Assembly: GCA_009914755.4 (NCBI GenBank)
Contig: CP086569.2
Location: 11,808,001 to 11,872,000 of the forward strand
DNA: 64,000 nucleotides
Reading direction: 5' to 3'
From: the human T2T-CHM13v2.0 reference genome, Homo sapiens
In this document: one piece after another, positions 1 to 64,000 of the stretch
How the letters are laid out: each line of letters opens with the position of its first letter
Numbering within the stretch: position 1 is the stretch's first letter
Translations under genes and position numbers: made by a program
The notes under the pieces: model-generated
What the model was told of the DNA's origin: nothing
Database searches by the model: none
What the model saw: only the letters and a program-made list of their open reading frames with translations

Positions 1-2395
1 GTATGGAATGGACTGCCATAGAACGGACTGCAGTGTAATGGATTGAATTCTAATTCATTCAAATGGAATGGAATTGAATGGAATGGAATCCAATGGAATG
101 GATAGGATTGTACTGGAATGGAATAGCATGGAATGCAACGGAGTGGAATGGAGTTGAATGAAGTGGAATGGAATCGATTGGAATGGAATCAAATGGAATG
201 GACGGGAATGGAATGGACTGGAAGAGAACAGACTCGAATTTAATAGATTGCAATGTAATTGATTCAAAGGGAATGGAATCGAATGGAATGTAATAAAATT
301 GAAGGGATTTGAGTTCAATGCAATGGAATAGAATGGAATGCAAAGGAAAGGAAAGGTACGGAGTGAAATCGAGTGTAATGGAATCGAATGGAATGAAATG
401 GAATGGAATGGACTCAAAAGAAATGGACGAGGGACAAAACGGAATCGAACTGATTGGAATCGAACGGAACGGAATGGAATGGAATGGTCTCCATTGGATC
501 GGAGTAGAACGGACTGGAATGGAATGGAATGAAATGGAATGGAAAGGAATAGAATGGAATGGAATGGAATGGAATGGAATGGAAGGTAATGGAAAGATAT
601 CGAACGGATTGGAAAGGAATGGAATGGACCCTAATGGAATGGAATGGAATTCAACAGAAACGAATGGAATGGACTGGAGTGAAATGGAGTCGAATGTAAT
701 TGACTGGAGTGGAATGGACTCGAAAGGAATGGACTCGAATAGAATGGACTGGAATGGATTGTACTCAAATGGAGTGGAAAGGAATAAAATGGATTGCACC
801 AGATTGGAATGGAACAGAATGTAATGGAATGGAATGGAATGCAATGGAATGGCTCCAATGGAATGGAGTCGAATGCAATGGAACAGAAAGGAAAGGAATT
901 GAATGGAATTGAAAGTAATAGAACAAAATGGAGTGCAAAGGAAAGATATTGAATGGAATGAATCGAAAAGAAATCGAATGGAATGGACAAGAATGGAATG
1001 GAATAGAATGGAATAGACTGGCGTGCAATGAAAACGAATGGAACGGAAACGAATGGAATGCAATGGAAAGGAATGGAGTAGAATAAATACTATGGAATGG
1101 AATGGAGGCGAAAGGAAAAGAATGGATTGGAATGTCACCGAATGGAAAGATATGGAATGGAAAGGAATGGATACGAATGGAATGGAATAGAAAGGAACGG
1201 AAAGGTAAAGAATGGAATGGAATCGGATAGAATGGAATGCAATGTAATGGAGTCGAATGGAAAATAATCGTGTAGAATGATATCGAATGGAATGGAATGG
1301 AATGGAATGGACTCGAATGGAATGTACTCAAATGGATTAGAATAGAATGGAATGGAACTAAACGTAATGAACTCGAATGGAATGGACACAAATAGAATGG
1401 AAGAGAAGGGAATGGTATTGAATGGAATTTATTCGAAAAGAGTGGAATTCAATGGAATGCAGCAGTGTGGCATGGAATCAAATGGAATGGAATCGAATGG
1501 AATGGACCCGAGTGGAATGGACTCACATAGAACAGCCTCGAATGTAATGGATGACAATGTATTAGATTCGAAAGGACTGAAATCGAATGGAATGTAATCA
1601 AGTAGAACGGAATTGAATGCATGGAATGGCATAGAAAGTAACGCAATGGAATGGAATAGACTGGAATGGAATGGAATCGGATGGAATGTAATGAAATGTA
1701 ATGGAAGGAATGCCATGGAATGGAATGGAATGGAAGGCAATGGGACGGTGTATAATGGAGTGCAATGGATTTCAGTGGAATGTAGTCAAAAGGAAAGAAA
1801 TAGAATGGAATTCAATATAATGGAATGGCATCCAATGGCAAGGAATGGAGCGGACTCCAATGGAAACGACATGAAAGGAATATAATAAAATGGAATGGCA
1901 TTGAACGAAATGGAATGCAATGGAGTTAAAAGGTAAAATATCGAATGGAAAAGAATTGAATGGACTCGAAAGGAATATAATGGAATGGAATGGACTCGAA
2001 TGGAATGTACTAGAGTTGAATGGAATCGAATGGAATGGAAAACAATGGAAAGGAAAGGAAGGGAATTGAAAGGAAAGGAATAGAATGGAATGGAATCGGA
2101 TGGAACGGAATTGAATGGAATGGAAACTAAAGGAATAGAATAGAAAGGAATCGCATTGAATGGAATGGAATAGAATGGAATCAGATGGAACAGAAAGGAA
2201 TGGAATAGAATCGAATGGAATGGCATCGAATGGATGGAATGGAATGTAATGGAATGGAATAGAAAGGAATGGAATGGACTCGAATGGAATGTACTCAAAT
2301 GGAATAGAATAGAATGGAATGGAAGTAAATATAATGGACTCGAATGGAATGCATTGGAATAAATTGGAATTGAGTGTATTGGATTCGAATGGAAA

Positions 2396-2442
2396 GGAAT
2401 GGAATGGAATGGAATGGAATGGAATGGAATGGAATGGAATGG
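2396..2442. repeat. Example of a pure (GGAAT)n core tract (9 perfect pentamers) inside the HOR. Tracts like this are the substrates for slippage and unequal exchange.
   Basis: ggaatggaatggaatggaatggaatggaatggaatggaatggaat with no substitutions. Homologous tracts vary in copy number between HOR copies. Confidence 0.85.
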
Positions 2443-2498
2443 ATTCGAATGGAATGGAATCGAATGGAATGGAACGAATTGGAATGTAATTGAATGGA

Positions 2499-2545
2499 GT
2501 CAAAAACAGTAGAAAGAAATAAAGTTTCATCGAAAGATATCGAAT
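2499..2545. other. Conserved non-pentameric island (gtcaaaaacagtagaaagaaataaagtttcatcgaaagatatcg), present once per HOR.
   Basis: The same string recurs at about 8108, 13725, 19322, 24931, 30528 and 31188 (duplicated copy), and at 36768, 42318, 47918, 53458 and 58978, with 1-3 substitutions. Confidence 0.8.
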
Positions 2546-3100
2546 GGAATTGAATGGAATGTACGCGAATGGAATGGACTGGAATGCAATGGAGTGACAT
2601 GTAACGGAATCGAAAGGAATGGAATCCAATGAAATGGAATTGAATGGAATAGAAATGAATAGAATGGAATGGAGATTAACGGAAAGATATTAAAATAATG
2701 GAATGGAATTGAGTGGACACGAATGGAATGGACTGGAATGGAAAGGACTCAAATGAAAACGAGCGCAATAGAATGGACTCGAATGGAATGGATTGGAGTG
2801 GAATGGTCTCGAATGGATTGGAAAGGAATGGAATGGAAAGGAATAGAATGGAATGTAATCAAATGGAACGAAATGGAATGGAATGGATTCGACTGGAGCA
2901 GAATTGAATGGAGTGGATTTGAATGGAATGGAATGCAATCGAATGGAATGGACACGAATCGAATAGAATGAAATGTAATGGCATAGAATGGAATGGAATG
3001 GAATGGAATGGAATGGAATGGAACGGAATTGAATGTCATGGAATGGAATGGCATGGCATGGAATGGAATGGAATGGAATGGAATGAAATGGATTGGAATG

Positions 3101-3175
3101 GGATGGGCCCAAAAGTAATAGACTCAAATAAAAGGGACTCAAAGAGAATGAAGTGGAAAGAAACGGTCTCGAATG
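3101..3175. other. Conserved diverged island containing the GGGCCC (ApaI) site. It occurs once per HOR and is a useful physical landmark.
   Basis: ggatgggcccaaaagtaatagactcaaataaaagggactcaaagagaatgaagtggaaagaaacggtctcgaatg. GGGCCC was seen once per HOR copy, for example at 3105, about 8715, about 14325 and about 31797. Confidence 0.75.
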
Positions 3176-4280
3176 TAATTTATTCGAATAGAATGATATT
3201 GAATGGAATGCAATAGTATGGAATGGTATCGAATAGAATGGAATAGAATGGAATGGAATGGAACGGAATGGAGTGCAATTGAACGGACTCAAATGAAATA
3301 AATTGCAATATAATTGATTCAAATGGAATGGAATCGAATAGAATGTAAACAAATGGAATGGAAGGCAATGCAATGGAAAGGAATCGAATGAAATGGAATA
3401 AATGGAATGGAATGGAATGGAAAGGACGCGAATATATTGGACTGTTAAGGAAAGGTGTCAAATCGAATTTATTCCAATAGAATGGAATCGAATGGAATGC
3501 AATACTATTGAATCGAATCGAATGGAATGGAATTGAATGGAATGGACAGGAATGGAATGAACTGGAAGTGAATGGACAGGAACGTAATATATTGCAATGT
3601 AATTTATTCAAATGGAATGGAATGCAATCGAATGGAATGGACTCGATTGGAATGGACTGGAGTGGAATGGATTCAAATGGAATGGCAAGGAATGGAATGG
3701 AATGGAATGGAAAGCAAAGGAATCTACTGGAATAGAATCGAACGGAACAGAAAGGAATGGAATGGAATGGAGTGGAATGGACTCGAATGGAATGTATTCG
3801 AATGTAATGGACCTAAAAAGGAATGGAATCCAATGGAATGGAATTGAATGGAATCAAAAGGAATAGAAAGGCATCGAGTGTAATTGAATGATATCGAAAG
3901 GAAGGGAATGGAATGAACTCGAATGGAATGCACTGGAATGGAATGGACTCGATCAGAACGGACTGGAGAGGAATGTACACAAATGGAATGGAAACGAATG
4001 GAATGGAATGAAATGGAATGGAATGAAATGGAATTGAAAGGAAGGGAATCAAATGGAATGGAATGGAATGGATTGGAATAGAATGGATTCAAATAAAATA
4101 GAATCGATGGGAATGGTATTGAATGAAAGGGACTTGAATGGAATGGAAAGCAATGGAAGATATTGGAATCGAATGGCATCGAATGAAATGGAATGGAACG
4201 GAATGGAACGGAACCGAATGGAATGGAATGGACTCAAATGTAATGGACACCAATGGAATCGACTGAAATATAATAGTGTC

Positions 4281-4310
4281 GAAAGGAATGGCCTCGAGCG
4301 GAATTTATTT
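4281..4310. other. Conserved island with GGCC plus the CTCGAG (XhoI) site and the haplotype-diagnostic CpG variant cgagCGg versus cgagTGg.
   Basis: Copies 1-7 read aatggcctcgagcggaatttatttg. Copies 8-11 read aatggcctcgagtggaatttatttg, for example at 44091-44110. Confidence 0.75.
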
Positions 4311-5607
4311 GAATAGAATGGAATCAAATGGAATACAATACCATTGAATGGAATCGAATGGAATGGAATCGAATGGAATGGAATCAAATGGAATGGAACG
4401 GAATTCAATATAATGGAGTAGAATGGAATGCATTGGAAAGGAGCAGAGTGGAATCAAGTGGAATGGAATCGAGTGGAATGGAATCGAGTGGAATGGAATC
4501 AATGGGAACAAAATCGAATTGAATGGACTTGAATGGAATTGACTCGAAAGGAATTGACTCGAAAGGAATGGACTGGAACAAAAAGGAATCAAATGGACAG
4601 GAATGGGATGGAATGGACACGAATGGAATGGAGTCAAATGCAAACGCATCGAATGGAATGGATTGAAATGGAATGCAATGGAATGGAACAGAAAGGAAGA
4701 GAATGGAATTGAGAGTAATGGAAAGATATCGATTGGAATGAAATGGAATGGAAAGGAATTGAATGGAAAGGAATGGAGTGGAAAGAAATGGATTGGAATG
4801 GAATGGTCTCCAATGGAATGGACTGGAGTGGAATGGAATCGAATGGAATGAAAAGAATGGAACGGAATGGAACGGAAAGGAATAGAATGTTATGGAATCC
4901 GATTGGACAGAATGGAATGGAATGGACTTTCATGAAATGGAGTCGAATAGAGTGTCATCAAAAGGAATGGAATGGAATGGAGTGGACTCAAAAGGAATGG
5001 ACTCGAAAGGAATGGAGTCGAACCAAATTGAATCAAATGGATTGGAGTCGAACAGAATGGAATGGAATGAAATGTACTCGACTGGAGTAGAGAGGAATGT
5101 AAAGGAATAGAATGGAATGTAATCAAATGGATTGCAAGTGAATGGAATCAAAAATAATAGAAAGGAATGGAGTGTAAAGGGATGATATTGAATATAATGG
5201 AATGGAATGGAATTTAATGGAATGGAGACGAAGGAATGGACAGGAATGTAATGGACTCCAATGGAATGGAATGGATCAAAATGGATTTGAACAGATTGGA
5301 ATCGAACGGAATGGAATGCAACGGCATGGAATGGACTCGAATGGAGAAGAGACAAATGGAATGGAAACGAATTCAATGGAATTGAAAAGAATAGGATGGA
5401 ATGGCGTGTAATGGTAAGATACTAAATGGAATGGAATTGAATGGAATGGAATGGACCCAAATGTAATGCACTCGAAAGGAATATACTCAAATAGAATGGA
5501 ATCGAAAGGAAAGGTCTCAAATGGAATTTATTCAATACAATGGAATCGAATGGAATGCAATAGAATGGAATGGAATCGAATGTAATGGAATCAAATAGAA
5601 TGGACCA

Positions 5608-8600
5608 GTATGGAATGGACTGCCATAGAACGGACTGCAGTGTAATGGATTGAATTCTAATTCATTCAAATGGAATGGAATTGAATGGAATGGAATCCAA
5701 TGGAATGGATAGGATTGTACTGGAATGGAATAGCATGGAATGCAACGGAGTGGAATGGAGTTGAATGAAGTGGAATGGAATCGATTGGAATGGAATCAAA
5801 TGGAATGGACGGGAATGGAATGGACTGGAAGAGAACAGACTCGAATTTAATGGATTGCAATGTAATTGATTCAAAGGGAATGGAATCGAATGGAATGTAA
5901 TAAAATTGAAGGGATTTGAGTTCAATGCAATGGAATAGAATGGAATGCAAAGGAAAGGAAAGGTACGGAGTGAAATCGAGTGTAATGGAATCGAATGGAA
6001 TGAAATGGAATGGAATGGACTCAAAAGAAATGGACGAGGGACAAAACGGAATCGAACTGATTGGAATCGAACGGAACGGAATGGAATGGAATGGTCTCCA
6101 TTGGATCGGAGTAGAACGGACTGGAATGGAATGGAATGAAATGGAATGGAAAGGAATAGAATGGAATGGAATGGAATGGAATGGAATGGAAGGTAATGGA
6201 AAGATATCGAACGGATTGGAAAGGAATGGAATGGACCCTAATGGAATGGAATGGAATTCAACAGAAACGAATGGAATGGACTGGAGTGAAATGGAGTCGA
6301 ATGTAATTGACTGGAGTGGAATGGACTCGAAAGGAATGGACTCGAATAGAATGGACTGGAATGGATTGTACTCAAATGGAGTGGAAAGGAATAAAATGGA
6401 TTGCACCAGATTGGAATGGAACAGAATGTAATGGAATGGAATGGAATGCAATGGAATGGCTCCAATGGAATGGAGTCGAATGCAATGGAACAGAAAGGAA
6501 AGGAATTGAATGGAATTGAAAGTAATAGAACAAAATGGAGTGCAAAGGAAAGATATTGAATGGAATGAATCGAAAAGAAATCGAATGGAATGGACAAGAA
6601 TGGAATGGAATAGAATGGAATAGACTGGCGTGCAATGAAAACGAATGGAATGGAAACGAATTTAATGCAATGGAAAGGAATGGAGTAGAATAAATACTAT
6701 GGAATGGAATGGAGGCGAAAGGAAAAGAATGGATTGGAATGTCACCGAATGGAAAGATATGGAATGGAAAGGAATGGATACGAATGGAATGGAATAGAAA
6801 GGAACGGAAAGGTAAAGAATGGAATGGAATCGGATAGAATGGAATGCAATGTAATGGAGTCGAATGGAAAATAATCGTGTAGAATGATATCGAATGGAAT
6901 GGAATGGAATGGAATGGACTCGAATGGAATGTACTCAAATGGATTAGAATAGAATGGAATGGAACTAAACGTAATGAACTCGAATGGAATGGACACAAAT
7001 AGAATGGAAGAGAAAGGAATGGTATTGAATGGAATTTATTCGAATAGAGTGGAATTCAATGGAATGCAACAGTGTGGCATGGAATCAAATGGAATGGAAT
7101 CGAATGGAATGGACCCGAGTGGAATGGACTCACATAGAACAGCCTCGAATGTAATGGATGACAATGTATTAGATTCGAAAGGACTGAAATCGAATGGAAT
7201 GTAATCAAGTAGAACGGAATTGAATGCATGGAATGGCATAGAAAGTAACGCAATGGAATGGAATAGACTGGAATGGAATGGAATCGGATGGAATGTAATG
7301 AAATGTAATGGAAGGAATGCCATGGAATGGAATGGAATGGAATGCAATGGGACGGTGTATAATGGAGTGCAATGGATTTCAGTGGAATGTAGTCAAAAGG
7401 AAAGAAAGAGAATGGAATTCAATATAATGGAATGGCATCCAATGGCAAGGAATGGAGCGGACTCCAATGGAAACGACATGAAAGGAATATAATAAAATGG
7501 AATGGCATTGAACGAAATGGAATGTAATGGAGTTAAAAGGTAAAATATCGAATGGAAAAGAATTGAATGGACTCGAAAGGAATATAATGGAATGGAATGG
7601 ACTCGAATGGAATGTACTAGAGTTGAATGGAATCGAATGGAATGGAAAACAATGGAAAGGAAAGGAAGGGAATTGAAAGGAAAGGAATAGAATGGAATGG
7701 AATCGGATGGAACGGAATTGAATGGAATGGAAACTAAAGGAATAGAATAGAAAGGAATCGCATTGAATGGAATGGAATAGAATGGAATCAGATGGAACAG
7801 AAAGGAATGGAATAGAATCGAATGGAATGGCATCGAATGGATGGAATGAAATGTAATGGAATGGAATAGAAAGGAATGGAATGGACTCGAATGGAATGTC
7901 CTCAAATGGAATAGAATAGAATGGAATGGAAGTAAATATAATGGACTCGAATGGAATGCATTGGAATAAATTGGAATTGAGTGTATTGGATTCGAATGGA
8001 AAGGAATGGAATGGAATGGAATGGAATGGAATGGAATGGAATGGAATGGAATGGATTCGAATGGAATGGAATCGAATGGAATGGAACGAATTGGAATGTA
8101 ATTGAATGGAGTCAAAAACAGTAGAAAGAAATAAAGTTTCATCGAAAGATATCGAATGGAATTGAATGGAATGTACGCGAATGGAATGGACTGTAATGGA
8201 ATGGAGTGACATGTAACGGAATCGAAAGGAATGGAATCCAATGAAATGGAATTGAATGGAATAGAAATGAATAGAATGGAATGGAGATTAACGGAAAGAT
8301 ATTAAAATAATGGAATGGAATTGAGTGGACACGAATGGAATGGACTGGAATGGAAAGGACTCAAATGAAAACGAGCGCATTAGAATGGACTCGAATGGAA
8401 TGGATTGGAGTGGAATGGTCTCGAATGGATTGGAAAGGAATGGAATGGAAAGGAATAGAATGGAATGTAATCAAATGGAACGAAATGGAATGGAATGGAT
8501 TCGACTGGAGCAGAATTGAATGGAGTGGATTTGAATGGAATGGAATGCAATCGAATGGAATGGACACGAATCGAATAGAATGAAATGAAATGGCATAGAA

Positions 8601-11224
8601 TGGAATGGAATGGAATGGAATGGAATGGAATGGAATGGAACGGAATTGAATGTCATGGAATGGAATGGCATGGCATGGAATGGAATGGAATGGAATGGAA
8701 TGAAATGGATTGGAATGGGATGGGCCCAAAAGTAATAGACTCAAATAAAAGGGACTCAAAGAGAATGAAGTGGAAAGAAACGGTCTCGAATGTAATTTAT
8801 TCGAATAGAATGATATTGAATGGAATGCAATAGTATGGAATGGTATCGAATAGAATGGAATAGAATGGAATGGAATGGAACGGAATGGAGTGCAATTGAA
8901 CGGACTCAAATGCAATAAATTGCAATATAATTGATTCAAATGGAATGGAATCGAATAGAATGTAAACAAATGGAATGGAAGGCAATGCAATGGAAAGGAA
9001 TCGAATGAAATGGAATAAATGGAATGGAATGGAATGGAAAGGACGCGAATATATTGGACTGTTAAGGAAAGGTGTCAAATCGAATTTATTCCAATAGAAT
9101 GGAATCGAATGGAATGCAATACTATTGAATCGAATCGAATGGAATGGAATTGAATGGAATGGACAGGAATGGAATGAACTGGAAGTGAATGGACAGGAAC
9201 GTAATATATTGCAATGTAATTTATTCAAATGGAATGGAATGCAATCGAATGGAATGGACTCGATTGGAATGGACTGGAGTGGAATGGATTCAAATGGAAT
9301 GGCAAGGAATGGAATGGAATGGAATGGAAAGCAAAGGAATCTACTGGAATAGAATCGAACGGAACAGAAAGGAATGGAATGGAATGGAGTGGAATGGACT
9401 CGAATGGAATGTATTCGAATGTAATGGACCTAAAAAGGAATGGAATCCAATGGAATGGAATTGAATGGAATCAAAAGGAATAGAAAGGCATCGAGTGTAA
9501 TTGAATGATATCGAAAGGAAGGGAATGGAATGAACTCGAATGGAATGCACTGGAATGGAATGGACTCGATCAGAACGGACTGGAGAGGAATGTACACAAA
9601 TGGAATGGAAACGAATGGAATGGAATGAAATGGAATGGAATGAAATGGAATTGAAAGGAAGGGAATCAAATGGAATGGAATGGAATGGATTGGAATAGAA
9701 TGGATTCAAATAAAATAGAATCGATGGGAATGGTATTGAATGAAAGGGACTTGAATGGAATGGAAAGCAATGGAAGATATTGGAATCGAATGGCATCGAA
9801 TGAAATGGAATGGAACGGAATGGAACGGAACCGAATGGAATGGAATGGACTCAAATGTAATGGACACCAATGGAATCGACTGAAATATAATAGTGTCGAA
9901 AGGAATGGCCTCGAGCGGAATTTATTTGAATAGAATGGAATCAAATGGAATACAATACCATTGAATGGAATCGAATGGAATGGAATCGAATGGAATGGAA
10001 TCAAATGGAATGGAACGGAATTCAATATAATGGAGTAGAATGGAATGCATTGGAAAGGAGCAGAGTGGAATCAAGTGGAATGGAATCGAGTGGAATGGAA
10101 TCGAGTGGAATGGAATCAATGGGAACAAAATCGAATTGAATGGACTTGAATGGAATTGACTCGAAAGGAATTGACTCGAAAGAAATGGACTGGAACAAAA
10201 AGGAATCAAATGGACAGGAATGGGATGGAATGGACACGAATGGAATGGAGTCAAATGCAAACGCATCGAATGGAATGGATTGAAATGGAATGCAATGGAA
10301 TGGAACAGAAAGGAAGAGAATGGAATTGAGAGTAATGGAAAGATATCGATTGGAATGAAATGGAATGGAAATGAATTGAATGGAAAGGAATGGAGTGGAA
10401 AGAAATGGATTGGAATGGAATGGTCTCCAATGGAATGGACTGGAGTGGAATGGAATCGAATGGAATGAAAAGAATGGAACGGAATGGAATGGAAAGGAAT
10501 AGAATGTTATGGAATCCGATTGGACAGAATGGAATGGAATGGAGTTTCATGAAATGGAGTCGAATAGAGTGTCATCAAAAGGAATGGAATGGAATGGAGT
10601 GGACTCAAAAGGAATGGACTCGAAAGGAATGGAGTCCAACCAAATTGAATCAAATGGATTGGAGTCGAACAGAATGGAATGGAATGAAATGTACTCGACT
10701 GGAGTAGAGAGGAATGTAAAGGAATAGAATGGAATGTAATCAAATGGATTGCAAGTGAATGGAATCAAAAATAATAGAAAGGAATGGAGTGTAAAGGGAT
10801 GATATTGAATATAATGGAATGGAATGGAATTTAATGGAATGGAGACGAAGGAATGGACAGGAATGTAATGGACTCCAATGGAATGGAATGGATCAAAATG
10901 GATTTGAACAGATTGGAATCGAACGGAATGGAATGCAACGGCATGGAATGGACTCGAATGGAGAAGAGACAAATGGAATGGAAACGAATTCAATGGAATT
11001 GAAAAGAATAGGATGGAATGGCGTGTAATGGTAAGATACTAAATGGAATGGAATTGAATGGAATGGAATGGACCCAAATGTAATGCACTCGAAAGGAATA
11101 TACTCAAATAGAACGGAATCGAAAGGAAAGGTCTCAAATGGAATTTATTCAATACAATGGAATCGAATGGAATGCAACAGAATGGAATGGAATCGAATGT
11201 AATGGAATCAAATAGAATGGACCA
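5608..11224. repeat. HOR copy 2, 5617 bp, variant B.
   Basis: The anchor recurs at 5608 and 11225. B-type markers are the 261-aa ORF at 5666..6451, MHSIPFHS at 7036..7347, QKERKRMEF at 7220..7492 and NENERIR at 8325..8519. Confidence 0.85.
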
Positions 11225-14200
11225 GTATGGAATGGACTGCCATAGAACGGACTGCAGTGTAATGGATTGAATTCTAATTCATTCAAATGGAATGGAATTG
11301 AATGGAATGGAATCCAATGGAATGGATAGGATTGTACTGGAATGGAATAGCATGGAATGCAACGGAGTGGAATGGAGTTGAATGAAGTGGAATGGAATCG
11401 ATTGGAATGGAATCAAATGGAATGGACGGGAATGGAATGGACTGGAAGAGAACAGACTCGAATTTAATAGATTGCAATGTAATTGATTCAAAGGGAATGG
11501 AATCGAATGGAATGTAATAAAATTGAAGGGATTTGAGTTCAATGCAATGGAATAGAATGGAATGCAAAGGAAAGGAAAGGTACGGAGTGAAATCGAGTGT
11601 AATGGAATCGAATGGAATGAAATGGAATGGAATGGACTCAAAAGAAATGGACGAGGGACAAAACGGAATCGAACTGATTGGAATCGAACGGAACGGAATG
11701 GAATGGAATGGTCTCCATTGGATCGGAGTAGAACGGACTGGAATGGAATGGAATGAAATGGAATGGAAAGGAATAGAATGGAATGGAATGGAATGGAATG
11801 GAATGGAAGGTAATGGAAAGATATCGAACGGATTGGAAAGGAATGGAATGGACCCTAATGGAATGGAATGGAATTCAACAGAAACGAATGGAATGGACTG
11901 GAGTGAAATGGAGTCGAATGTAATTGACTGGAGTGGAATGGACTCGAAAGGAATGGACTCGAATAGAATGGACTGGAATGGATTGTACTCAAATGGAGTG
12001 GAAAGGAATAAAATGGATTGCACCAGATTGGAATGGAACAGAATGTAATGGAATGGAATGGAATGCAATGGAATGGCTCCAATGGAATGGAGTCGAATGC
12101 AATGGAACAGAAAGGAAAGGAATTGAATGGAATTGAAAGTAATAGAACAAAATGGAGTGCAAAGGAAAGATATTGAATGGAATGAATCGAAAAGAAATCG
12201 AATGGAATGGACAAGAATGGAATGGAATAGAATGGAATAGACTGGCGTGCAATGAAAACGAATGGAACGGAAACGAATGGAATGCAATGGAAAGGAATGG
12301 AGTAGAATAAATACTATGGAATGGAATGGAGGCGAAAGGAAAAGAATGGATTGGAATGTCACCGAATGGAAAGATATGGAATGGAAAGGAATGGATACGA
12401 ATGGAATGGAATAGAAAGGAACGGAAAGGTAAAGAATGGAATGGAATCGGATAGAATGGAATGCAATGTAATGGAGTCGAATGGAAAATAATCGTGTAGA
12501 ATGATATCGAATGGAATGGAATGGAATGGAATGGACTCGAATGGAATGTACTCAAATGGATTAGAATAGAATGGAATGGAACTAAACGTAATGAACTCGA
12601 ATGGAATGGACACAAATAGAATGGAAGAGAAGGGAATGGTATTGAATGGAATTTATTCGAAAAGAGTGGAATTCAATGGAATGCAGCAGTGTGGCATGGA
12701 ATCAAATGGAATGGAATCGAATGGAATGGACCCGAGTGGAATGGACTCACATAGAACAGCCTCGAATGTAATGGATGACAATGTATTAGATTCGAAAGGA
12801 CTGAAATCGAATGGAATGTAATCAAGTAGAACGGAATTGAATGCATGGAATGGCATAGAAAGTAACGCAATGGAATGGAATAGACTGGAATGGAATGGAA
12901 TCGGATGGAATGTAATGAAATGTAATGGAAGGAATGCCATGGAATGGAATGGAATGGAAGGCAATGGGACGGTGTATAATGGAGTGCAATGGATTTCAGT
13001 GGAATGTAGTCAAAAGGAAAGAAATAGAATGGAATTCAATATAATGGAATGGCATCCAATGGCAAGGAATGGAGCGGACTCCAATGGAAACGACATGAAA
13101 GGAATATAATAAAATGGAATGGCATTGAACGAAATGGAATGCAATGGAGTTAAAAGGTAAAATATCGAATGGAAAAGAATTGAATGGACTCGAAAGGAAT
13201 ATAATGGAATGGAATGGACTCGAATGGAATGTACTAGAGTTGAATGGAATCGAATGGAATGGAAAACAATGGAAAGGAAAGGAAGGGAATTGAAAGGAAA
13301 GGAATAGAATGGAATGGAATCGGATGGAACGGAATTGAATGGAATGGAAACTAAAGGAATAGAATAGAAAGGAATCGCATTGAATGGAATGGAATAGAAT
13401 GGAATCAGATGGAACAGAAAGGAATGGAATAGAATCGAATGGAATGGCATCGAATGGATGGAATGGAATGTAATGGAATGGAATAGAAAGGAATGGAATG
13501 GACTCGAATGGAATGTACTCAAATGGAATAGAATAGAATGGAATGGAAGTAAATATAATGGACTCGAATGGAATGCATTGGAATAAATTGGAATTGAGTG
13601 TATTGGATTCGAATGGAAAGGAATGGAATGGAATGGAATGGAATGGAATGGAATGGAATGGATTCGAATGGAATGGAATCGAATGGAATGGAACGAATTG
13701 GAATGTAATTGAATGGAGTCAAAAACAGTAGAAAGAAATAAAGTTTCATCGAAAGATATCGAATGGAATTGAATGGAATGTACGCGAATGGAATGGACTG
13801 GAATGCAATGGAGTGACATGTAACGGAATCGAAAGGAATGGAATCCAATGAAATGGAATTGAATGGAATAGAAATGAATAGAATGGAATGGAGATTAACG
13901 GAAAGATATTAAAATAATGGAATGGAATTGAGTGGACACGAATGGAATGGACTGGAATGGAAAGGACTCAAATGAAAACGAGCGCAATAGAATGGACTCG
14001 AATGGAATGGATTGGAGTGGAATGGTCTCGAATGGATTGGAAAGGAATGGAATGGAAAGGAATAGAATGGAATGTAATCAAATGGAACGAAATGGAATGG
14101 AATGGATTCGACTGGAGCAGAATTGAATGGAGTGGATTTGAATGGAATGGAATGCAATCGAATGGAATGGACACGAATCGAATAGAATGAAATGTAATGG

Positions 14201-16826
14201 CATAGAATGGAATGGAATGGAATGGAATGGAATGGAATGGAACGGAATTGAATGTCATGGAATGGAATGGCATGGCATGGAATGGAATGGAATGGAATGG
14301 AATGAAATGGATTGGAATGGGATGGGCCCAAAAGTAATAGACTCAAATAAAAGGGACTCAAAGAGAATGAAGTGGAAAGAAACGGTCTCGAATGTAATTT
14401 ATTCGAATAGAATGATATTGAATGGAATGCAATAGTATGGAATGGTATCGAATAGAATGGAATAGAATGGAATGGAATGGAACGGAATGGAGTGCAATTG
14501 AACGGACTCAAATGAAATAAATTGCAATATAATTGATTCAAATGGAATGGAATCGAATAGAATGTAAACAAATGGAATGGAAGGCAATGCAATGGAAAGG
14601 AATCGAATGAAATGGAATAAATGGAATGGAATGGAATGGAAAGGACGCGAATATATTGGACTGTTAAGGAAAGGTGTCAAATCGAATTTATTCCAATAGA
14701 ATGGAATCGAATGGAATGCAATACTATTGAATCGAATCGAATGGAATGGAATTGAATGGAATGGACAGGAATGGAATGAACTGGAAGTGAATGGACAGGA
14801 ACGTAATATATTGCAATGTAATTTATTCAAATGGAATGGAATGCAATCGAATGGAATGGACTCGATTGGAATGGACTGGAGTGGAATGGATTCAAATGGA
14901 ATGGCAAGGAATGGAATGGAATGGAATGGAAAGCAAAGGAATCTACTGGAATAGAATCGAACGGAACAGAAAGGAATGGAATGGAATGGAGTGGAATGGA
15001 CTCGAATGGAATGTATTCGAATGTAATGGACCTAAAAAGGAATGGAATCCAATGGAATGGAATTGAATGGAATCAAAAGGAATAGAAAGGCATCGAGTGT
15101 AATTGAATGATATCGAAAGGAAGGGAATGGAATGAACTCGAATGGAATGCACTGGAATGGAATGGACTCGATCAGAACGGACTGGAGAGGAATGTACACA
15201 AATGGAATGGAAACGAATGGAATGGAATGAAATGGAATGGAATGAAATGGAATTGAAAGGAACGGAATCAAATGGAATGGAATGGAATGGATTGGAATAG
15301 AATGGATTCAAATAAAATAGAATCGATGGGAATGGTATTGAATGAAAGGGACTTGAATGGAATGGAAAGCAATGGAAGATATTGGAATCGAATGGCATCG
15401 AATGAAATGGAATGGAACGGAATGGAACGGAACCGAATGGAATGGAATGGACTCAAATGTAATGGACACCAATGGAATCGACTGAAATATAATAGTGTCG
15501 AAAGGAATGGCCTCGAGCGGAATTTATTTGAATAGAATGGAATCAAATGGAATACAATACCATTGAATGGAATCGAATGGAATGGAATCGAATGGAATGG
15601 AATCAAATGGAATGGAACGGAATTCAATATAATGGAGTAGAATGGAATGCATTGGAAAGGAGCAGAGTGGAATCAAGTGGAATGGAATCGAGTGGAATGG
15701 AATCGAGTGGAATGGAATCAATGGGAACAAAATCGAATTGAATGGACTTGAATGGAATTGACTCGAAAGGAATTGACTCGAAAGAAATGGACTGGAACAA
15801 AAAGGAATCAAATGGACAGGAATGGGATGGAATGGACACGAATGGAATGGAGTCAAATGCAAACGCATCGAATGGAATGGATTGAAATGGAATGCAATGG
15901 AATGGAACAGAAAGGAAGAGAATGGAATTGAGAGTAATGGAAAGATATCGATTGGAATGAAATGGAATGGAAATGAATTGAATGGAAAGGAATGGAGTGG
16001 AAAGAAATGGATTGGAATGGAATGGTCTCCAATGGAATGGACTGGAGTGGAATGGAATCGAATGGAATGAAAAGAATGGAACGGAATGGAATGGAAAGGA
16101 ATAGAATGTTATGGAATCCGATTGGACAGAATGGAATGGAATGGAGTTTCATGAAATGGAGTCGAATAGAGTGTCATCAAAAGGAATGGAATGGAATGGA
16201 GTGGACTCAAAAGGAATGGACTCGAAAGGAATGGAGTCCAACCAAATTGAATCAAATGGATTGGAGTCGAACAGAATGGAATGGAATGAAATGTACTCGA
16301 CTGGAGTAGAGAGGAATGTAAAGGAATAGAATGGAATGTAATCAAATGGATTGCAAGTGAATGGAATCAAAAATAATAGAAAGGAATGGAGTGTAAAGGG
16401 ATGATATTGAATATAATGGAATGGAATGGAATTTAATGGAATGGAGACGAAGGAATGGACAGGAATGTAATGGACTCCAATGGAATGGAATGGATCAAAA
16501 TGGATTTGAACAGATTGGAATCGAACGGAATGGAATGCAACGGCATGGAATGGACTCGAATGGAGAAGAGACAAATGGAATGGAAACGAATTCAATGGAA
16601 TTGAAAAGAATAGGATGGAATGGCGTGTAATGGTAAGATACTAAATGGAATGGAATTGAATGGAATGGAATGGACCCAAATGTAATGCACTCGAAAGGAA
16701 TATACTCAAATAGAATGGAATCGAAAGGAAAGGTCTCAAATGGAATTTATTCAATACAATGGAATCGAATGGAATGCAATAGAATGGAATGGAATCGAAT
16801 GTAATGGAATCAAATAGAATGGACCA
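11225..16826. repeat. HOR copy 3, 5602 bp, variant A, near-identical to copy 1.
   Basis: The ORF-track proteins at 11283..12362 (359 aa), 12653..12964 (MPSIPFHS) and 12837..13109 (QKERNRMEF) are identical to those of copy 1. Copy 3 lies 11224 bp from copy 1. Confidence 0.85.
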
Positions 16827-19800
16827 GTATGGAATGGACTGCCATAGAACGGACTGCAGTGTAATGGATTGAATTCTAATTCATTCAAATGGAATGGAAT
16901 TGAATGGAATGGAATCCAATGGAATGGATAGGATTGTACTGGAATGGAATAGCATGGAATGCAACGGAGTGGAATGGAGTTGAATGAAGTGGAATGGAAT
17001 CGATTGGAATGGAATCAAATGGAATGGACGGGAATGGAATGGACTGGAAGAGAACAGACTCGAATTTAATGGATTGCAATGTAATTGATTCAAAGGGAAT
17101 GGAATCGAATGGAATGTAATAAAATTGAAGGGATTTGAGTTCAATGCAATGGAATAGAATGGAATGCAAAGGAAAGGAAAGGTACGGAGTGAAATCGAGT
17201 GTAATGGAATCGAATGGAATGAAATGGAATGGAATGGACTCAAAAGAAATGGACGAGGGACAAAACGGAATCGAACTGATTGGAATCGAACGGAACGGAA
17301 TGGAATGGAATGGTCTCCATTGGATCGGAGTAGAACGGACTGGAATGGAATGGAATGAAATGGAATGGAAAGGAATAGAATGGAATGGAATGGAATGGAA
17401 TGGAATGGAAGGTAATGGAAAGATATCGAACGGATTGGAAAGGAATGGAATGGACCCTAATGGAATGGAATGGAATTCAACAGAAACGAATGGAATGGAC
17501 TGGAGTGAAATGGAGTCGAATGTAATTGACTGGAGTGGAATGGACTCGAAAGGAATGGACTCGAATAGAATGGACTGGAATGGATTGTACTCAAATGGAG
17601 TGGAAAGGAATAAAATGGATTGCACCAGATTGGAATGGAACAGAATGTAATGGAATGGAATGGAATGCAATGGAATGGCTCCAATGGAATGGAGTCGAAT
17701 GCAATGGAACAGAAAGGAAAGGAATTGAATGGAATTGAAAGTAATAGAACAAAATGGAGTGCAAAGGAAAGATATTGAATGGAATGAATCGAAAAGAAAT
17801 CGAATGGAATGGACAAGAATGGAATGGAATAGAATGGAATAGACTGGCGTGCAATGAAAACGAATGGAATGGAAACGAATTTAATGCAATGGAAAGGAAT
17901 GGAGTAGAATAAATACTATGGAATGGAATGGAGGCGAAAGGAAAAGAATGGATTGGAATGTCACCGAATGGAAAGATATGGAATGGAAAGGAATGGATAC
18001 GAATGGAATGGAATAGAAAGGAACGGAAAGGTAAAGAATGGAATGGAATCGGATAGAATGGAATGCAATGTAATGGAGTCGAATGGAAAATAATCGTGTA
18101 GAATGATATCGAATGGAATGGAATGGAATGGAATGGACTCGAATGGAATGTACTCAAATGGATTAGAATAGAATGGAATGGAACTAAACGTAATGAACTC
18201 GAATGGAATGGACACAAATAGAATGGAAGAGAAAGGAATGGTATTGAATGGAATTTATTCGAATAGAGTGGAATTCAATGGAATGCAACAGTGTGGCATG
18301 GAATCAAATGGAATGGAATCGAATGGAATGGACCCGAGTGGAATGGACTCACATAGAACAGCCTCGAATGTAATGGATGACAATGTATTAGATTCGAAAG
18401 GACTGAAATCGAATGGAATGTAATCAAGTAGAACGGAATTGAATGCATGGAATGGCATAGAAAGTAACGCAATGGAATGGAATAGACTGGAATGGAATGG
18501 AATCGGATGGAATGTAATGAAATGTAATGGAAGGAATGCCATGGAATGGAATGGAATGGAATGCAATGGGACGGTGTATAATGGAGTGCAATGGATTTCA
18601 GTGGAATGTAGTCAAAAGGAAAGAAAGAGAATGGAATTCAATATAATGGAATGGCATCCAATGGCAAGGAATGGAGCGGACTCCAATGGAAACGACATGA
18701 AAGGAATATAATAAAATGGAATGGCATTGAACGAAATGGAATGTAATGGAGTTAAAAGGTAAAATATCGAATGGAAAAGAATTGAATGGACTCGAAAGGA
18801 ATATAATGGAATGGAATGGACTCGAATGGAATGTACTAGAGTTGAATGGAATCGAATGGAATGGAAAACAATGGAAAGGAAAGGAAGGGAATTGAAAGGA
18901 AAGGAATAGAATGGAATGGAATCGGATGGAACGGAATTGAATGGAATGGAAACTAAAGGAATAGAATAGAAAGGAATCGCATTGAATGGAATGGAATAGA
19001 ATGGAATCAGATGGAACAGAAAGGAATGGAATAGAATCGAATGGAATGGCATCGAATGGATGGAATGAAATGTAATGGAATGGAATAGAAAGGAATGGAA
19101 TGGACTCGAATGGAATGTACTCAAATGGAATAGAATAGAATGGAATGGAAGTAAATATAATGGACTCGAATAGAATGCATTGGAATAAATTGGAATTGAG
19201 TGTATTGGATTCGAATGGAAAGGAATGGAATGGAATGGAATGGAATGGAATGGAATGGAATGGATTCGAATGGAATGGAATCGAATGGAATGGAACGAAT
19301 TGGAATGTAATTGAATGGAGTCAAAAACAGTAGAAAGAAATAAAGTTTCATCGAAAGATATCGAATGGAATTGAATGGAATGTACGCGAATGGAATGGAC
19401 TGTAATGGAATGGAGTGACATGTAACGGAATCGAAAGGAATGGAATCCAATGAAATGGAATTGAATGGAATAGAAATGAATAGAATGGAATGGAGATTAA
19501 CGGAAAGATATTAAAATAATGGAATGGAATTGAGTGGACACGAATGGAATGGACTGGAATGGAAAGGACTCAAATGAAAACGAGCGCATTAGAATGGACT
19601 CGAATGGAATGGATTGGAGTGGAATGGTCTCGAATGGATTGGAAAGGAATGGAATGGAAAGGAATAGAATGGAATGTAATCAAATGGAACGAAATGGAAT
19701 GGAATGGATTCGACTGGAGCAGAATTGAATGGAGTGGATTTGAATGGAATGGAATGCAATCGAATGGAATGGACACGAATCGAATAGAATGAAATGAAAT

Positions 19801-22433
19801 GGCATAGAATGGAATGGAATGGAATGGAATGGAATGGAATGGAATGGAACGGAATTGAATGTCATGGAATGGAATGGCATGGCATGGAATGGAATGGAAT
19901 GGAATGGAATGAAATGGATTGGAATGGGATGGGCCCAAAAGTAATAGACTCAAATAAAAGGGACTCAAAGAGAATGAAGTGGAAAGAAACGGTCTCGAAT
20001 GTAATTTATTCGAATAGAATGATATTGAATGGAATGCAATAGTATGGAATGGTATCGAATAGAATGGAATAGAATGGAATGGAATGGAACGGAATGGAGT
20101 GCAATTGAACGGACTCAAATGCAATAAATTGCAATATAATTGATTCAAATGGAATGGAATCGAATAGAATGTAAACAAATGGAATGGAAGGCAATGCAAT
20201 GGAAAGGAATCGAATGAAATGGAATAAATGGAATGGAATGGAATGGAAAGGACGCGAATATATTGGACTGTTAAGGAAAGGTGTCAAATCGAATTTATTC
20301 CAATAGAATGGAATCGAATGGAATGCAATACTATTGAATCGAATCGAATGGAATGGAATTGAATGGAATGGACAGGAATGGAATGAACTGGAAGTGAATG
20401 GACAGGAACGTAATATATTGCAATGTAATTTATTCAAATGGAATGGAATGCAATCGAATGGAATGGACTCGATTGGAATGGACTGGAGTGGAATGGATTC
20501 AAATGGAATGGCAAGGAATGGAATGGAATGGAATGGAAAGCAAAGGAATCTACTGGAATAGAATCGAACGGAACAGAAAGGAATGGAATGGAATGGAGTG
20601 GAATGGACTCGAATGGAATGTATTCGAATGTAATGGACCTAAAAAGGAATGGAATCCAATGGAATGGAATTGAATGGAATCAAAAGGAATAGAAAGGCAT
20701 CGAGTGTAATTGAATGATATCGAAAGGAAGGGAATGGAATGAACTCGAATGGAATGCACTGGAATGGAATGGACTCGATCAGAACGGACTGGAGAGGAAT
20801 GTACACAAATGGAATGGAAACGAATGGAATGGAATGAAATGGAATGGAATGAAATGGAATTGAAAGGAAGGGAATCAAATGGAATGGAATGGAATGGATT
20901 GGAATAGAATGGATTCAAATAAAATAGAATCGATGGGAATGGTATTGAATGAAAGGGACTTGAATGGAATGGAAAGCAATGGAAGATATTGGAATCGAAT
21001 GGCATCGAATGAAATGGAATGGAACGGAATGGAACGGAACCGAATGGAATGGAATGGACTCAAATGTAATGGACACCAATGGAATCGACTGAAATATAAT
21101 AGTGTCGAAAGGAATGGCCTCGAGCGGAATTTATTTGAATAGAATGGAATCAAATGGAATACAATACCATTGAATGGAATCGAATGGAATGGAATCGAAT
21201 GGAATGGAATCAAATGGAATGGAACGGAATTCAATATAATGGAGTAGAATGGAATGCATTGGAAAGGAGCAGAGTGGAATCAAGTGGAATGGAATCGAGT
21301 GGAATGGAATCGAGTGGAATGGAATCAATGGGAACAAAATCGAATTGAATGGACTTGAATGGAATTGACTCGAAAGGAATTGACTCGAAAGGAATGGACT
21401 GGAACAAAAAGGAATCAAATGGACAGGAATGGGATGGAATGGACACGAATGGAATGGAGTCAAATGCAAACGCATCGAATGGAATGGATTGAAATGGAAT
21501 GCAATGGAATGGAACAGAAAGGAAGAGAATGGAATTGAGAGTAATGGAAAGATATCGATTGGAATGAAATGGAATGGAAATGCATTGAATGGAAAGGAAT
21601 GGAGTGGAAAGAAATGGATTGGAATGGAATGGTCTCCAATGGAATGGACTGGAGTGGAATGGAATCGAATGGAATGAAAAGAATGGAACGGAATGGAACG
21701 GAAAGGAATAGAATGTTATGGAATCCGATTGGACAGAATGGAATGGAATGGACTTTCATGAAATGGAGTCGAATAGAGTGTCATCAAAAGGAATGGAATG
21801 GAATGGAGTGGACTCAAAAGGAATGGACTCGAAAGGAATGGAGTCCAACCAAATTGAATCAAATGGATTGGAGTCGAACAGAATGGAATGGAATGAAATG
21901 TACTCGACTGGAGTAGAGAGGAATGTAAAGGAATAGAATGGAATGTAATCAAATGGATTGCAAGTGAATGGAATCAAAAATAATAGAAAGGAATGGAGTG
22001 TAAAGGGATGATATTGAATATAATGGAATGGAATGGAATTTAATGGAATGGAGACGAAGGAATGGACAGGAATGTAATGGACTCCAATGGAATGGAATGG
22101 ATCAAAATGGATTTGAACAGATTGGAATCGAACGGAATGGAATGCAACGGCATGGAATGGACTCGAATGGAGAAGAGACAAATGGAATGGAAACGAATTC
22201 AATGGAATTGAAAAGAATAGGATGGAATGGCGTGTAATGGTAAGATACTAAATGGAATGGAATTGAATGGAATGGAATGGACCCAAATGTAATGCACTCG
22301 AAAGGAATATACTCAAATAGAACGGAATCGAAAGGAAAGGTCTCAAATGGAATTTATTCAATACAATGGAATCGAATGGAATGCAATAGAATGGAATGGA
22401 ATCGAATGTAATGGAATCAAATAGAATGGACCA
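16827..22433. repeat. HOR copy 4, 5607 bp, variant B, near-identical to copy 2.
   Basis: The proteins at 16885..17670 (261 aa), 18255..18566 (MHSIPFHS) and 18439..18711 (QKERKRMEF) are identical to those of copy 2. Copy 4 lies 11219 bp from copy 2. Confidence 0.85.
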
Positions 22434-25400
22434 GTATGGAATGGACTGCCATAGAACGGACTGCAGTGTAATGGATTGAATTCTAATTCATTCAAATGGA
22501 ATGGAATTGAATGGAATGGAATCCAATGGAATGGATAGGATTGTACTGGAATGGAATAGCATGGAATGCAACGGAGTGGAATGGAGTTGAATGAAGTGGA
22601 ATGGAATCGATTGGAATGGAATCAAATGGAATGGACGGGAATGGAATGGACTGGAAGAGAACAGACTCGAATTTAATGGATTGCAATGTAATTGATTCAA
22701 AGGGAATGGAATCGAATGGAATGTAATAAAATTGAAGGGATTTGAGTTCAATGCAATGGAATAGAATGGAATGCAAAGGAAAGGAAAGGTACGGAGTGAA
22801 ATCGAGTGTAATGGAATCGAATGGAATGAAATGGAATGGAATGGACTCAAAAGAAATGGACGAGGGACAAAACGGAATCGAACTGATTGGAATCGAACGG
22901 AACGGAATGGAATGGAATGGTCTCCATTGGATCGGAGTAGAACGGACTGGAATGGAATGGAATGAAATGGAATGGAAAGGAATAGAATGGAATGGAATGG
23001 AATGGAATGGAATGGAAGGTAATGGAAAGATATCGAACGGATTGGAAAGGAATGGAATGGACCCTAATGGAATGGAATGGAATTCAACAGAAACGAATGG
23101 AATGGACTGGAGTGAAATGGAGTCGAATGTAATTGACTGGAGTGAAATGGACTCGAAAGGAATGGACTCGAATAGAATGGACTGGAATGGATTGTACTCG
23201 AATGGAGTGGAAAGGAATAAAATGGATTGCACCAGATTGGAATGGAACAGAATGTAATGGAATGGAATGGAATGCAATGGAATGGCTCCAATGGAATGGA
23301 GTCGAATGCAATGGAACAGAAAGGAAAGGAATTGAATGGAATTGAAAGTAATAGAACAAAATGGAGTGCAAAGGAAAGATATTGAATGGAATGAATCGAA
23401 AAGAAATCGAATGGAATGGACAAGAATGGAATGGAATAGAATGGAATAGACTGGCGTGCAATGAAAACGAATGGAATGGAAACGAATTTAATGCAATGGA
23501 AAGGAATGGAGTAGAATAAATACTATGGAATGGAATGGAGGCGAAAGGAAAAGAATGGATTGGAATGTCACCGAATGGAAAGATATGGAATGGAAAGGAA
23601 TGGATACGAATGGAATGGAATAGAAAGGAACGGAAAGGTAAAGAATGGAATGGAATCGGATAGAATGGAATGCAATGTAATGGAGTCGAATGGAAAATAA
23701 TCGTGTAGAATGATATCGAATGGAATGGAATGGAATGGAATGGACTCGAATGGAATGTACTCAAATGGATTAGAATAGAATGGAATGGAACTAAACGTAA
23801 TGAACTCGAATGGAATGGACACAAATAGAATGGAAGAGAAAGGAATGGTATTGAATGGAATTTATTCGAATAGAGTGGAATTCAATGGAATGCAACAGTG
23901 TGGCATGGAATCAAATGGAATGGAATCGAATGGAATGGACCCGAGTGGAATGGACTCACATAGAACAGCCTCGAATGTAATGGATGACAATGTATTAGAT
24001 TCGAAAGGACTGAAATCGAATGGAATGTAATCAAGTAGAACGGAATTGAATGCATGGAATGGCATAGAAAGTAACGCAATGGAATGGAATAGACTGGAAT
24101 GGAATGGAATCGGATGGAATGTAATGAAATGTAATGGAAGGAATGCCATGGAATGGAATGGAATGGAATGCAATGGGACGGTGTATAATGGAGTGCAATG
24201 GATTTCAGTGGAATGTAGTCAAAAGGAAAGAAAGAGAATGGAATTCAATATAATGGAATGGCATCCAATGGCAAGGAATGGAGCGGACTCCAATGGAAAC
24301 GACATGAAAGGAATATAATAAAATGGAATGGCATTGAACGAAATGGAATGTAATGGAGTTAAAAGGTAAAATATCGAATGGAAAAGAATTGAATGGACTC
24401 GAAAGGAATATAATGGAATGGAATGGACTCGAATGGAATGTACTAGAGTTGAATGGAATCGAATGGAATGGAAAACAATGGAAAGGAAAGGAAGGGAATT
24501 GAAAGGAAAGGAATAGAATGGAATGGAATCGGATGGAACGGAATTGAATGGAATGGAAACTAAAGGAATAGAATAGAAAGGAATCGCATTGAATGGAATG
24601 GAATAGAATGGAATCAGATGGAACAGAAAGGAATGGAATAGAATCGAATGGAATGGCATCGAATGGATGGAATGAAATGTAATGGAATGGAATAGAAAGG
24701 AATGGAATGGACTCGAATGGAATGTACTCAAATGGAATAGAATAGAATGGAATGGAAGTAAATATAATGGACTCGAATAGAATGCATTGGAATAAATTGG
24801 AATTGAGTGTATTGGATTCGAATGGAAAGGAATGGAATGGAATGGAATGGAATGGAATGGAATGGAATGGATTCGAATGGAATGGAATCGAATGGAATGG
24901 AACGAATTGGAATGTAATTGAATGGAGTCAAAAACAGTAGAAAGAAATAAAGTTTCATCGAAAGATATCGAATGGAATTGAATGGAATGTACGCGAATGG
25001 AATGGACTGTAATGGAATGGAGTGACATGTAACGGAATCGAAAGGAATGGAATCCAATGAAATGGAATTGAATGGAATAGAAATGAATAGAATGGAATGG
25101 AGATTAACGGAAAGATATTAAAATAATGGAATGGAATTGAGTGGACACGAATGGAATGGACTGGAATGGAAAGGACTCAAATGAAAACGAGCGCATTAGA
25201 ATGGACTCGAATGGAATGGATTGGAGTGGAATGGTCTCGAATGGATTGGAAAGGAATGGAATGGAAAGGAATAGAATGGAATGTAATCAAATGGAACGAA
25301 ATGGAATGGAATGGATTCGACTGGAGCAGAATTGAATGGAGTGGATTTGAATGGAATGGAATGCAATCGAATGGAATGGACACGAATCGAATAGAATGAA

Positions 25401-28040
25401 ATGAAATGGCATAGAATGGAATGGAATGGAATGGAATGGAATGGAATGGAATGGAACGGAATTGAATGTCATGGAATGGAATGGCATGGCATGGAATGGA
25501 ATGGAATGGAATGGAATGAAATGGATTGGAATGGGATGGGCCCAAAAGTAATAGACTCAAATAAAAGGGACTCAAAGAGAATGAAGTGGAAAGAAACGGT
25601 CTCGAATGTAATTTATTCGAATAGAATGATATTGAATGGAATGCAATAGTATGGAATGGTATCGAATAGAATGGAATAGAATGGAATGGAATGGAACGGA
25701 ATGGAGTGCAATTGAACGGACTCAAATGCAATAAATTGCAATATAATTGATTCAAATGGAATGGAATCGAATAGAATGTAAACAAATGGAATGGAAGGCA
25801 ATGCAATGGAAAGGAATCGAATGAAATGGAATAAATGGAATGGAATGGAATGGAAAGGACGCGAATATATTGGACTGTTAAGGAAAGGTGTCAAATCGAA
25901 TTTATTCCAATAGAATGGAATCGAATGGAATGCAATACTATTGAATCGAATCGAATGGAATGGAATTGAATGGAATGGACAGGAATGGAATGAACTGGAA
26001 GTGAATGGACAGGAACGTAATATATTGCAATGTAATTTATTCAAATGGAATGGAATGCAATCGAATGGAATGGACTCGATTGGAATGGACTGGAGTGGAA
26101 TGGATTCAAATGGAATGGCAAGGAATGGAATGGAATGGAATGGAAAGCAAAGGAATCTACTGGAATAGAATCGAACGGAACAGAAAGGAATGGAATGGAA
26201 TGGAGTGGAATGGACTCGAATGGAATGTATTCGAATGTAATGGACCTAAAAAGGAATGGAATCCAATGGAATGGAATTGAATGGAATCAAAAGGAATAGA
26301 AAGGCATCGAGTGTAATTGAATGATATCGAAAGGAAGGGAATGGAATGAACTCGAATGGAATGCACTGGAATGGAATGGACTCGATCAGAACGGACTGGA
26401 GAGGAATGTACACAAATGGAATGGAAACGAATGGAATGGAATGAAATGGAATGGAATGAAATGGAATTGAAAGGAAGGGAATCAAATGGAATGGAATGGA
26501 ATGGATTGGAATAGAATGGATTCAAATAAAATAGAATCGATGGGAATGGTATTGAATGAAAGGGACTTGAATGGAATGGAAAGCAATGGAAGATATTGGA
26601 ATCGAATGGCATCGAATGAAATGGAATGGAACGGAATGGAACGGAACCGAATGGAATGGAATGGACTCAAATGTAATGGACACCAATGGAATCGACTGAA
26701 ATATAATAGTGTCGAAAGGAATGGCCTCGAGCGGAATTTATTTGAATAGAATGGAATCAAATGGAATACAATACCATTGAATGGAATCGAATGGAATGGA
26801 ATCGAATGGAATGGAATCAAATGGAATGGAACGGAATTCAATATAATGGAGTAGAATGGAATGCATTGGAAAGGAGCAGAGTGGAATCAAGTGGAATGGA
26901 ATCGAGTGGAATGGAATCGAGTGGAATGGAATCAATGGGAACAAAATCGAATTGAATGGACTTGAATGGAATTGACTCGAAAGGAATTGACTCGAAAGGA
27001 ATGGACTGGAACAAAAAGGAATCAAATGGACAGGAATGGGATGGAATGGACACGAATGGAATGGAGTCAAATGCAAACGCATCGAATGGAATGGATTGAA
27101 ATGGAATGCAATGGAATGGAACAGAAAGGAAGAGAATGGAATTGAGAGTAATGGAAAGATATCGATTGGAATGAAATGGAATGGAAATGCATTGAATGGA
27201 AAGGAATGGAGTGGAAAGAAATGGATTGGAATGGAATGGTCTCCAATGGAATGGACTGGAGTGGAATGGAATCGAATGGAATGAAAAGAATGGAACGGAA
27301 TGGAACGGAAAGGAATAGAATGTTATGGAATCCGATTGGACAGAATGGAATGGAATGGACTTTCATGAAATGGAGTCGAATAGAGTGTCATCAAAAGGAA
27401 TGGAATGGAATGGAGTGGACTCAAAAGGAATGGACTCGAAAGGAATGGAGTCCAACCAAATTGAATCAAATGGATTGGAGTCGAACAGAATGGAATGGAA
27501 TGAAATGTACTCGACTGGAGTAGAGAGGAATGTAAAGGAATAGAATGGAATGTAATCAAATGGATTGCAAGTGAATGGAATCAAAAATAATAGAAAGGAA
27601 TGGAGTGTAAAGGGATGATATTGAATATAATGGAATGGAATGGAATTTAATGGAATGGAGACGAAGGAATGGACAGGAATGTAATGGACTCCAATGGAAT
27701 GGAATGGATCAAAATGGATTTGAACAGATTGGAATCGAACGGAATGGAATGCAACGGCATGGAATGGACTCGAATGGAGAAGAGACAAATGGAATGGAAA
27801 CGAATTCAATGGAATTGAAAAGAATAGGATGGAATGGCGTGTAATGGTAAGATACTAAATGGAATGGAATTGAATGGAATGGAATGGACCCAAATGTAAT
27901 GCACTCGAAAGGAATATACTCAAATAGAACGGAATCGAAAGGAAAGGTCTCAAATGGAATTTATTCAATACAATGGAATCGAATGGAATGCAATAGAATG
28001 GAATGGAATCGAATGTAATGGAATCAAATAGAATGGACCA
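22434..28040. repeat. HOR copy 5, 5607 bp, B-like with private variants (variant C).
   Basis: It carries the B-type markers MHSIPFHS and QKERKRMEF. New variants appear, for example MTGVKWTRKEW at 23133, where other copies have MTGVEWTRKEW, and the 246-aa ORF at 23084..23824. A CpG is gained at actcGaatgg at about 23197, where copies 1-4 read actcAaatgg. Confidence 0.8.
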
Positions 28041-31000
28041 GTATGGAATGGACTGCCATAGAACGGACTGCAGTGTAATGGATTGAATTCTAATTCATTC
28101 AAATGGAATGGAATTGAATGGAATGGAATCCAATGGAATGGATAGGATTGTACTGGAATGGAATAGCATGGAATGCAACGGAGTGGAATGGAGTTGAATG
28201 AAGTGGAATGGAATCGATTGGAATGGAATCAAATGGAATGGACGGGAATGGAATGGACTGGAAGAGAACAGACTCGAATTTAATGGATTGCAATGTAATT
28301 GATTCAAAGGGAATGGAATCGAATGGAATGTAATAAAATTGAAGGGATTTGAGTTCAATGCAATGGAATAGAATGGAATGCAAAGGAAAGGAAAGGTACG
28401 GAGTGAAATCGAGTGTAATGGAATCGAATGGAATGAAATGGAATGGAATGGACTCAAAAGAAATGGACGAGGGACAAAACGGAATCGAACTGATTGGAAT
28501 CGAACGGAACGGAATGGAATGGAATGGTCTCCATTGGATCGGAGTAGAACGGACTGGAATGGAATGGAATGAAATGGAATGGAAAGGAATAGAATGGAAT
28601 GGAATGGAATGGAATGGAATGGAAGGTAATGGAAAGATATCGAACGGATTGGAAAGGAATGGAATGGACCCTAATGGAATGGAATGGAATTCAACAGAAA
28701 CGAATGGAATGGACTGGAGTGCAATGGAGTCGAATGTAATTGACTGGAGTGAAATGGACTCGAAAGGAATGGACTCGAATAGAATGGACTGGAATGGATT
28801 GTACTCGAATGGAGTGGAAAGGAATAAAATGGATTGCACCAGATTGGAATGGAACAGAATGTAATGGAATGGAATGGAATGCAATGGAATGGCTCCAATG
28901 GAATGGAGTCGAATGCAATGGAACAGAAAGGAAAGGAATTGAATGGAATTGAAAGTAATAGAACAAAATGGAGTGCAAAGGAAAGATATTGAATGGAATG
29001 AATCGAAAAGAAATCGAATGGAATGGACAAGAATGGAATGGAATAGAATGGAATAGACTGGCGTGCAATGAAAACGAATGGAATGGAAACGAATTTAATG
29101 CAATGGAAAGGAATGGAGTAGAATAAATACTATGGAATGGAATGGAGGCGAAAGGAAAAGAATGGATTGGAATGTCACCGAATGGAAAGATATGGAATGG
29201 AAAGGAATGGATACGAATGGAATGGAATAGAAAGGAACGGAAAGGTAAAGAATGGAATGGAATCGGATAGAATGGAATGCAATGTAATGGAGTCGAATGG
29301 AAAATAATCGTGTAGAATGATATCGAATGGAATGGAATGGAATGGAATGGACTCGAATGGAATGTACTCAAATGGATTAGAATAGAATGGAATGGAACTA
29401 AACGTAATGAACTCGAATGGAATGGACACAAATAGAATGGAAGAGAAAGGAATGGTATTGAATGGAATTTATTCGAATAGAGTGGAATTCAATGGAATGC
29501 AACAGTGTGGCATGGAATCAAATGGAATGGAATCGAATGGAATGGACCCGAGTGGAATGGACTCACATAGAACAGCCTCGAATGTAATGGATGACAATGT
29601 ATTAGATTCGAAAGGACTGAAATCGAATGGAATGTAATCAAGTAGAACGGAATTGAATGCATGGAATGGCATAGAAAGTAACGCAATGGAATGGAATAGA
29701 CTGGAATGGAATGGAATCGGATGGAATGTAATGAAATGTAATGGAAGGAATGCCATGGAATGGAATGGAATGGAATGCAATGGGACGGTGTATAATGGAG
29801 TGCAATGGATTTCAGTGGAATGTAGTCAAAAGGAAAGAAAGAGAATGGAATTCAATATAATGGAATGGCATCCAATGGCAAGGAATGGAGCGGACTCCAA
29901 TGGAAACGACATGAAAGGAATATAATAAAATGGAATGGTATTGAACGAAATGGAATGTAATGGAGTTAAAAGGTAAAATATCGAATGGAAAAGAATTGAA
30001 TGGACTCGAAAGGAATATAATGGAATGGAATGGACTCGAATGGAATGTACTAGAGTTGAATGGAATCGAATGGAATGGAAAACAATGGAAAGGAAAGGAA
30101 GGGAATTGAAAGGAAAGGAATAGAATGGAATGGAATCGGATGGAACGGAATTGAATGGAATGGAAACTAAAGGAATAGAATAGAAAGGAATCGCATTGAA
30201 TGGAATGGAATAGAATGGAATCAGATGGAACAGAAAGGAATGGAATAGAATCGAATGGAATGGCATCGAATGGATGGAATGAAATGGAATGGAATAGAAA
30301 GGAATGGAATGGACTCGAATGGAACGTACTCAAATGGAATAGAATAGAATGGAATGGAAGTAAATATAATGGACTCGAATGGAATGCATTGGAATAAATT
30401 GGAATTGAGTGTATTGGATTCGAATGGAAACGAATGGAATGGAATGGAATGGAATGGAATGGAATGGAATGGATTCGAATGGAATGGAATCGAATGGAAT
30501 GGAACGAATTTGAATGTAATTGAATGGAGTCAAAAACAGTAGAAATAAATAAAGATTCATCGAATGATATCGAATGGAATTGAATGGAATGTACGCGAAT
30601 GGAATGGACTGGAATGGAATGGAGTGACATGTAACGGAATCGAAAGGAATGGAATCCAATGAAATGGAATTGAATGGAATAGAAATGAATAGAATGGAAT
30701 GGAGATTAATGGAAAGATATTAAAATAATGGAATGGAATTGAGTGGACACGAATGGAATGGACTGGAATGGAAAGGACTCGAATGAAATGCAGTGCATTA
30801 GAATGGACTCGAATGGAATGGATTGGAGTGGAATGGTCTCGAATGGATTAGAAAGGAATGGAATGGAAAGGAATAGAATGGAATGTAATCAAATGGAACG
30901 AAATGGAATGGAATGGATTCGACTGGAGCAGAATTGAATGGAGTGGAATTGAATGGAATGGAATGCAATCGAATGGAATGGACACGAATCAAATAGAATG

Positions 31001-34000
31001 AAATGAAATTGCAAAGAATGGAATGGAATGGAATGGAATGGCATGGAATGGAATGTAACGGAATGGAATGGCATGGAATGGAATGGCATGGCATGGAATG
31101 GAATGGAATGGAATGGAATGGAATGGAATGGATTCGAATGGAATGGAATCGAATGGAATGGAACGAATTGGAATGTAATTGAATGGAGTCAAAAACAGTA
31201 GAAAGAAATAAAGTTTCATCGAATGATATCGAATGGAATTGAATGGAATGTACGCGAATGGAATGGACTGGAATGGAATGGAGTGACATGTAACGGAATC
31301 GAAAGGAATGGAATCCAATGAAATGGAATTGAATGGAATAGAAATGAATAGAATGGAATGGAGATTAATGGAAAGATATTAAAATAATGGAATGGAATTG
31401 AGTGGACACGAATGGAATGGACTGGAATGGAAAGGACTCGAATGAAATGGAGCGCATTAGAATGGACTCGAATGGAATGGATTGGAGTGGAATGGTCTCG
31501 AATGGATTGGAAAGGAATGGAATGGAAAGGAATAGAATGGAATGTAATCAAATGGAACGAAATGGAATGGAATGGATTCGACTGGAGCAGAATTGAATGG
31601 AGTGGAATTGAATGGAATGGAATGCAATCGAATGGAATGGACACGAATCGAATAGAATGAACTGAAATGGCATAGAATGGAATGGAATGGAATGGAATGG
31701 AATGGAATGGAATGGAATGGAATGGAATGGCATGGAATGGAATGGAATGGCATGGCATGGCATGGAATGGAATGGAATGAAATGGATTGGAATGAGATGG
31801 GCCCAAGAGTAATAGACTCAAATAAAAGGGACTCAAATAGAATGAAGTGGAAAGAAACGGTCTCGAATGTAATTTATTCGAATAGAATGATATTGAATGG
31901 AATGCAATAGTATGGAATGGTATCGAATAGAATGGAATGGAATGGAACGGAATGGAACGGAATGGAGTGCAATTGAACGGACTCAAATGCAATAAATTGC
32001 AATATAATTGATTCAAATGGAATGGAATCGAATAGAATGTAAACAAATGGAATGGAAGGCAATGCAATGGAAAGGAATCGAATGAAGTGGAATAAATGGA
32101 ATGGAATGGAATGGAAAGGACGCGAATATATTGGACTGTTAAGGGAAGGTGTCAAATCGAATTAATTCCAATAGAATGGAATCGAATGGAATGCAATACT
32201 ATTGAATCGAATCGAATGGAATGGAATTGAATGGAATGGACAGGAATGGAATGAACCGGAAGTGAATGGACAGGAACGTAATATATTGCAATGTAATTTA
32301 TTCAAATGGAATGGAATGCAATCGAATGGAATGGACTGGAGTGGAATGGACTCAAATGGAATGGCAAGGAATGTAATGGAATGGAATGGAAAGCAAAGGA
32401 ATCTACTGGAATAGAATCGAACGGAACAGAAAGGAATGGAATGGAATGGAGTGGAATGGACTCGAATGGAATGTATTCGAATGTAATGGACCTAAAAAGG
32501 AATGGAATCCAATGGAATGGAATTGAATGGAATCAAAAGGAATAGAAAGGAATAGAGTGTAATTGAATGATATCGAAAGGAAGGGAATGGAATGAACTCG
32601 AATGCAATGCACTGGAATGGAATGGACTCGATCAGAACGGACTGGAGAGGAATGTACACAAATGGAATGGAAACGAATGGAATGGAATGAAATGGAATGG
32701 AATGAAATGGAATTGAAAGGAACGGAATCAAATGGAATGGAATGGAATGGAATGGATTGGAATAGAATGGATTCAAATAAAATAGAATCGATGGGAATGG
32801 TATTGAATGAAAGGGACTTGAATGGAATGGAAAGCAATGGAAGATATTGGAATCGAATGGCATCGAATGAAATGGAATGGAACGGAATGGAACGGAACCG
32901 AATGGAATGGAATGGACTCAAATGTGATGGACACCAATGGAATCGACTGAAATATAATAGTGTCGAAAGGAATGGCCTCGAGCGGAATTTATTTGAATAG
33001 AATGGAATCAAATGGAATACAACACCATTGAATGGAATCGAATGGAATGGAATGGAATGGAATGGAATCAAATGGAATGGAACGGAATTCAATATAATGG
33101 AGTAGAATGGAATGCATTAGAAAGGAGCAGAGTGGAATCAAGAGGAATGGAATCGAGTGGAATGGAATCAATGGGAACAAAATCGAATTGAATGGACTTG
33201 AATGGAATTGAATCGAAAGGAATGGACTGGAACAAAAAGGAATCAAATGGACAGGAATGGGATGGAATGGACACGAACGGAATGGAGTCAAATGCAAACG
33301 CATCGAATGGAATGGATTGAAATGGAATGCAATGGAATGGAACAGAAAGGAAGAGAATGGAATTCAGAGTAATGGAAAGATATCGATTGGAATGAAATGG
33401 AATGGAAAGGAATTGAATGGAAAGGAATGGAGTGGAAAGAAATGGATTGGAAAGGAATGGTCTCCAATGGAATGGACTAGAGTGGAATGGAATCGAATGG
33501 AATGAAAAGAATGGAACGGAATGGAACGGAAAGGAATAGAATGTTATGGAATCCGATTGGACAGAATGGAATGGAATGGAGTTTCATGAAATGGAGTCGA
33601 ATAGAGTGGCATCAAAAGGAATGGAATGGAATGGAGTGGACTCAAAAGGAATGGACTCGAAAGGAATGGAGTCGAACCAAACTGATTCAAATGGATTGAA
33701 GTCGAACAGAATGGAATGGAATGGAATGAACTCGACTGGAGTAGAGAGGAATGTAAAGGAATAGAATGGAATGTAATCAAATGGATTGCAAGTGAATGGA
33801 ATCAAAAATAATAGAAAGGAATGGAGTGTAAAGGGATGATATTGAATATAATGGAATGGAATGGAATTTAATGGAATGGAGACGAAGGAATGGACAGGAA
33901 TGTAATGGACTCCAATGGAATGGAATGGATCAAAATGGATTTGAACAGATTGGAATCGAACGGAATGGAATGCAATGGAATGGAATGGACTCGAATGGAG

Positions 34001-34261
34001 AAGAGACAAATGGAATGGAAACGAATTCAATGGAATTGAAAAGAATAGGATGGAATGGCGTGTAATGGTAAGATACTAAATGGAATGGAATTGAATGGAA
34101 TGTAATGGACCCAAATTTAATGCACTCGAAAGGAATATACTCAAATAGAATGGAATCGAAAGGAAAGGTCTCAAATGGAATTTATTCAATACAATGGAAT
34201 CGAATGGAATGCAATAGAATGGAATGGAATCGAATATAATGGAATCAAATAGAATGGACCA
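28041..34261. repeat. HOR copy 6, 6221 bp, C-like in its 5' part and resembling the downstream haplotype in its 3' part. It contains a 660-bp internal duplication.
   Basis: The 5' part matches copy 5 (246-aa ORF at 28691..29431). From about 30.4 kb onward it shares variants with copies 7-12: NEMERIR rather than NENERIR at 31402..31596, ARNVMEW at 32202..32414, and the CpG gain ggaaCGtact at about 30322. The extra length comes from the duplication listed separately. Confidence 0.8.
30471..31790. repeat. Internal tandem duplication inside HOR copy 6. Copy 1 is about 30471-31130 and copy 2 about 31131-31790, that is 2 x about 660 bp.
   Basis: The string attcgaatggaatggaatcgaatggaatggaacgaatt...gtcaaaaacagtagaaa...tacgcgaatggaatggactggaatggaatggagtgacatgtaacgg...taaaataatggaatggaattgagtggacacgaatgg occurs at 30471 and again at 31131. 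The track shows the MDTNGMDWNGKDSNE... ORF twice, at 30743 and 31402, 659 bp apart. Both breakpoints sit in pure (GGAATGG)n runs at 30431-30470 and 31091-31130. Confidence 0.85.
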
Positions 34262-37200
34262 GAATGGAATGGACTGCCATAGAACGGACTGCAGTGTAAT
34301 GGATTGAATTCTAAATCATTCAAATGGAATGGAATTGAATGGAATGGAATCCAATGGAATGGATAGGATTGTACTGGAATGGAATAGCATGGAATGCAAC
34401 GGAGTGGAATGGAGTTGAATGAAGTGGCATGGAATCGATTGGAATGGAATCAAATGGAATGGACGGGAATGGAATGGACTGGAAGAGAACAGACTGGAAT
34501 TTAATGGATTGCACTGTAATTGATTCAAATGGAATGGAATCGAATGGAATGTAATAAAATTGAAGGGATTTGAGTTCAATGCAATGGAATAGAATGGAAT
34601 GCAAAGGAAAGGAAAGGTACGGAGTGAAATCGAGTGTAATGGAATCGAATGGAATGAAATGGAATGGAATGGACACAAAAGAAATGGACGAGGGACAAAA
34701 CGGAATCGAACTGATTGGAATCGAACGGAACGGAATGGAATGGAATGGTCTCCATTGGATCAGAGTAGAACGGACTGGAATGGAATGGAATGAAATGGAA
34801 TGGAAAGGAATAGAATGGAATGGAATGGAATGGAATGGAATGGAATGGAAGGTAATGGAAAGATATTGAACCGATTGGAAAGGAATGGAATGGACTCTAA
34901 TGGAATGGAATGGAATTCAACAGAAACGAATGGAATGGACTGGAGTGAAATGGAGTCGAATGTAATTGACTGGAGTGGAATGGACTCGAAAGGAATGGAC
35001 TCGAATAGAATGGACTGGAATGGATTGTACTCGATGGAGTGAAAAGGAATAAAATGGATTCCACCAGATTGGAATGGAACAGAATGTAATGGAATGGAAT
35101 GGAATGCAATGGAATAGCTCCAATGGAATGGAGTCGAATGTAATGGAACAGAAAGGAAAGGAAGTGAATGGAATTGAAAGGAATAGAACAAAATGGAGTG
35201 CAAAGGAAAGATATCGAATGGAATGGATCGAAAAGAAATCGAATGGAATGGACAGGAATGGAATGGAATAGAATGGAATAGACTGGCGTGCAATGAAAAC
35301 GAATGGAATGGAAACGAATGGAATGCAATGGAAAGGAATGGAGTAGAATAAATACTATGGAATGGAATGGAGGCGAAAGGAAAAGAATGGATTGGAATGT
35401 CACCGAATGGAAAGATATGGAATGGAAAGGAATGGATACGAATGGAATGGAATAGAAAGGAACGGAAAGGTAAAGAATGGAATGGAATCAGATAGAATGG
35501 AATGCAATGTAATGGAGTCGAATGGAAAATAATCGTGTAGAATGATATCGAATGGAATGGAATTGAATGGAATGGAATGGAATGGACTCGAATGGAATGT
35601 ACTCAAATGGATTAGAATAGAATGGAATGGAACTAAACGTAATGAACTCGAATGGAATGGACACAAATAGAATGGAAGAGAAAGGAATGGTATTGAATGG
35701 AATTTATTCGAATAGAGTGGAATTCAATGGAATGCAACAGTGTGGCATGGAATCAAATGGAATGGAATCGAATGGAATGGACCCGAGTGGAATGGACTCA
35801 CATAGAACAGCCTCGAATGTAATGGATGACAATGTATTAGATTCGAAAGGACTGAAATCGAATGGAATGTAATCAAGTAGAACGGAATTGAATGCATGGA
35901 ATGGCATAGAAAGTAACGCAATGGAATGGAATAGACTGGAATGGAATGGAATCGGATGGAATGTAATGAAATGTAATGGAAGGAATGCCATGGAATGGAA
36001 TGGAATGGAATGCAATGGGACGGTGTATAATGGAGTGCAATGGATTTCAGTGGAATGTAGTCAAAAGGAAAGAAATAGAATGGAATTCAATATAATGGAA
36101 TGGCATCCAATGGCAAGGAATGGAGCGGACTCCAATGGAAACGACATGAAAGGAATATAATATAATGGAATGGCATTGAACGAAATGGAATGCAATGGAG
36201 TTAAAAGGTAAAATATCGAATGGAAAAGAATTGAATGGACTCGAAAGGAATATAATGGAATGGAATGGACTCGAATGGAATGTACTAGAGTTGAATGGAA
36301 TCGAATGGAATGGAAAACAATGGAAAGGAAAGGAAGGGAATTGAAAGGAAAGGAATAGAATGGAATGGAATCGGATGGAACGGAATTGAATGGAATGGAA
36401 ACTAAAGGAATAGAATAGAAAGGAATCGCATTGAATGGAATGGAATGGAATGGAATCAGATGGAACGGAAAGGAATGGAATAGAATCGAATGGAATGGCA
36501 TCGAATGGATGGAATGGAATGTAATGGAATGGAATAGAAAGGAATGGAATGGACTCGAATGGAATGTACTCAAATGGAATAGAGTAGAATGGAATGGAAG
36601 TAAATATAATGGACTCGAATGGAATGCATTGGAATAAATTGGAATTGAGTGTATTGGATTCGAATGGAAAGGAATGGAATGGAATGGAATGGAAAGGAAT
36701 GGAATGGAATGGATTCGAATGGAATGGAATCGAATGGAATGGAACGAATTGGAATGTAATTGAATGGAATCAAAAACAGTAGAAAGAAATAAAGTTTCAT
36801 CGAATGATATCGAATGGAATTGAATGGAATGTACGCGAATGGAATGGATTGGAATGGAATGGAGTGACATGTAACGGAATCGAAAGGAATGGAATCCAAT
36901 GAAATGGAATTGAATGGAATAGAAATGAATAGAATGGAATGGAGATTAATGGAAAGATATTAAAATAATGGAATGGAATTGAGTGGACACGAATGGAATG
37001 GACTGGAATGGAAAGGACTCGAATGAAATGGAGCGCATTAGAATGGACTCGAATGGAATGGATTGGAGTGGAATGGTCTCGAATGGATTTGAAAGGAATG
37101 GAATGGAAAGGAATAGAATGGAATGTAATCAAATGGAACGAAATGGAATGGAATGGATTCGACTGGAGCAGAATTGAATGGAGTGGAATTGAATGGAATG

Positions 37201-39814
37201 GAATGCAATCGAATGGAATGGACACGAATCGAATAGAATGAAATGAAATGGCATAGAATGGAATGGAATGGAATGGAATGGAATGGAATGGAATGGAATG
37301 GCATGGAATGGAATGACATGGCATGGAATGGAATAGAATGAAATGGATTGGAATGTGATGGGCCCAAAAGTAATAGACTCAAATAAAAGGGACTCAAATA
37401 GAATGAACTGGAAAGAAACGGTCTCGAATGTAATTTATTCGAATAGAATGATATTGAATGGAATGCAACAGTATGGAATGGTATCGAATAGAATGGAATA
37501 GAATGGAATGGAATGGAACGGAATGGAGTGCAATTGAACGGACTCAAATGCAATAAATTGCAATATAATTCATTCAAATAGAACGGAATCGAATAGAATG
37601 TAAACAAATGGAATGGAAGGCAATGCAATGGAAAGGAATCGAATGAAATGGAATAAATGGAATGGAATGGAATGGAAAGGACGCGAATATATTGGACTGT
37701 TAAGGAAAGGTGTCAAATCGACTTTATTCCAATAGAATGGAATCGAATGGAATGCAATACTATTGAATCGAATCGAATGGAATGGAATTGAATGGAATGG
37801 ACAGGAATGGAATGAATTGGAAGTGAATGGACAGGAACGTAATATATTGCAAAGTAATTTATTCAAATGGAATGGAATGCAATCGAATGGAATGGACTCG
37901 ATTGGAATGGACTGGAGTGGAATGGACTCAAATGGAATGGCAAGGAATGTAATGGAATGGAATGGAAAACAAAGGAATCTACTGGAATAGAATCGAACGG
38001 AACAGAAAGGAATGGAATGGAATGGAGTGGAATGGACTCGAATGGAATGTATTCGAATGTAATGGACCTAAAAAGGAATGGAATCCAATGGAATGGAATT
38101 GAATGGAATCAAAAGGAATAGAAAGGAATAGAGTGTAATTGAATATCGAAAGGAAGGGAATGGAATGAACTCGAATGGAATGCGCTGGAATGGAATGGAC
38201 TCGATCAGAACGGACTGGATAGGAATGTCCACAAATGGAATGAAAACGAATGGAATGGAATGAAATGGAATTGAAAGGAACGGAATCAAATGGAATGGAA
38301 TGGAATGGAATGGATTGGAATAGAATGGATACAAATAAAATAGAATCGATGGGAATGGTATTGAATGAAAGGGACTTGAATGGAATGGAAAGCAATGGAA
38401 GATATTGGAATCGAATGGCATCCAATGAAATGGAATGGAACGGAATCGAATGGAATGGAATGGACTCAAATGTAATGGACACCAATGGATTCGACTGAAA
38501 TATAATAGTGTCGAAAGGAATGGCCTCGAGCGGAATTTATTTGAATAGAATGGAATAAAATGGAATACAATACCATTGAATGGAATCGAATGGAATGGAA
38601 TCGAATGGAATGTAATCAAATGGAATGGAACGGAATTCAATACAATGGAGTAGAATGGAATGCATTGGAAAGGAGCAGAGTGGAATCAAGTGGAATGGAA
38701 TCGAGTGGAATGGAATCAATGGGAACAAAATCAAATTGAATGGACTTGAATGGAATTGACTCGAAAGGAATGGTCTGGAAAAAAAAGGAATCAAATGGAC
38801 AGGAATGGGATGGAATGGACATGAATGGAATGGAGTAAAATGCAAACGCATCGAATGGAATGGATTGAAATGGAATGCAATGGAATGGAACAGAAAGGAA
38901 GAGAATGGAATTGAGAGTAATGGAAAGATATCGATTGGAATGAAATGGAATGGAAAGGAATTGAATGGAAAGGAATGGAGTGGAAAGAAATGGATTGGAA
39001 TGGAATGGTCTCCAATGGAATGGACTGGAGTGGAATGGAAACGAATGGAATGAAAAGAATGGAACGGAATGGAACGGAAAGGAATAGAATGTTATGGAAT
39101 CCGATTGGACAGAATGGAATGGAATGGAGTTTCATGAAATGGAGTCGAATAGAGTGGCATCAAAAGGAATGGAATGGAATGGAGTGGACTCAAAAGGAAT
39201 GGACTCGAAAGGAATGGAGTCCAACAAAACTGATTCAAATGGATTGAAGTCGAACAGAATGGAATGGAATGGAATGGAATGAACTCGACTGGAGTAGAGA
39301 GGAATGTAAAGGAATAGAATGGAATGTAATCAAATGGATTGCAAGTGAATGGAATCAAAAATAATAGAAAGGAATGGAGTGTAAAGGGATGATATTGAAT
39401 ATAATGGAATGGAATGGAATTTAATGGAATGGAGACGAAGGAATGGACAGGAATGTAATGGACTCCAATGGAATGGAATGGATCAAAATGGATTTGAACA
39501 GATTGGAATCGAACGGAATGGAATGCAATGGAATGGAATGGACTCGAATGGAGAAGAGACAAATGGAATGGAAACGAATTCAATGGAATTGAAAAGAATA
39601 GGATGGAATGGCGTGTAATGGTAAGATACTAAGTGGAATGGAATTGAATGGAATGTAATGGACCCAAATGTAATGCACTCGAAAGGAATATACTCAAATA
39701 GAATGGAATCGAAAGGAAAGGTCTCAAATGGAATTTATTCAATACAATGGAATCGAATGGAATGCAATAGAATGGAATGGAATCGAATGTAATGGAATCA
39801 AATAGAATGGACCA
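34262..39814. repeat. HOR copy 7, 5553 bp, first copy of the second domain. It is its own variant, related to D and E.
   Basis: The anchor reads accagaatggaatggactgcc...ttctaaatcattc, differing from accagtatgg...ttctaattcattc in domain 1. The ATAAT seed is ataatataat at about 36147-36160, that is 2 perfect copies. Confidence 0.8.
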
Positions 39815-42800
39815 GAATGGAATGGACTGCCATAGAACGGACTGCAGTGTAATGGATTGAATTCTAATTCATTCAAATGGAATGGAATTGAATGGAATGG
39901 AATCCAATGGAATGGATAGGATTGTACTGGAATGGAATAGCATGGAATGCAACGGAGTGGAATGGAGTTGAATGAAGTGGAATGGAATCGATTGGAATGG
40001 AATCAAATGGAATGGACGGGAATGGAATGGACTGGAAGAGAACAGACTGGAATTTAATGGATTGCACTGTAATTGATTCAAATGGAATGGAATCGAATGG
40101 AATGTAATAAAATTGAAGGGATTTGAGTTCAATGCAATGGAATAGAATGGAATGCAAAGGAAAGGAAAGGTACGGAGTGAAATCGAGTGTAATGGAATCG
40201 AATGGAATGAAATGGAATGGAATGGACTCAAAAGAAATGGACGAGGGACAAAACGGAATCGAACTGATTGGAATCGAACGGAACGGAATGGAATGGAATG
40301 GTCTCCATTGGATCGGAGTAGAACGGACTGGAATGGAATGGAATGAAATGGAATGGAAAGGAATAGAATGGAATGGAATGGAATGGAATGGAATGGAAGG
40401 TAATGGAAAGATATCGAACGGATTGGAAAGGAATGGAATGCACCCTAATGGAATGGAATGGAATTCAACAGAAACGAATGGAATGGACTGGAGTGAAATG
40501 GAGTCGAATGTAATTGACTGGAGTGGAATGGACTCGAAAGGAATGGACTCGAATAGAATGGACTGGAATGGATTGTACTCGAATGGAGTGGAATGGAATA
40601 AAATGGATTCCACCAGATTGGAATGGAACAGAATGTAATGGAATGGAATGGAATGCAACGGAATAGCTCCAATGGAATGGAGTCGAATGCAATGGAACAG
40701 AAAGGAAAGGAATTGAATGGAATTGAAAGGAATAGAACAAAATGGAGTGCAAAGGAAAGATATCGAATGGAATGGATCGAAAAGAAATCGAATGGAATGG
40801 ACAGGAATGGAATGGAATAGAATGGAATAGACTGGCGTGCAATGAAAACGAATGGAATGGAAACGAATGGAATGCAATGGAAAGGAATGGAGTAGAATAA
40901 ATACTATGGAATGGAATGGAGGCGAAAGGAAAAGAATGGATTGGAATGTCACCGAATGGAAAGATATGGAATGGAAAGGAATGGATACGAATGGAATGGA
41001 ATAGAAAGGAACGGAAAGGTAAAGAATGGAATGGAATCGGATAGAATGGAATGCAATGTAATGGAGTCGAATGGAAAATAATCGTGTAGAATGATATCGA
41101 ATGGAATGGAATTGAATGGAATGGAATGGAATGGACTCGAATGGAATGTACTCAAATGGATTAGAATAGAATGGAATGGAATTAAACGTAATGAACTCGA
41201 ATGGAATGGACACAATTAGAATGGAAGAGAAAGGAATGGTATTGAATGGAATTTATTCGAATAGAGTGGAATTGAATGGAATGCAACAGTGTGGCATGGA
41301 ATCAAATGGAATGGAATCGAATGGAATGGACCCGAGTGGAATGGACTCACATAGAACAGCCTCGAATGTAATGGATGACAATGTATTAGATTCGAAAGGA
41401 CTGAAATCGAATGGAATGTAATCAAGTAGAACGGAATTGAATGCATGGAATGGCATGGAAAGTAACGCAATGGAATGGAATAGACTGGAATGGAATGGAA
41501 TCGGATGGAATGTAATGAAATGTAATGGAAGGAATGCCATGGAATGGAATGGAATGGAATGCAATGGGACGGTGTATAATGGAGTGCAATGGATTTCAGT
41601 GGAATGTAGTCAAAAGGAAAGAAATAGAATGGAATTCAATATAATGGAATGGCATCCAATGGCAAGGAATGGAGCGGACTCCAATGGAAACGACATGAAA
41701 GGAATATAATATAATGGAATGGCATTGAACGAAATGGAACGCAATGGAGTTAAAAGGTAAAATATCGAATGGAAAAGAATTGAATGGACTCGAAAGGAAT
41801 ATAATGGAATGGAATGGACTCGAATGGAATGTACTAGAGTTGAATGGAATCGAATGGAATGGAAAACAATGGAAAGGAAAGGAAAGGAATTGAAAGGAAA
41901 GGAATAGAATGGAATGGAATCGGATGGAACGGAATTGAATGGAATGGAAACTACAGGAATAGAATAGAAAGGAATCGCATTGAATGGAATGGAATGGAAT
42001 GGAATCAGATGGAACAGAAAGGAATGGAATAGAATCGAATGGAATGGCATCGAATGGATGGAATGGAATGGAATGGAATGGAATAGAAAGGAATGGAATG
42101 GACTCGAATGGAATGTACTCAAATGGAATAGAATAGAATGGAATGGAAGTAAATATAATGGACTCGAATGGAATGCATTGGAATAAATTGGAATTGAGTG
42201 TATTGGATTCGAATGGAAAGGAATGGAATGGAATGGAATGGAATGGAATGGAATGGAATGGATTCGAATGGAATGGAATCGAATGGAATGGAACGAATTG
42301 GAATGTAATTGAATGGAGTCAAAAACAGTAGAAAAAAATAAAGTTTCATCGAATGATATCGAATGGAATTGAATAGAATGTACGCGAATGGAATGGACTG
42401 GAATGGAATGGAGTGACATGTAACGGAATCGAAAGGAATGGAATCCAATGAAATGGAATTGAATGGAATAGAAATGAATAGAATGGAATGGAGATTAATG
42501 GAAAGATATTAAAATAATGGAATGGAATTGAGTGGACACGAATGGAATGGACTGGAATGGAAAGGACTCGAATGAAATGGAGCGCATTAGCATGGACTCG
42601 AATGGAATGGATTGGAGTGGAATGGTCTCGAATGGATTGGAATGGAATGGAATGGAAAGGAATAGAATGGAATGTAATCAAATGGAACGAAATGGAATGG
42701 AATGGATTCGACTGGAGCAGAATTGAATGGAGTGCAATTGAATGGAATGGAATGCAATCGAATGGAATGGACACGAATCGAATAGAATGAAATGAAATGG

Positions 42801-45379
42801 CATAGAATGGAATGGAATGGAATGGAATGGAATGGAATGGAATGGAATGGCATGGAATGGAATGACATGGCATGGCATGGCATGGAATGGAATGGAATGA
42901 AATGGATTGCAATGAGATGGGCCCAAAAGTAATAGACTCAAATAAAAAGGACTCAAATAGAATGAACTGGAAAGAAACGGTCTCGAATGTAATTTATTCG
43001 AATAGAATGATATTGAATGGAATGCAACAGTATGGAATGTTATCGAATAGAATGGAATAGAATGGAAGGGAATGGAACGGAATGGAGTGCAATTGAACGG
43101 ACTCAAATGCAATAAATTGCAATATAATTGATTCAAATGGAATGGAATCGAATAGAATGTAAACAAATGGAATGGAAGGCAATGCAATGGAAAGGATTCG
43201 AATGAAATGGAATAAATGGAATGGAATGGAATGGAAAGGACGCGAATATATTGGACTGTTAAGGAAAGGTGTCAAATCGAATTTATTCCAATAGAATGGA
43301 ATCGAATGGAATGCAATACTATTGAATCGAATCGAATGGAATGGAATTGAATGGAATGGACAGGAATTGGAATGAACTGGAAGTGAATGGACAGGAACGT
43401 AATATATTGCAATGTAATTTATTCAAATGGAATGGAATGCAATCGAATGGAATGGACTCGATTGGAATGGACTGGATTGGAATGGACTCAAATGGAATGA
43501 CAACGAATGTAATGGAATGGAATGGAAAGCAAAGGAATCTACTGGAATAGAATCGAACGGAACAGAAAGGAATGGAATGGAACGGAGTGGAATGGACTCG
43601 AATGGAATGTATTCGAATGTAATGGACCTAAAAAGGAATGGAATCCAATGGAATGGAATTGAATGGAATCAAAAGGAATAGAAAGGAATAGAGTGTAATT
43701 GAATATCGAAAGGAAGGGAATGGAATGAACTCGAATGGAATGCACTGGAATGAAATGGACTCGATGAGAACGGACTGGAGAGGAATGTACACAAAAGGAA
43801 TGGAAACGAATGGAATGGAATGAAATGGAATTGAAAGGAACGGAATCAAATGGAATGGAATGGAATGGAATGGATGGGAATAGGAGGGATTCAAATAAAA
43901 TAGAATCGATGGGAATGGTATTGAATGAAAGGGACTTGAATGGAATGCAAAGCAATGGAAGATATTGGAATCGAATGGCATCGAATGAAATGGAATGGAA
44001 CGGAATGGAACGGAACCGAATGGAATGGAATGGACTCAAATGTAATGGACACCAATGGAATCGACTGAAATATAATAGTGTCGAAAGGAATGGCCTCGAG
44101 TGGAATTTATTTGAATAGAATGGAATCAAATGGAATACAATACCATTGAATGGAATCGAATGGAATGGAATCGAATGGAATGTAATCAAATGGAATGGAA
44201 CGGAATTCAATATAAAGGAGTAGAATGGAATGCATTGGAAAGGAGCAGAGTGGAATCAAGTGGAATGGAATCGAGTGGAATGAAATCAATGGGAACAAAA
44301 TCGAATTGAATGGACTTGAATGGAATTGACTCGAAAGGAATGGACTGGAACAAAAAGGAATCAAATGGACAGGAATGGGATGGAATGGACCCGAATGGAA
44401 TGGAGTCAAATGCAAACGCATCGAATGGAATGGATTGAAATGGAATGCAATGGAATGGAACAGAAAGGAAGAGAATGGAATTGAGAGTAATGGAAAGATA
44501 TCGATTGGAATGAAATGGAATGGAAAGGAATTGAATGGAAAGGAATGGAGTGGAAAGAAATGGATTGGAATGGAATGGTCTCCAATGGAATGGACTGGAG
44601 TGGAATGGAATCGAATGGAATGAAAAGAATGGAACGGAATGGAACGGAAAGGAATAGAATGTTATGGAATCCGATTGGACAGAATGGAATGGAATGGAGT
44701 TTCATGAAATGGAGTCGAATAGAGTGGCATCAAAAGGAATGGAATGGAATGGAGTGGACTCAAAAGGAATGGACTCGAAAGGAATGGAGTCGAACCAAAC
44801 TGATTCAAATGGATTGAAGTCGAACAGAATGGAATGGAATGGAATGAACTCGACTGGAGTAGAGAGGAATGTAAAGGAATAGAATGGAATGTAATCAAAT
44901 GGATTGCAAGTGAATGGAATCAAAAATAATAGAAAGGAATGGAGTGTAAAGGGATGATATTGAATATAATGGAATGGAATGGAATTTAATGGAATGGAGA
45001 CGAAGGAATGGACAGGAATGTAATGGACTCCAATGGAATGGAATGGATCAAAATGGATTTGAACAGATTGGAATCGAACGGAATGGAATGCAATGGAATG
45101 GAATGGACTCGAATGGAGAAGAGACAAATGGAATGGAAACGAATTCAATGGAATTGAAAAGAATAGGATGGAATGGCGTGTAATGGTAAGATACTAAGTG
45201 GAATGGAATTGAATGGAATGTAATGGACCCAAATGTAATGCACTCGAAAGGAATATACTCAAATAGAATGGAATCGAAAGGAAAGGTCTCAAATGGAATT
45301 TATTCAATACAATGGAATCGAATGGAATGCAATAGAATGGAATGGAATCGAATGTAATGGAATCAAATAGAATGGACCA
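39815..45379. repeat. HOR copy 8, 5565 bp, variant D.
   Basis: The 446-aa minus ORF at 39873..41213 is a D marker, shared with 51018..52358 and 62098..63438. There is no ATAAT expansion at 41707-41716: the sequence is ataatataat followed by ggaatggcattgaacg. Confidence 0.85.
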
Positions 45380-48300
45380 GATTGGAATTGACTGCCATAG
45401 AACGGACTGCAGTGTAATGGATTGAATTCTAAATCATTCAAATGGAATGGAATTGAATGGAATGGAATCCAATGGAATGGATAGGATTGTACTGGAATGG
45501 AATAGCATGGAATGCAACGGAGTGGAATGGAGTTGAATGAAGTGGAATGGAATCGATTGGAATGGAATCAAATGGAATGGACGGGAATGGAAGGGACTGG
45601 AAGAGAACAGACTCGAATTTAATGGATTGCACTGTAATTGATTCAAATGGAATGGAATCGAATGGAATGTAATAAAATTGAAGGGATTTGAGTTCAATGC
45701 AATGGAGTAGAATGGAATGCAAAGGAAAGGAAAGGAACGGAGTGAAATCGAGTGTAATGGAATCGAATGGAATGAAATGGAATGGAATGGACTCAAAAGA
45801 AATGGACGAGGGACAAAACGGAATCGAACTGATTGGAATCGAACGGAACGGAATGGAATGGAATGGTCTCCATTGGATCGGAGTAGAACGGACTGGAATG
45901 GAATGGAATGAAATGGAATGGAAAGGAATAGAATGGAATGGAATGGAATGGAATGGAATGGAAGGTAATTGAAAGATATCGAACGGATTGGAAAGGAATG
46001 GAATGGACCCTAATGGAATGGAATGGAATTCAACAGAAACGAATGGAATGGACTGGAGTGAAATGGAGTCGAATGTAATTGACTGGAGTGGAATGGACTC
46101 GAAAGGAATGGACTCGAATAGAATGGACTGGAATGGATTGTACTCGAATGGAGTGGAAAGGAATAAAATGGATTCCACCAGATTGGAATGGAACAGAATG
46201 TAATGGAATGGAATGGAATGCAATGGAATAGCTCCAATGGAATGGAGTCGAATGCAATGGAACAGAAAGGAAAGGAATTGAATGGAATTGAAAGGAATAG
46301 AACAAAATGGAGTGCAAAGGAAAGATATCGAATGGAATGGATCGAAAAGAAATCGAATGGAATGGACAGGAATGGAATGGAATAGAATGGAATAGACTGG
46401 CGTGCAATCAAAACGAATGGAATGGAAACGAATGGAATACAATGGAAAGGAATGGAGTAGAATAAATACTATGGAATGGAATGGAGGCGAAAGGAAAAGA
46501 ATGGATTGGAATGTCGCCGAATGGAAAGCTATGGAATGGAAAGGAATGGATACGAATGGAATGGAATAGAAAGGAACGGAAAGGTAAAGAATGGAATGGA
46601 ATCGGATAGAATGGAATGCAATGTAATGGAGTCGAATGGAAAATAATCGAGTAGAATGATATCGAACGGACTGGAATTTAATAGAATGGAATGGAATGGA
46701 ATGGACTCGAATGGAATGTACTCAAATGGATTAGAATAGAATGGAGTGGAACTAAACGTAATGAACTCGAATGGAATGGACACAAATAGAATGGAAGAGA
46801 AAGGAATGGTATTGAATGGAATTTATTCGAATAGAGTGGAATTCAATGGAATGCAACAGTGTGGCATGGAATCAAATGGAATGGAATCGAATGGAATGGA
46901 CCCGAGTGGAATGGACTCACATAGAACAGCCTCGAATGTAATGGATGACAATGTATTAGATTCGAAAGGACTGAAATCAAATGGAATGTAATCAAGTAGA
47001 ACGGAATTGAATGCATGGAATGGCATAGAAAGTAACGCAATGGAATGGAATAGACTGGAATGGAATGGAATCGGATGGAATGTAATGAAATGTAATGGAA
47101 GGAATGCCATGGAATGGAATGGAATGGAATGCAATGGGACGGTGTATAATGGAGTGCAATGGATTTCAGTGGAATGTAGTCAAAAGGAAAGAAATAGAAT
47201 GGAATTCAATATAATGGAATGGCATCCAATGGCAAGGAATGGAGCGGACTCCAATGGAAACGACATGAAAGGAATATAATATAATGGAGTGGAATATAAT
47301 ATAATATAATATAATATAATATAATATAATATAATATAATGCAATGGAGTTAAAAGTTAAAATATCGAATGGAAAAGAATTGAATGGACTCGAAAGGAAT
47401 ATAATGGAATGGAATGGACTCGAATGGAATGTACTAGAGTTGAATGGAATCGAATGGAATGGAAAACAATGCAAGGGAAAGGAAAGGAATTGAAAGGAAA
47501 GGAATAGAATGGAATGGAATCGGATGGAACGGAATTGAATGGAATGGAAACTAAAGGAATAGAATAGAAAGGAATCGCATTGAATTGAATGGAATGGAAT
47601 GGAATCAGATGGAACAGAAAGGAATGGAATAGAATCGAATGGAATGGCATCGAATGGATGGAATGGAATGGAATGGAATGGAATAGAAAGGAATGGAATG
47701 GGCTCGAATGGAATGTACTCAAATGGAATAGAATAGAATGGAATGGAAGTAAATATAATGGACTCGAATGGAATGCATTGGAATAAATTGGAATTGAGTT
47801 TATTGGATTCGAATGGAAAGGAATGGAATGGAATGGAATGGAATGGAATGGATTCGAATGGAATGGAATCGAATGGAATGGAACGAATTGGAATGTAATT
47901 GAATGGAGTCAAAAACAGTAGAAAGAAAGAAAGTTTCATCGAATGATATCGAATGGAATTGAATGGAATGTACGCGAATGGAATGGAGTGACATGTAACG
48001 GAATCGAAAGGAATGGAATCCAATGAAATGGAATTGAATGGTATAGAAATGTATAGAATGGAATGGAGATTAATGGAAAGATATTAAAATAATGGAATGG
48101 AATTGAGTGGACACGAATGGAATGGACTGGAATGGAAAGGACTCGAATGAAATGGAGCGCATTAGAATGGACTCGAATGGAATGGATTGGAGTGGAATGG
48201 TCTCAAATGGATTGGAAAGGAATGGAATGGAAAGGAATAGAATGGAATGTAATCAAACGGAACGAAATTGAATGGAATGGATTCGACTGGAGCAGAATTG

Positions 48301-50959
48301 AATGGAGTGGAATTGAATGGAATGGAATGCAATCGAATGGAATGGACACGAATCGAATAGAATGAAATGAAATGGCATAGAATGGAATGGAATGGAATGG
48401 AATGGAATGGAATGGAATGGAATGGAATGGCATGGAATGGAATGACATGGCATGGCATGGCATGGAATGGAATGGAATGAAATTGATTGGAATGGGATGG
48501 GCCCAAAAGTAATAGACTCCAATAAAAAGGACTCAAATAGAATGAACTGGAAAGAAACGGTCTCGAATGTAATTTATTCGAATAGAATGATATTGAATGG
48601 AATGCAACAGTATGGAATGTTATCGAATAGAATGGAATAGAATGGAAGGGAATGGAACGGAATGGAGTGCAATTGAACGGACTCAAATGCAATAAATTGC
48701 AATATAATTGATTCAAATGGAATGGAATCGAATAGAATGTAAACAAATGGAATGGAAGGCAATGCAATGGAAAGGAATCGAATGAAATGGAATAAATGGA
48801 ATGGAATGGAATGGAAAGGACGCGAATATATTGGACTGTTAAGGAAAGGTGTCAAATCGAATTTATTCCAATAGAATGGAATCGAATGGAATGCAATACT
48901 ATTGAATCGAATCGAATGCAATGGAATTGAATGGAATGGACAGGAATTGGAATGAACTGGAAGTGAATGGACAGGAACGTAATATATTGCAATGTAATTT
49001 ATTCAAATGGAATGGAATGCAATCGAATGGAATGGACTCGATTGGAATGGACTGGAGTGGAATGGACTCAAATGGAATGGCAAGGAATGGAATGGAATGG
49101 AATGGAAAGCAAAGGAATCTACTGGAATAGAATCGAACGGAACAGAAAGGAATGGAATGGAACGGAGTGGAATGGACTCGAATGGAATGTATTCGAATGT
49201 AATGGACCTAAAAAGGAATGGAATCCAATGGAATGGAATTGAATGGAATCAAAAGGAATAGAAAGGAATAGAGTGTAATTGAATATCGAAAGGAAGGGAA
49301 TGGAATGAACTCGAATGGAATGCACTGGAATGAAATGGACTCGATCAGAACGGACTGGAGAGGAATGTACACAAAAGGAATGGAAACGAATGGAATGGAA
49401 TGAAATGGAATTGAAAGGAACGGAATCAAATGGAATGGAATGGAATGGAATGGATTGGAATAGAATGGATTCAAATAAAATAGAATCGATGGGAATGGTA
49501 TTGAATGAAAGGGACTTGAATGGAATGCAAAGCAATGGAAGATATTGGAATCGAATGGCATCGAATGAAATGGAATGGAACGGAATGGAACGGAACCGAA
49601 TGGAATGGAATGGACTCAAATGTAATGGACACCAATGGAATCGACTGAAATATAATAGTGTCGAAAGGAATGGCCTCGAGTGGAATTTATTTGAATAGAA
49701 TGGAATCAAATGGAATACAATACCATTGAATGGAATCGAATGGAATGGAATCGAATGGAATGTAATCAAATGGAATGGAACGGAATTCAATATAAAGGAG
49801 TAGAATGGAATGCATTGGAAAGGAGCAGAGTGGAATCAAGTGGAATGGAATCGAGTGGAATGGAATCAATGGGAACAAAATCGAATTGAATGGACTTGAA
49901 TGGAATTGACTCGAAAGGAATGGACTGGAACAAAAAGGAATCAAATGGACAGGAATGGGATGGAATGGACCCGAATGGAATGGAGTCAAATGCAAACGCA
50001 TCGAATGGAATGGATTGAAATGGAATGCAATGGAATGGAACAGAAAGGAAGAGAATGGAATTGAGAGTAATGGAAAGATATCGATTGGAATGAAATGGAA
50101 TGGAAAGGAATTGAATGGAAAGGAATGGAGTGGAAAGAAATGGATTGGAATGGAATGGTCTCCAATGGAATGGACTGGAGTGGAATGGAATCGAATGGAA
50201 TGAAAAGAATGGAACGGAATGGAACGGAAAGGAATAGAATGTTATGGAATCCGATTGGACAGAATGGAATGGAATGGAGTTTCATGAAATGGAGTCGAAT
50301 AGAGTGGCATCAAAAGGAATGGAATGGAATGGAGTGGACTCAAAAGGAATGGACTCGAAAGGAATGGAGTCGAACCAAACTGATTCAACTGGATTGAATT
50401 CGAACAGAATGGAATGGAATGGAATGAACTCGACTGGAGTAGAGAGGAATGTAAAGGAATAGAATGGAATGTAATCAAATGGATTGCAAGTGAATGGAAT
50501 CAAAAATAATAGAAAGGAATGGAGTGTAAAGGGATGATATTGAATATAATGGAATGGAATGGAATTTAATGGAATGGAGACGAAGGAATGGACAGGAATG
50601 TAATGGACTCCAATGGAATGGAATGGATCAAAATGGATTTGAACAGATTGGAATCGAACGGAATGGAATGCAATGGAATGGAATGGACTCGAATGGAGAA
50701 GAGACAAATGGAATGGAAACGAATTCAATGGAATTGAAAAGAATAGGATGGAATGGCGTGTAATGGTAAGATACTAAGTGGAATGGAATTGAATGGAATG
50801 TAATGGACCCAAATGTAATGCACTCGAAAGGAATATACTCAAATAGAATGGAATCGAAAGGAAAGGTCTCAAATGGAATTTATTCAATACAATGGAATCG
50901 AATGGAATGCAATAGAATGGAATGGAATCGAATGTAATGGAATCAAGTAGAATGGACCA
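45380..50959. repeat. HOR copy 9, 5580 bp, variant E.
   Basis: The 334-aa minus ORF at 45438..46442 is an E marker, shared with 56513..57517. There is an (ATAAT)9 expansion at 47296-47340. The anchor reads accagattggaattgactgcc. Confidence 0.85.
47296..47340. repeat. (ATAAT)9 microsatellite embedded in HOR copy 9.
   Basis: Nine perfect ataat units run directly after ggaatataatataatggagtggaat. The homologous site in copies 1-6 is ataataaaat and in copies 7, 8, 10 and 12 is ataatataat (2 units). The minus-strand ORF over this site reads YYIILYYIIL. Confidence 0.9.
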
Positions 50960-53900
50960 GAATGGAATGGACTGCCATAGAACGGACTGCAGTGTAATGG
51001 ATTGAATTCTAATTCATTCAAATGGAATGGAATTGAATGGAATGGAATCCAATGGAATGGATAGGATTGTACTGGAATGGAATAGCATGGAATGCAACGG
51101 AGTGGAATGGAGTTGAATGAAGTGGAATGGAATCGATTGGAATGGAATCAAATGGAATGGACGGGAATGGAATGGACTGGAAGAGAACAGACTGGAATTT
51201 AATGGATTGCACTGTAATTGATTCAAATGGAATGGAATCGAATGGAATGTAATAAAATTGAAGGGATTTGAGTTCAATGCAATGGAATAGAATGGAATGC
51301 AAAGGAAAGGAAAGGTACGGAGTGAAATCGAGTGTAATGGAATCGAATGGAATGAAATGGAATGGAATGGACTCAAAAGAAATGGACGAGGGACAAAACG
51401 GAATCGAACTGATTGGAATCGAACGGAACGGAATGGAACGGAATGGTCTCCATTGGATCGGAGTAGAACGGACTGGAATGGAATGGAATGAAATGGAATG
51501 GAAAGGAATAGAATGGAATGGAATGGAATGGAATGGAATGGAAGGTAATGGAAAGATATCGAACGGATTGGAAAGGAATGGAATGCACCCTAATGGAATG
51601 GAATGGAATTCAACAGAAACGAATGGAATGGACTGGAGTGAAATGGAGTCGAATGTAATTGACTGGAGTGGAATGGACTCGAAAGGAATGGACTCGAATA
51701 GAATGGACTGGAATGGATTGTACTCGAATGGAGTGGAATGGAATAAAATGGATTCCACCAGATTGGAATGGAACAGAATGTAATGGAATGGAATGGAATG
51801 CAACGGAATAGCTCCAATGGAATGGAGTCGAATGCAATGGAACAGAAAGGAAAGGAATTGAATGGAATTGAAAGGAATAGAACAAAATGGAGTGCAAAGG
51901 AAAGATATCGAATGGAATGGATCGAAAAGAAATCGAATGGAATGGACAGGAATGGAATGGAATAGAATGGAATAGACTGGCGTGCAATGAAAACGAATGG
52001 AATGGAAACGAATGGAATGCAATGGAAAGGAATGGAGTAGAATAAATACTATGGAATGGAATGGAGGCGAAAGGAAAAGAATGGATTGGAATGTCACCGA
52101 ATGGAAAGATATGGAATGGAAAGGAATGGATACGAATGGAATGGAATAGAAAGGAACGGAAAGGTAAAGAATGGAATGGAATCGGATAGAATGGAATGCA
52201 ATGTAATGGAGTCGAATGGAAAATAATCGTGTAGAATGATATCGAATGGAATGGAATTGAATGGAATGGAATGGAATGGACTCGAATGGAATGTACTCAA
52301 ATGGATTAGAATAGAATGGAATGGAACTAAACGTAATGAACTCGAATGGAATGGACACAATTAGAATGGAAGAGAAAGGAATGGTATTGAATGGAATTTA
52401 TTCGAATAGAGTGGAATTGAATGGAATGCAACAGTGTGGCATGGAATCAAATGGAATGGAATCGAATGGAATGGACCCGAGTGGAATGGACTCACATAGA
52501 ACAGCCTCGAATGTAATGGATGACAATGTATTAGATTCGAAAGGACTGAAATCGAATGGAATGTAATCAAGTAGAACGGAATTGAATGCATGGAATGGCA
52601 TAGAAAGTAACGCAATGGAATGGAATAGACTGGAATGGAATGGAATCGGATGGAATGTAATGAAATGTAATGGAAGGAATGCCATGGAATGGAATGGAAT
52701 GGAATGCAATGGGACGGTGTATAATGGAGTGCAATGGATTTCAGTGGAATGTAGTCAAAAGGAAAGAAATAGAATGGAATTCAATATAATGGAATGGCAT
52801 CCAATGGCAAGGAATGGAGCGGACTCCAATGGAAACGACATGAAAGGAATATAATATAATGGAATGGCATTGAACGAAATGGAACGCAATGGAGTTAAAA
52901 GGTAAAATATCGAATGGAAAAGAATTGAATGGACTCGAAAGGAATATAATGGAATGGAATGGACTCGAATGGAATGTACTAGAGTTGAATGGAATCGAAT
53001 GGAATGGAAAACAATGGAAAGGAAAGGAAGGGAATTGAAAGGAAAGGAATAGAATGGAATGGAATCGGATGGAACGGAATTGAATGGAATGGAAACTACA
53101 GGAATAGAATAGAAAGGAATCGCATTGAATGGAATGGAATGGAATGGAATCAGATGGAACAGAAAGGAATGGAATAGAATCGAATGGAATGGCATCGAAT
53201 GGATGGAATGGAATGGAATGGAATGGAATAGAAAGGAATGGAATGGACTCGAATGGAATGTACTCAAATGGAATAGAATAGAATGGAATGGAAGTAAATA
53301 TAATGGACTCGAATGGAATGCATTGGAATAAATTGGAATTGAGTGTATTGGATTCGAATGGAAAGGAATGGAATGGAATGGAATGGAATGGAATGGAATG
53401 GATTCGAATGGAATGGAATCGAATGGAATGGAACGAATTGGAATGTAATTGAATGGAGTCAAAAACAGTAGAAAGAAATAAAGTTTCATCGAATGATATC
53501 GAATGGAATTGAATAGAATGTACGCGAATGGAATGGACTGGAATGGAATGGAGTGACATGTAACGGAATCGAAAGGAATGGAATCCAATGAAATGGAATT
53601 GAATGGAATAGAAATGAATAGAATGGAATGGAGATTAATGGAAAGATATTAAAATAATGGAATGGAATTGAGTGGACACGAATGGAATGGACTGGAATGG
53701 AAAGGACTCAAATGAAATGGAGCGCATTAGCATGGACTCGAATGGAATGGATTGGAGTGGAATGGTCTCGAATGGATTGGAATGGAATGGAATGGAAAGG
53801 AATAGAATGGAATGTAATCAAATGGAACGAAATTGAATGGAATGGATTCGACTGGAGCAGAATTGAATGGAGTGCAATTGAATGGAATGGAATGCAATCG

Positions 53901-56454
53901 AATGGAATGGACACGAATCGAATAGAATGAAATGAAATGGCATAGAATGGAATGGAATGGAATGGAATGGAATGGAATGGAATGGAATGGAATGGAATGG
54001 AATGGAATGGAATGGAATGGCATGGAATGGAATGACATGGCATGGCATGGCATGGAATGGAATGGAATGAAATGGATTGGAATGAGATGGGCCCAAAAGT
54101 AATAGACTCAAATAAAAAGGACTCAAATAGAATGAACTGGAAAGAAACGGTCTCGAATGTAATTTATTCGAATAGAATGATATTGAATGGAATGCAACAG
54201 TATGGAATGTTATCGAATAGAATGGAATAGAATGGAAGGGAATGGAACGGAATGGAGTGCAATTGAACGGACTCAAATGCAATAAATTGCAATATAATTG
54301 ATTCAAATGGAATGGAATCGAATAGAATGTAAACAAATGGAATGGAAGGCAATGCAATGGAAAGGATTCGAATGAAATGGAATAAATGGAATGGAATGGA
54401 ATGGAAAGGACGCGAATATATTGGACTGTTAAGGAAAGGTGTCAAATCGAATTTATTCCAATAGAATGGAATCGAATGGAATGCAATACTATTGAATCGA
54501 ATCGAATGGAATGGAATTGAATGGAATGGACAGGAATTGGAATGAACTGGAAGTGAATGGACAGGAACGTAATATATTGCAATGTAATTTATTCAAATGG
54601 AATGGAATGCAATCGAATGGAATGGACTCGATTGGAATGGACTGGATTGGAATGGACTCAAATGGAATGACAACGAATGTAATGGAATGGAATGGAAAGC
54701 AAAGGAATCTACTGGAATAGAATCGAACGGAACAGAAAGGAATGGAATGGAACGGAGTGGAATGGACTCGAATGGAATGTATTCGAATGTAATGGACCTA
54801 AAAAGGAATGGAATCCAATGGAATGGAATTGAATGGAATCAAAAGGAATAGAAAGGAATAGAGTGTAATTGAATATCGAAAGGAAGGGAATGGAATGAAC
54901 TCGAATGGAATGCACTGGAATGAAATGGACTCGATGAGAACGGACTGGAGAGGAATGTACACAAAAGGAATGGAAACGAATGGAATGGAATGAAATGGAA
55001 TTGAAAGGAACGGAATCAAATGGAATGGAATGGAATGGAATGGATGGGAATAGGAGGGATTCAAATAAAATAGAATCGATGGGAATGGTATTGAATGAAA
55101 GGGACTTGAATGGAATGCAAAGCAATGGAAGATATTGGAATCGAATGGCATCGAATGAAATGGAATGGAACGGAATGGAACGGAACCGAATGGAATGGAA
55201 TGGACTCAAATGTAATGGACACCAATGGAATCGACTGAAATATAATAGTGTCGAAAGGAATGGCCTCGAGTGGAATTTATTTGAATAGAATGGAATCAAA
55301 TGGAATACAATACCATTGAATGGAATCGAATGGAATGGAATCGAATGGAATGTAATCAAATGGAATGGAACGGAATTCAATATAAAGGAGTAGAATGGAA
55401 TGCATTGGAAAGGAGCAGAGTGGAATCAAGTGGAATGGAATCGAGTGGAATGGAATCAATGGGAACAAAATCGAATTGAATGGACTTGAATGGAATTGAC
55501 TCGAAAGGAATGGACTGGAACAAAAAGGAATCAAATGGACAGGAATGGGATGGAATGGACCCGAATGGAATGGAGTCAAATGCAAACGCATCAAATGGAA
55601 TGGATTGAAATGGAATGCAATGGAATGGAACAGAAAGGAAGTGAATGGAATGGTCTCCAATGGAATGGACTGGAGTGGAATGGAATCGAATGGAATGAAA
55701 AGAATGGAACGGAATGGAACGGAAAGGAATAGAATGTTATGGAATCCGATTGGACAGAATGGAATGGAATGGAGTTTCATGAAATGGAGTCGAATAGAGT
55801 GGCATCAAAAGGAATGGAATGGAATGGAGTGGACTCAAAAGGAATGGACTCGAAAGGAATGGAGTCCAACAAAACTGATTCAAATGGATTGAAGTCGAAC
55901 AGAATGGAATGGAATGGAATGAACTCGACTGGAGTAGAGAGGAATGTAAAGGAATAGAATGGAATGTAATCAAATGGATTGCAAGTGAATGGAATCAAAA
56001 ATAATAGAAAGGAATGGAGTGTAAAGGGATGATATTGAATATAATGGAATGGAATGGAATTTAATGGAATGGAGACGAAGGAATGGACAGGAATGTAATG
56101 GACTCCAATGGAATGGAATGGATCAAAATGGATTTGAACAGATTGGAATCGAACGGAATGGAATGCAATGGAATGGAATGGACTCGAATGGAGAAGAGAC
56201 AAATGGAATGGAAACGAATTCAATGGAATTGAAAAGAATAGGATGGAATGGCGTGTAATGGTAAGATACTAAGTGGAATGGAATTGAATGGAATGTAATG
56301 GACCCAAATTTAATGCACTCGAAAGGAATATACTCAAATAGAATGGAATCGAAAGGAAAGGTCTCAAATGGAATTTATTCAATACAATGGAATCGAATGG
56401 AATGCAATAGAATGGAATGGAATCGAATGTAATGGAATCAAATAGAATGGACCA
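50960..56454. repeat. HOR copy 10, 5495 bp, variant D, with a 95-bp deletion and a +25-bp (GGAAT)n tract expansion.
   Basis: The 446-aa ORF at 51018..52358 is identical in structure to that of copy 8. The deletion junction lies at about 55641-55650. The pure GGAAT run at 53941-54020 is 5 pentamers longer than in copy 8. Confidence 0.85.
55636..55655. other. Junction of a 95-bp deletion private to HOR copy 10.
   Basis: Copy 10 reads cagaaaggaagtgaatggaatggtctccaatgg. Copies 8 and 9 have about 108 bp (gagaatggaattgagagtaatggaaagatatcgattgg...aaatggattggaatggaatgg) between cagaaaggaa and tctccaatgg. In the track, two ORFs fuse into the 167-aa ORF at 55277..55780. Confidence 0.8.
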
Positions 56455-59400
56455 GATTGGAATGGACTGCCATAGAACGGACTGCAGTGTAATGGATTGA
56501 ATTCTAAATCATTCAAATGGAATGGAATTGAATGGAATGGAATCCAATGGAATGGATAGGATTGTACTGGAATGGAATAGCATGGAATGCAACGGAGTGG
56601 AATGGAGTTGAATGAAGTGGAATGGAATCGATTGGAATGGAATCAAATGGAATGGACGGGAATGGAAGGGACTGGAAGAGAACAGACTCGAATTTAATGG
56701 ATTGCAATGTAATTGATTCAAATGGAATGGAATCGAATGGAATGTAATAAAATTGAAGGGATTTGAGTTCAATGCAATGGAGTAGAATGGAATGCAAAGG
56801 AAAGGAAAGGAACGGAGTGAAATCGAGTGTAATGGAATCGAATGGAATGAAATGGAATGGAATGGACTCAAAAGAAATGGACGAGGGACAAAACGGAATC
56901 GAACTGATTGGAATCGAACGGAACGGAATGGAATGGAATGGTCTCCATTGGATCGGAGTAGAACGGACTGGAATGGAATGGAATGAAATGGAATGGAAAG
57001 GAATAGAATGGAATGGAATGGAATGGAATGGAATGGAAGGTAATTGAAAGATATCGAACGGATTGGAAAGGAATGGAATGGACCCTAATGGAATGGAATG
57101 GAATTCAACAGAAACGAATGGAATGGACTGGAGTGAAATGGAGTCGAATGTAATTGACTGGAGTGGAATGGACTCGAAAGGAATGGACTCGAATAGAATG
57201 GACTGGAATGGATTGTACTCGAATGGAGTGGAAAGGAATAAAATGGATTCCACCAGATTGGAATGGAACAGAATGTAATGGAATGGAATGGAATGCAATG
57301 GAATAGCTCCAATGGAATGGAGTCGAATGCAATGGAACAGAAAGGAAAGGAATTGAATGGAATTGAAAGGAATAGAACAAAATGGAGTGCAAAGGAAAGA
57401 TATCGAATGGAATGGATCGAAAAGAAATCGAATGGAATGGACAGGAATGGAATGGAATAGAATGGAATAGACTGGCGTGCAATCAAAACGAATGGAATGG
57501 AAACGAATGGAATACAATGGAAAGGAATGGAGTAGAATAAATACTATGGAATGGAATGGAGGCGAAAGGAAAAGAATGGATTGGAATGTCGCCGAATGGA
57601 AAGCTATGGAATGGAAAGGAATGGATACGAATGGAATGGAATAGAAAGGAACGGAAAGGTAAAGAATGGAATGGAATCGGATAGAATGGAATGCAATGTA
57701 ATGGAGTCGAATGGAAAATAATCGAGTAGAATGATATCGAACGGACTGGAATTTAATAGAATGGAATGGAATGGAATGGACTCGAATGGAATGTACTCAA
57801 ATGGATTAGAATAGAATGGAGTGGAACTAAACGTAATGAACTCGAATGGAATGGACACAAATAGAATGGAAGAGAAAGGAATGGTATTGAATGGAATTTA
57901 TTCGAATAGAGTGGAATTCAATGGAATGCAACAGTGTGGCATGGAATCAAATGGAATGGAATCGAATGGAATGGACCCGAGTGGAATGGACTCACATAGA
58001 ACAGCCTCGAATGTAATGGATGACAATGTATTAGATTCGAAAGGACTGAAATCGAATGGAATGTAATCAAGTAGAACGGAATTGAATGCATGGAATGGCA
58101 TAGAAAGTAACGCAATGGAATGGAATAGACTGGAATGGAATGGAATCGGATGGAATGTAATGAAATGTAATGGAAGGAATGCCATGGAATGGAATGGAAT
58201 GGAATGCAATGGGACGGTGTATAATGGAGTGCAATGGATTTCAGTGGAATGTAGTCAAAATGAAAGAAATAGAATGGAATTCAATATAATGGAATGGCAT
58301 CCAATGGCAAGGAATGGAGCGGACTCCAATGGAAACGACATGAAAGGAATATAATATAATGGAGTGGAATATAATATAATATAATATAATATAATATAAT
58401 ATAATATAATATAATATAATGCAATGGAGTTAAAAGGTAAAATATCGAATGGAAAAGAATTGAATGGACTCGAAAGGAATATAATGGAATGGAATGGACT
58501 CGAATGGAATGTACTAGAGTTGAATGGAATCGAATGGAATGGAAAACAATGCAAGGGAAAGGAAAGGAATTGAAAGGAAAGGAATAGAATGGAATGGAAT
58601 CGGATGGAACGGAATTGAATGGAATGGAAACTAAAGGAATAGAATAGAAAGGAATCGCATTGAATTGAATGGAATGGAATGGAATCAGATGGAACAGAAA
58701 GGAATGGAATAGAATCGAATGGAATGGCATCGAATGGATGGAATGGAATGGAATGGAATGGAATAGAAAGGAATGGAATGGACTCGAATGGAATGTACTC
58801 AAATGGAATAGAATAGAATGGAATGGAAGTAAATATAATGGACTCGAATGGAATGCATTGGAATAAATTGGAATTGAGTTTATTGGATTCGAATGGAAAG
58901 GAATGGAATGGAATGGAATGGAATGGATTCGAATGGAATGGAATCGAATGGAATGGAACGAATTGGAATGTAATTGAATGGAGTCAAAAACAGTAGAAAG
59001 AAATAAAGTTTCATCGAATGATATCGAATGGAATTGAATGGAATGTACGCGAATGGAATGGAGTGACATGTAACGGAATCGAAAGGAATGGAATCCAATG
59101 AAATGGAATTGAATGGTATAGAAATGTATAGAATGGAATGGAGATTAATGGAAAGATATTAAAATAATGGAATGGAATTGAGTGGACACGAATGGAATGG
59201 ACTGGAATGGAAAGGACTCGAATGAAATGGAGCGCATTAGAATGGACTCGAATGGAATGGATTGGAGTGGAATGGTCTCAAATGGATTGGAAAGGAATGG
59301 AATGGAAAGGAATAGAATGGAATGTAATCAAACGGAACGAAATTGAATGGAATGGATTCGACTGGAGCAGAATTGAATGGAGTGGAATTGAATGGAATGG

Positions 59401-62039
59401 AATGCAATCGAATGGAATGGACACGAATCGAATAGAATGAAATGAAATGGCATAGAATGGAATGGAATGGAATGGAATGGAATGGAATGGAATGGAATGG
59501 AATGGAATGGCATGGAATGGAATGACATGGCATGGCATGGCATGGAATGGAATGGAATGAAATTGATTGGAATGGGATGGGCCCAAAAGTAATAGACTCC
59601 AATAAAAAGGACTCAAATAGAATGAACTGGAAAGAAACGGTCTCGAATGTAATTTATTCGAATAGAATGATATTGAATGGAATGCAACAGTATGGAATGT
59701 TATCGAATAGAATGGAATAGAATGGAAGGGAATGGAACGGAATGGAGTGCAATTGAACGGACTCAAATGCAATAAATTGCAATATAATTGATTCAAATGG
59801 AATGGAATCGAATAGAATGTAAACAAATGGAATGGAAGGCAATGCAATGGAAAGGAATCGAATGAAATGGAATAAATGGAATGGAATGGAATGGAAAGGA
59901 CGCGAATATATTGGACTGTTAAGGAAAGGTGTCAAATCGAATTTATTCCAATAGAATGGAATCGAATGGAATGCAATACTATTGAATCGAATCGAATGCA
60001 ATGGAATTGAATGGAATGGACAGGAATTGGAATGAACTGGAAGTGAATGGACAGGAACGTAATATATTGCAATGTAATTTATTCAAATGGAATGGAATGC
60101 AATCGAATGGAATGGACTCGATTGGAATGGACTGGAGTGGAATGGACTCAAATGGAATGGCAAGGAATGGAATGGAATGGAATGGAAAGCAAAGGAATCT
60201 ACTGGAATAGAATCGAACGGAACAGAAAGGAATGGAATGGAACGGAGTGGAATGGACTCGAATGGAATGTATTCGAATGTAATGGACCTAAAAAGGAATG
60301 GAATCCAATGGAATGGAATTGAATGGAATCAAAAGGAATAGAAAGGAATAGAGTGTAATTGAATATCGAAAGGAAGGGAATGGAATGAACTCGAATGGAA
60401 TGCACTGGAATGAAATGGACTCGATCAGAACGGACTGGAGAGGAATGTACACAAAAGGAATGGAAACGAATGGAATGGAATGAAATGGAATTGAAAGGAA
60501 CGGAATCAAATGGAATGGAATGGAATGGAATGGATTGGAATAGAATGGATTCAAATAAAATAGAATCGATGGGAATGGTATTGAATGAAAGGGACTTGAA
60601 TGGAATGCAAAGCAATGGAAGATATTGGAATCGAATGGCATCGAATGAAATGGAATGGAACGGAATGGAACGGAACCGAATGGAATGGAATGGACTCAAA
60701 TGTAATGGACACCAATGGAATCGACTGAAATATAATAGTGTCGAAAGGAATGGCCTCGAGTGGAATTTATTTGAATAGAATGGAATCAAATGGAATACAA
60801 TACCATTGAATGGAATCGAATGGAATGGAATCGAATGGAATGTAATCAAATGGAATGGAACGGAATTCAATATAAAGGAGTAGAATGGAATGCATTGGAA
60901 AGGAGCAGAGTGGAATCAAGTGGAATGGAATCGAGTGGAATGGAATCAATGGGAACAAAATCGAATTGAATGGACTTGAATGGAATTGACTCGAAAGGAA
61001 TGGACTGGAACAAAAAGGAATCAAATGGACAGGAATGGGATGGAATGGACACGAATGGAATGGAGTCAAATGCAAACGCATCGAATGGAATGGATTGAAA
61101 TGGAATGCAATGGAATGGAACAGAAAGGAAGAGAATGGAATTGAGAGTAATGGAAAGATATCGATTGGAATGAAATGGAATGGAAAGGAATTGAATGGAA
61201 AGGAATGGAGTGGAAAGAAATGGATTGGAATGGAATGGTCTCCAATGGAATGGACTGGAGTGGAATGGAATCGAATGGAATGAAAAGAATGGAACGGAAT
61301 GGAACGGAAAGGAATAGAATGTTATGGAATCAGATTGGACAGAATGGAATGGAATGGAGTTTCATGAAATGGAGTCGAATAGAGTGGCATCAAAAGGAAT
61401 GGAATGGAATGGAGTGGACTCAAAAGGAATGGACTCGAAAGGAATGGAGTCGAACCAAACTGATTCAACTGGATTGAATTCGAACAGAATGGAATGGAAT
61501 GGAATGAACTCGACTGGAGTAGAGAGGAATGTAAAGGAATAGAATGGAATGTAATCAAATGGATTGCAAGTGAATGGAATCAAAAATAATAGAAAGGAAT
61601 GGAGTGTAAAGGGATGATATTGAATATAATGGAATGGAATGGAATTTAATGGAATGCAGACGAAGGAATGGACAGGAATGTAATGGACTCCAATGGAATG
61701 GAATGGATCAAAATGGATTTGAACAGATTGGAATCGAACGGAATGGAATGCAATGGAATGGAATGGACTCGAATGGAGAAGAGACAAATGGAATGGAAAC
61801 GAATTCAATGGAATTGAAAAGAATAGGATGGAATGGCGTGTAATGGTAAGATACTAAATGGAATGGAATTGAATGGAATGTAATGGACCCAAATGTAATG
61901 CACTCGAAAGGAATATACTCAAATAGAATGGAATCGAAAGGAAAGGTCTCAAATGGAATTTATTCAATACAATGGAATCGAATGGAATGCAATAGAATGG
62001 AATGGAATCGAATGTAATGGAATCAAATAGAATGGACCA
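56455..62039. repeat. HOR copy 11, 5585 bp, variant E.
   Basis: The 334-aa ORF at 56513..57517 is identical in structure to that of copy 9. There is an (ATAAT)10 tract at 58371-58420. Confidence 0.85.
58371..58420. repeat. (ATAAT)10 microsatellite embedded in HOR copy 11.
   Basis: Ten perfect ataat units sit at the same HOR position as 47296-47340. This tract is one unit longer than the one in copy 9. Confidence 0.9.
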
Positions 62040-64000
62040 GATTGGAATGGACTGCCATAGAACGGACTGCAGTGTAATGGATTGAATTCTAAATCATTCA
62101 AATGGAATGGAATTGAATGGAATGGAATCCAATGGAATGGATAGGATTGTACTGGAATGGAATAGCATGGAATGCAACGGAGTGGAATGGAGTTGAATGA
62201 AGTGGAATGGAATCGATTGGAATGGAATCAAATGGAATGGACGGGAATGGAATGGACTGGAAGAGAACAGACTCGAATTTAATGGATTGCACTGTAATTG
62301 ATTCAAATGGAAAGGAATCGAATGGAATGTAATAAAATTGAAGGGATTTGAGTTCAATGCAATGGAGTAGAATGGAATGCAAAGGAAAGGAAAGGTACGG
62401 AGTGAAATCGAGTTTAATGGAATCGAATGGAATGAAATGGAATGGAATGGACTCAAAAGAAATGGAAGAGGGACAAAACGGAATCGAACTGATTGGAATC
62501 GAACGGAACGGAATGGAATGGAATGGTCTCCATTGGATCGGAGTAGAACGGACTGGAATGGAATGGAATGAAATGGAATGGAAAGGAATAGAATGGAATG
62601 GAATGGAATGGAATGGAATGGAAGGTAATGGAAAGATATCGAACGGATTGGAAAGGAATGGAATGGACCCTAATGGAATGGAATGGAATTCAACAGAAAC
62701 GAATGGAATAGACTGGAGTGAAATGGAGTCGAATGTAATTGACTGTAGTGTAATGGACTCGAAAGGAATGGACTCGAATAGAATGGACTGGAATGGATTG
62801 TACTCGAATGGAGTGGAAAGGAATAAAATGGATTCCACCAGATTGGATTGGAACAGAATGTAATGGAATGGAATGGAATGCAATGGAATAGCTCCAATAG
62901 AATGGAGTCGAATGCAATGGAACAGAAAGGAAAGGGATTGAATGGAATTGAAAGGAATAGAACAAAATGGAGTGCAAAGGAAAGATATCGAATGGAATGG
63001 ATCGAAAAGAAATCGAATGGAATGGACAGGAATGGAATGGAATTGAATGGAATAGACTGGCGTGCAATGAAAACGAATGGAATGGAAACGAATGGAATGC
63101 AATGGAAAGGAATGGAGTAGAATAAATACTATGGAATGGAATGGAGGCGAAAGGAAAAGAATGGATTGGAATGTCACCGAATGGAAAGATATGGAATGGA
63201 AAGGAATGGATACGAATGGAATGGAATAGAAAGGAACGGAAAGGTAAAGAATGGAATGGAATCGGATAGAATGGAATGCAATGTAATGGAGTCGAATGGA
63301 AAATAATCGTGTAGAATGATATCGAATGGAATGGAATTGAATGGAATGGAATGGAATGGACTCGAATGGAATGTACTCAAATGGATTAGAATAGAATGGA
63401 ATGGAACTAAACGTAATGAACTCGAATGGAATGGACACAAATAGAATGGAAGAGAAAGGAATGGTATTGAATGGAATTTATTCGAATAGAGTGGAATTGA
63501 ATGGAATGCAACAGTGTGGCATGGAATCAAATGGAATGGAATCGAATGGAATGGACCCGAGTGGAATGGACTCACATAGAACAGCCTCGAATGTAATGGA
63601 TGACAATGTATTAGATTCGAAAGGACTGAAATCGAATGGAATGTAATCAAGTAGAACGGAATTGAATGCATGGAATGGCATAGAAAGTAACGCAATGGAA
63701 TGGAATAGACTGGAATGGAATGGAATCGGATGGAATGTAATGAAATGTAATGGAAGGAATGCCATGGAATGGAATGGAATGGAATGCAATGGGACGGTGT
63801 ATAATGGAGTGCAATGGATTTCAGTGGAATGTAGTCAAAAGGAAAGAAATAGAATGGAATTCAATATAATGGAATGGCATCCAATGGCAAGGAATGGAGC
63901 GGACTCCAATGGAAACGACATGAAAGGAATATAATATAATGGAATGGCATTGAACGAAATGGAACGCAATGGAGTTAAAAGGTAAAATATCGAATGGAAA
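62040..64000. repeat. HOR copy 12, partial (1961 bp in this window), D-like.
   Basis: The 446-aa ORF at 62098..63438 is the D marker. The copy is truncated by the window end. Confidence 0.8.

What the first reader, a model, noticed from the sequence alone, without database searches (positions are those of the whole stretch)
1..64000. The window is a satellite III array with a higher-order repeat of about 5.6 kb, and it is not gene space
There are 11 complete copies and 1 partial copy of a roughly 5.6-kb unit. Copies within a domain are near-identical (identical ORF-track proteins), and copies across the two domains differ somewhat more. The window has no unique sequence, no transposable-element insertion and no credible gene. 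The best-known HSat3 HOR I recall is DYZ1 on Yq12, at about 3.56 kb, and that length does not match this 5.6-kb unit. The array is therefore probably an autosomal or acrocentric HSat3 block or an uncharacterised HSat3 subfamily, but I cannot assign it.
Basis: partly seen in the sequence, partly recalled or inferred. Interest (0 to 1): 0.5.

Follow-up and report, generated by a model that had tools for sequence, protein, structure and literature searches.

The report
Y-chromosome satellite III repeat array

Summary
The window is wall-to-wall (GGAAT)n-derived satellite in one orientation. It holds 11 complete units of 5,495-6,221 nt and one partial unit. Units are 98.1-99.96% identical to each other, but similarity inside a unit is only about 70%. 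ApaI, PstI, NcoI and XhoI each cut once per unit. There is no transposable element, no unique sequence, no Rfam hit and no credible gene. The second half is not one uniform domain: two unit variants alternate with a period of about 11.15 kb, and copies 6 and 7 are mosaics.

The chromosome guess is not supported. Of the 14 subfamily-specific 24-mers in Table 1 of Altemose 2014, only the HSat3A3 marker matches. It matches exactly, once per complete unit, at the same phase. HSat3A3 is Y-specific (372 kb on Y, at most 6 kb on any other chromosome) and lies in proximal Yq beside the centromere (hg19 BAC RP11-295P22). It is not DYZ1, and not an autosomal or uncharacterised block. Thirteen metagenome contigs carry the same unit, and one collapses to a 5,564-nt period.

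I could not align the window to a human reference, so species and chromosome rest on one marker plus the literature. This is an already known kind of sequence and of low interest.

The parts
1..64000 (+). Uninterrupted satellite III array, with the GGAAT strand on + and a single orientation
   Evidence: uniform GC and skew; GGAAT 3,967 versus ATTCC 17; TRF period 5, AATGG
4..28043 (+). Units c1-c5 (starts 4, 5611, 11228, 16830, 22437; 5,602-5,617 nt), the homogeneous block A. They are 99.55-99.96% identical; c1 resembles c3, and c2 resembles c4 and c5
28044..34264 (+). Unit c6, 6,221 nt, a mosaic. It carries A-type alleles up to about 30283, mixed alleles in the middle, and B-type alleles from about 33141. 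The domain boundary lies inside this unit
30422..31791 (+). 659-nt internal tandem duplication in c6 (30422-31132 repeated at +659, 22 mismatches in 711). It lies between pure (GGAAT)n tracts at 30436, 31095 and 31679
34265..39817 (+). Unit c7, 5,553 nt. It is mostly B-type with A-type patches and has 37 private substitutions
39818..64000 (+). Units c8-c11 (starts 39818, 45383, 50963, 56458) and partial c12 (62043-64000), block B. Two variants alternate (c8/c10/c12 versus c9/c11), giving a super-period of about 11.15 kb
5156..5179 (-). HSat3A3-specific 24-mer CTTTACACTCCATTCCTTTCTATT (reverse complement on +). It recurs at 10773, 16375, 21982, 27589, 33810, 39363, 44928, 50508, 56003 and 61588
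3105..3110 (.). ApaI site GGGCCC, one per unit. It recurs at 8722, 14324, 19931, 25538, 31799, 37360, 42919, 48499, 54089 and 59579
47293..47337 (+). (AATAT)9 expansion private to the c9/c11 variant; its partner is (AATAT)10 at 58368-58417
2396..3019 (+). Pair of pure (GGAAT)6-14 tracts about 594 nt apart, present in nearly every unit (c7 has only the second at 6 or more repeats, and in c11 the first has shrunk below 6 repeats). They are the main length-variable sites

Best explanation
The window is a stretch of human pericentromeric satellite III of subfamily HSat3A3. This is the Y-chromosome-specific HSat3 block in proximal Yq, next to the DYZ3 centromere, in the region that Y-chromosome papers label HSat3/DYZ17.

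Shown here: the window is a head-to-tail array of nested tandem repeat units of about 5.6 kb. Each unit consists of about 1,100 degenerate GGAAT pentamers, and the array encodes nothing.

Inferred mechanism: the array is kept homogeneous and reshaped by unequal sister-chromatid or intrachromatid exchange and by gene conversion on the non-recombining Y. These events act at two scales. In unit register they produce local blocks of near-identical units and two-unit (about 11.2 kb) duplications. In pentamer register they produce indels in multiples of 5. Exchange between the two pure (GGAAT)n tracts inside a unit would produce the 659-nt duplication in copy 6.

Inferred from the literature: as chromatin it is constitutive heterochromatin. 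The TEAD-type motif GGAATG occurs 44 times per kb, which would let it act as the kind of transcription-factor binding platform proposed for HSat3 in general. It has no GAAnnTTC heat-shock element at all, so I do not predict it to be an HSF1-driven stress-body site like 9q12.
For: Satellite III nature and unit structure.

Subfamily: only the HSat3A3 marker among the 14 in Table 1 of PMC4022460 matches exactly, 11 times, once per complete unit and in phase. The HSat3B-type CAACCCGAGT motif and the HSat2-type ATCATC motif are both absent.

Y specificity and map position, from PMC4022460: the text calls HSat3A3 'specific to the Y chromosome'. Table S7 gives 372 kb [343-399] on Y and at most 6 kb on any other chromosome. 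Table S8 assigns hg19 BAC RP11-295P22, Y:13543063-13748578, to 3A3 with 94 kb of HSat, class 'cen'. HSat3 and DYZ17 arrays lie next to DYZ3 on Yq.

Independent copies: 13 metagenome contigs match the unit over their full length. All 10 contigs longer than 3 kb carry the marker. Contig L007 has a unique 64-nt terminal overlap, which gives a 5,564-nt period. Some of the differences the contigs share are alleles that also segregate between the window's two blocks.

Exchange mechanism: allele-sharing patterns are c9=c11 at 32 sites, c8=c10 at 19, c1=c3 at 9, and c1-5 against the rest at 22. Copies c6 and c7 are mosaics. Nearly all indels are multiples of 5. The duplication in c6 lies between pure GGAAT tracts.

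Motifs: GGAATG occurs 2,833 times and GAAnnTTC 0 times. TEAD enrichment on HSat3 is reported in PMC11526998.

Not coding and not bacterial or viral.
Against: Only 1 of the 6,554 HSat3A3-specific 24-mers could be tested, because the stored copy of the list is cut before 3A3.

No human or ape reference genome was available, so neither species nor chromosome was tested by alignment.

The metagenome contigs differ from the window consensus by about 1.5-4%, and in one 1-kb stretch they share about 14 differences at sites that are invariant in the window. I read this as within-array variation, but it would also fit a different haplogroup or a closely related species. The hosts of those metagenomes are unknown.

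No paper I could search gives the HSat3A3 unit length. I cannot tell whether this block is what Hallast et al. call 'DYZ17' or the adjacent 'HSat3' array.

The exchange mechanism and the chromatin roles are inferred, not shown.
Confidence: 0.8

Rival explanations
1. It is an HSat3A3-like array of a non-human great ape (Y or elsewhere), not human.
For: No reference alignment was possible. The metagenome contigs, presumably human host DNA, are only 94-98% identical at best, and they share differences at sites that are invariant in the window. A single 24-mer could survive 1-2% divergence between species.
Against: The marker comes from a human genome (HuRef) and is exact in 11 of 11 complete units. 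The contigs share 42-75% of their 31-mers with the window, and they carry alleles that segregate between the window's own blocks, which suggests one shared repeat pool. The window's two blocks differ from each other by 1.8%, about as much as they differ from the contigs.
Confidence: 0.07
2. It is a human autosomal or acrocentric HSat3 block, or a subfamily not yet characterised.
For: HSat3 occurs on many chromosomes. The T2T centromere preprint says 3A3 is 'almost entirely' on chrY, which is not the same as exclusively. Table S7 gives 6 kb of 3A3 on chr7.
Against: The markers of all acrocentric and autosomal subfamilies (A1, A2, A4, A5, B1-B5) have 0 exact hits, while the 3A3 marker hits every complete unit. 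The abundance of 3A3 off the Y is at most 6 kb, less than this 64-kb window.
Confidence: 0.05
3. It is DYZ1 (HSat3A6), the Yq12 satellite, in a variant form.
For: DYZ1 is also HSat3 on the Y.
Against: The HSat3A6 marker has 0 hits with at most one mismatch. The DYZ1 unit is about 3.5-3.6 kb, against 5.6 kb here. No HSat1B/DYZ2 blocks are interspersed in 64 kb.
Confidence: 0.01
4. The long ORFs encode pentapeptide-repeat proteins.
For: A 446-aa ORF on the minus strand scores 43 bits against PF13599 Pentapeptide_4, above the curated cut-off of 38.
Against: Any 5-nt repeat read in any frame repeats every 5 codons, here as IPFHS. (ATTCC)n has no stop codon in any frame. The ORFs overlap each other in several frames, mostly start at TTG or GTG, and change length from copy to copy. 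Three ORF products tried are not on record anywhere.
Confidence: 0.005
5. The near-identical neighbouring copies are an assembly artefact (a mis-expanded or mis-collapsed repeat) rather than the true arrangement.
For: c4 and c5 differ by only 2 substitutions. Satellite arrays are hard to assemble.
Against: Every copy has its own combination of variants and indels, and these form a coherent nested pattern. The unit itself is seen in independent samples.
Confidence: 0.03

Closest known systems
HSat3A3 (Altemose et al. 2014, PMC4022460), the Y-specific HSat3 subfamily in proximal Yq (hg19 BAC RP11-295P22; the HSat3/DYZ17 region of Y-chromosome papers)
   Same: [quoted passage not shown] It is a pure (GGAAT)n-derived array. 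A long, well homogenised unit fits the high share of specific 24-mers reported for 3A3 (0.45 of windows).
   Different: No difference was found. The unit length (about 5.6 kb), the two-unit super-period and the mosaic boundary are not given in any paper I could read. Whether this block is the one labelled 'DYZ17' or the adjacent 'HSat3' array is unresolved.
DYZ1 = HSat3A6, Yq12
   Same: It is HSat3, on the Y, and organised as a kb-scale nested tandem repeat of CATTC pentamers.
   Different: Its unit is about 3.5-3.6 kb, not 5.6 kb. Its marker 24-mer is absent. DYZ1 alternates with DYZ2/HSat1B blocks, and none are present here.
HSat3B5 of 9q12, the largest HSat3 array and the classic source of stress-induced SatIII RNA
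   Same: Same satellite family, with the same pentamer ancestry and the same dense GGAATG/TEAD-type motifs.
   Different: The B5 marker is absent, and so is the CAACCCGAGT 10-mer that I recall as typical of HSat3B. There are no inversions in 64 kb, whereas the chr9 array has more than 200 inversion breakpoints. No GAAnnTTC heat-shock element is present.
DYZ3 alpha-satellite HOR of the Y centromere
   Same: It is the neighbouring array on the Y. From my own memory, not tested here, its higher-order unit (about 5.7 kb) is of nearly the same length.
   Different: Its monomer is 171 bp and unrelated in sequence. The window has a 5-nt period only. The similar unit length is a coincidence.

Membership tests
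Human satellite III (HSat3) | Derived from a (CATTC)n / (GGAAT)n pentamer repeat | tested here: met
   31% of bases lie in exact GGAAT and 69% within one mismatch. TRF gives period 5, AATGG.
Human satellite III (HSat3) | Lacks the longer HSat2-type unit (ATCATC-containing motifs and HSat2 markers) | tested here: met
   ATCATC occurs 0 times. The three HSat2 subfamily 24-mers have 0 hits with up to 2 mismatches.
Human satellite III (HSat3) | Comes from a human pericentromeric or heterochromatic region | not testable with these tools
   No human reference is available. The indirect evidence is the marker derived from HuRef and the metagenome contigs.
HSat3A3 | Exact matches to HSat3A3-specific 24-mers and none to those of other subfamilies (the assignment rule of Altemose 2014, Table S8) | tested here: met
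   The one available marker has 11 exact hits, one per complete unit. The 13 markers of other subfamilies have 0 exact hits. The other 6,553 3A3 24-mers were not available.
HSat3A3 | Located on the Y chromosome, proximal Yq | not testable with these tools
   Literature only: Table S7 gives 372 kb on Y and at most 6 kb on any other chromosome, and Table S8 lists RP11-295P22.
DYZ1 / HSat3A6 | Unit of about 3.56 kb and HSat3A6-specific 24-mers | tested here: not met
   The period is 5.5-5.6 kb. The marker has 0 hits with at most 1 mismatch.
HSat3B subfamilies | B1-B5 marker 24-mers, and the CAACCCGAGT-type 10-mer (the latter from my memory) | tested here: not met
   There are 0 exact hits for B1-B5 and 0 hits for the 10-mer with at most 1 mismatch.
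Higher-order repeat in the strict (alpha-satellite) sense | Unit built from a discrete number of monomers of similar length | tested here: inconclusive
   The only sub-period is the 5-nt pentamer. Internal self-similarity is about 70% at all offsets, with no intermediate monomer. The T2T authors would call this a nested tandem repeat.
Pentapeptide-repeat proteins (PF13599) | A real coding gene with a conserved frame | tested here: not met
   The ORFs overlap, their lengths vary between copies, and the 5-codon period follows from the 5-nt repeat. No identical product is on record.

The most novel reading that the evidence does not exclude
The window is an HSat3A3-type array that does not lie on the human Y, for example in a non-human great ape or on a human autosome. 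That would mean the subfamily held to be Y-specific has a large relative elsewhere. A milder version is that the 5.6-kb unit, its two-unit super-period and the mosaic block boundary are undescribed details of the known Y array.
Probability: 0.1. Interest if true: 0.3.

Novelty: already known. Interest (0 to 1): 0.08.

Why it matters
It matters little for discovery. Satellite III is a classical satellite, its HSat3A3 subfamily was defined in 2014, and the Y pericentromeric arrays have been fully assembled since 2023.

The practical value is in annotation. The window should be masked as satellite. Its 141 ORFs of at least 110 aa, and an above-threshold Pfam 'pentapeptide repeat' hit, are artefacts of a 5-nt repeat. 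The same unit turns up in public metagenome assemblies, most likely as host contamination.

The copy-by-copy variant map is a clean small example of how a satellite on a non-recombining chromosome is homogenised. It shows a homogeneous block, an alternating two-unit block, a mosaic junction and pentamer-register indels.

Tried and rejected
1. Plain lag autocorrelation shows only 5-nt multiples and a weak peak at 11,209, because indels shift the register. k-mer spacing was needed to see the 5.6-kb period.
2. Exact look-ups of three window ORF products in the public gene collection found nothing.
3. The 26-mer anchor and the HSat3A3 24-mer gave no match in GTDB bacterial and archaeal genomes or in IMG/VR. 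Megablast of one unit against phages and plasmids gave no match. The window is therefore not bacterial or viral, and I found no contamination in those sets.
4. The literature gave no HSat3A3/DYZ17 unit length. The Altemose 2022 review and the Nature T2T-Y paper are not held. 'HSat3A3' occurs in only two held papers. No held paper pairs HSat3 with 5.6 kb. A search for RP11-295P22, Yq11.1 and satellite 3 together found nothing. The supplements of the two Y preprints add nothing. The ape sex-chromosome paper does not mention HSat3.
5. The stored list of subfamily-specific 24-mers is cut before 3A3, so only the single Table 1 marker could be used.
6. Internal sub-repeats of the unit were sought by self-BLAST. 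Only the 70% pentamer background appeared.
7. I ran no further search on the ORFs, because they are low-complexity artefacts.
8. I did not attempt absolute dating of the duplications, because mutation and conversion rates in this array are unknown.
Full report
**What is there.** The window has the same composition from end to end. GC is 0.36-0.39 and GC skew is +0.54 to +0.65 in every 2-kb bin. The + strand is 71% purine. GGAAT occurs 3,967 times and its complement ATTCC only 17 times, so the array has a single orientation with no inversion. 31% of bases lie in exact GGAAT pentamers and 69% in pentamers with at most one mismatch. TRF describes a whole unit as period 5, consensus AATGG, with 63% matches. 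This is a (GGAAT)n/(CATTC)n-derived satellite.

**The long period.** Plain autocorrelation is blurred by indels. The spacing between successive identical 20-, 32- and 48-mers piles up at 5.45-5.65 kb, with minor peaks at 6.2 kb and 11.05-11.2 kb. Anchor 40-mers that occur 11-12 times place unit starts at 4, 5611, 11228, 16830, 22437, 28044, 34265, 39818, 45383, 50963, 56458 and 62043. Unit lengths are 5607, 5617, 5602, 5607, 5607, 6221, 5553, 5565, 5580, 5495 and 5585 nt, followed by a 1,958-nt partial unit. Units are 98.1-99.96% identical to each other. Any two parts of one unit are only about 70% alike, which is the pentamer background, and there is no intermediate sub-repeat. PstI, NcoI, XhoI and PciI also cut once per unit (PciI twice in copy 6, because of its internal duplication), and KpnI, BamHI and HindIII do not cut at all.

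**Fine structure.**
- Copies 1-5 form a tight block at 99.55-99.96% identity. Within it c1 resembles c3, and c2 resembles c4 and c5.
- The second half is not one homogeneous domain. c8 resembles c10 (99.74%) and c9 resembles c11 (99.77%), but c8 versus c9 is only 98.7%, and c12 goes with c8/c10. Two unit variants therefore alternate, which explains the 11.1-kb k-mer peak.
- Allele-sharing patterns agree: 32 sites are shared only by c9 and c11, 19 only by c8 and c10, 9 only by c1 and c3, and 22 separate c1-5 from the rest. There are 37 sites private to c7 and 27 private to c6.
- At 109 columns the c1-5 and c8-11 blocks are fixed for different states. At these columns c6 is A-type up to about 30283, mixed in the middle and B-type from about 33141. 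c7 is mostly B-type with A-type patches. The block boundary thus lies inside a mosaic unit.
- Almost all indels among copies are multiples of 5 nt.
- Nearly every unit has two pure (GGAAT)6-14 tracts about 594 nt apart, and these are the main length-variable sites. Copy 6 has three such tracts, and its 659-nt internal duplication (22 mismatches in 711) lies between them.
- The c9/c11 variant carries an (AATAT)9-10 expansion.

**Not gene space.**
- The only pentamer-poor segments are the two AATAT runs, so there is no TE or unique insertion.
- Rfam finds nothing at gathering scores.
- There are 141 ORFs of at least 110 aa. Most are on the minus strand. They recur with the unit, overlap in several frames, mostly start at TTG or GTG, and change length from copy to copy. 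They translate to IPFHS-like strings. This is expected, because (ATTCC)n and (GGAAT)n have no stop codon in any frame.
- Two ORFs hit Pfam Pentapeptide_4, one above the curated cut-off at 43 versus 38 bits. This is an artefact: a 5-nt repeat read as codons repeats every five residues.
- Three ORF products are not on record in the public gene collection.

**Which satellite III.** Table 1 of Altemose et al. [quoted passage not shown] Only the HSat3A3 marker matches the window exactly. It hits 11 times, once in every complete unit, at the same phase. The other 13 markers have no exact hit. The HSat3B-type 10-mer and the HSat2-type motifs are absent.

[quoted passage not shown] Its flow-sorted-chromosome estimates give 372 kb [343-399] on Y and at most 6 kb on every other chromosome. 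In hg19 it assigns 94 kb of HSat in BAC RP11-295P22 (Y:13,543,063-13,748,578, class 'cen') to 3A3. That clone lies between 3A4 fragments on the centromere side and a 3A2 clone on the distal side. No previously published clone matched the subfamily.

The Y-chromosome assembly papers place an HSat3 array of 372-488 kb and then a DYZ17 array of 0.86-1.74 Mb directly distal to the DYZ3 alpha satellite, and they show HSat3 FISH signal at DYZ17. I cannot tell which of these two labels covers HSat3A3. DYZ1 is excluded: its unit is about 3.5-3.6 kb and its marker is absent.

**Independent copies.**
- A 26-mer from the unit finds 13 contigs in public metagenome assemblies. It finds none in bacterial or archaeal genomes or in viral contigs.
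- Megablast of a unit finds nothing in phage or plasmid records.
- The contigs align to the unit consensus over their whole length at 77-98% identity.
- All ten contigs longer than 3 kb carry the HSat3A3 marker, and 42-75% of their 31-mers occur in the window.
- Contig L007 (5,628 nt) has a unique 64-nt exact terminal overlap. It is a collapsed tandem repeat with a period of 5,564 nt in an unrelated sample.
- The contigs differ from the window by a background of 1.5-3% plus badly diverged patches. In one 1-kb stretch, four contigs share 21 differences from the window consensus. Five of these are alleles that also segregate between the window's two blocks.
- I read this as one repeat pool in which the window is a local variant cluster. 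It also leaves some room for another haplogroup or a closely related species. The hosts of the metagenomes are unknown, and host contamination is my inference.

**How it most likely works.** What is shown is the pattern: local blocks of near-identical units, two-unit duplications, a mosaic junction, pentamer-register indels, and a duplication bounded by pure pentamer tracts. What I infer is the standard satellite dynamic on a non-recombining chromosome. Unequal sister-chromatid or intrachromatid exchange and gene conversion amplify and homogenise units locally, and slippage or misaligned exchange acts at pure (GGAAT)n tracts. The T2T-Y preprint reaches the same conclusion for Yq12.

The functional role is inferred from the literature. 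HSat3 is constitutive heterochromatin, and HSat3 arrays have been proposed as megabase-scale TEAD and other transcription-factor binding platforms (PMC11526998). The window has 44 GGAATG motifs per kb. It has no GAAnnTTC dimer at all, so I do not predict canonical HSF1 binding here.

**Comparison and novelty.** The window passes every membership test I could run for HSat3 and for HSat3A3, and it fails the tests for DYZ1, HSat3B and HSat2. The kb-scale unit is better called a nested tandem repeat than a HOR. The array type, the subfamily and its location are already known. The unit length and the block structure are details I could not find in the papers available to me, but they are probably contained in the T2T annotations.

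**Verdict.** Interest is low.

Noticed in passing
window 39873-41213 (-) and 59-1138 (-): Minus-strand ORFs of 446 and 359 aa hit Pfam PF13599 Pentapeptide_4. The first scores 43 bits, above the curated cut-off of 38. This is a false positive caused by the 5-nt DNA repeat being read as a 5-residue period (IPFHS). Automatic annotation of satellite III could mislabel such ORFs as pentapeptide-repeat proteins.
   Followed up: yes
L001-L013 (metagenome contigs, e.g. OJKS01000224.1 = L007): Thirteen public metagenome assemblies contain contigs of 1.4-9 kb made entirely of this satellite unit. They are most likely host (male human) DNA assembled as if microbial. L007 is a collapsed unit with a 64-nt terminal overlap and a period of 5,564 nt.
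   Followed up: partly
L002, L006, L008, L009, L010: Several of those contigs are longer than one unit and contain kb-scale patches that are only about 60-80% identical to the window's unit (for example L008 over consensus positions 3000-4400). These may be older, diverged variants of the same array, junctions to other HSat3, or chimeric assemblies.
   Followed up: no
window 30422-31791: Copy 6 carries a 659-nt internal tandem duplication whose two halves differ by 3%. It lies between pure (GGAAT)n tracts, which suggests unequal exchange between the two tracts of different units rather than a recent in-place duplication.
   Followed up: partly
window 47293-47337 and 58368-58417: (AATAT)9 and (AATAT)10 microsatellite expansions occur at the same unit position in copies 9 and 11 only. 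This is a new simple repeat growing inside one unit variant.
   Followed up: partly
whole window: Among 210 biallelic substitution columns, transversions (119) outnumber transitions (91), and 35 of the transitions are in CpG context. CpG observed/expected is 1.14, because CGAAT is a common pentamer variant. The excess of transversions is unusual for mammalian point mutation. It may reflect conversion between pentamer variants or local misalignment.
   Followed up: no
whole window: Short-range autocorrelation is higher at lags 15 and 30 (0.659 and 0.642) than at 5, 10 or 20 (0.635, 0.634 and 0.624). This hints at a weak 15-nt (three-pentamer) super-period.
   Followed up: no
whole window: The sequence GAAnnTTC, the core of a heat-shock element, is completely absent, while GGAATG (TEAD-type) occurs 2,833 times. 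If HSF1 needs inverted nGAAn units, this Y array should not nucleate stress bodies in the way 9q12 does.
   Followed up: no

What the first reader, a model, noticed from the sequence alone, without database searches (positions are those of the whole stretch)
1..22433. Second-order periodicity in domain 1: an A-B HOR dimer (about 11.2 kb) duplicated as A-B-A-B
Copies 1 and 3 share a complete marker set: the 359-aa ORF, MPSIPFHS, QKERNRMEF and NENERNR. Copies 2 and 4 share the alternative set: the 261-aa ORF, MHSIPFHS, QKERKRMEF and NENERIR. Spacing between like copies is 11224 and 11219 bp. This implies recent amplification by unequal exchange in register with a two-HOR block, not with the single HOR.
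Basis: seen in the sequence. Interest (0 to 1): 0.6.

Follow-up and report, generated by a model that had tools for sequence, protein, structure and literature searches.

The report
Local two-unit duplication in satellite III
This is an ordinary stretch of human-type (GGAAT)n satellite III DNA with a 5.6-kb repeat unit. A pair of slightly different neighbouring units was recently copied as a block, and one unit was then copied again. This kind of local expansion is already known for such arrays.

Summary
The alternation is real but incompletely described. The whole window is one (GGAAT)n satellite array with a unit of about 5.6 kb, 11.4 copies, all on one strand.

- **Like versus unlike copies.** Copies 1/3 differ by 6 substitutions and copies 2/4 by 7. 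Unlike neighbours differ by 20-24. Seventeen substitutions and one indel split the copies as {1,3} versus {2,4,5}.
- **Where the domain ends.** It does not end at 22433. Copy 5 (22434-28040) is B-type and differs from copy 4 at 2 sites. Copy 6 is also B-type for about 2.3 kb. The pattern is A-B-A-B-B-B', ending near 30.3-30.4 kb, just before a 662-bp internal duplication.
- **Register.** The longest exact repeat, 5521 bp, lies in the single-unit register (lag 5607). "Not with the single HOR" is therefore wrong.
- **Non-co-segregating sites.** Three sites in the 3' kilobase group {2,3} versus {1,4,5}, so short conversion-like patches are also needed.
- **A second case.** Copies 8-11 (39817-62042) form an independent and cleaner dimer duplication.

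The most common HSat3A3-specific 24-mer occurs once in each of the 11 complete units. Contigs from metagenome assemblies, one labelled human skin, carry the same unit. Hyper-local expansion of kb-scale units in HSat3 has been published. The finding is ordinary and of low interest.

The parts
1..5607 (+). Unit C1, type A (the window begins here; the array probably continues to the left)
   Evidence: identical to C3 over unit positions 1-4043 except a 5-bp (GGAAT) length change; 24 substitutions against C2
5608..11224 (+). Unit C2, type B
   Evidence: 7 substitutions against C4, 20-24 against the A units
11225..16826 (+). Unit C3, type A
   Evidence: 6 substitutions against C1, all at unit positions 4044-5020
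16827..22433 (+). Unit C4, type B
22434..28040 (+). Unit C5, type B, omitted by the finding. It is a hybrid: C6-like at unit positions 712 and 767, C4-like from 2346 onward
   Evidence: 2 substitutions and no indel against C4; it carries the 261-aa ORF, QKERKRMEF and NENERIR
28041..30430 (+). First ~2.3-2.4 kb of unit C6, still B-type; the true end of the homogeneous domain
   Evidence: 3-4 mismatches against C5 up to about 30286, including an exact 1216-bp tract 23116-24331 = 28723-29938
30431..31750 (+). 662-bp internal tandem duplication inside C6 (30431-31092 and 31093 to about 31750). From here on C6 is about 1.7% from type B
   Evidence: the two copies are 99.1% and 96.9% alike in their two halves; neither is B-identical (98.2%)
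17594..28721 (+). Longest exact repeat of the window, 5521 bp, in the single-unit register (17594-23114 = 23201-28721)
4044..5020 (+). Discordant 3' kilobase of the unit in C1 (equivalent to 9651-10627 in C2 and 15263-16239 in C3). It holds all C1/C3 differences and the three sites that group C2 with C3
   Evidence: pattern 01100 at unit positions 4566, 4873 and 4927; four-gamete conflicts between 3296|4566 and 4927|5497
39817..62042 (+). Second, independent dimer duplication D-E-D-E (C8-C11)
   Evidence: 57 sites with pattern 0101 and no incompatible doubleton. The tract of near-identity at a two-unit offset is 39803-51012, about 11.2 kb, the length of one dimer
62043..64000 (+). Partial unit C12, D-like but about 1% from C8/C10 (an older layer of alternation)
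   Evidence: 18-19 substitutions against C8/C10 and 34-35 against C9/C11 in 1958 bp

Best explanation
The window is a head-to-tail array of a 5.6-kb nested tandem repeat. It is built from the (GGAAT)n pentamer of human satellite III, most likely subfamily HSat3A3, which is reported as Y-specific.

Two neighbouring unit variants, A and B, differ at about 0.3-0.4% of sites. A carries 10 derived substitutions and B carries 7. They were copied together by a misalignment of two units (11.2 kb). The likely process is unequal sister-chromatid exchange or an equivalent replication-coupled template switch. This gave A-B-A-B.

Later, a misalignment of one unit between C4 and C6 created the hybrid B unit C5, giving A-B-A-B-B-B'. 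One or two short, non-reciprocal conversion-like patches then rearranged alleles in the 3' kilobase of the unit.

A separate two-unit event produced D-E-D-E at 39.8-62.0 kb. The 11.2-kb periodicity is therefore local and made of single events. It is not a property of the whole array.

Shown: the identities, the site patterns, the tract lengths and the hybrid structure of C5. Inferred: the order of events, the molecular mechanism and the chromosomal origin.
For: Satellite and unit:
- TRF consensus AATGG across 62-63973. Exact GGAAT covers 31% of bases, and the 5607-bp lag dominates exact 40-mer matches.
- There are eleven full units. In-register identity is 98.1-99.96%, against about 70% out of register.

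Two-unit event in domain 1:
- 17 substitutions and one 5-bp indel show the A-B-A-B-B split.
- At an offset of two units, exact tracts cover 1-2438, 2401-4043, 5021-7899 and 8013-10182.
- Mismatches at a two-unit offset number 0-5 per kb over 1-11 kb, against up to 9 per kb at a one-unit offset.

Polarity: using C6-C12 and nine external contigs as outgroups, both A and B carry derived alleles.

One-unit event: a 5521-bp exact repeat at lag 5607. C5 shares alleles with C6 at 712 and 767, and derived alleles with C4 at 2346 and 4757.

Domain 2: 57 sites with pattern 0101 and no conflicting doubletons. The tract of near-identity at a two-unit offset is 11.2 kb, as one event would leave.

Independence of the two events: none of the 17 A/B sites distinguishes D from E.

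Family and origin:
- The most common HSat3A3-specific 24-mer in Table 1 of PMC4022460 occurs exactly once in each of the 11 complete units. None of the other 13 subfamily 24-mers matches exactly.
- Nine metagenome contigs, one labelled human skin metagenome, carry the same unit at 92-98% identity and span unit junctions.

Precedent: hyper-local expansion of nested tandem repeats in HSat3 and unequal exchange in Y heterochromatin.
Against: - The near-identity at a two-unit offset has holes in the 3' kilobase of both units. Alleles there are grouped C2=C3 and C1=C4=C5, so no single exchange explains everything. I tried three placements of the crossover; each leaves one or two extra patches.
- The left end of the duplicated tract is cut by the window. 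Whether this is one event or a longer (A-B)n run is unknown.
- Unequal crossover, long-tract conversion and replication template switching cannot be told apart from one haplotype.
- The subfamily assignment rests on a single published 24-mer. The chromosome was not tested.
- The external contigs are short-read metagenome assemblies, possibly chimeric, and none carries a full A or B haplotype.
- Assembly correctness was not tested.
Confidence: 0.75

Rival explanations
1. Assembly artefact. The A-B-A-B-B-B' copy number or order results from false expansion, collapse or mis-phasing of near-identical 5.6-kb units.
For: The units are 99.6-99.96% identical. About 6.7 kb (17594-24331) carries only one mismatch at lag 5607, which is the kind of place where assemblers err.
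Against: Most of the region has a distinguishing variant roughly every 0.3-1 kb between unlike units and 13 between like units, which accurate 15-20 kb reads can resolve. The variants form coherent haplotypes with sensible polarity against outgroups. Domain 2 shows the same kind of structure with far more differences. No reads were available, so this remains untested.
Confidence: 0.07
2. The real repeat unit of this part of the array is an old 11.2-kb dimer. The alternation is inherited array-wide structure rather than a recent local duplication.
For: Two separate dimer patterns lie within 64 kb. C12 is D-like but 1% diverged from C8/C10, which hints at an older layer of D/E alternation. Identity across the window shows a cluster of weak peaks around lags 11209-11224.
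Against: None of the A/B sites is a D/E site. A and B are both closer to D than to E. C4-C5-C6 are B-B-B', and C6 and C7 have no partner at a two-unit offset. External contigs carry the ancestral allele at nearly all A/B sites, so A and B are rare local variants. The tract in domain 2 is exactly one dimer long.
Confidence: 0.08
3. There was no change in copy number. Long-tract gene conversion between non-adjacent units (C1 to C3, C2 to C4) overwrote pre-existing units and created the alternation.
For: Conversion-like patches clearly occur in the 3' kilobase. A pedigree study of Y heterochromatin attributes some clustered de novo variants to gene conversion.
Against: It needs two separate conversions of more than 4 kb each, in the same register, across adjacent units. 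Alternatively it needs one tract of more than 10 kb, which in its outcome is equivalent to a two-unit-register exchange. In domain 2 the tract equals one dimer length exactly, as a duplication predicts.
Confidence: 0.1

Closest known systems
Human satellite III, subfamily HSat3A3 (Altemose et al. 2014, PMC4022460), reported as Y-chromosome specific. The Y pericentromere holds an HSat3 array and the DYZ17 array (Hallast et al., bioRxiv 10.1101/2022.12.01.518658)
   Same: (GGAAT)n-derived sequence. The subfamily's most common specific 24-mer occurs once per unit. There are no HSat2 k-mers and no CAACCCGA motif. The same unit is present in contigs from metagenome assemblies, one of them labelled human skin.
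   Different: No contradiction was found. However, only one diagnostic 24-mer could be tested, the chromosome could not be checked, and I found no published figure for a 5.6-kb unit.
Nested tandem repeats of HSat2/3 with hyper-local expansion (Altemose et al., bioRxiv 10.1101/2021.07.12.452052, main text and Fig. S10 legend)
   Same: A kb-scale unit without discrete monomers. The array contains patches of recent expansion, and the predominant period differs between sub-regions. The A-B-A-B-B-B' and D-E-D-E patches are examples at the scale of 2-6 units.
   Different: The published example is an HSat3B3 array on chromosome 20, analysed in blocks of about 100 kb. Here the pattern is resolved to single variants and crossover intervals.
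Unequal sister-chromatid exchange in Y heterochromatin (DYZ1/DYZ2 at Yq12; T2T-Y, bioRxiv 10.1101/2022.12.01.518724)
   Same: Iterated tandem duplications spanning several repeat units, attributed to unequal exchange. Sister-chromatid exchanges were observed directly there.
   Different: Those events reach up to 5 Mb and involve alternating blocks of two unrelated satellites. Here the events are 5.6 and 11.2 kb within one satellite.
Alpha-satellite HOR haplotypes and layered expansion
   Same: Variant units cluster locally, and neighbouring units are more alike than distant ones (for the model; for this window).
   Different: Alpha-satellite HORs consist of discrete 171-bp monomers and are tied to kinetochore position. 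This unit has no monomer level above 5 bp, apart from a weak 15-bp layer.

Membership tests
Human satellite III (HSat3) | Derived from the pentamer (CATTC)n / (GGAAT)n | tested here: met
   TRF consensus AATGGAATGG over 62-63973. Exact GGAAT covers 31% of bases, and the five rotations of the pentamer are the top 5-mers.
Human satellite III (HSat3) | Distinct from HSat2 (no HSat2 subfamily k-mers) | tested here: met
   The three HSat2 subfamily 24-mers from Table 1 of PMC4022460 give 0 matches even with 2 mismatches.
HSat3 subfamily A3 | Carries subfamily-specific 24-mers | tested here: met
   CTTTACACTCCATTCCTTTCTATT (reverse complement) occurs exactly 11 times, once per complete unit, against 0 expected. 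The other 10 HSat3 subfamily 24-mers have no exact match. Only this one 24-mer was available.
HSat3 subfamily A3 | Located on the human Y chromosome | not testable with these tools
   No human genome is available in the collections. Indirect support only: the same unit occurs in nine metagenome contigs, one labelled human skin metagenome.
Nested tandem repeat / higher-order array | kb-scale unit repeated head to tail, with in-register identity far above out-of-register identity | tested here: met
   11.4 units of 5496-6223 bp. In-register identity is 98.1-99.96%, against about 70% out of register.
Higher-order repeat in the strict sense (discrete monomers) | Unit composed of a whole number of similar monomers | tested here: not met
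   Self-alignment of a unit gives only diffuse 70-71% matches at many offsets. There is no period between 15 bp and 5.6 kb.
Two-unit (11.2 kb) super-repeat | Identity at a two-unit offset exceeds identity at a one-unit offset | tested here: met
   Met over 1 to about 11.2 kb and 39.8-51.0 kb (first-copy coordinates).
Two-unit (11.2 kb) super-repeat | All variants co-segregate with unit type | tested here: not met
   Domain 1 has 17 concordant sites and 3 incompatible sites (unit positions 4566, 4873, 4927). Domain 2 is fully concordant (57 against 0).
Two-unit (11.2 kb) super-repeat | Alternation persists beyond two periods or across the array | tested here: not met
   C4-C5-C6 are B-B-B', and C6 and C7 are unpaired. 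A/B sites are not D/E sites. The region left of the window is unknown.

The most novel reading that the evidence does not exclude
Exchange in the two-unit register may be favoured in this array and may recur at one place in the unit. The crossover of the D-E duplication maps to within about 60 bp of the window-phase unit start. One placement of the A-B crossover maps to unit positions 5498-244. Both intervals contain the unit's only short opposite-strand motif, GAATTCTAATTCATTC. C12 hints at an older D/E layer. Together these could mark an exchange hotspot and the birth of an 11.2-kb super-unit.
Probability: 0.1. Interest if true: 0.4.

Novelty: already known. Interest (0 to 1): 0.15.

Why it matters
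The region is a small, well-resolved example of how satellite arrays change. Within 30 kb there is one two-unit exchange, one one-unit exchange with an identifiable hybrid unit, and short conversion-like patches.

If the array is Y-linked, these events cannot involve a homologue. They could then be dated and counted on the Y phylogeny using published Y assemblies. That would give per-generation rates of unit gain, unit loss and conversion in HSat3.

The finding does not change what is known about satellite evolution.

Tried and rejected
- **Exact-protein look-ups.** The 359-aa and 261-aa ORF products are not on record in public assemblies.
- **Genome scan.** A diagnostic 34-mer gave no match in bacterial and archaeal genomes.
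- **Rfam.** No family matched at gathering thresholds.
- **Pfam.** The ORFs gave Pentapeptide_4 hits. Two are below the curated cut-off (34.6 and 33.3 bits against 38) and one is above it (43 bits, for the 446-aa ORF). I rejected them as an artefact: (ATTCC)3 is 15 nt, which reads as the five residues IPFHS, and neither strand's pentamer contains a stop codon in any frame. The ORFs are by-products and not genes.
- **Literature.** I found no published figure for a 5.6-kb HSat3A3 or DYZ17 unit. The Altemose 2022 review that holds the consensus sequences is not in the library.
- **External A and B haplotypes.** I looked for them in the metagenome contigs. Eight of nine carry ancestral alleles at every A/B site that could be scored. 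L007 carries only two A-derived alleles. The contigs confirm polarity and human association but not the local pattern.
- **A single-crossover history for domain 1.** I tried three placements of a two-unit exchange, making C3, C2 or C1 the hybrid unit. Each leaves one or two unexplained patches in unit positions 4044-5020, so I do not commit to one.
- **Molecular-clock ages.** Using 0.76e-9 per site per year gives roughly 0.2-0.8 Myr for A-B-A-B, under about 0.1 Myr for C4/C5 and about 1.6 Myr for D-E-D-E. I treat these as order-of-magnitude only. The rate in satellite DNA is unknown and conversion distorts the counts.
Full report
**What the window is**

All 64 kb are one satellite on one strand.
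- GC content is 0.36-0.39 and GC skew about +0.58 throughout.
- Tandem Repeats Finder reports a single array over 62-63973 with consensus AATGG.
- Exact GGAAT covers 31% of bases.
- Exact 40-mer matches pile up at an offset of 5607 bp and its multiples.
- BLAST of the first 5607 bp against the window defines 11 complete units and one partial unit: C1 1-5607, C2 5608-11224, C3 11225-16826, C4 16827-22433, C5 22434-28040, C6 28041-34263, C7 34264-39816, C8 39817-45382, C9 45383-50961, C10 50962-56457, C11 56458-62042, C12 62043-64000.
- In-register identity is 98.1-99.96%. Out-of-register alignments reach only about 70-71%. The unit therefore has no discrete monomers above the pentamer. Altemose et al. 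call this a nested tandem repeat rather than a higher-order repeat.

**Checking the observation**

The spacings of 11224 and 11219 bp are exact. The substitution counts are as follows.

| Pair | Substitutions | Indels | Identity |
|---|---|---|---|
| C1/C3 | 6 | one 5-bp | 99.89% |
| C2/C4 | 7 | one 10-bp | 99.88% |
| C1/C2 | 24 | – | 99.57% |
| C2/C3 | 20 | – | – |
| C3/C4 | 23 | – | – |

The contrast between like and unlike copies is unlikely by chance (binomial P = 7e-4 and 1e-2).

The markers are real.
- The 359-aa ORF occurs in C1 and C3, and the 261-aa ORF in C2 and C4.
- QKERNRMEF/QKERKRMEF and NENERNR/NENERIR are placed as stated.
- MPSIPFHS/MHSIPFHS appear only if a TTG start is read as M.

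The ORFs themselves mean nothing. ATTCC repeated three times reads IPFHS, and neither strand of the pentamer contains a stop codon in any frame. Long ORFs and the Pfam pentapeptide-repeat hits are by-products of this.

**What the finding missed**

1. *The pattern continues past 22433.* C5 differs from C4 by 2 substitutions and no indel, and carries the whole B marker set. C6 is B-type for its first 2.25-2.4 kb, with 3-4 mismatches against C5. A 662-bp internal tandem duplication follows (30431-31092 and 31093 to about 31750). After it, C6 is about 1.7% from B. Domain 1 is therefore A-B-A-B-B-B' and ends near 30.3-30.4 kb.
2. *The most recent event is in the single-unit register.* The longest exact repeat in the window is 5521 bp at lag 5607 (17594-23114 = 23201-28721). 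It continues for a further 1216 exact bases after one mismatch. C5 shares the alleles of C6 at unit positions 712 and 767. It shares the derived alleles of C4 at 2346 and 4757. A unit with the head of the downstream neighbour and the tail of the upstream neighbour is what a one-unit unequal exchange between C4 and C6 would create.
3. *Not all variants co-segregate.* Among C1-C5 there are 29 variable substitution sites.
   - 17 split {C1,C3} from {C2,C4,C5}. Sixteen lie at unit positions 245-3296 and one at 5497. A 5-bp indel shows the same split.
   - 3 (positions 4566, 4873, 4927) split {C2,C3} from {C1,C4,C5}.
   - 2 unite C4 and C5.
   - 7 are private to one copy.
   
   The first two patterns are incompatible by the four-gamete test. 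At least two recombination breakpoints are therefore required, between 3296|4566 and between 4927|5497. All six C1/C3 differences lie in positions 4044-5020.

**Polarity**

I used C6-C12 as outgroups. A is derived at 10 of the 17 sites and B at 7, and C6 shares five of the B-derived alleles.

Nine metagenome contigs carry the same unit at 92-98% identity, several of them across a unit junction. One is labelled human skin metagenome. Eight of them carry the inferred ancestral allele at every A/B site that could be scored. L007 has A-derived alleles at 1044 and 1736 only. A and B are therefore both local, low-copy variants of the unit.

**History of domain 1**

At an offset of two units, near-identity runs from position 1 to about 11.2 kb, roughly one dimer length.
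- Exact tracts measure 2438, 1643, 2879 and 2170 bp.
- There are 0-5 mismatches per kb.

That is what one exchange between copies misaligned by two units would leave. The window cuts the left end, so a longer (A-B)n run cannot be excluded.

The tract has 'holes' in the 3' kilobase of both units, with alleles grouped C2=C3 and C1=C4=C5. I tried three placements of the crossover, making C3, C2 or C1 the hybrid unit. Each needs one or two additional short non-reciprocal patches. I therefore infer one two-unit event, then one one-unit event, plus one or two conversion-like patches, and I leave the details open.

**A second, cleaner case**

C8-C11 read D-E-D-E.
- 57 sites show the pattern 0101 and there are no incompatible doubletons.
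- C8/C10 differ by 14 substitutions and C9/C11 by 12, against 69-71 for D versus E.
- The tract of near-identity at a two-unit offset runs 39803-51012, about 11.2 kb, the length of one dimer.
- C12 is D-like but about 1% away from C8 and C10, which suggests an older layer of alternation.
- None of the A/B sites separates D from E, and A and B are both closer to D than to E.

The two dimer patterns are therefore independent local events and not an array-wide 11.2-kb period.

**Identity of the satellite**

- Of the 14 'most common subfamily-specific 24-mers' in Table 1 of Altemose et al. 2014 (PMC4022460), only the HSat3A3 one matches exactly. It occurs once in each of the 11 complete units.
- That paper reports HSat3A3 as Y-specific.
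- Hallast et al. describe an HSat3 array of 372-488 kb and a DYZ17 array of 0.86-1.74 Mb next to the Y centromere.
- I could not decide which of those two arrays this is, could not test the chromosome, and found no published unit length.

If the array is Y-linked, exchange must be between sister chromatids or within a chromatid. That step is inference.

**Comparison with what is known**

- Altemose et al. report new nested tandem repeats in HSat2/3. [quoted passage not shown]
- The legend of their Fig. S10 describes small regions of recent expansion and wide variation in the predominant unit length within an HSat3B3 array.
- The T2T-Y paper attributes iterated tandem duplications in Yq12 to unequal exchange and reports sister-chromatid exchanges there.
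- A recent pedigree study reports gene-conversion-like clustered changes in Y heterochromatin and two de novo SNVs in DYZ17.

The present pattern is a fine-scale instance of these known processes.

**Rivals**

- *Assembly error* cannot be tested without reads. The coherent haplotypes, the sensible polarity and the more divergent parallel case in domain 2 argue against it.
- *An old array-wide dimer unit* is contradicted by the B-B-B' run, by the unpaired C6 and C7, and by the independence of the A/B and D/E sites.
- *Conversion without a change in copy number* would need tracts of more than 4-10 kb in register.

**Verdict**

The feature is an ordinary property of HSat3 arrays and of low interest.

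The one lead worth a look is that the dimer-duplication breakpoints may coincide near the unit's short opposite-strand motif. The evidence for this is weak: two events, one of them poorly bounded, with about 0.07 probability of coincidence by chance.

Noticed in passing
window 39817-64000: A second and cleaner dimer duplication, D-E-D-E (C8-C11): 57 concordant sites, none discordant, and a tract of exactly one dimer length. It is followed by a D-like unit (C12) that is about 1% diverged, which hints at an older layer of alternation.
   Followed up: yes
window 30431-31750: A 662-bp internal tandem duplication inside unit C6, exactly where the homogeneous B-type domain ends. Neither copy is B-identical. 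This looks like an out-of-register exchange junction between two array domains.
   Followed up: partly
whole window: Autocorrelation at lag 15 (0.659) exceeds that at lags 5 and 10 (0.635, 0.634). Lags 30, 45 and 60 likewise exceed their neighbours. This is a weak 15-bp layer on top of the pentamer.
   Followed up: no
window 45-60 and the same place in every unit (e.g. 5652-5667, 39859-39874): The motif GAATTCTAATTCATTC (TAAATC in C7, C9, C11 and C12) reads as a ~10-nt stretch of the opposite (CATTC) strand. It is the only such spot near the unit start. The domain-2 crossover, and one model of the domain-1 crossover, fall within a few hundred bp of it.
   Followed up: partly
window 59-1138(-), 5666-6451(-), 39873-41213(-): Long minus-strand ORFs hit Pfam Pentapeptide_4, one of them above the curated cut-off. 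The cause is that (ATTCC)3 translates to IPFHS. Gene finders and domain scans can be fooled by this satellite.
   Followed up: yes
L001-L009 (metagenome contigs, e.g. L006 labelled human skin metagenome; L005 is 5628 bp, about one collapsed unit): Host satellite DNA has been assembled into public metagenome contigs. L007 carries A-derived alleles at unit positions 1044 and 1736 but ancestral alleles at the other A sites, so some 'A' variants exist elsewhere in human data.
   Followed up: partly
window 42804 and 44472-44566 (against C10 53945-53974 and 55641): The otherwise near-identical C8 and C10 differ by a 30-bp and a 95-bp indel. Length changes larger than one pentamer have accumulated since the duplication.
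   Followed up: no
window 2396-2400, 8003-8012 and the equivalent positions: A (GGAAT)n tract differs in length between near-identical units. C3, C4 and C5 have n repeats, C1 has n+1, and C2 and C6 have n+2. This is fast slippage that does not follow the A/B split.
   Followed up: no

What the first reader, a model, noticed from the sequence alone, without database searches (positions are those of the whole stretch)
28041..39814. Switch between two locally homogenised HOR haplotype domains
Upstream of about 30 kb all copies share one variant set: anchor accagtatgg...ttctaattcattc, cgagcgg, NENER, and ataataaaat at the ATAAT seed. Downstream they share another: accagaatgg or accagattgg, ttctaaatcattc, cgagtgg from copy 8 onward, NEMER, and ataatataat. 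Copy 6 is a hybrid, 5' like copy 5 and 3' like copy 7. A hybrid copy is what an unequal-crossover or gene-conversion junction between two array haplotypes looks like. It gives a datable boundary in satellite evolution.
Basis: partly seen in the sequence, partly recalled or inferred. Interest (0 to 1): 0.6.

Follow-up and report, generated by a model that had tools for sequence, protein, structure and literature searches.

The report
Edge of a young satellite-repeat expansion
In this human-type (GGAAT)n satellite, copy 6 of a 5.6-kb repeat marks where a recently amplified block of near-identical copies ends against older, more varied copies, which is a real but ordinary feature of satellite arrays.

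Summary
The whole window is HSat3-like (GGAAT)n satellite arranged as a ~5.6-kb higher-order (nested tandem) repeat, 12 copies. Copies 1-5 are 0.04-0.45% apart. The first 2,246 bp of copy 6 (28037-30282) differ from copy 5 at 2 sites, and the rest differs at 53/3,165 (binomial P=1e-10). So there is a sharp switch at about 30283.

The interpretation needs correction in three ways.
- The 3' part of copy 6 is not like copy 7. It is 1.4-1.7% from every other copy, D1 included.
- Downstream is not one homogenised domain. Copy 7 is a singleton, and copies 8-11 are a duplicated 11.1-kb dimer of two types 1.3% apart.
- Outgroup contigs show that 28 of 35 "domain-defining" differences are derived in the upstream block, so the "downstream variant set" is mostly just the ancestral state.

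Copy 6 also carries an extra 659 bp (30434-31092), joined out of register between two pure (GGAAT)n runs.

Best reading: this is the right-hand edge of a recent local amplification by unequal exchange, abutting old array sequence. The kind is known and interest is low.

The parts
1..30282 (+). Young amplified block 'D1': copies 1-5 plus the first 2,246 bp of copy 6. It is at least 5.4 units and runs off the left end of the window. Internal order is X Y X Y Y Y(5'), where X = copies 1 and 3 and Y = copies 2, 4, 5 and 6-5'.
   Evidence: Pairwise divergence within the block is 0.04-0.45%. Copy 1 vs 3 and copy 2 vs 4 show 0 differences over most of their length. Of 35 fixed differences that could be polarised, 28 are derived in D1.
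28037..34257 (+). Copy 6, the boundary unit (6,221 bp). It is a composite of a D1-type 5' part, segment Z and segment W.
30283..30431 (+). Interval holding the switch from young D1 sequence to old sequence. The last D1-Y marker is at 30282. A one-pentamer (TAATG) deletion private to copy 6 abuts it at 30283, and private substitutions follow at 30325 and 30431.
   Evidence: There are 2 private substitutions in 2,246 bp upstream, against 2 substitutions plus 1 indel in the next 151 bp. The strict outer bound is 30565, the first non-D1 diagnostic site in S'.
30434..31092 (+). S', the extra 659 bp of copy 6 (first copy of the repeated segment). It carries the non-D1 state at all 5 diagnostic sites and has about 10 private substitutions.
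   Evidence: Identity at lag 659 is 46-50 of 50 per window. The list of differences is. The repeat finder gives 30559-30858 vs 31218-31517 at 99%.
31066..31132 (+). Out-of-register join. The GGCATGG...(GGAAT)n context of the run at unit position ~3062 is fused to the 40-bp pure (GGAAT)n run of unit position ~2400.
   Evidence: Sequence and run map. Identity at lag 659 extends 28 bp beyond one unit length.
31093..34257 (+). W, the old-type 3' part of copy 6, beginning with S'' (31093-31751). It is an independent lineage 1.4-1.7% from every other copy, with about 20 private substitutions and a private 15-bp deletion at 32327.
34258..39810 (+). Copy 7, a singleton old-type unit. It is 1.5-1.9% from all others and nearest type A in its first 2.4 kb. 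Its last ~550 bp are identical to copy 8.
39811..62035 (+). Second, independent recent duplication. It is an 11.1-kb two-unit repeat (copies 8+9 and copies 10+11), with types A and B 1.3% apart.
   Evidence: Copy 8 vs 10 differs by 0.26% and copy 9 vs 11 by 0.22%. K-mer spacings of 11080, 11075 and 11145 are seen.

Best explanation
Copy 6 marks the right-hand edge of a recent, hyper-local amplification of one derived variant (D1) of a 5.6-kb HSat3-like nested tandem repeat. The block grew by repeated unequal exchange, one or two units out of register, between near-identical units on sister chromatids or homologues.

The last such event is readable in the sequence. An exchange between copy 4 and what is now copy 6, with the crossover between unit columns 775 and 2300, produced copy 5.

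Sequence to the right of about 30283 is older array sequence that was never part of the block. It belongs to a set of old unit lineages (the copy 6 3' part, copy 7, type A, type B) that are 1.3-2% apart. These share 'non-D1' states mainly because those states are ancestral.

Just inside the old sequence, an earlier out-of-register join between two pure (GGAAT)n runs 659 bp apart in unit phase gave copy 6 its extra 659 bp. This most likely fused parts of two old units and deleted about 4.95 kb.

Shown: the block, the sharp switch, the polarity of the variants, the last duplication and the anatomy of the 659-bp join. Inferred: unequal exchange as the mechanism, and the order of events.
For: - Copies 1-5 differ by 0.04-0.45%, against 1.2-2.1% to everything else.
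- Copy 6 vs copy 5 shows 2 substitutions in 2,246 bp, then 53 in 3,165 bp; binomial P=1.2e-10.
- In neighbour-joining trees the copy 6 5' part nests beside copy 5, while the 3' part is a separate long branch.
- Twenty human-associated metagenome contigs (96-98% identical, equidistant from all copy types) were used as an outgroup. They make D1 the derived state at 28 of 35 fixed differences that could be polarised. Seven of those 28 belong to one misaligned indel cluster.
- Copy 4 3' and copy 5 3' have 0 differences. Copy 5 5' and copy 6 5' uniquely share 720A/775G (window 23145/23200 and 28752/28807). The copy 4/5 marker at column 2404 is absent from copy 6.
- A private one-pentamer deletion abuts the last D1 marker.
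- S' and S'' differ at 14 of 659 sites (2.1%), share no private variants, and their junction lies in pure (GGAAT)n runs.
- Contig L012 carries 3.4 kb that is 99.5-100% D1-type, including chunks specific to subtype X and to subtype Y. The D1 haplotype is therefore present in another human sample and is not an assembly quirk.
- The literature describes multi-kb HSat2,3 units 'evolving and expanding hyper-locally' (bioRxiv 10.1101/2021.07.12.452052).
Against: - The left edge of the block lies outside the window, so the amplicon model's main prediction (a mirror-image boundary at the same unit phase) is untested.
- The data cannot tell whether copy 6 is the original flank or an old unit whose 5' part was overwritten.
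- Five D1-like events sit inside the 3' part of copy 6: 31847, 31908, the 3-bp indel at 32567, the 15-bp indel at 32676, and 33065. The zone 31.8-33.1 kb also leans slightly towards D1, so the 3' part is itself a mosaic and some conversion is likely.
- D1-internal patterns conflict in columns 5319-5773, so simple duplication alone does not explain everything.
- The outgroup contigs are collapsed short-read assemblies of uncertain locus.
Confidence: 0.6

Rival explanations
1. Two locally homogenised array haplotypes meet here, and copy 6 is the recombinant unit produced by an unequal crossover between a domain-1 unit and a domain-2 unit.
For: There is a sharp 5'/3' split of the diagnostic sites in copy 6. 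Four derived states are shared by the copy 6 3' part and copies 7-11 (columns 3804, 5781, 5785, 5798). The last ~1.1 kb of copy 6 is closer to types A and B than to D1 (10-13 vs 16-21 substitutions).
Against: - The copy 6 3' part is 1.4-1.7% from every downstream copy, the same as from D1, and it carries about 20 private substitutions.
- The downstream copies are not homogenised, at 1.3-1.9% between copy 7, type A and type B.
- Most 'domain-2' states are ancestral.
- Copy 6's structure predates the last duplication.
Confidence: 0.15
2. In-register gene conversion. A D1 unit acted as donor and overwrote the first ~2.25 kb of a pre-existing old unit. The conversion tract ended at a pentamer-run heterology near 30283, with no change in copy number.
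For: The switch is in phase apart from a single-pentamer offset. Patchy discordant variant patterns elsewhere suggest that short conversion tracts do occur in this array: D1 columns 5319-5773, and the D1-like patches in the copy 6 3' part.
Against: Nothing distinguishes this from the amplicon-edge model inside the window. It needs an extra event, whereas the block edge must exist somewhere in any case. The copy 5/copy 6 sister relation is already explained by the last unequal exchange.
Confidence: 0.2
3. Assembly artefact. A false join or a collapse in a near-identical satellite created the apparent boundary and the 659-bp extra segment.
For: Satellite arrays with >99.5% identical 5.6-kb units are hard to assemble. 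No read data could be checked here. No copy-6 junction k-mers were found in the 20 external contigs.
Against: D1-type sequence is independently present in another sample. S' carries about 10 private substitutions spread over 659 bp, which a mis-join of existing copies would not create. The unit phase is continuous across 30283.
Confidence: 0.05

Closest known systems
HSat2,3 nested tandem repeats (NTRs) with hyper-local expansion (Altemose et al., 'Complete genomic and epigenetic maps of human centromeres', bioRxiv 10.1101/2021.07.12.452052)
   Same: It is a multi-kb unit derived from the (CATTC/GGAAT)n pentamer. Periodicity and variant content change locally along the array (5.6-kb vs 11.1-kb units here). 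Recent local duplications are present.
   Different: This particular 5.6-kb unit and this junction are not described in the text I could read. The subfamily and chromosome of the window could not be assigned. The canonical HSat3 10-mer is absent.
Alpha-satellite HOR-haplotype layers ('layered expansion'), same paper
   Same: A block of units sharing derived variants, with lower internal divergence, is flanked by older and more divergent units.
   Different: This is not alpha satellite and has no discrete monomers. It has no known kinetochore link. Only one flank is visible, so symmetry cannot be judged.
Unequal-crossover model of tandem repeat evolution (Smith 1976; Kurnit 1979; both cited in PMC4022460)
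   Same: Out-of-register exchange between repeats generates duplication, homogenised blocks and composite units. The inferred copy 4 / copy 6 to copy 5 event fits the model exactly.
   Different: It is a model, not a locus. Gene-conversion patches are also needed to explain the discordant sites here.
DYZ1, the ~3.6-kb HSat3 NTR array of Yq12 (T2T-Y paper, bioRxiv 10.1101/2022.12.01.518724)
   Same: It is a pentamer-derived HSat3 NTR whose units are mostly >98% identical, with recent expansion events.
   Different: Its unit length is 3.6 kb, not 5.6 kb. There is no evidence that this window is Y-linked.

Membership tests
Human satellite 3 (HSat3) | Sequence built from diverged (CATTC)n / (GGAAT)n pentamers | tested here: met
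   TRF gives period 5/10/15 over 62-63973. The five GGAAT rotations are the top 5-mers.
Human satellite 3 (HSat3) | Interspersed classical satellite-3 10-mer CAACCCGA(A/G)T (feature recalled from memory of Prosser et al. 1986) | tested here: not met
   CAACCCGA has 0 occurrences in 64 kb. The window is therefore 'HSat3-like', and the subfamily is unassigned.
Human satellite 3 (HSat3) | Subfamily-specific 24-mers (Altemose 2014) and chromosomal assignment | not testable with these tools
   No human reference genome and no 24-mer table were available. The literature searches gave no 5.6-kb unit.
Human satellite 3 (HSat3) | Human origin | tested here: met
   An exact 26-mer found 20 contigs, two of which are titled human skin metagenome. 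They are 96-100% identical to the window in parts. The evidence is indirect, and a close ape relative is not excluded.
Nested tandem repeat / higher-order repeat | A multi-kb unit repeated head to tail with much higher unit-to-unit identity than pentamer-to-pentamer identity | tested here: met
   The k-mer spacing mode is 5607. There are 12 units that are 98-99.96% identical.
Locally expanded repeat-haplotype block (layered / hyper-local expansion) | Block units share derived variants and have lower internal divergence than the flank | tested here: met
   Internal divergence is 0.04-0.45% in the block vs 1.3-2% among the downstream lineages. D1 is derived at 28 of 35 sites.
Locally expanded repeat-haplotype block (layered / hyper-local expansion) | Older units on both flanks, with the block edges at the same unit phase | not testable with these tools
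   The block runs off the left end of the window.
   Copy 6 5' is 0.09% from copy 5 and is sister to it in the tree.
   The 3' part is 1.4-1.7% from every copy and forms a separate branch. Domain 2 is itself heterogeneous.

The most novel reading that the evidence does not exclude
The longest pure (GGAAT)n runs inside the unit act as preferred sites for out-of-register exchange, and so set where HSat3 repeat units are re-phased, fused and bounded. Here the 659-bp join sits exactly on two such runs, and the block edge lies about 150 bp from the longest run, with a one-pentamer slip. Copy 6 would then be the surviving parental flank of the expansion rather than a recombinant. Its private junctions (the pentamer deletion at 30283 and the join at 31093) would be a stable, polymorphic marker. 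With that marker the D1 expansion could be ordered and dated across human haplotypes.
Probability: 0.25. Interest if true: 0.35.

Novelty: already known. Interest (0 to 1): 0.2.

Why it matters
The window is a clean, base-level worked example of how a pentameric satellite array turns over. A derived unit variant was amplified locally, the last unequal exchange can still be reconstructed, and the block ends mid-unit against old, mutually divergent units. The result also corrects a tempting misreading. Shared 'non-block' variants are mostly ancestral and do not define a second homogenised domain, and the 'hybrid' unit may be a parent rather than a product. It adds no new kind of biology. Its practical use would be as a junction marker for comparing this array between human haplotypes.

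Tried and rejected
- The genome-contig scan with the 43-nt anchor gave 0 hits.
- The repeat finder on 29800-32300 was swamped by the pentamer background. Only one family showed the lag-659 pair.
- The MAFFT multiple alignment misplaced a 15-bp indel, creating 7 false 'fixed substitutions' at columns 4773-4792. This was found by eye and corrected with pairwise affine alignments.
- Maximum chi-square with single parents (copy 5 vs copy 7, 8 or 9) is confounded by the parents' private variants. For two of the three parent pairs it picks a second change point at about 33.3-33.4 kb. I relied instead on fixed or polarised sites and on pairwise densities.
- Model rejected: the 659-bp segment arose by a misaligned D1 x D2 crossover, with the first copy D1 and the second D2. 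Both copies carry the non-D1 state at all 5 diagnostic sites.
- Model rejected: a recent in-situ tandem duplication. S' and S'' are 2.1% diverged, the private variants are split about 10 vs 2, and none are shared.
- A search of the 20 external contigs for copy-6 junction 31-mers found only ancestral-combination k-mers at 32539-32584 and 33030-33071.
- Attempts to name the chromosome or subfamily from the literature failed.
- I first used the copy 4/5 marker at column 2404 to narrow the switch to 30283-30381. I withdrew this, because that marker is a copy-4 mutation passed on to copy 5 and says nothing about copy 6.
Full report
**What the window is.** Tandem Repeats Finder reports a single pentamer-based array over 62-63973 (AATGG/GGAAT). 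GC content (0.36-0.39) and strand skew are uniform throughout. Exact 24-mers recur most often at a spacing of 5,607 bp, with secondary peaks near 11.1-11.2 kb. So the window is (GGAAT)n satellite organised as a ~5.6-kb higher-order unit. Altemose et al. call such units 'nested tandem repeats' in HSat2,3 (bioRxiv 10.1101/2021.07.12.452052).

The classical satellite-3 10-mer CAACCCGA is absent, and so is the motif ATCATCGAATGG that I recalled as HSat2-like. I therefore call the window HSat3-like and leave the subfamily open. An exact 26-mer from the unit's non-pentameric anchor found 20 metagenome contigs, two of them titled human skin metagenome. They are 96-98% identical to the window and roughly equidistant from all unit types. 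This supports a human origin and provides an outgroup.

**Checking the observation.** Copy 6 is 28037-34257 (6,221 bp, about 614-726 bp longer than the other complete copies) and copy 7 is 34258-39810.

The markers are distributed as follows.
- ACCAGTATGG occurs at the starts of copies 2-6.
- ATAATAAAAT occurs in copies 1-6 and ATAATATAAT in copies 7-12.
- CGAGCGG occurs in copies 1-7 and CGAGTGG from copy 8 on.
- NENER occurs in copies 1-5 and NEMER in copies 6-11.
- TTCTAATTCATTC also occurs in copies 8 and 10, so it is not domain-specific.

A MAFFT alignment of the 12 copies gives these divergences.
- Copies 1-5 are 0.04-0.45% apart.
- Copy 8 vs 10 differs by 0.26% and copy 9 vs 11 by 0.22%.
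- Types A (copies 8, 10) and B (copies 9, 11) are 1.3% apart.
- Copy 7 is 1.5-1.9% from everything.
- Copy 6 is 1.2-1.8% from everything.

**Is copy 6 a two-block hybrid?** At sites fixed between copies 1-5 (D1) and copies 7-11, copy 6 is D1 at every site from 28042 to 30212, and mostly non-D1 from 31224 onward.
- Raw substitution counts: 16 D1-only and 0 D2-only sites in the 5' part, against 3 and 32 in the 3' part, Fisher P=1.4e-10.
- With clustered sites collapsed to events, before re-assigning the misaligned indel: 10/0 against 4/16, P=3e-5.
- One cluster (columns 4773-4804) proved to be a misaligned 15-bp indel. Copy 6 actually shares the long form with D1. My final hand-curated tally after that correction is 11/0 in the 5' part and 5/22 in the 3' part.
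- Pairwise affine alignments avoid this problem. Copy 6 vs copy 5 has 2 substitutions in 28037-30282 (2,246 bp) and 53 in 31093-34257 (3,165 bp), binomial P=1.2e-10.

The '3' like copy 7' half of the claim fails. The 3' part differs from copy 7 at 54 sites, from copy 5 at 53, and from copies 8-11 at 44-51. In a neighbour-joining tree of the 3' region copy 6 is its own long branch, whereas in the 5' tree it sits beside copy 5 at 0.09%. The 3' part is also internally mixed.
- 31093-31799 leans towards the downstream types.
- 31800-33139 leans slightly towards D1 (18 vs 26-31 substitutions).
- 33140-34257 leans towards the downstream types again.

**What the 'two variant sets' are.** The 29 well-aligned external pieces were used as an outgroup. 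D1 carries the derived state at 28 of the 35 fixed differences that could be polarised, and the downstream group at 7. Seven of the 28 belong to the misaligned cluster. Copy 6 has all 8 D1-derived states in its 5' part. In its 3' part it lacks 19 of 20 raw (12 of 13 after removing that cluster). It does share 4 of 5 states derived in the downstream group, so it has a weak affinity to them.

All 20 private substitutions of copy 6 that could be tested are derived. So 'domain 2' is essentially 'not D1'. It is a set of old lineages (the copy 6 3' part, copy 7, type A, type B) in a near-star tree that retain ancestral states. The only recent event among them is one duplication of the A+B pair (copies 8-9 giving copies 10-11).

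**Fine anatomy of the boundary.** The last marker that ties copy 6 to the D1 subgroup Y (copies 2, 4, 5) is the A at 30282 (column 2300). Directly after it, copy 6 lacks one pentamer (TAATG) that all other copies have. Private substitutions follow at 30325 and 30431. There are 2 private substitutions in the preceding 2,246 bp, against 2 substitutions plus 1 indel in the next 151 bp. I therefore place the switch in 30283-30431. The strict outer bound is 30565, the first non-D1 diagnostic site in S'.

Copy 6 then contains an extra 659 bp. The stretch 30434-31092 (S') repeats at lag 659 as 31093-31751 (S''). Several features argue against simple origins for this repeat.
- Both copies carry the non-D1 state at the five diagnostic sites. 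So this is not a D1 x D2 misaligned crossover.
- S' and S'' differ at 14 sites (2.1%). About 10 of these are private to S' and 2 to S'', and no private variant is shared.
- That pattern argues against a recent in-situ duplication. It favours a fusion of parts of two different old units.

The join lies in pure (GGAAT)n. The run context of unit position ~3062 is fused to the 40-43-bp run of unit position ~2400, one of the two longest pure runs in the unit, and identity extends 28 bp past one period. Copy 6 is thus three pieces: D1-type (28037-30282), Z (30283-31092) and W (31093-34257).

**How the block grew.** Within D1, copies 1 and 3 (type X) are identical over the first ~4.5 kb. Copies 2 and 4 (type Y) are likewise nearly identical, which indicates an 11.2-kb two-unit duplication.

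Three observations fix the most recent event.
- The 3' halves of copies 4 and 5 have 0 differences.
- The 5' parts of copies 5 and 6 alone share 720A/775G (window 23145/23200 and 28752/28807).
- The column-2404 A of copies 4 and 5 is absent from copy 6.

This is exactly what one unequal exchange between copy 4 and copy 6 would give, with the crossover between columns 775 and 2300, creating copy 5. It follows that copy 6 already had its D1-5'/old-3' structure before that event.

Iterating the model backwards gives a further possibility. If two old neighbours a and b exchange once, the product b5'+a3' can then amplify. The D1 unit would then be the recombinant, and copy 6 (= b) a parent. I cannot separate this from in-register conversion of a D1 tract onto an old unit with the window alone. 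A discordant patch in D1 (columns 5319-5773; window ~10183-10637 and ~15785-16239) and the D1-like patches in W show that some short conversion-like events also occur.

**Is the block real and shared?** Contig L012 (OOQC01000272.1) matches D1-type copies at 99.5-100% in 200-bp chunks over its positions 2001-5400. Some chunks match only type X and others only type Y. The D1 haplotype and its X/Y split are therefore present in another sample. That argues against an assembly or cell-line artefact for the block. It also implies, by inference, that the X/Y split predates the common ancestor of those two haplotypes. None of the 20 contigs carries the copy-6 junction k-mers, so whether the junction is polymorphic remains open.

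**Comparison with what is known.** Local blocks of near-identical units carrying derived variants are described genome-wide for alpha-satellite 'HOR-haplotypes' under the layered-expansion model. HSat2,3 nested repeats are reported to be 'evolving and expanding hyper-locally'. Yq12 HSat3 (DYZ1) shows recent expansion events. Unequal crossover as the engine goes back to Smith 1976, cited in PMC4022460. The present case is an instance of that known behaviour.

**Verdict.** Copy 6 is the right-hand boundary unit of a young local amplification that abuts old, heterogeneous array sequence. It also carries an older 659-bp out-of-register join at pure pentamer runs. The kind of feature is already known, and interest is low (0.2).

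Noticed in passing
window 1-22429 and 39811-62035: Both sides of the boundary contain two-unit (11.1-11.2 kb) duplications: copies 1+2 are near-identical to copies 3+4, and copies 8+9 to copies 10+11. The effective repeat period therefore alternates between about 5.6 and about 11.1 kb along the window.
   Followed up: partly
No other copy has it.
   Followed up: no
window 55641/55642: Copy 10 has a private 95-bp (19 pentamers) deletion relative to its near-twin copy 8. It must therefore have arisen after the 11.1-kb duplication.
   Followed up: no
window ~10183-10637 (copy 2) and ~15785-16239 (copy 3): Inside the young block the variant pattern changes from (copies 1, 3 | 2, 4, 5) to (copies 2, 3 | 1, 4, 5) over about 450 bp. 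This looks like a short gene-conversion patch or a second exchange point.
   Followed up: no
window 62036-64000: The partial copy 12 is itself a mosaic. It has the type-B anchor variants (ACCAGATTGG, TTCTAAATCATTC) but is almost identical to type A over unit positions ~1000-2000 (2 vs 20 differences).
   Followed up: partly
each unit start, e.g. window 28081-28100: The anchor holds a short stretch in the opposite pentamer orientation (GAATTCTAATTCATTC, i.e. CATTC-type) inside an otherwise GGAAT-strand array. It is a tiny strand switch conserved in all copies.
   Followed up: no
whole window: Nearly all indels between units are multiples of 5 bp and sit at pure (GGAAT)n runs, at unit positions ~556, ~1290, ~2400 and ~3693. 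The exceptions are a 3-bp indel at 32567 and the 659-bp segment.
   Followed up: partly
L001-L020 (metagenome contigs), especially L012 positions 2001-5400: Metagenome assemblies (two of the 20 contigs are titled human skin metagenome) contain collapsed or chimeric contigs of this human satellite unit. L012 is 99.5-100% identical to the young-block variant, while its ends are only about 76-80% identical to any part of the window.
   Followed up: partly
window 39258-39810 and homologous unit ends: The last ~550 bp of the unit is almost invariant among all non-D1 copies (0-3 differences between copy 7 and copies 6, 8-11), although the same copies differ by about 2% elsewhere. D1 differs from copy 7 at 8 positions there.
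   Followed up: no

What the first reader, a model, noticed from the sequence alone, without database searches (positions are those of the whole stretch)
30431..31790. A 660-bp intra-HOR tandem duplication whose breakpoints lie in pure (GGAAT)n tracts
Copy 6 is 6221 bp long where other copies are about 5.6 kb. The extra sequence is a direct repeat of the segment running from the (GGAATGG)n attcgaatgg junction to the ggcatggcatgg(aatgg)n run. Both junctions fall inside perfect pentamer runs that sit about 660 bp apart in a normal HOR. This points to misaligned exchange between two pure-pentamer tracts. The two duplicated copies already differ (NEMQCIR versus NEMERIR, aaagattcat versus aaagtttcat), so they were either not duplicated very recently or the duplication joined two haplotypes. 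The duplication also lies at the domain switch.
Basis: seen in the sequence. Interest (0 to 1): 0.55.

Follow-up and report, generated by a model that had tools for sequence, protein, structure and literature searches.

The report
659-bp duplication inside a pentamer-satellite repeat unit
One 5.6-kb unit of a (GGAAT)n-type satellite array really does carry an extra 659-bp tandem copy joined inside a perfect (AATGG)7 run, which is an ordinary product of misaligned exchange or template switching in satellite DNA.

Summary
The window is one uninterrupted (GGAAT)n-derived satellite with a roughly 5.6-kb multi-kilobase unit in 11 full copies. Copy 6 alone carries a tandem duplication. Its period is 659 bp, not 660. 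Copy A is 30473-31131 and copy B is 31132-31790. They differ by 18 substitutions and no indels. The homologous block proper is 687 bp with 16 differences (97.7%), against a background identity of 37% at that offset. The single new junction is a perfect (AATGG)7 run at 31097-31131. It joins the right-tract context (CATGGCATGG) to the left-tract context (ATTCGAATGG). Perfect homology at the junction is at most 35 bp, so this is short-homology exchange or template switching rather than classical long-homology crossing-over.

The "domain switch" is also real. Copies 0-5 differ by 0-0.7% and copies 6-11 by 1-2%. The young domain ends at 30282/30283, about 150 bp upstream of the left tract. Copy A plus 190 bp upstream forms a 0.85-kb orphan fragment of a third lineage. 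Polarised differences are 9 derived in A to 1 in B (p=0.02). This favours a join of two different repeat copies over in-place duplication followed by drift. A simple misjoin of the two domains does not fit, but no reads were available. This is a known kind of event and of low interest.

The parts
1..30282 (+). Upstream domain D1: copies 0-5 of the ~5.6-kb unit. It is very homogeneous (0.0-0.7% pairwise) and has an 11.2-kb dimeric substructure.
   Evidence: Pairwise divergence matrix. The last D1-specific allele is at 30282. Copies 4 and 5 differ at only 2 sites over 5.35 kb up to this point.
30283..30432 (+). Upstream part of the orphan fragment X. Against copy 4 it has 3 differences in 150 bp: a 5-bp deletion at 30283, 30325 C and 30381 G. 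A fourth difference, 30431 C, sits at the edge of the left tract.
   Evidence: The copy 4 against copy 5 difference list is clustered at 30283-30511. The private alleles are listed.
30433..30472 (+). Normal left pure tract, (AATGG)8, followed by ATTCGAATGG. It is the left boundary of duplicate copy A.
   Evidence: Tract census. The homologous tract has 3-10 units in the other copies.
30473..31131 (+). Duplicate copy A (659 bp). It is D2-like at the diagnostic sites. It also has 8 private substitutions in the 539-bp core and a unique arrangement of CATGG/AATGT/AACGG units in its 3' part.
31097..31131 (+). The only novel junction: a perfect (AATGG)7 run. It is preceded by CATGGCATGG (right-tract context) and followed by ATTCGAATGG (left-tract context). 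The pentamer phase is continuous across it.
   Evidence: The pattern is unique in the window at 31085-31156 and occurs in none of 100 shuffles.
31132..31790 (+). Duplicate copy B (659 bp). It is continuous with the rest of copy 6, has 1 private substitution in the core, and is closest to copy 7 (4 differences in 539 bp).
31766..31775 (+). Normal right pure tract of copy B, (AATGG)2 after CATGGCATGGCATGG. It is followed by the normal downstream sequence AATGAAATGGATTGG...GGGCCCAA.
31791..64000 (+). Downstream domain D2: the rest of copy 6 and copies 7-11. It is more heterogeneous (1-2% pairwise). Copies 8 and 10 are near twins, as are copies 9 and 11.

Best explanation
This is a real 659-bp intra-unit tandem duplication in a pentameric (GGAAT)n-derived classical satellite of HSat3 type, whose unit is a ~5.6-kb nested tandem repeat.

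Proposed origin. The short pure (AATGG)n tract at the right end of the segment in one repeat copy (lineage X) paired with the pure (AATGG)n tract at the left end of the same segment in a different copy (copy 6). They paired out of register by 659 bp plus a whole number of repeat units. A strand exchange or a replication or repair template switch within that tract, at most 35 bp long, then joined them. The segment between the two tracts is therefore present twice, once from each parent.

Later history. The young upstream family D1 expanded by ordinary in-register unequal exchange up to a point about 150 bp left of the duplication. This overwrote the rest of X and left a 0.85-kb orphan at 30283-31131. 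Alternatively, both changes happened in one multi-switch repair event.

Shown: the duplication, the junction anatomy, the lineage assignments and the asymmetry of derived changes. Inferred: the molecular pathway, the order of events, and human origin.
For: Duplication and its significance.

Junction. It lies in a perfect (AATGG)7 run with right-tract context on its left and left-tract context on its right. The pentamer phase is preserved, and homology at offset 659 extends 28 bp beyond the period (687 against 659 bp). Blunt non-homologous joining would not give this.

Chance. Only 3.8% of a unit lies in pure tracts of 4 or more units, so both ends would fall in such tracts by chance with p=0.0015. 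With a threshold of 2 or more units the figures are 21% and p=0.044.

Two parents.
- A and B differ by 9 of 539 bp in the core, which matches the 1-2% between unrelated D2 units.
- Ten differences can be polarised. Nine are derived in A and one in B (p=0.021).
- A's 3' unit arrangement is unlike any other copy.
- Private variants continue 190 bp upstream of A, as expected if A and its left flank come from one parent.

Slippage background. 23 of the 26 other indels among copies are multiples of 5 bp.

Literature. HSat2/3 multi-kb units vary in period locally (bioRxiv 10.1101/2021.07.12.452052). HSat3 arrays show patterns consistent with unequal exchange (bioRxiv 10.1101/2022.12.01.518724).
Against: - No read-level or second-assembly evidence exists for the junction. 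It was not found in the genome or viral collections, and the two related metagenome contigs show only the normal arrangement.
- The exchange used a short right tract (1-4 units today) rather than the longer middle tract 80 bp upstream (8-15 units), so tract length alone does not explain the site.
- The 9:1 asymmetry could also arise if B was later homogenised by gene conversion with its neighbours.
- The one other finely mapped exchange point in the window (22323-22387) contains no pure tract of 4 or more units, so no general tract hotspot is shown.
- The tracts have no canonical hairpin potential.
Confidence: 0.72

Rival explanations
1. In-place duplication of a single copy, by replication slippage or an exchange between identical sister chromatids. 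The two initially identical copies then diverged by mutation.
For: The junction anatomy is the same as in the preferred model. All A/B differences are substitutions, and 3 of the 16 are at CpG sites. Both copies carry D2-type diagnostic alleles.
Against: Derived changes are 9 in A against 1 in B, where equal rates are expected (p=0.021). The 1.7-2.3% divergence would make the event as old as the D2 copies themselves, yet no other copy in the window carries the duplication. A's private-variant cluster continues 190 bp upstream of the duplicated segment, which in-place duplication does not predict.
Confidence: 0.16
2. Assembly artefact. This would be a false tandem duplication created by a misjoin or by placing two haplotypes or near-identical repeats in series at the boundary of two array domains.
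For: The odd unit sits within about 200 bp of an abrupt change in array homogeneity, which is where assemblers are most stressed. No independent sequence confirms the junction.
Against: A misjoin of the D1 and D2 blocks would make copy A D1-like. In fact A differs from D1 copies at 15-17 of 539 core positions and carries D2 alleles from 30565 on. A and B differ at 16 sites spread over the segment, and A has private markers within 10-75 bp of the junction. Reads spanning the junction are therefore distinguishable. The differences are all substitutions, with none of the indels typical of read error. The 35-bp pentamer run is much shorter than long-read overlaps (inference).
Confidence: 0.08
3. 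A single complex replication-based repair event (MMBIR/FoSTeS-like). A broken D1-type end invaded an X-type copy in register near 30283 and copied about 0.85 kb. It then switched template through (AATGG)n microhomology to the left tract of copy 6. Domain boundary, orphan fragment and duplication would all arise at once.
For: Two lineage switches lie only 0.85 kb apart, D1|X at 30282/30283 and X|copy 6 at 31097-31131, in a 64-kb window with no other such pair. A private 5-bp deletion sits exactly at the first switch. The second switch has short perfect homology.
Against: This is a sub-case of the preferred explanation and cannot be separated from two independent events with one haplotype. Under independence, the chance that one boundary falls within about 0.5 kb of the duplication is only roughly 1-2% (my estimate from the window length). 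That figure is suggestive, but it was chosen after seeing the data.
Confidence: 0.2

Closest known systems
Human classical satellite 3 (HSat3) nested tandem repeats, for example the ~3.6-kb DYZ1 unit
   Same: Derived from the pentamer (CATTC/GGAAT)n. All strong short periodicities are multiples of 5. The unit is a multi-kb repeat that is not built of discrete monomers. Period and homogeneity change locally along the array, as described for HSat2/3 arrays and DYZ1.
   Different: The unit here is ~5.6 kb with an 11.2-kb dimeric layer. I found no paper in the held library that pairs HSat3 with a 5.6-kb unit. The CAACCCGA(A/G)T decamer, which I recall as typical of some satellite III sequences, is absent. 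Subfamily and chromosome could not be assigned with these tools.
Structural variants of alpha-satellite higher-order repeats (monomer insertions and deletions by unequal exchange)
   Same: One unit of a homogeneous multi-kb array carries an internal duplication whose ends lie in mutually similar sub-repeats. It sits near a boundary between a young homogeneous block and older, more diverged units (the layered-expansion picture).
   Different: There is no 171-bp monomer frame. In alpha satellite the exchange is between full monomers that are 70-90% alike. Here the exchange is between two short perfect pentamer runs of at most 35 bp.
Microhomology or short-homology-mediated tandem duplication (FoSTeS/MMBIR, SSA-like events, replication slippage)
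   Same: Head-to-tail duplication. The junction lies in a short stretch of perfect identity, with no filler bases. There is a possible second template switch 0.85 kb away.
   Different: The pathway is inferred from junction anatomy only. The surrounding satellite is 60-75% similar in the exchange register, so a recombination intermediate tolerant of mismatches cannot be excluded.

Membership tests
HSat3-type pentameric classical satellite | Derived from (GGAAT/CATTC)n, with short-range periodicity in multiples of 5 bp | tested here: met
   TRF reports periods of 10, 15 and 35 over the whole window. The 25 best self-offsets are all multiples of 5. Exact GGAAT covers 31% of bases.
HSat3-type pentameric classical satellite | Subfamily-specific 24-mers or chromosomal assignment (Altemose 2014 scheme) | not testable with these tools
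   No human reference or HSat2/3 k-mer library is available. The only external matches are two metagenome contigs, 99-100% identical to D1 units over 1.4 and 3.4 kb.
HSat3-type pentameric classical satellite | Interspersed CAACCCGA(A/G)T decamer (recalled from the classical satellite III description; not universal) | tested here: not met
   No occurrences on either strand.
HSat2 | 23/26-bp composite period (two decamers plus one or two trimers) | tested here: not met
   Offsets 23, 26 and 49 are not among the best offsets, which are all multiples of 5.
Higher-order repeat in the alpha-satellite sense | Unit built from a whole number of discrete, similar-length monomers | tested here: not met
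   There is no sub-period between 5-35 bp and 5.6 kb. 'Nested tandem repeat' is the published term for such units.
Tandem duplication by homology-guided misalignment | Novel junction lies in sequence shared by both ends of the duplicated segment, with no inserted bases | tested here: met
   A perfect (AATGG)7 run lies at 31097-31131. The homology block is 687 bp against a period of 659 bp.
Classical NAHR / unequal crossing-over | Long (hundreds of bp) near-identical homology at the exchange point | tested here: not met
   Perfect identity is at most 35 bp. Flanks in the exchange register are only 58-76% identical.
Classical NAHR / unequal crossing-over | Reciprocal deletion product (a unit lacking the 659-bp segment) | tested here: not met
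   Every full unit in the window carries the marker that lies inside the segment. This does not exclude such a unit elsewhere in the array or in the population.
Assembly false duplication | Read coverage or clipping anomaly at the junction, or the two copies corresponding to two haplotypes | not testable with these tools
   No reads are available. Indirect evidence argues against a D1/D2 overlap misjoin.

The most novel reading that the evidence does not exclude
The D1|X switch at 30283 and the X|copy-6 microhomology junction at 31097-31131 are footprints of one multi-template-switch repair event at a fragile pure (AATGG)n tract. On this reading, such tracts are recurrent sites where new unit lengths are born and where local expansions of HSat3-type arrays stop.
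Probability: 0.12. Interest if true: 0.4.

Novelty: new member of a known kind. Interest (0 to 1): 0.17.

Why it matters
It is a cleanly resolved example of how a multi-kilobase satellite unit changes length. A short perfect pentamer run served as the joining point between two non-identical repeat copies, next to the edge of a recently expanded block. That is useful as an illustration, and as a unique marker (the junction and copy A's private variants) for anchoring reads in an otherwise monotonous array. It does not change what is understood about satellite evolution.

Tried and rejected
- Rfam scan of the whole window: no family reached its threshold.
- ORF and peptide reading. The pentamer repeat is stop-free in several frames, so long mechanical ORFs exist on both strands. 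I did not treat them as coding.
- Independent copies of the junction: none in genome contigs or viral contigs. The marker search found nothing in genome contigs or viral contigs. It found two metagenome contigs. Both carry only the normal D1-type arrangement and become mosaic after 1.4 and 3.4 kb. They say nothing about the duplication.
- Literature search for a 5.6-kb HSat3 unit: no paper. Altemose 2014 gave no period table. The published Science version of the T2T centromere paper is not held, so I used the preprint.
- Pure tracts as general exchange hotspots. The only other finely mapped switch (22323-22387, and 27930-27994 in copy 5) contains no tract of 4 or more units. I rejected this idea as unsupported.
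- Hairpin potential of the tracts with DNA parameters: none on either strand, with z-scores between -0.3 and +0.6. The non-canonical G·A structures reported for (AATGG)n cannot be modelled here.
- Ancient paralogy between the two tract regions. Identity of the flanks at the exchange offset is 58-76%, which is the ordinary in-phase satellite background. I rejected this.
- Transition/transversion bias of the A/B differences (4:12). This is not clearly different from the array-wide 94:117. Five of the transversions are AATGG/CATGG unit swaps rather than independent point changes.
Full report
**What the window is**

All 64 kb is one uninterrupted, single-orientation (GGAAT)n-derived satellite.
- GC content is 0.36-0.39 and GC skew about +0.58 throughout.
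- Tandem Repeats Finder reports periods of 10, 15 and 35 bp over positions 62-63973.
- The 25 best short self-offsets are all multiples of 5. This fits the pentameric HSat3 type and not the 23/26-bp HSat2 type (description).
- A long period of about 5.6 kb dominates the 24-mer spacing histogram: 5607, 5602, 5617, 5580 and so on.
- A unique marker recurs at 2501, 8113, 13720, 19322, 24929, 30531, 31190, 36771, 42320, 47910, 53460 and 58985.
- There is no intermediate monomer period. The unit is therefore what the T2T centromere study calls a nested tandem repeat rather than a true HOR.
- Rfam finds nothing. The long mechanical ORFs are a by-product of a stop-free pentamer.

**The observation**

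The marker spacing of 659 bp (30531 to 31190) occurs only in copy 6. In the best register, 30473-31131 aligns to 31132-31790 with 18 substitutions and no gap.

The true homologous block at offset 659 is 30434-31120. It is 687 bp long with 16 substitutions (97.7%). Median identity at that offset elsewhere is 0.37.

**Junction anatomy**

In a normal unit the segment is bounded on each side by a pure tract.
- On the left is ...GGATTCGAATGGAAAGG(AATGG)n ATTCGAATGG..., with n = 3-10.
- On the right is ...CATGGCATGG(AATGG)n AATGAAATGGATTGG...GGGCCCAA, with n = 4 in copies 1-5 and 1-2 in copies 6B-11.

In copy 6 the sequence CATGGCATGG(AATGG)7ATTCGAATGG appears once, at 31085-31156. It occurs in none of 100 shuffles. 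The single novel junction therefore lies somewhere in the perfect 35-bp run at 31097-31131. The pentamer phase is continuous and there are no filler bases.

Homology at the duplication offset extends 28 bp beyond the period. That is the signature of a homology-guided join.

Pure tracts of 4 or more units occupy 3.8% of a unit, so both ends would fall in them by chance with p=0.0015. With the laxer threshold of 2 or more units the figures are 21% and p=0.044.

The perfect homology available was short, at most 35 bp and probably 10-20 bp. The flanks in that register are only 58-76% identical. I therefore read the event as short-homology or microhomology-mediated exchange or template switching, not classical long-homology unequal crossing-over. 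The pathway itself is inferred, not shown.

The tracts have no canonical hairpin potential. The non-canonical structures reported for (AATGG)n, which I recall from the literature, could not be tested.

**Domains**

Pairwise divergence of aligned units splits the window in two.
- Copies 0-5 differ by 0.00-0.72%. Copy 0 is identical to copy 2, copy 1 is close to copy 3, and copy 4 is close to copy 5.
- Copies 6-11 differ by 1-2%. Copies 8 and 10 are near twins (0.29%), as are copies 9 and 11 (0.50%).

Copies 4 and 5 are the same hybrid of the two D1 subtypes, with a switch at 22323-22387 and 27930-27994. This is the expected product of ordinary in-register unequal exchange followed by duplication.

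Copies 4 and 5 differ at only two sites (28722 and 29939) over 5.35 kb. They then differ five times between 30283 and 30511. The last D1-specific allele is at 30282. The D1 lineage therefore ends at 30282/30283, about 150 bp upstream of the left tract.

**Who the two duplicate copies are**

In the unambiguous 539-bp core, both A and B carry the downstream-type alleles at all six D1/D2 diagnostic sites. The first of these is at 30565.

B has one private substitution and is 4 differences from copy 7. A has eight private substitutions. A is 9 differences from B, 10-14 from the other indel-free D2 copies (7, 8 and 10), and 15-17 from D1 copies.

A's 3' part has a unit arrangement seen in no other copy: (AATGG)5 CATGG AATGG AATGTAACGG (AATGG)2 CATGG (AATGG)2 CATGGCATGG. 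It has elements reminiscent of both D1 and D2 forms.

Ten differences can be polarised against the other copies. Nine are derived in A and one in B (binomial p=0.021).

The density of private variants in 30283-31131 is at the high end of what the twin-less copies 6 and 7 show, which is 4-5 per 850 bp with a maximum of 9-14.

Together these results describe a 0.85-kb orphan fragment X (30283-31131) of a third lineage. It lies between the D1 block and copy 6.

**Best explanation**

The right tract of an X-type unit was joined to the left tract of copy 6 by a misaligned, short-homology event. The segment is therefore present once from each parent. The young D1 family later expanded up to 30282 and overwrote the rest of X. 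Alternatively, both switches arose in one multi-template-switch repair event. The two switches are only 0.85 kb apart, which is suggestive, but the argument was made after seeing the data.

The background supports a slippage-prone context. 23 of the 26 other indels among units are multiples of 5 bp. The next largest events are a 95-bp deletion and (AATAT)n expansions of 30-35 bp.

**Rivals**

- In-place duplication followed by drift is disfavoured by three things: the 9:1 asymmetry, the private variants that continue upstream of A, and the absence of the duplication from all other units.
- An assembly misjoin of the D1 and D2 blocks would make A D1-like, and it is not. The A/B differences are all substitutions spread across the segment. 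Without reads, however, an artefact cannot be excluded.

**Related sequence elsewhere**

The marker was absent from the prokaryotic genome and viral collections. It hit two public metagenome contigs. These are 99-100% identical to D1-type units over 1.4 kb (L001) and 3.4 kb (L002), then drop to about 67%. I take them to be host-DNA contamination assembled into mosaic contigs. That also suggests a human source, which is an inference. L001 shows the normal, unduplicated arrangement. The junction string was found nowhere else.

**Comparison with the known, and verdict**

Local changes of unit length and layered local expansions in HSat2/3 and alpha-satellite arrays are described in the literature. 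Unequal-exchange signatures in HSat3 arrays are described too. This is one more instance of that kind, with a nicely resolved junction. Novelty and interest are low.

Noticed in passing
window 1-30282 and 42320-64000: There is an 11.2-kb dimeric super-period on both sides. Copy 0 equals copy 2 (0.00%) and copy 1 is close to copy 3 (0.14%). Copy 8 is close to copy 10 (0.29%) and copy 9 to copy 11 (0.50%). The k-mer spacing peaks at 11075-11224 reflect this.
   Followed up: partly
window 22323-22387 and 27930-27994: Copies 4 and 5 are identical hybrids: subtype-a head and subtype-b tail. The switch lies in the same 64-bp interval in both, which indicates an in-register unequal exchange followed by duplication of the hybrid unit. 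The interval contains no pure pentamer tract of 4 or more units.
   Followed up: yes
window 47293-47337 and 58368-58417: (AATAT)9 and (AATAT)10 microsatellite tracts are present only in copies 8 and 10. They replace more complex sequence found in the other units.
   Followed up: no
window after 55641 (homologous segment 50052-50146 in copy 9): Copy 10 has a private 95-bp deletion. It is the second-largest structural difference among units. Its ends are in imperfect GGAAT-like sequence, not in a long pure tract.
   Followed up: partly
L001 (OONO01000167.1) and L002 (OOQC01000272.1): These public metagenome contigs contain this satellite unit at 99-100% identity for 1.4 and 3.4 kb. They then switch abruptly to satellite that is about 67% similar. 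In L002 the switch is right after CATGG AATGG in the right-tract region. They are probably host contamination assembled into chimeric contigs.
   Followed up: partly
whole window: Substitutions among units are rich in transversions: 94 transitions against 117 transversions at biallelic sites, with G>T and T>A common. This is unusual compared with the roughly 2:1 ratio typical of mammalian unique sequence, which I cite from general knowledge.
   Followed up: no
window 31790-31870 and homologous positions (GGGCCCAA at 3105, 8722..., 59579): Directly after the right tract in every unit there is a short non-pentameric island, GATGGGCCCAAAAGTAATAGACTCAAATAAAAGGGACTCAAA. Its origin was not examined.
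   Followed up: no

What the first reader, a model, noticed from the sequence alone, without database searches (positions are those of the whole stretch)
39815..64000. Second-order periodicity in domain 2: alternating D and E HOR variants (about 11.1 kb)
Copies 8, 10 and 12 carry the 446-aa minus ORF and lack the ATAAT expansion. Copies 9 and 11 carry the 334-aa ORF, the expanded (ATAAT)n tract and the accagattgg anchor variant. Like-variant spacings are 11145, 11075 and 11080 bp. Copy 12 is mosaic: it has the E-type anchor and a D-type body. This is the same dimeric amplification mode as in domain 1, but built from a different pair of variants.
Basis: seen in the sequence. Interest (0 to 1): 0.6.

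Follow-up and report, generated by a model that had tools for sequence, protein, structure and literature searches.

The report
Duplicated two-unit block in satellite DNA
The window is a human satellite 3 type (GGAAT)n array, probably the Y-chromosome subfamily HSat3A3, built of about 5.6 kb units, and the reported 11.1 kb alternation is a real but ordinary local tandem duplication of two neighbouring unit variants.

Summary
The alternation is real. The units start at 39825 (D), 45390 (E), 50970 (D) and 56465 (E). D-D and E-E differ by 0.27% and 0.22%, and D-E by 1.26%. All 57 two-against-two substitution columns group 8 with 10 and 9 with 11. Bootstrap support is 100% for both pairs. The stated spacings, ORFs, (ATAAT)n tracts and anchor SNP are all present.

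Copy 12 is not a plain D copy. Its first ~1 kb has 17 mismatches to copy 10, 11 of them private. Only the last ~1 kb is D-like, on two shared derived sites. The cluster {8,10,12} gets 31% bootstrap.

The ORFs are HSIPF-type translations of (CATTC)n, not genes. The unit has no internal monomers, so it is a nested tandem repeat rather than a strict HOR.

The commonest HSat3A3-specific 24-mer occurs once in each of the 11 full units. The unit's conserved 31-base start sequence (the anchor) occurs in human skin metagenome contigs. Those contigs carry the ancestral allele at nearly all D/E sites, so D and E are local derived variants.

The most likely mechanism is unequal exchange, between sister chromatids if the array is on the Y, offset by two units. 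This is known satellite behaviour and of low interest.

The parts
39825..45389 (+). Unit copy 8, variant D (5565 bp)
   Evidence: Anchor positions. 0.27% substitution divergence from copy 10 against 1.26% from copy 9. Nearest neighbour is copy 10 in almost every 500-column bin.
45390..50969 (+). Unit copy 9, variant E (5580 bp)
   Evidence: 0.22% from copy 11. Polarised by domain 1, 34 of the 57 fixed D/E differences are derived in E.
50970..56464 (+). Unit copy 10, variant D (5495 bp). Relative to copy 8 it lacks 95 bp (copy 8 44472-44566) and 5 bp, and has 30 bp extra at 53945-53974.
56465..62049 (+). Unit copy 11, variant E (5585 bp)
   Evidence: 12 substitutions and three 5-bp indels against copy 9. 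NJ bootstrap for {9,11} is 100%.
62050..63044 (+). Copy 12, 5' ~1 kb. A third lineage, neither D nor E.
   Evidence: 17 mismatches to copy 10 in alignment columns 0-999, with 11 private substitutions between 62313 and 63044. It lacks the D-derived alleles at columns 224, 621, 774 and 839. It shares the E alleles at columns 43 and 317 but lacks the E-derived alleles at columns 203, 346 and 585.
63045..64000 (+). Copy 12, remaining ~0.95 kb. D-like, cut off by the window end.
   Evidence: 1 mismatch to copy 10 and no private substitutions. It shares two D-derived alleles (63499 G, 63965 C) but lacks one (63441). {8,10,12} has 90% bootstrap in this segment only.
47296..47340 (+). (ATAAT)9 expansion, E marker
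   Evidence: Absent from all other variants and from all 20 external contigs.
58371..58420 (+). (ATAAT)10 expansion, E marker (one unit longer than in copy 9)
45376..45385 (+). ACCAGATTGG anchor variant (a single A-to-T SNP) just before copy 9. The same variant lies at 56451-56460 before copy 11 and at 62036-62045 before copy 12.
   Evidence: 0 of 20 external contigs carry it; 18 have ACCAGAATGG and 2 have ACCAGTATGG.
39873..41213 (-). 446-aa ORF, also at 51018-52358 and 62098-63438. A compositional artefact, not a gene.
   Evidence: Its translation is an HSIPF-type repeat. All 25 ORFs of at least 250 aa are on the minus strand. Stop-codon frequency is 1.45% on the minus strand and 4.2% on the plus strand. 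No homologues at E <= 1e-20.
45438..46442 (-). 334-aa ORF, also at 56513-57517. The same artefact.
   Evidence: Its stop is at the same unit offset (48) as that of the 446-aa ORF. The frame stays open upstream, and the shorter length reflects where the first ATG, GTG or TTG falls, plus a 5-bp insertion at 46679-46683.
34272..39824 (+). Unit copy 7, the left flank of the D-E-D-E block. A different variant.
   Evidence: 1.43-1.72% from copies 8-11. The lag-2 comparison of 7 with 9 is dissimilar along the whole unit.
44928..44951 (+). Reverse complement of the commonest HSat3A3-specific 24-mer (CTTTACACTCCATTCCTTTCTATT). It occurs once in each of the 11 full units, at 5156, 10773, 16375, 21982, 27589, 33810, 39363, 44928, 50508, 56003 and 61588.
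   Evidence: The 24-mer is from Table 1 of Altemose et al. 2014, PMC4022460.
11..22443 (+). Domain 1 counterpart: A-B block (11-11234) repeated as A-B (11235-22443), followed by a further B copy (22444-28050)
   Evidence: 17 abab columns. The blocks are 99.884% identical. Copies 4 and 5 differ by 2 substitutions.

Best explanation
The window is a pentamer-derived (GGAAT)n satellite of the human satellite 3 type. It is very probably the Y-linked subfamily HSat3A3, in the pericentromeric HSat3/DYZ17 region of Yq11.1. It is organised as a ~5.6 kb nested tandem repeat.

In this stretch two neighbouring units had already diverged into variants D and E. D carries 22 private derived substitutions. 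E carries 34, plus the (ATAAT)n expansion.

The contiguous D-E pair (~11.1 kb) was then copied in tandem by an exchange offset by two units. The likely processes are unequal sister-chromatid exchange or replication-template slippage; if the array is on the male-specific Y, there is no homologue to recombine with. The result is D-E-D-E.

Afterwards the two blocks accumulated 27 substitutions and seven indels, all multiples of 5 bp (pentamer slippage). The next unit, copy 12, is a hybrid. Its 5' ~1 kb comes from a lineage not otherwise in the window and its continuation is D-like. This points to a further exchange or a conversion tract.

Shown: the alternation, the block identity, the polarity of the variants, and the hybrid structure of copy 12. 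Inferred: the exchange mechanism, the sister-chromatid route, and the chromosomal location.
For: Satellite nature: TRF reports a 5/10/15-bp array over 62-63973, with strong constant strand skew. The 5.6 kb unit is uniformly pentamer-like, with no intermediate period, no inserted non-satellite (for example transposon-like) stretch and no Rfam hit.

Alternation: 57 abab columns against none of the other two patterns. Divergence matrix. Bootstrap 100% for {8,10} and {9,11}. Copies 8 and 10, and 9 and 11, are nearest neighbours bin by bin. Block identity is 99.755%. The longest identical runs are 1372 and 1591 bp at lag 2, against about 500-550 bp at lag 1.

Slippage: every D/E and D/D indel is a multiple of 5 bp.

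Local origin of D and E: external contigs of the same family carry the ancestral allele at nearly all 57 diagnostic sites. None has the E anchor or an (ATAAT) run of 3 or more.

Identity: the HSat3A3-specific 24-mer occurs once per unit, while the commonest 24-mers of the other 13 HSat2/3 subfamilies have no exact match. Altemose et al. 2014 localise HSat3A3 to chrY (Table 1) and to hg19 Y:13.54-13.75 Mb (Table S8). The exact 31-mer anchor is found in 20 metagenome contigs, including ones labelled human skin metagenome.

Literature: kb-scale nested tandem repeats in HSat2/3 vary in periodicity along an array and expand hyper-locally. Y heterochromatin evolves by iterative tandem duplication and unequal exchange, with sister-chromatid exchanges observed.
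Against: Only two full periods are visible, so one event cannot be distinguished from the edge of a longer array. The D-like 3' part of copy 12 hints at a third period that a single duplication does not predict.

The last ~1.3 kb of the unit is almost identical in copies 7-11. Some homogenisation other than whole-block duplication, such as gene conversion, therefore also acts here.

The subfamily assignment rests on one published 24-mer. The best external identity is 98.6% over 1.3 kb and most contigs are at 95-96%. No human genome could be searched, so the chromosomal position is not directly verified. The exchange mechanism cannot be observed from sequence.
Confidence: 0.8

Rival explanations
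1. The window catches the edge of a long array whose true repeat unit is the 11.1 kb D-E dimer. This would be an established second-order nested tandem repeat that continues beyond position 64000, not a two-copy local duplication.
For: After E2 the sequence returns to a D-like state at 63045-64000, with 1 mismatch to copy 10. Domain 1 also shows a two-unit register. Altemose et al. report that periodicity can shift along HSat3 arrays.
Against: Copy 7 on the left is a different variant, and the first ~1 kb of copy 12 breaks the pattern. None of the 20 external contigs of this family carries the E anchor, an (ATAAT) expansion or more than 3 E-derived alleles, which argues that E has a low copy number. 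In domain 1 the pattern stops after two periods, since copy 5 repeats copy 4.
Confidence: 0.15
2. There was no copy-number change. Long-tract gene conversion between non-adjacent units made copy 10 resemble copy 8 and copy 11 resemble copy 9.
For: Patchy homogenisation does exist in the window. The unit tail is nearly identical in copies 7-11, there are 3 abba sites in the tail of copies 1-4, and copy 12 has a ~1 kb foreign patch.
Against: This would need two independent conversions, each covering a whole 5.5 kb unit and ending at unit boundaries, with the same age (0.27% against 0.22%). The similarity is contiguous over 11 kb and includes the shared indels. A single block duplication is far more economical.
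Confidence: 0.03
3. Assembly artefact: a D-E pair was erroneously duplicated, or reads were misjoined, in a highly repetitive region.
For: Satellite arrays are prone to such errors, and no read-level data could be examined.
Against: The two blocks are not identical. They differ by 27 substitutions and 7 indels, including a 95-bp deletion and (ATAAT)9 against (ATAAT)10. An artefactual duplicate would be expected to be near-identical.
Confidence: 0.03
4. The D and E variants encode two isoforms (446 and 334 aa) of a pentapeptide-repeat protein on the minus strand.
For: The 446-aa ORF scores 43 bits against Pfam Pentapeptide_4, above the 38-bit cut-off.
Against: The translation is HSIPF-like, which is what (CATTC)3 gives in any frame. 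No single stretch passes on its own. No homologue was found at E <= 1e-20 and there is no exact record. Long ORFs occur all along the minus strand because stops are rare there, at 1.45%. The 446-aa ORF persists in copy 12 even though copy 12 differs from copy 10 at 18 positions across the first 1.4 kb that the ORF occupies.
Confidence: 0.005

Closest known systems
HSat3 nested tandem repeats (NTRs), subfamily HSat3A3 of the human Y pericentromere (HSat3/DYZ17 region). Sources: Altemose et al. 2014 (PMC4022460), Altemose et al. 2021 (10.1101/2021.07.12.452052), Hallast et al. 2023 (10.1101/2022.12.01.518658).
   Same: It derives from the (CATTC)n pentamer and has a kb-scale unit without discrete monomers. 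The HSat3A3-specific 24-mer occurs once per unit. The family is present in human-derived samples. Periodicity shifts locally, as the authors describe for HSat3 arrays.
   Different: I found no published unit length for HSat3A3 or DYZ17 to compare with 5.6 kb. The chromosomal position was not verified directly. Only one subfamily marker could be tested.
DYZ1 (HSat3A6), the ~3.6 kb nested tandem repeat of Yq12, and the iterative tandem duplications of DYZ1/DYZ2 blocks (Rhie et al., 10.1101/2022.12.01.518724)
   Same: A Y-linked, pentamer-derived kb-scale unit. Its evolution is attributed to unequal exchange, with sister-chromatid exchanges observed.
   Different: The unit length differs (5.6 against 3.6 kb). 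The HSat3A6 marker 24-mer is absent here. The duplications here are 11 kb, not up to megabases.
Alpha-satellite higher-order repeats with HOR variants and HOR haplotypes (layered, local expansions)
   Same: Near-identical long units, locally amplified variant blocks, and domains of different variants side by side.
   Different: Alpha-satellite HORs consist of an integer number of ~171-bp monomers. This unit has no intermediate monomer level, so it is not a HOR in the strict sense.
Unequal-crossover model of tandem-array evolution (Smith 1976; cited from my own knowledge, not read here)
   Same: Out-of-register exchange between repeats duplicates blocks of one or more units and produces higher periodicities. 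Both one-unit (copies 4 to 5) and two-unit steps are seen here.
   Different: Nothing. This is an instance of the model.

Membership tests
Human satellite 3 (HSat3) | Array derived from the pentamer (CATTC)n / (GGAAT)n with one strand orientation | tested here: met
   TRF period 5/10/15 over 62-63973. The five rotations of GGAAT are the top 5-mers. GC skew is a constant +0.54 to +0.65.
Human satellite 3 (HSat3) | Not HSat2: lacks the markers specific to the HSat2 subfamilies | tested here: met
   0 of 15 sampled HSat2A1 24-mers are present. The commonest 24-mers of HSat2A1, 2A2 and 2B have no match within 2 mismatches.
Human satellite 3 (HSat3) | Classical satellite III 10-mer CAACCCGA(A/G)T interspersed among the pentamers (recalled from the older literature, not checked in a paper here) | tested here: not met
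   0 occurrences of A[CT]TCGGGTTG, or even of GGGTTG or CAACCC. In Table 1 of Altemose 2014 only the HSat3B1 marker contains CGGGTTG. This motif therefore does not seem to be required of the A subfamilies. That last step is an inference.
HSat3 subfamily A3 (Y-specific) | Presence of HSat3A3-specific 24-mers (on >1% of reads of the subfamily and <=0.1% of reads of any other) | tested here: met
   CTTTACACTCCATTCCTTTCTATT is found exactly 11 times, once per full unit. It is also in 17 of the 20 related external contigs. The markers of the 13 other subfamilies have 0 exact matches in the window. Only one of the 6,554 published markers was available.
HSat3 subfamily A3 (Y-specific) | Location on the human Y chromosome (pericentromeric Yq11.1) | not testable with these tools
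   No human genome collection was available. The location is inferred from Altemose 2014 Table 1 (chrY) and Table S8 (hg19 Y:13543063-13748578).
HSat3 subfamily A3 (Y-specific) | Human origin | tested here: met
   The exact 31-mer anchor occurs in 20 metagenome contigs, two of them titled human skin metagenome. Identity to the window units reaches 98.6%. This is indirect: it shows that the family exists in human-derived DNA, not that this window is human.
Higher-order repeat (HOR) in the strict sense | The unit is composed of an integer number of discrete, similar-length monomers | tested here: not met
   There is no intermediate periodicity between 5/10/15 bp and 5.6 kb within the unit. It fits the definition of a nested tandem repeat.
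Established second-order (dimeric) repeat array | The two-unit period persists over many consecutive periods | tested here: inconclusive
   Two full periods are seen (copies 8-11), bounded on the left by a different variant (copy 7). They are followed by a hybrid unit cut off by the window end.
Pentapeptide-repeat proteins (Pfam PF13599) | A real coding gene with homologues and repeats that are individually significant | tested here: not met
   The score is 43 bits against a 38-bit cut-off, but no stretch passes on its own. The translation is an HSIPF type of (CATTC)n. No homologues were found.

The most novel reading that the evidence does not exclude
Two independent variant pairs in one 64 kb window (A-B in domain 1, D-E in domain 2) were both amplified in a two-unit step of about 11.1-11.2 kb. 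This array might therefore have a preferred exchange register of about 11 kb, set for example by chromatin or replication structure. That would make an 11 kb superunit an emergent, recurrent feature of the Y-linked HSat3A3 array rather than a coincidence of random unequal exchange.
Probability: 0.1. Interest if true: 0.3.

Novelty: already known. Interest (0 to 1): 0.1.

Why it matters
It matters little beyond bookkeeping. The finding documents, at base resolution, how one stretch of a human satellite 3 array grew by copying a two-unit block. Unit-variant maps of this kind can serve as markers for following satellite array evolution along the Y-chromosome phylogeny.

It is also a caution for annotation. 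The long minus-strand ORFs, and even a Pfam pentapeptide-repeat hit, are artefacts of translating a 5-bp repeat. This Y-satellite family also turns up as host contamination in skin metagenome assemblies.

Tried and rejected
- The repeat finder on 39815-64000 was swamped by the pentamer background: more than 1000 'copies' at 60-70% identity. It gave nothing on the 11 kb level, so I used anchor k-mers, MAFFT and site patterns instead.
- The protein routes led nowhere. There is no exact record of the 446-aa ORF and no homologue at E <= 1e-20.
- The bacterial and archaeal genome collection has no match to the anchor.
- Rfam at the gathering threshold gives no hit over one D-E block.
- I could not find a published unit length for this subfamily. 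Searches for '5.6 kb', NTRprism, DYZ17 and HSat3A3 gave the concepts but no 5.6 kb figure.
- The stored copy of Altemose 2014 Dataset S2 is cut off within the HSat2A1 24-mers. Only the single Table 1 marker per subfamily could be tested.
- I checked whether derived substitutions are templated by the pentamer 5 bp away, which would indicate micro-slippage. They are not: 49 derived alleles against 131 ancestral alleles match the base at -5 or +5.
- I considered and rejected the coding reading of the ORFs, and HSat2 membership.
Full report
WHAT THE WINDOW IS. The whole 64 kb is one tandem array derived from the pentamer GGAAT on the plus strand. TRF reports periods of 5, 10 and 15 over 62-63973. 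GC content is 0.36-0.39, with a constant GC skew of about +0.58. A 24-mer distance histogram shows a dominant period of about 5.6 kb and its multiples. A conserved start sequence (the anchor, GACTGCCATAGAACGG...) delimits 11 full units and one truncated unit. They start at 11, 5618, 11235, 16837, 22444, 28051, 34272, 39825, 45390, 50970, 56465 and 62050. Within a unit the sequence is uniformly pentamer-like. There is no intermediate period, no inserted non-satellite stretch and no Rfam hit. It is therefore a nested tandem repeat in the sense of Altemose et al., not a HOR made of discrete monomers.

CHECK OF THE OBSERVATION.
- The spacings 11145, 11075 and 11080 are correct.
- The 446-aa minus-strand ORFs are in copies 8, 10 and 12, and the 334-aa ORFs in copies 9 and 11.
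- (ATAAT)9 at 47296-47340 and (ATAAT)10 at 58371-58420 occur only in copies 9 and 11.
- The ACCAGATTGG variant, a single SNP, lies in front of copies 9, 11 and 12.

I aligned the 12 units with MAFFT (6342 columns). Substitution divergence is 0.27% for 8-10, 0.22% for 9-11 and 1.26-1.30% for D against E. Among copies 8-11, 57 substitution columns show the pattern 8=10 / 9=11, and none shows either alternative two-against-two pattern. This cannot be chance. The two 11.1 kb blocks, 39825-50969 and 50970-62049, differ by 27 substitutions in 11040 aligned bases (99.755% identity) and by seven indels. All indels are multiples of 5 bp.

THE PROPOSED TREE TEST. A neighbour-joining tree with 500 bootstraps gives {9,11} 100%, {8,10} 100%, {1,3} 99.6% and {2,4,5} 95.6%, but {8,10,12} only 31%.

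Copy 12, of which 1951 bp are visible, is a hybrid. In alignment columns 0-999 it has 17 mismatches to copy 10. Eleven of these are private, at 62313-63044. In that stretch it lacks all four D-derived alleles. It shares the E alleles at columns 43 and 317 but lacks the E-derived alleles at columns 203, 346 and 585.

In columns 1000-1995 copy 12 has one mismatch to copy 10 and no private substitution. It shares two D-derived alleles (63499 G, 63965 C) and lacks one (63441). The change from 11 private substitutions in about 740 bp to none in about 1000 bp shows a real breakpoint near 63045.

So 'mosaic' is right, but the 'D-type body' applies only to the last ~1 kb and rests on two sites. The 446-aa ORF lies mostly in the non-D part, which shows that the ORF is a poor marker.

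THE ORFS. All 25 ORFs of at least 250 aa lie on the minus strand. The stop-codon frequency there is 1.45% per codon, against 4.2% on the plus strand. The translations are HSIPF-type repeats, which is what (CATTC)3 gives. The 446-aa and 334-aa ORFs end at the same unit offset. They differ because of a 5-bp insertion at 46679-46683 and because of which start codons are available.

The 446-aa ORF passes the Pfam Pentapeptide_4 cut-off (43 against 38 bits) but no single stretch is significant. That is a periodicity artefact. There is no exact record of the protein and no homologue at E <= 1e-20.

WHERE IT COMES FROM. The 31-mer anchor has no match in the bacterial and archaeal genome collection. 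It is found in 20 metagenome contigs, two of them titled human skin metagenome. These contigs are 75-98.6% identical to the window units.

Table 1 of Altemose et al. 2014 lists the commonest subfamily-specific 24-mer for each of 14 HSat2/3 subfamilies. Only the HSat3A3 marker is present in the window. It occurs exactly 11 times, once per full unit, and in 17 of the 20 external contigs. That paper localises HSat3A3 to chrY, and to hg19 Y:13.54-13.75 Mb in clone RP11-295P22. Altemose et al. 2021 state that 3A3 is almost entirely on chrY.

Hallast et al. describe an HSat3 array (372-488 kb) and a DYZ17 array (0.86-1.74 Mb) next to the Y centromere. The window is therefore very probably human Y pericentromeric HSat3A3. 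This rests on one marker and on indirect evidence, and it was not verified by alignment to a human genome.

POLARITY AND AGE ORDER. With domain 1 as outgroup, 34 of the 57 fixed D/E differences are derived in E and 22 in D. The external contigs confirm this polarity. They carry the inferred ancestral allele at almost all 57 sites. None has the E anchor (18 have ACCAGAATGG and 2 have ACCAGTATGG) and none has an (ATAAT) run of 3 or more. D and E are thus local derived variants. They diverged first, to about 1.3%, and were then copied together, with about 0.25% divergence since. Domain 1 shows the same mode, but younger. Copies 1-4 give 17 abab, 3 abba and 0 aabb columns, and the blocks are 99.884% identical. 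This was followed by a one-unit duplication, since copies 4 and 5 differ by 2 substitutions.

MECHANISM. The best explanation is tandem duplication of a contiguous two-unit block, by unequal exchange offset by two units or by replication slippage. If the array is on the male-specific Y, the partner must be the sister chromatid. Rhie et al. reach the same conclusion for Y heterochromatin and observe sister-chromatid exchanges there. Copy 12 implies a further exchange or conversion with a variant not present in the window. The mechanism itself is inferred, not shown.

RIVALS.
- An established long 11.1 kb array continuing past the window end is possible. The D-like fragment at 63045-64000 favours it. 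The break in copy 12, the different copy 7 and the rarity of E markers in other samples argue against it.
- Whole-unit gene conversion is uneconomical.
- Misassembly is unlikely, because the blocks differ at 34 places.
- A coding function is rejected.

VERDICT. The interpretation as dimeric amplification is supported, except for copy 12 and for the weight given to the ORFs. The phenomenon is standard satellite behaviour in an array family that is already annotated. Its novelty class is 'already known' and its interest is low.

Noticed in passing
window 39873-41213 (-), also 51018-52358 and 62098-63438: The 446-aa ORF scores above the Pfam gathering cut-off for Pentapeptide_4 (43 against 38 bits), although it is only the HSIPF-type translation of (CATTC)n. 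This is a trap for automatic annotation of pentamer satellites.
   Followed up: yes
window 30377-31674 (copy 6): Copy 6 is 6221 bp long because 31036-31674 (639 bp) is a tandem duplicate of 30377-31013 at 95.8% identity. Copy 6 matches copies 2, 4 and 5 up to about alignment column 2400 and then diverges. This looks like the out-of-register junction between domain 1 and domain 2.
   Followed up: partly
whole window, 183 polarisable substitution columns: Substitutions between units are rich in transversions. There are 78 transitions against 105 transversions overall, and 18 against 38 among the fixed D/E differences. Only 4 of the 57 lie at ancestral CpG sites. This is unusual compared with the transition excess that I recall for ordinary human point mutation. 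Derived alleles are not templated by the neighbouring pentamer.
   Followed up: partly
alignment columns ~5000-6342, e.g. window 44400-45389, 49950-50969, 55500-56464, 61050-62049: The last ~1.3 kb of the unit is almost identical in copies 7-11, at 1-3 differences per 500 bp whatever the variant. The D/E differences concentrate in columns 1000-3000. This suggests a separately homogenised or more recently exchanged segment.
   Followed up: no
window ~16000-16836 (tail of copy 3) against the tails of copies 1, 2 and 4: In alignment columns 5000-5999 copy 3 is identical to copy 2 but differs from copy 1, giving 3 abba columns. The A-B-A-B blocks of domain 1 are therefore themselves slightly mosaic, or the duplication boundary is not at the unit boundary.
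   Followed up: no
L003, L007, L010, L013, L016 (about 83% identity) and L008 (about 75%): Several metagenome contigs share the exact 31-mer anchor but are only 75-84% identical to the window unit over about 5 kb. L008 carries the HSat3B5 marker instead of the 3A3 marker. More distant relatives of this unit therefore exist elsewhere in human satellite 3.
   Followed up: no
L001-L020: Contigs of this probably Y-linked satellite family, 1.5-9 kb long, sit in public skin and other metagenome assemblies as unremoved host DNA. L011 is 5628 bp, about one unit long. Rhie et al. warn about contamination of databases by Y HSat sequences.
   Followed up: partly
window 55641-55642 (copy 10), against copy 8 44472-44566: Copy 10 lacks 95 bp (19 pentamers) that are present in copies 8, 9 and 11, and has 30 bp extra at 53945-53974. 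All length changes since the duplication are multiples of 5 bp.
   Followed up: yes

What the first reader, a model, noticed from the sequence alone, without database searches (positions are those of the whole stretch)
47271..47345. Birth and expansion of an (ATAAT)n microsatellite inside the satellite, present only in E-type HOR copies
The homologous site reads ataataaaat (interrupted) in copies 1-6 and ataatataat (2 perfect units) in copies 7, 8, 10 and 12. In copies 9 and 11 it reads ataatataat ggagtggaat followed by (ataat)9 and (ataat)10, and the expansion replaces about 25 bp of ggaatggcattgaacgaaatggaa. This captures three stages in one array: an interrupted seed, a perfect 2-unit seed, and an expanded tract whose length varies between copies (9 versus 10). 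AT-rich pentamer arrays of this kind can be fragile or strongly nucleosome-positioning.
Basis: seen in the sequence. Interest (0 to 1): 0.5.

Follow-up and report, generated by a model that had tools for sequence, protein, structure and literature searches.

The report
AATAT microsatellite nested in HSat3 satellite
A 45-50 bp run of the five-base unit ATAAT sits inside two copies of a 5.6 kb repeat of human satellite 3 DNA; it is real, arose once and was then copied, and is an ordinary, probably neutral microsatellite rather than a three-stage record of how one is born.

Summary
(ATAAT)9 lies at 47296-47340 and (ATAAT)10 at 58371-58420. Copies 7, 8, 10 and 12 read ATAATATAAT at the homologous site; copies 1-6 read ATAATAAAAT.

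The staged-birth reading holds only in part.
1. Fifteen of 16 related human-derived metagenome contigs, including the most divergent, carry ATAATATAAT. A tree places the ATAATAAAAT copies as one nested clade. So the "interrupted seed" is a later point mutation, not a precursor.
2. The long tract does not touch the 2-unit motif. GGAGTGGAAT separates them, and the tract replaces 18-25 bp, so simple in-place slippage cannot explain it.
3. Copies 9 and 11 are the same half of an ~11.1 kb dimer repeat (99.5% identical). The two tracts therefore record one birth plus a one-unit slip.
4. The two long (GGAAT)n runs of the unit also differ by exactly one pentamer between these two units, so 9 versus 10 is routine.
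5. The tract shows no hairpin potential and is far shorter than AT-rich fragile sites.

The window is HSat3. It matches only the HSat3A3 marker 24-mer, a subfamily reported as almost entirely Y-chromosomal. No second sample carrying the tract was found. Interest is low.

The parts
47276..47285 (+). (ATAAT)2 motif, copy 9; unchanged ancestral state
   Evidence: same 10 bp in copies 7, 8, 10, 12 and in 15 of 16 metagenome contigs
47286..47295 (+). GGAGT GGAAT spacer between the motif and the tract, copy 9. GGAGTGG is retained ancestral GGAATGG with an A>G change at 47289 found only in copies 9 and 11
   Evidence: GGAGTGGAATATAAT occurs only at these two places in the window
47296..47340 (+). (ATAAT)9 microsatellite, copy 9; the perfectly periodic stretch is 47293-47340 (48 bp)
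58351..58360 (+). (ATAAT)2 motif, copy 11
58361..58370 (+). GGAGT GGAAT spacer, copy 11
58371..58420 (+). (ATAAT)10 microsatellite, copy 11; the perfectly periodic stretch is 58368-58420 (53 bp)
41706..41750 (+). Unexpanded ancestral-type site in copy 8: ATAAT ATAAT GGAAT GGCAT TGAAC GAAAT GGAAC GCAAT GGAGT. The same state starts at 36157, 52851 and 63931
1882..1891 (+). ATAATAAAAT, the derived T>A state of domain 1. The same state is at 7489, 13106, 18708, 24315 and 29922
   Evidence: polarity
41676..52820 (+). First ~11.1 kb dimer (units 8 + 9); the tract-bearing site lies at the junction of its two halves
   Evidence: identity matrix; 24-mer spacings of 11075 and 11080
52821..63900 (+). Second ~11.1 kb dimer (units 10 + 11), a duplicate of the first

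Best explanation
The window is human satellite 3 (HSat3), organised as a ~5.6 kb nested tandem repeat. The only subfamily marker it matches is that of HSat3A3, which the literature places almost entirely on the Y chromosome.

The tract is an ordinary (AATAT)n pentanucleotide microsatellite, and it is a derived state. The proposed history is:
1. The ancestral site read GGAAT ATAAT ATAAT GGAAT GGCAT TGAAC GAAAT GGAAx GCAAT.
2. In one lineage of repeat units, a single complex event or short series of events created a pure ATAAT run. It kept the five-base register and occurred next to the only (ATAAT)2 of the unit. It replaced 18-25 bp and is accompanied by an A>G change 4 bp from the tract.
3. 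The left junction, GGA(A>G)TGG|AATATAATATAAT, is exactly what a 20-bp backward slip would produce, that is, a tandem duplication of AATATAATATAATGGAATGG. That step would have placed a second ATAAT block downstream. The block then grew by replication slippage while the sequence to its right was lost in register.
4. The unit carrying the tract was next duplicated as part of an ~11.1 kb two-unit block, by unequal exchange between sister chromatids or an equivalent process.
5. After that duplication, one copy gained or lost one unit by slippage, giving 9 versus 10.
6. Separately, domain 1 acquired a T>A change that broke its 2-unit motif.

Shown: the derived state, a single origin shared by two dimer copies, non-contiguity with the 2-unit motif, preservation of the register, and the routine nature of one-unit differences. 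Inferred: the 20-bp duplication step, the order of events, the exchange mechanism, and neutrality.
For: Family:
- TRF consensus is AATGG across 62-63973.
- Periods are 5.5-5.6 kb.
- Of 14 subfamily marker 24-mers from Table 1 of PMC4022460, only the HSat3A3 one matches exactly: 11 hits, about one per repeat unit.
- HSat3A3 is described as almost entirely on chrY.
- Contigs up to 99.6% identical occur in metagenome assemblies, one of them labelled human skin.

Derived state and polarity:
- All 16 external contigs have the unexpanded 65-bp anchor spacing.
- Fifteen of 16 carry ATAATATAAT.
- In the tree, the A-state copies and the copies with the tract are two separate nested clades.

Single origin:
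- Unit 9 vs 11 is 99.52% identical, 8 vs 10 is 99.73%, and 8 vs 9 is 98.75%.
- Copies 9 and 11 share the A>G at 47289 and the unique junction GGAGTGGAATATAAT.

Link to the 2-unit motif without in-place growth:
- (ATAAT)2 occurs once per 5.6 kb unit, and the tract lies 10 bp from it.
- No copy has 3 units.

Register: the net change is +30 or +35 bp.

Routine slippage:
- The two long (GGAAT)n runs per unit vary by multiples of 5 bp between nearly all units.
- Each differs by exactly one pentamer between units 9 and 11 (33 vs 28 bp and 51 vs 56 bp), as the AATAT tract does (48 vs 53 bp).
- Runs of 33 bp or less are mostly fixed within a domain.
Against: - No intermediate form was found (a 3-5 unit tract, or the 20-bp duplication without expansion), so the birth pathway is a reconstruction needing at least three steps.
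- Only two copies with the tract are visible, and the window ends at copy 12.
- No independent sample carrying the tract was recovered, so assembly accuracy and population frequency are unverified.
- The Y-chromosome placement rests on one marker 24-mer plus the literature.
- The polarity argument uses short-read metagenome contigs, which may be collapsed consensus sequences of many copies.
Confidence: 0.8

Rival explanations
1. One reading: interrupted seed (ATAATAAAAT), then a perfect 2-unit seed (ATAATATAAT), then in-place slippage expansion, all three stages preserved in one array.
For: All three states exist at one homologous site. TRF can read the motif, spacer and tract together as one interrupted AATAT array of 13.6 copies at 90% matches. 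The tract lies next to the only (ATAAT)2 in the unit.
Against: The outgroup contigs and the tree make ATAATAAAAT derived. The tract is separated from the motif by retained ancestral GGA(A>G)TGG, and the motif is still 2 units. None of 19 T-state copies has 3 units. In-place growth would need a later back-conversion of two units to GGAGT GGAAT.
Confidence: 0.08
2. Import: the GGAGT GGAAT (ATAAT)n block was copied into the tract-bearing unit type by gene conversion or a template switch from a donor elsewhere, either another part of the array or another HSat3 array. It was not generated locally.
For: The change is a replacement of 18-25 bp with a sharp left junction plus an adjacent substitution, a pattern conversion tracts can give. 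Gene conversion is reported for Y-chromosome satellite DNA.
Against: No donor exists in the 64 kb window: GGAGTGGAATATAAT with up to 1 mismatch occurs only at the two tracts, and (ATAAT)3 occurs nowhere else. None was found in the 16 related contigs or in the viral or prokaryote collections. A position 10 bp from the only local (ATAAT)2 would then be a coincidence.
Confidence: 0.08
3. Assembly or sequencing artefact: the tract, or the 9 versus 10 difference, comes from read errors or mis-assembly in a satellite.
For: No independent sample with the tract was found. Satellites are hard to assemble.
Against: The tract appears twice, in two units that differ at other positions. Both have identical unique junctions and in-register lengths. 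The same two units also differ by one pentamer at both long GGAAT runs, which fits real slippage. A 45-50 bp pentamer run is not a typical error mode for accurate long reads (my own background knowledge, not tested).
Confidence: 0.03
4. Functional element: the AT-rich tract, recurring every 11 kb, acts as a fragile site, a nucleosome-excluding or nucleosome-positioning element, or a binding site for AT-hook proteins.
For: GC content falls to 10% over 50 bp, against 30-48% around it. AATAT repeats are a binding platform in Drosophila (background knowledge). The tract removes several GGAAT-type pentamers, and GGAATG is the TEAD motif core described for HSat3.
Against: The tract is 48-53 bp. It has no hairpin potential beyond shuffles (-2.8 and -1.8 kcal/mol, z-scores 0.66 and 0.52). 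It is present in only one of several unit types, absent from all 16 external contigs, and not constant in length. These are marks of a neutral variant.
Confidence: 0.02

Closest known systems
Variant-pentamer simple repeats nested in HSat2/HSat3, e.g. (ACTCC)n/(GGAGT)n and AATGG-AATGG-AGTGG arrays (PMC11305138; PMC11477012)
   Same: A single variant of the ancestral AATGG pentamer forms its own pure tandem run inside a larger HSat3 repeat, in the same five-base register.
   Different: Those arrays are abundant: ACTCC averages about 13 kb per genome and forms annotated regions on chr14 and chr15. This tract is 45-50 bp per copy. Its unit differs from GGAAT at two positions and lacks G and C entirely.
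Ordinary genomic (AATAT)n pentanucleotide microsatellites
   Same: Same motif; pure head-to-tail units; one-unit length change between copies, consistent with replication slippage. AATAT is a listed human simple repeat of the AT-rich group, averaging about 7.1 kb per genome.
   Different: This one is embedded in, and amplified together with, a satellite repeat unit. Its copy number therefore follows duplication of the 11 kb block as well as slippage.
Nested tandem repeats (NTRs) of HSat3, such as the ~3.6 kb DYZ1/HSat3A6 unit
   Same: A multi-kilobase repeat unit built from diverged CATTC/GGAAT pentamers. Blocks of near-identical units suggest unequal exchange.
   Different: Here the unit is ~5.6 kb, with a local ~11.1 kb two-unit super-period. 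The only marker 24-mer matched is that of HSat3A3, not A6.
Drosophila AATAT satellite
   Same: Identical repeat unit.
   Different: That satellite is megabase-scale and has a dedicated binding protein (background knowledge). The resemblance here is in motif only.

Membership tests
Human satellite 3 (HSat3) | Derived from tandem (CATTC)n/(GGAAT)n pentamers | tested here: met
   TRF gives consensus AATGG (periods 10 and 15) over 62-63973. There are many perfect GGAAT runs. Strand composition is A 41%, G 30%, T 21%, C 8%.
Human satellite 3 (HSat3) | Human origin | tested here: inconclusive
   Sixteen metagenome contigs match the site, at up to 99.6% identity over 1.1 kb; one is labelled human skin metagenome. 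No human genome assembly could be searched.
HSat3 subfamily A3 (reported as almost entirely chrY) | Carries subfamily-specific 24-mers (Altemose 2014, Table 1) | tested here: met
   CTTTACACTCCATTCCTTTCTATT has 11 exact hits, about one per unit. The 13 marker 24-mers of the other subfamilies have 0 exact hits. Only the single most common marker per subfamily was available.
HSat3 subfamily A3 (reported as almost entirely chrY) | Located on the Y chromosome | not testable with these tools
   Literature only. Whether this corresponds to DYZ17 or to the neighbouring HSat3 block was not established.
Nested tandem repeat / higher-order repeat | Multi-kilobase unit repeated head to tail at high identity | tested here: met
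   Anchor spacings are 5500-5617 bp, with one of 6235 bp. Unit identities are 98.1-99.98%.
Microsatellite (short tandem repeat) | Pure tandem run of a 1-6 bp unit, well beyond chance | tested here: met
   9 and 10 perfect units. 15 matches of (ATAAT)3 against 0.01 expected. TRF scores 101 and 111.
Microsatellite (short tandem repeat) | Length change in whole units | tested here: met
   48 vs 53 bp between two 99.5% identical units. The long GGAAT runs behave the same way.
Microsatellite (short tandem repeat) | Length polymorphism among individuals | not tested
   No second sample carrying the tract was recovered.
AT-rich fragile site (expanded AT-rich repeat type) | AT-rich repeat of hundreds of bp to kb that forms stable secondary structure (definition from background knowledge) | tested here: not met
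   The tract is 48-53 bp. DNA minimum free energy is -2.8 and -1.8 kcal/mol, and 147 and 143 of 200 shuffles fold at least as well.

The most novel reading that the evidence does not exclude
The tract could be a recent, lineage-specific marker of one sub-block of a Y-linked HSat3A3 array. Counting the units that carry it, and measuring their tract lengths across Y haplogroups, would then give a direct readout of unequal-exchange and slippage rates in a non-recombining satellite. Less likely, an AT-only patch recurring every 11 kb could alter local chromatin, for example through AT-hook protein binding or loss of TEAD-type GGAATG sites.
Probability: 0.1. Interest if true: 0.35.

Novelty: new member of a known kind. 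Interest (0 to 1): 0.15.

Why it matters
It matters little by itself. It is a clean small example of how a satellite repeat unit gains an internal microsatellite and how that variant then spreads by block duplication. The corrected polarity is a caution against reading co-existing states in a tandem array as a time series without an outgroup. If the array is Y-linked, the tract could serve as a convenient marker for following sub-block amplification among Y lineages.

Tried and rejected
**Searches for the tract in other samples**
- Exact-pattern scans for the site in prokaryote genome contigs found nothing.
- Scans for the left junction in prokaryote contigs and viral contigs found nothing.
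- Scans of viral contigs for the right junction, for a generic TGGAAT(ATAAT)4 and for the site found nothing.
It returned 16 unexpanded contigs and none with the tract.

**Protein route**
- The reverse strand has no stop codons through the tract, where it reads (IILYY)n.
- A 117-aa peptide spanning the tract was searched against the 5.8-billion-protein set. It returned 4 weak, generic HSat-type spurious ORFs, none with the tract.
- Exact look-ups of the 262-aa and 285-aa ORFs found nothing.

**Other attempts**
- A blastn of the contigs against the window timed out on the repeats. It was replaced by MAFFT on 1.1 kb slices.
- A donor for the block was sought inside the window and not found.
- Hairpin potential was tested and rejected.
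- A cluster of mutations around the tract was sought. Only one change specific to copies 9 and 11 lies adjacent to the tract, and five others are scattered over 1.1 kb.
- The 16-bp TRF hits at 48932 and 60012 looked specific to the tract-bearing units. They merely cross the score threshold because of a 1-bp insertion shared by units 8-11.
- Literature searches for ATAAT or AATAT within HSat3 or Y-chromosome satellite III found no description of this tract.

Full report
**What is there**

The whole window is a (GGAAT)n-derived satellite. TRF reports a single AATGG-type array from 62 to 63973. Spacings between identical 24-mers peak at 5607, 5602, 5617 and 5580 bp, with a secondary series at 11075-11080 bp. 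A 30-bp anchor just left of the finding occurs 12 times, with spacings of 5607, 5617, 5602, 5607, 5607, 6235, 5549, 5570, 5575, 5500 and 5580 bp.

Directly after the anchor:
- Copies 1-6 read ATAATAAAAT.
- Copies 7, 8, 10 and 12 read ATAATATAAT.
- Copies 9 and 11 read ATAATATAAT GGAGT GGAAT, then (ATAAT)9 at 47296-47340 or (ATAAT)10 at 58371-58420, then GCAAT GGAGT.

The other copies have GGAAT GGCAT TGAAC GAAAT GGAA[T/C] where copies 9 and 11 have GGAGT GGAAT plus the tract. (ATAAT)3 occurs 15 times, all inside the two tracts, against 0.01 expected. Run locally, TRF calls AATAT x13.6 and x14.6.

**What the surrounding repeat is**

I tested the 14 "most common subfamily-specific 24-mers" of Altemose et al. 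2014 (PMC4022460, Table 1). Only the HSat3A3 marker matches exactly, with 11 hits, about one per unit; all the others have 0 exact hits. The literature describes HSat3A3 as Y-specific, or "almost entirely found on chrY". The same authors call such multi-kilobase HSat units nested tandem repeats rather than higher-order repeats.

A scan of metagenome contigs with a pattern covering all three site states returned 16 contigs. One is labelled human skin metagenome. Their identity to the window over 1.1 kb ranges from 84% to 99.6%. Human origin is thus well supported. Y linkage is a literature-based inference from one marker.

**Array structure**

I aligned the 11 complete units, each defined from one anchor to the next:
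- Units 1-5 are 99.57-99.98% identical (domain 1).
- Units 6 and 7 are each about 98.3-98.7% identical to everything else.
- Unit 8 vs 10 is 99.73% identical and unit 9 vs 11 is 99.52%, while 8 vs 9 is only 98.75%.

The right-hand part of the window is therefore an ~11.1 kb two-unit repeat. Copies 9 and 11 are the same half of it. The two tracts also share a junction found nowhere else in the window (GGAGTGGAATATAAT) and the adjacent A>G at 47289. They are two descendants of one birth event, not two expansions.

**Polarity of the 2-unit motif**

Fifteen of the 16 external contigs read ATAATATAAT. Only L013 reads ATAATAAAAT, and L013 is the contig closest to domain 1 (99.64%). The contigs most distant from the window (L003 at 84%, L008 at 89%, L006 and L012 at 93%) all carry the T state.

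I built a neighbour-joining tree on the 1.1 kb around the site, with the site columns removed. It places c1-c6 plus L013 as a single nested clade, sister to c7. It places c9 plus c11 as a separate nested clade. All remaining branches carry the T state. ATAATATAAT is therefore ancestral. ATAATAAAAT is a later T>A change in the domain-1 lineage, and the tract is an independent derived state. The three states form a fork, not a series.

One caveat applies. Metagenome contigs are short-read assemblies and may be consensus sequences of many copies.

**How the tract relates to the motif**

All 16 external contigs have the unexpanded 65-bp spacing between the left and right anchors, so the expansion is derived. 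But it is not an in-place expansion:
- In copies 9 and 11 the motif is still two units.
- The ancestral GGAATGG after the motif is retained, with one A>G change.
- The periodic stretch begins only after that. It replaces 18 bp by the MAFFT view, or 25 bp in five-base units.
- None of 19 unexpanded T-state copies (4 in the window, 15 external) has three units, so the 2-unit motif shows no tendency to slip.

Even so, (ATAAT)2 occurs only once per 5.6 kb unit, and the tract lies 10 bp from it. The motif is therefore very likely the source of the repeat unit.

The left junction GGA(A>G)TGG|AAT ATAAT ATAAT is exactly what a 20-bp backward slip would give, that is, a tandem duplication of AATATAATATAATGGAATGG. 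I propose this order of events: that duplication, then slippage growth of the new block together with in-register loss of the 25 bp to its right, plus the A>G change. This is inference. No intermediate was seen. A single complex template-switch event, or import from an unseen donor, cannot be excluded. The net change of +30 or +35 bp keeps the pentamer register.

**Is 9 versus 10 notable?**

No. I tabulated every perfect pentamer run across the 11 units. The two long GGAAT runs per unit vary by multiples of 5 bp between almost all units:
- First run: 48, 53, 43, 43, 43, 42, 24, 43, 33, 38, 28 bp.
- Second run: 38, 43, 38, 43, 43, 56, 46, 46, 51, 76, 56 bp.

Each differs by exactly one pentamer between units 9 and 11 (33 vs 28 bp and 51 vs 56 bp), just as the AATAT tract does (48 vs 53 bp). 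Runs of 33 bp or less are mostly constant within a domain. One-unit slippage of long pure runs is the normal behaviour of this array.

**Function**

- GC content drops to 10% across the tract.
- Single-strand DNA folding gives -2.8 and -1.8 kcal/mol, no better than shuffles.
- The tract is 48-53 bp, far below the AT-rich repeat expansions associated with fragile sites (background knowledge).
- It is found in one unit type only, varies in length, and is absent from every external contig.

These points fit a neutral variant.

**Comparison with what is known**

Pure runs of variant pentamers nested in HSat3 are already described. Examples are (ACTCC)n/(GGAGT)n and AATGG-AATGG-AGTGG (PMC11305138; PMC11477012). 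AATAT is a listed human simple repeat of the AT-rich group. I found no description of this particular tract. It is a new instance of a known kind.

**Search for the tract elsewhere**

Every route failed. I tried junction patterns in prokaryote and viral contigs. I ran a protein search with the reverse-strand peptide that reads through the tract as (IILYY)n. I also ran exact look-ups of the two ORFs spanning the tract. It needs human long-read assemblies, which these tools do not hold.

**Verdict**

The tract is a real, derived (AATAT)9-10 microsatellite of single origin, confined to one unit type. It was amplified with an 11 kb block and then changed by one unit. The supposed "interrupted seed" stage is a later mutation, and the tract did not grow directly out of the 2-unit motif. 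Interest is low.

Noticed in passing
window 30357-31674 (unit 6, 29892-36126): Unit 6 is 6235 bp because it carries a 659-bp tandem duplication: 31016-31674 repeats the preceding 659 bp, with 412 shared 24-mers at spacing 659. It lies at the border between the homogeneous domain 1 (units 1-5) and the dimeric domain (units 8-11). Units 6 and 7 are each about 98.3-98.7% identical to everything else.
   Followed up: partly
window 3052-3061, 31751-31765, 37317-37326, 42866-42885, 48446-48465, 54036-54055, 59526-59545: A second variant-pentamer run, (CATGG)n, has 2 units in domain 1, 3 in unit 6, 2 in unit 7 (with a 10-bp deletion) and 4 in units 8-11. Neighbouring AATGG units decrease as CATGG units increase, so total length is unchanged between domain 1 and units 8-11. 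This is a stepwise series contiguous in one place, but its polarity was not tested.
   Followed up: partly
window 2396-2440 and 2986-3020, and their homologues in every unit (e.g. 53945-54019): Each unit has two long perfect (GGAAT)n runs that are hypervariable. They span 24-53 bp and 38-76 bp across the 11 units, always in steps of 5 bp (with 1-2 bp differences at the ends in a few units), and differ even between units 99.5-99.98% identical. Runs of 33 bp or less are mostly fixed within a domain, which suggests a practical slippage threshold of about 7 units in this array.
   Followed up: yes
window 18678-29891 (units 4 and 5): Units 4 and 5 are 99.98% identical with no gaps, far closer than any other pair. 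This points to a very recent single-unit duplication or conversion inside domain 1. Variants in units 1-5 (gcaat vs gtaat; gaaat vs gaaag) partly alternate, hinting at an older two-unit pattern there too.
   Followed up: no
window reverse strand, e.g. 47166-48023 and 58281-59069: The CATTC strand has long stop-free reading frames (285 and 262 aa) that run straight through the tract as (IILYY)n. Similar spurious HSIPF-type 'proteins' from short NCBI contigs are present in the protein database (P0001-P0004).
   Followed up: partly
L001-L016 (metagenome contigs): Sixteen public metagenome assemblies, one labelled human skin, contain contigs of 1.2-9 kb of this HSat3 repeat at 84-99.6% identity. 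These are probably human DNA assembled as part of metagenomes. L010 and L015 (about 9 kb) contain only one copy of the site although they are longer than one 5.6 kb unit, so they may be chimeric or come from a differently organised array.
   Followed up: no
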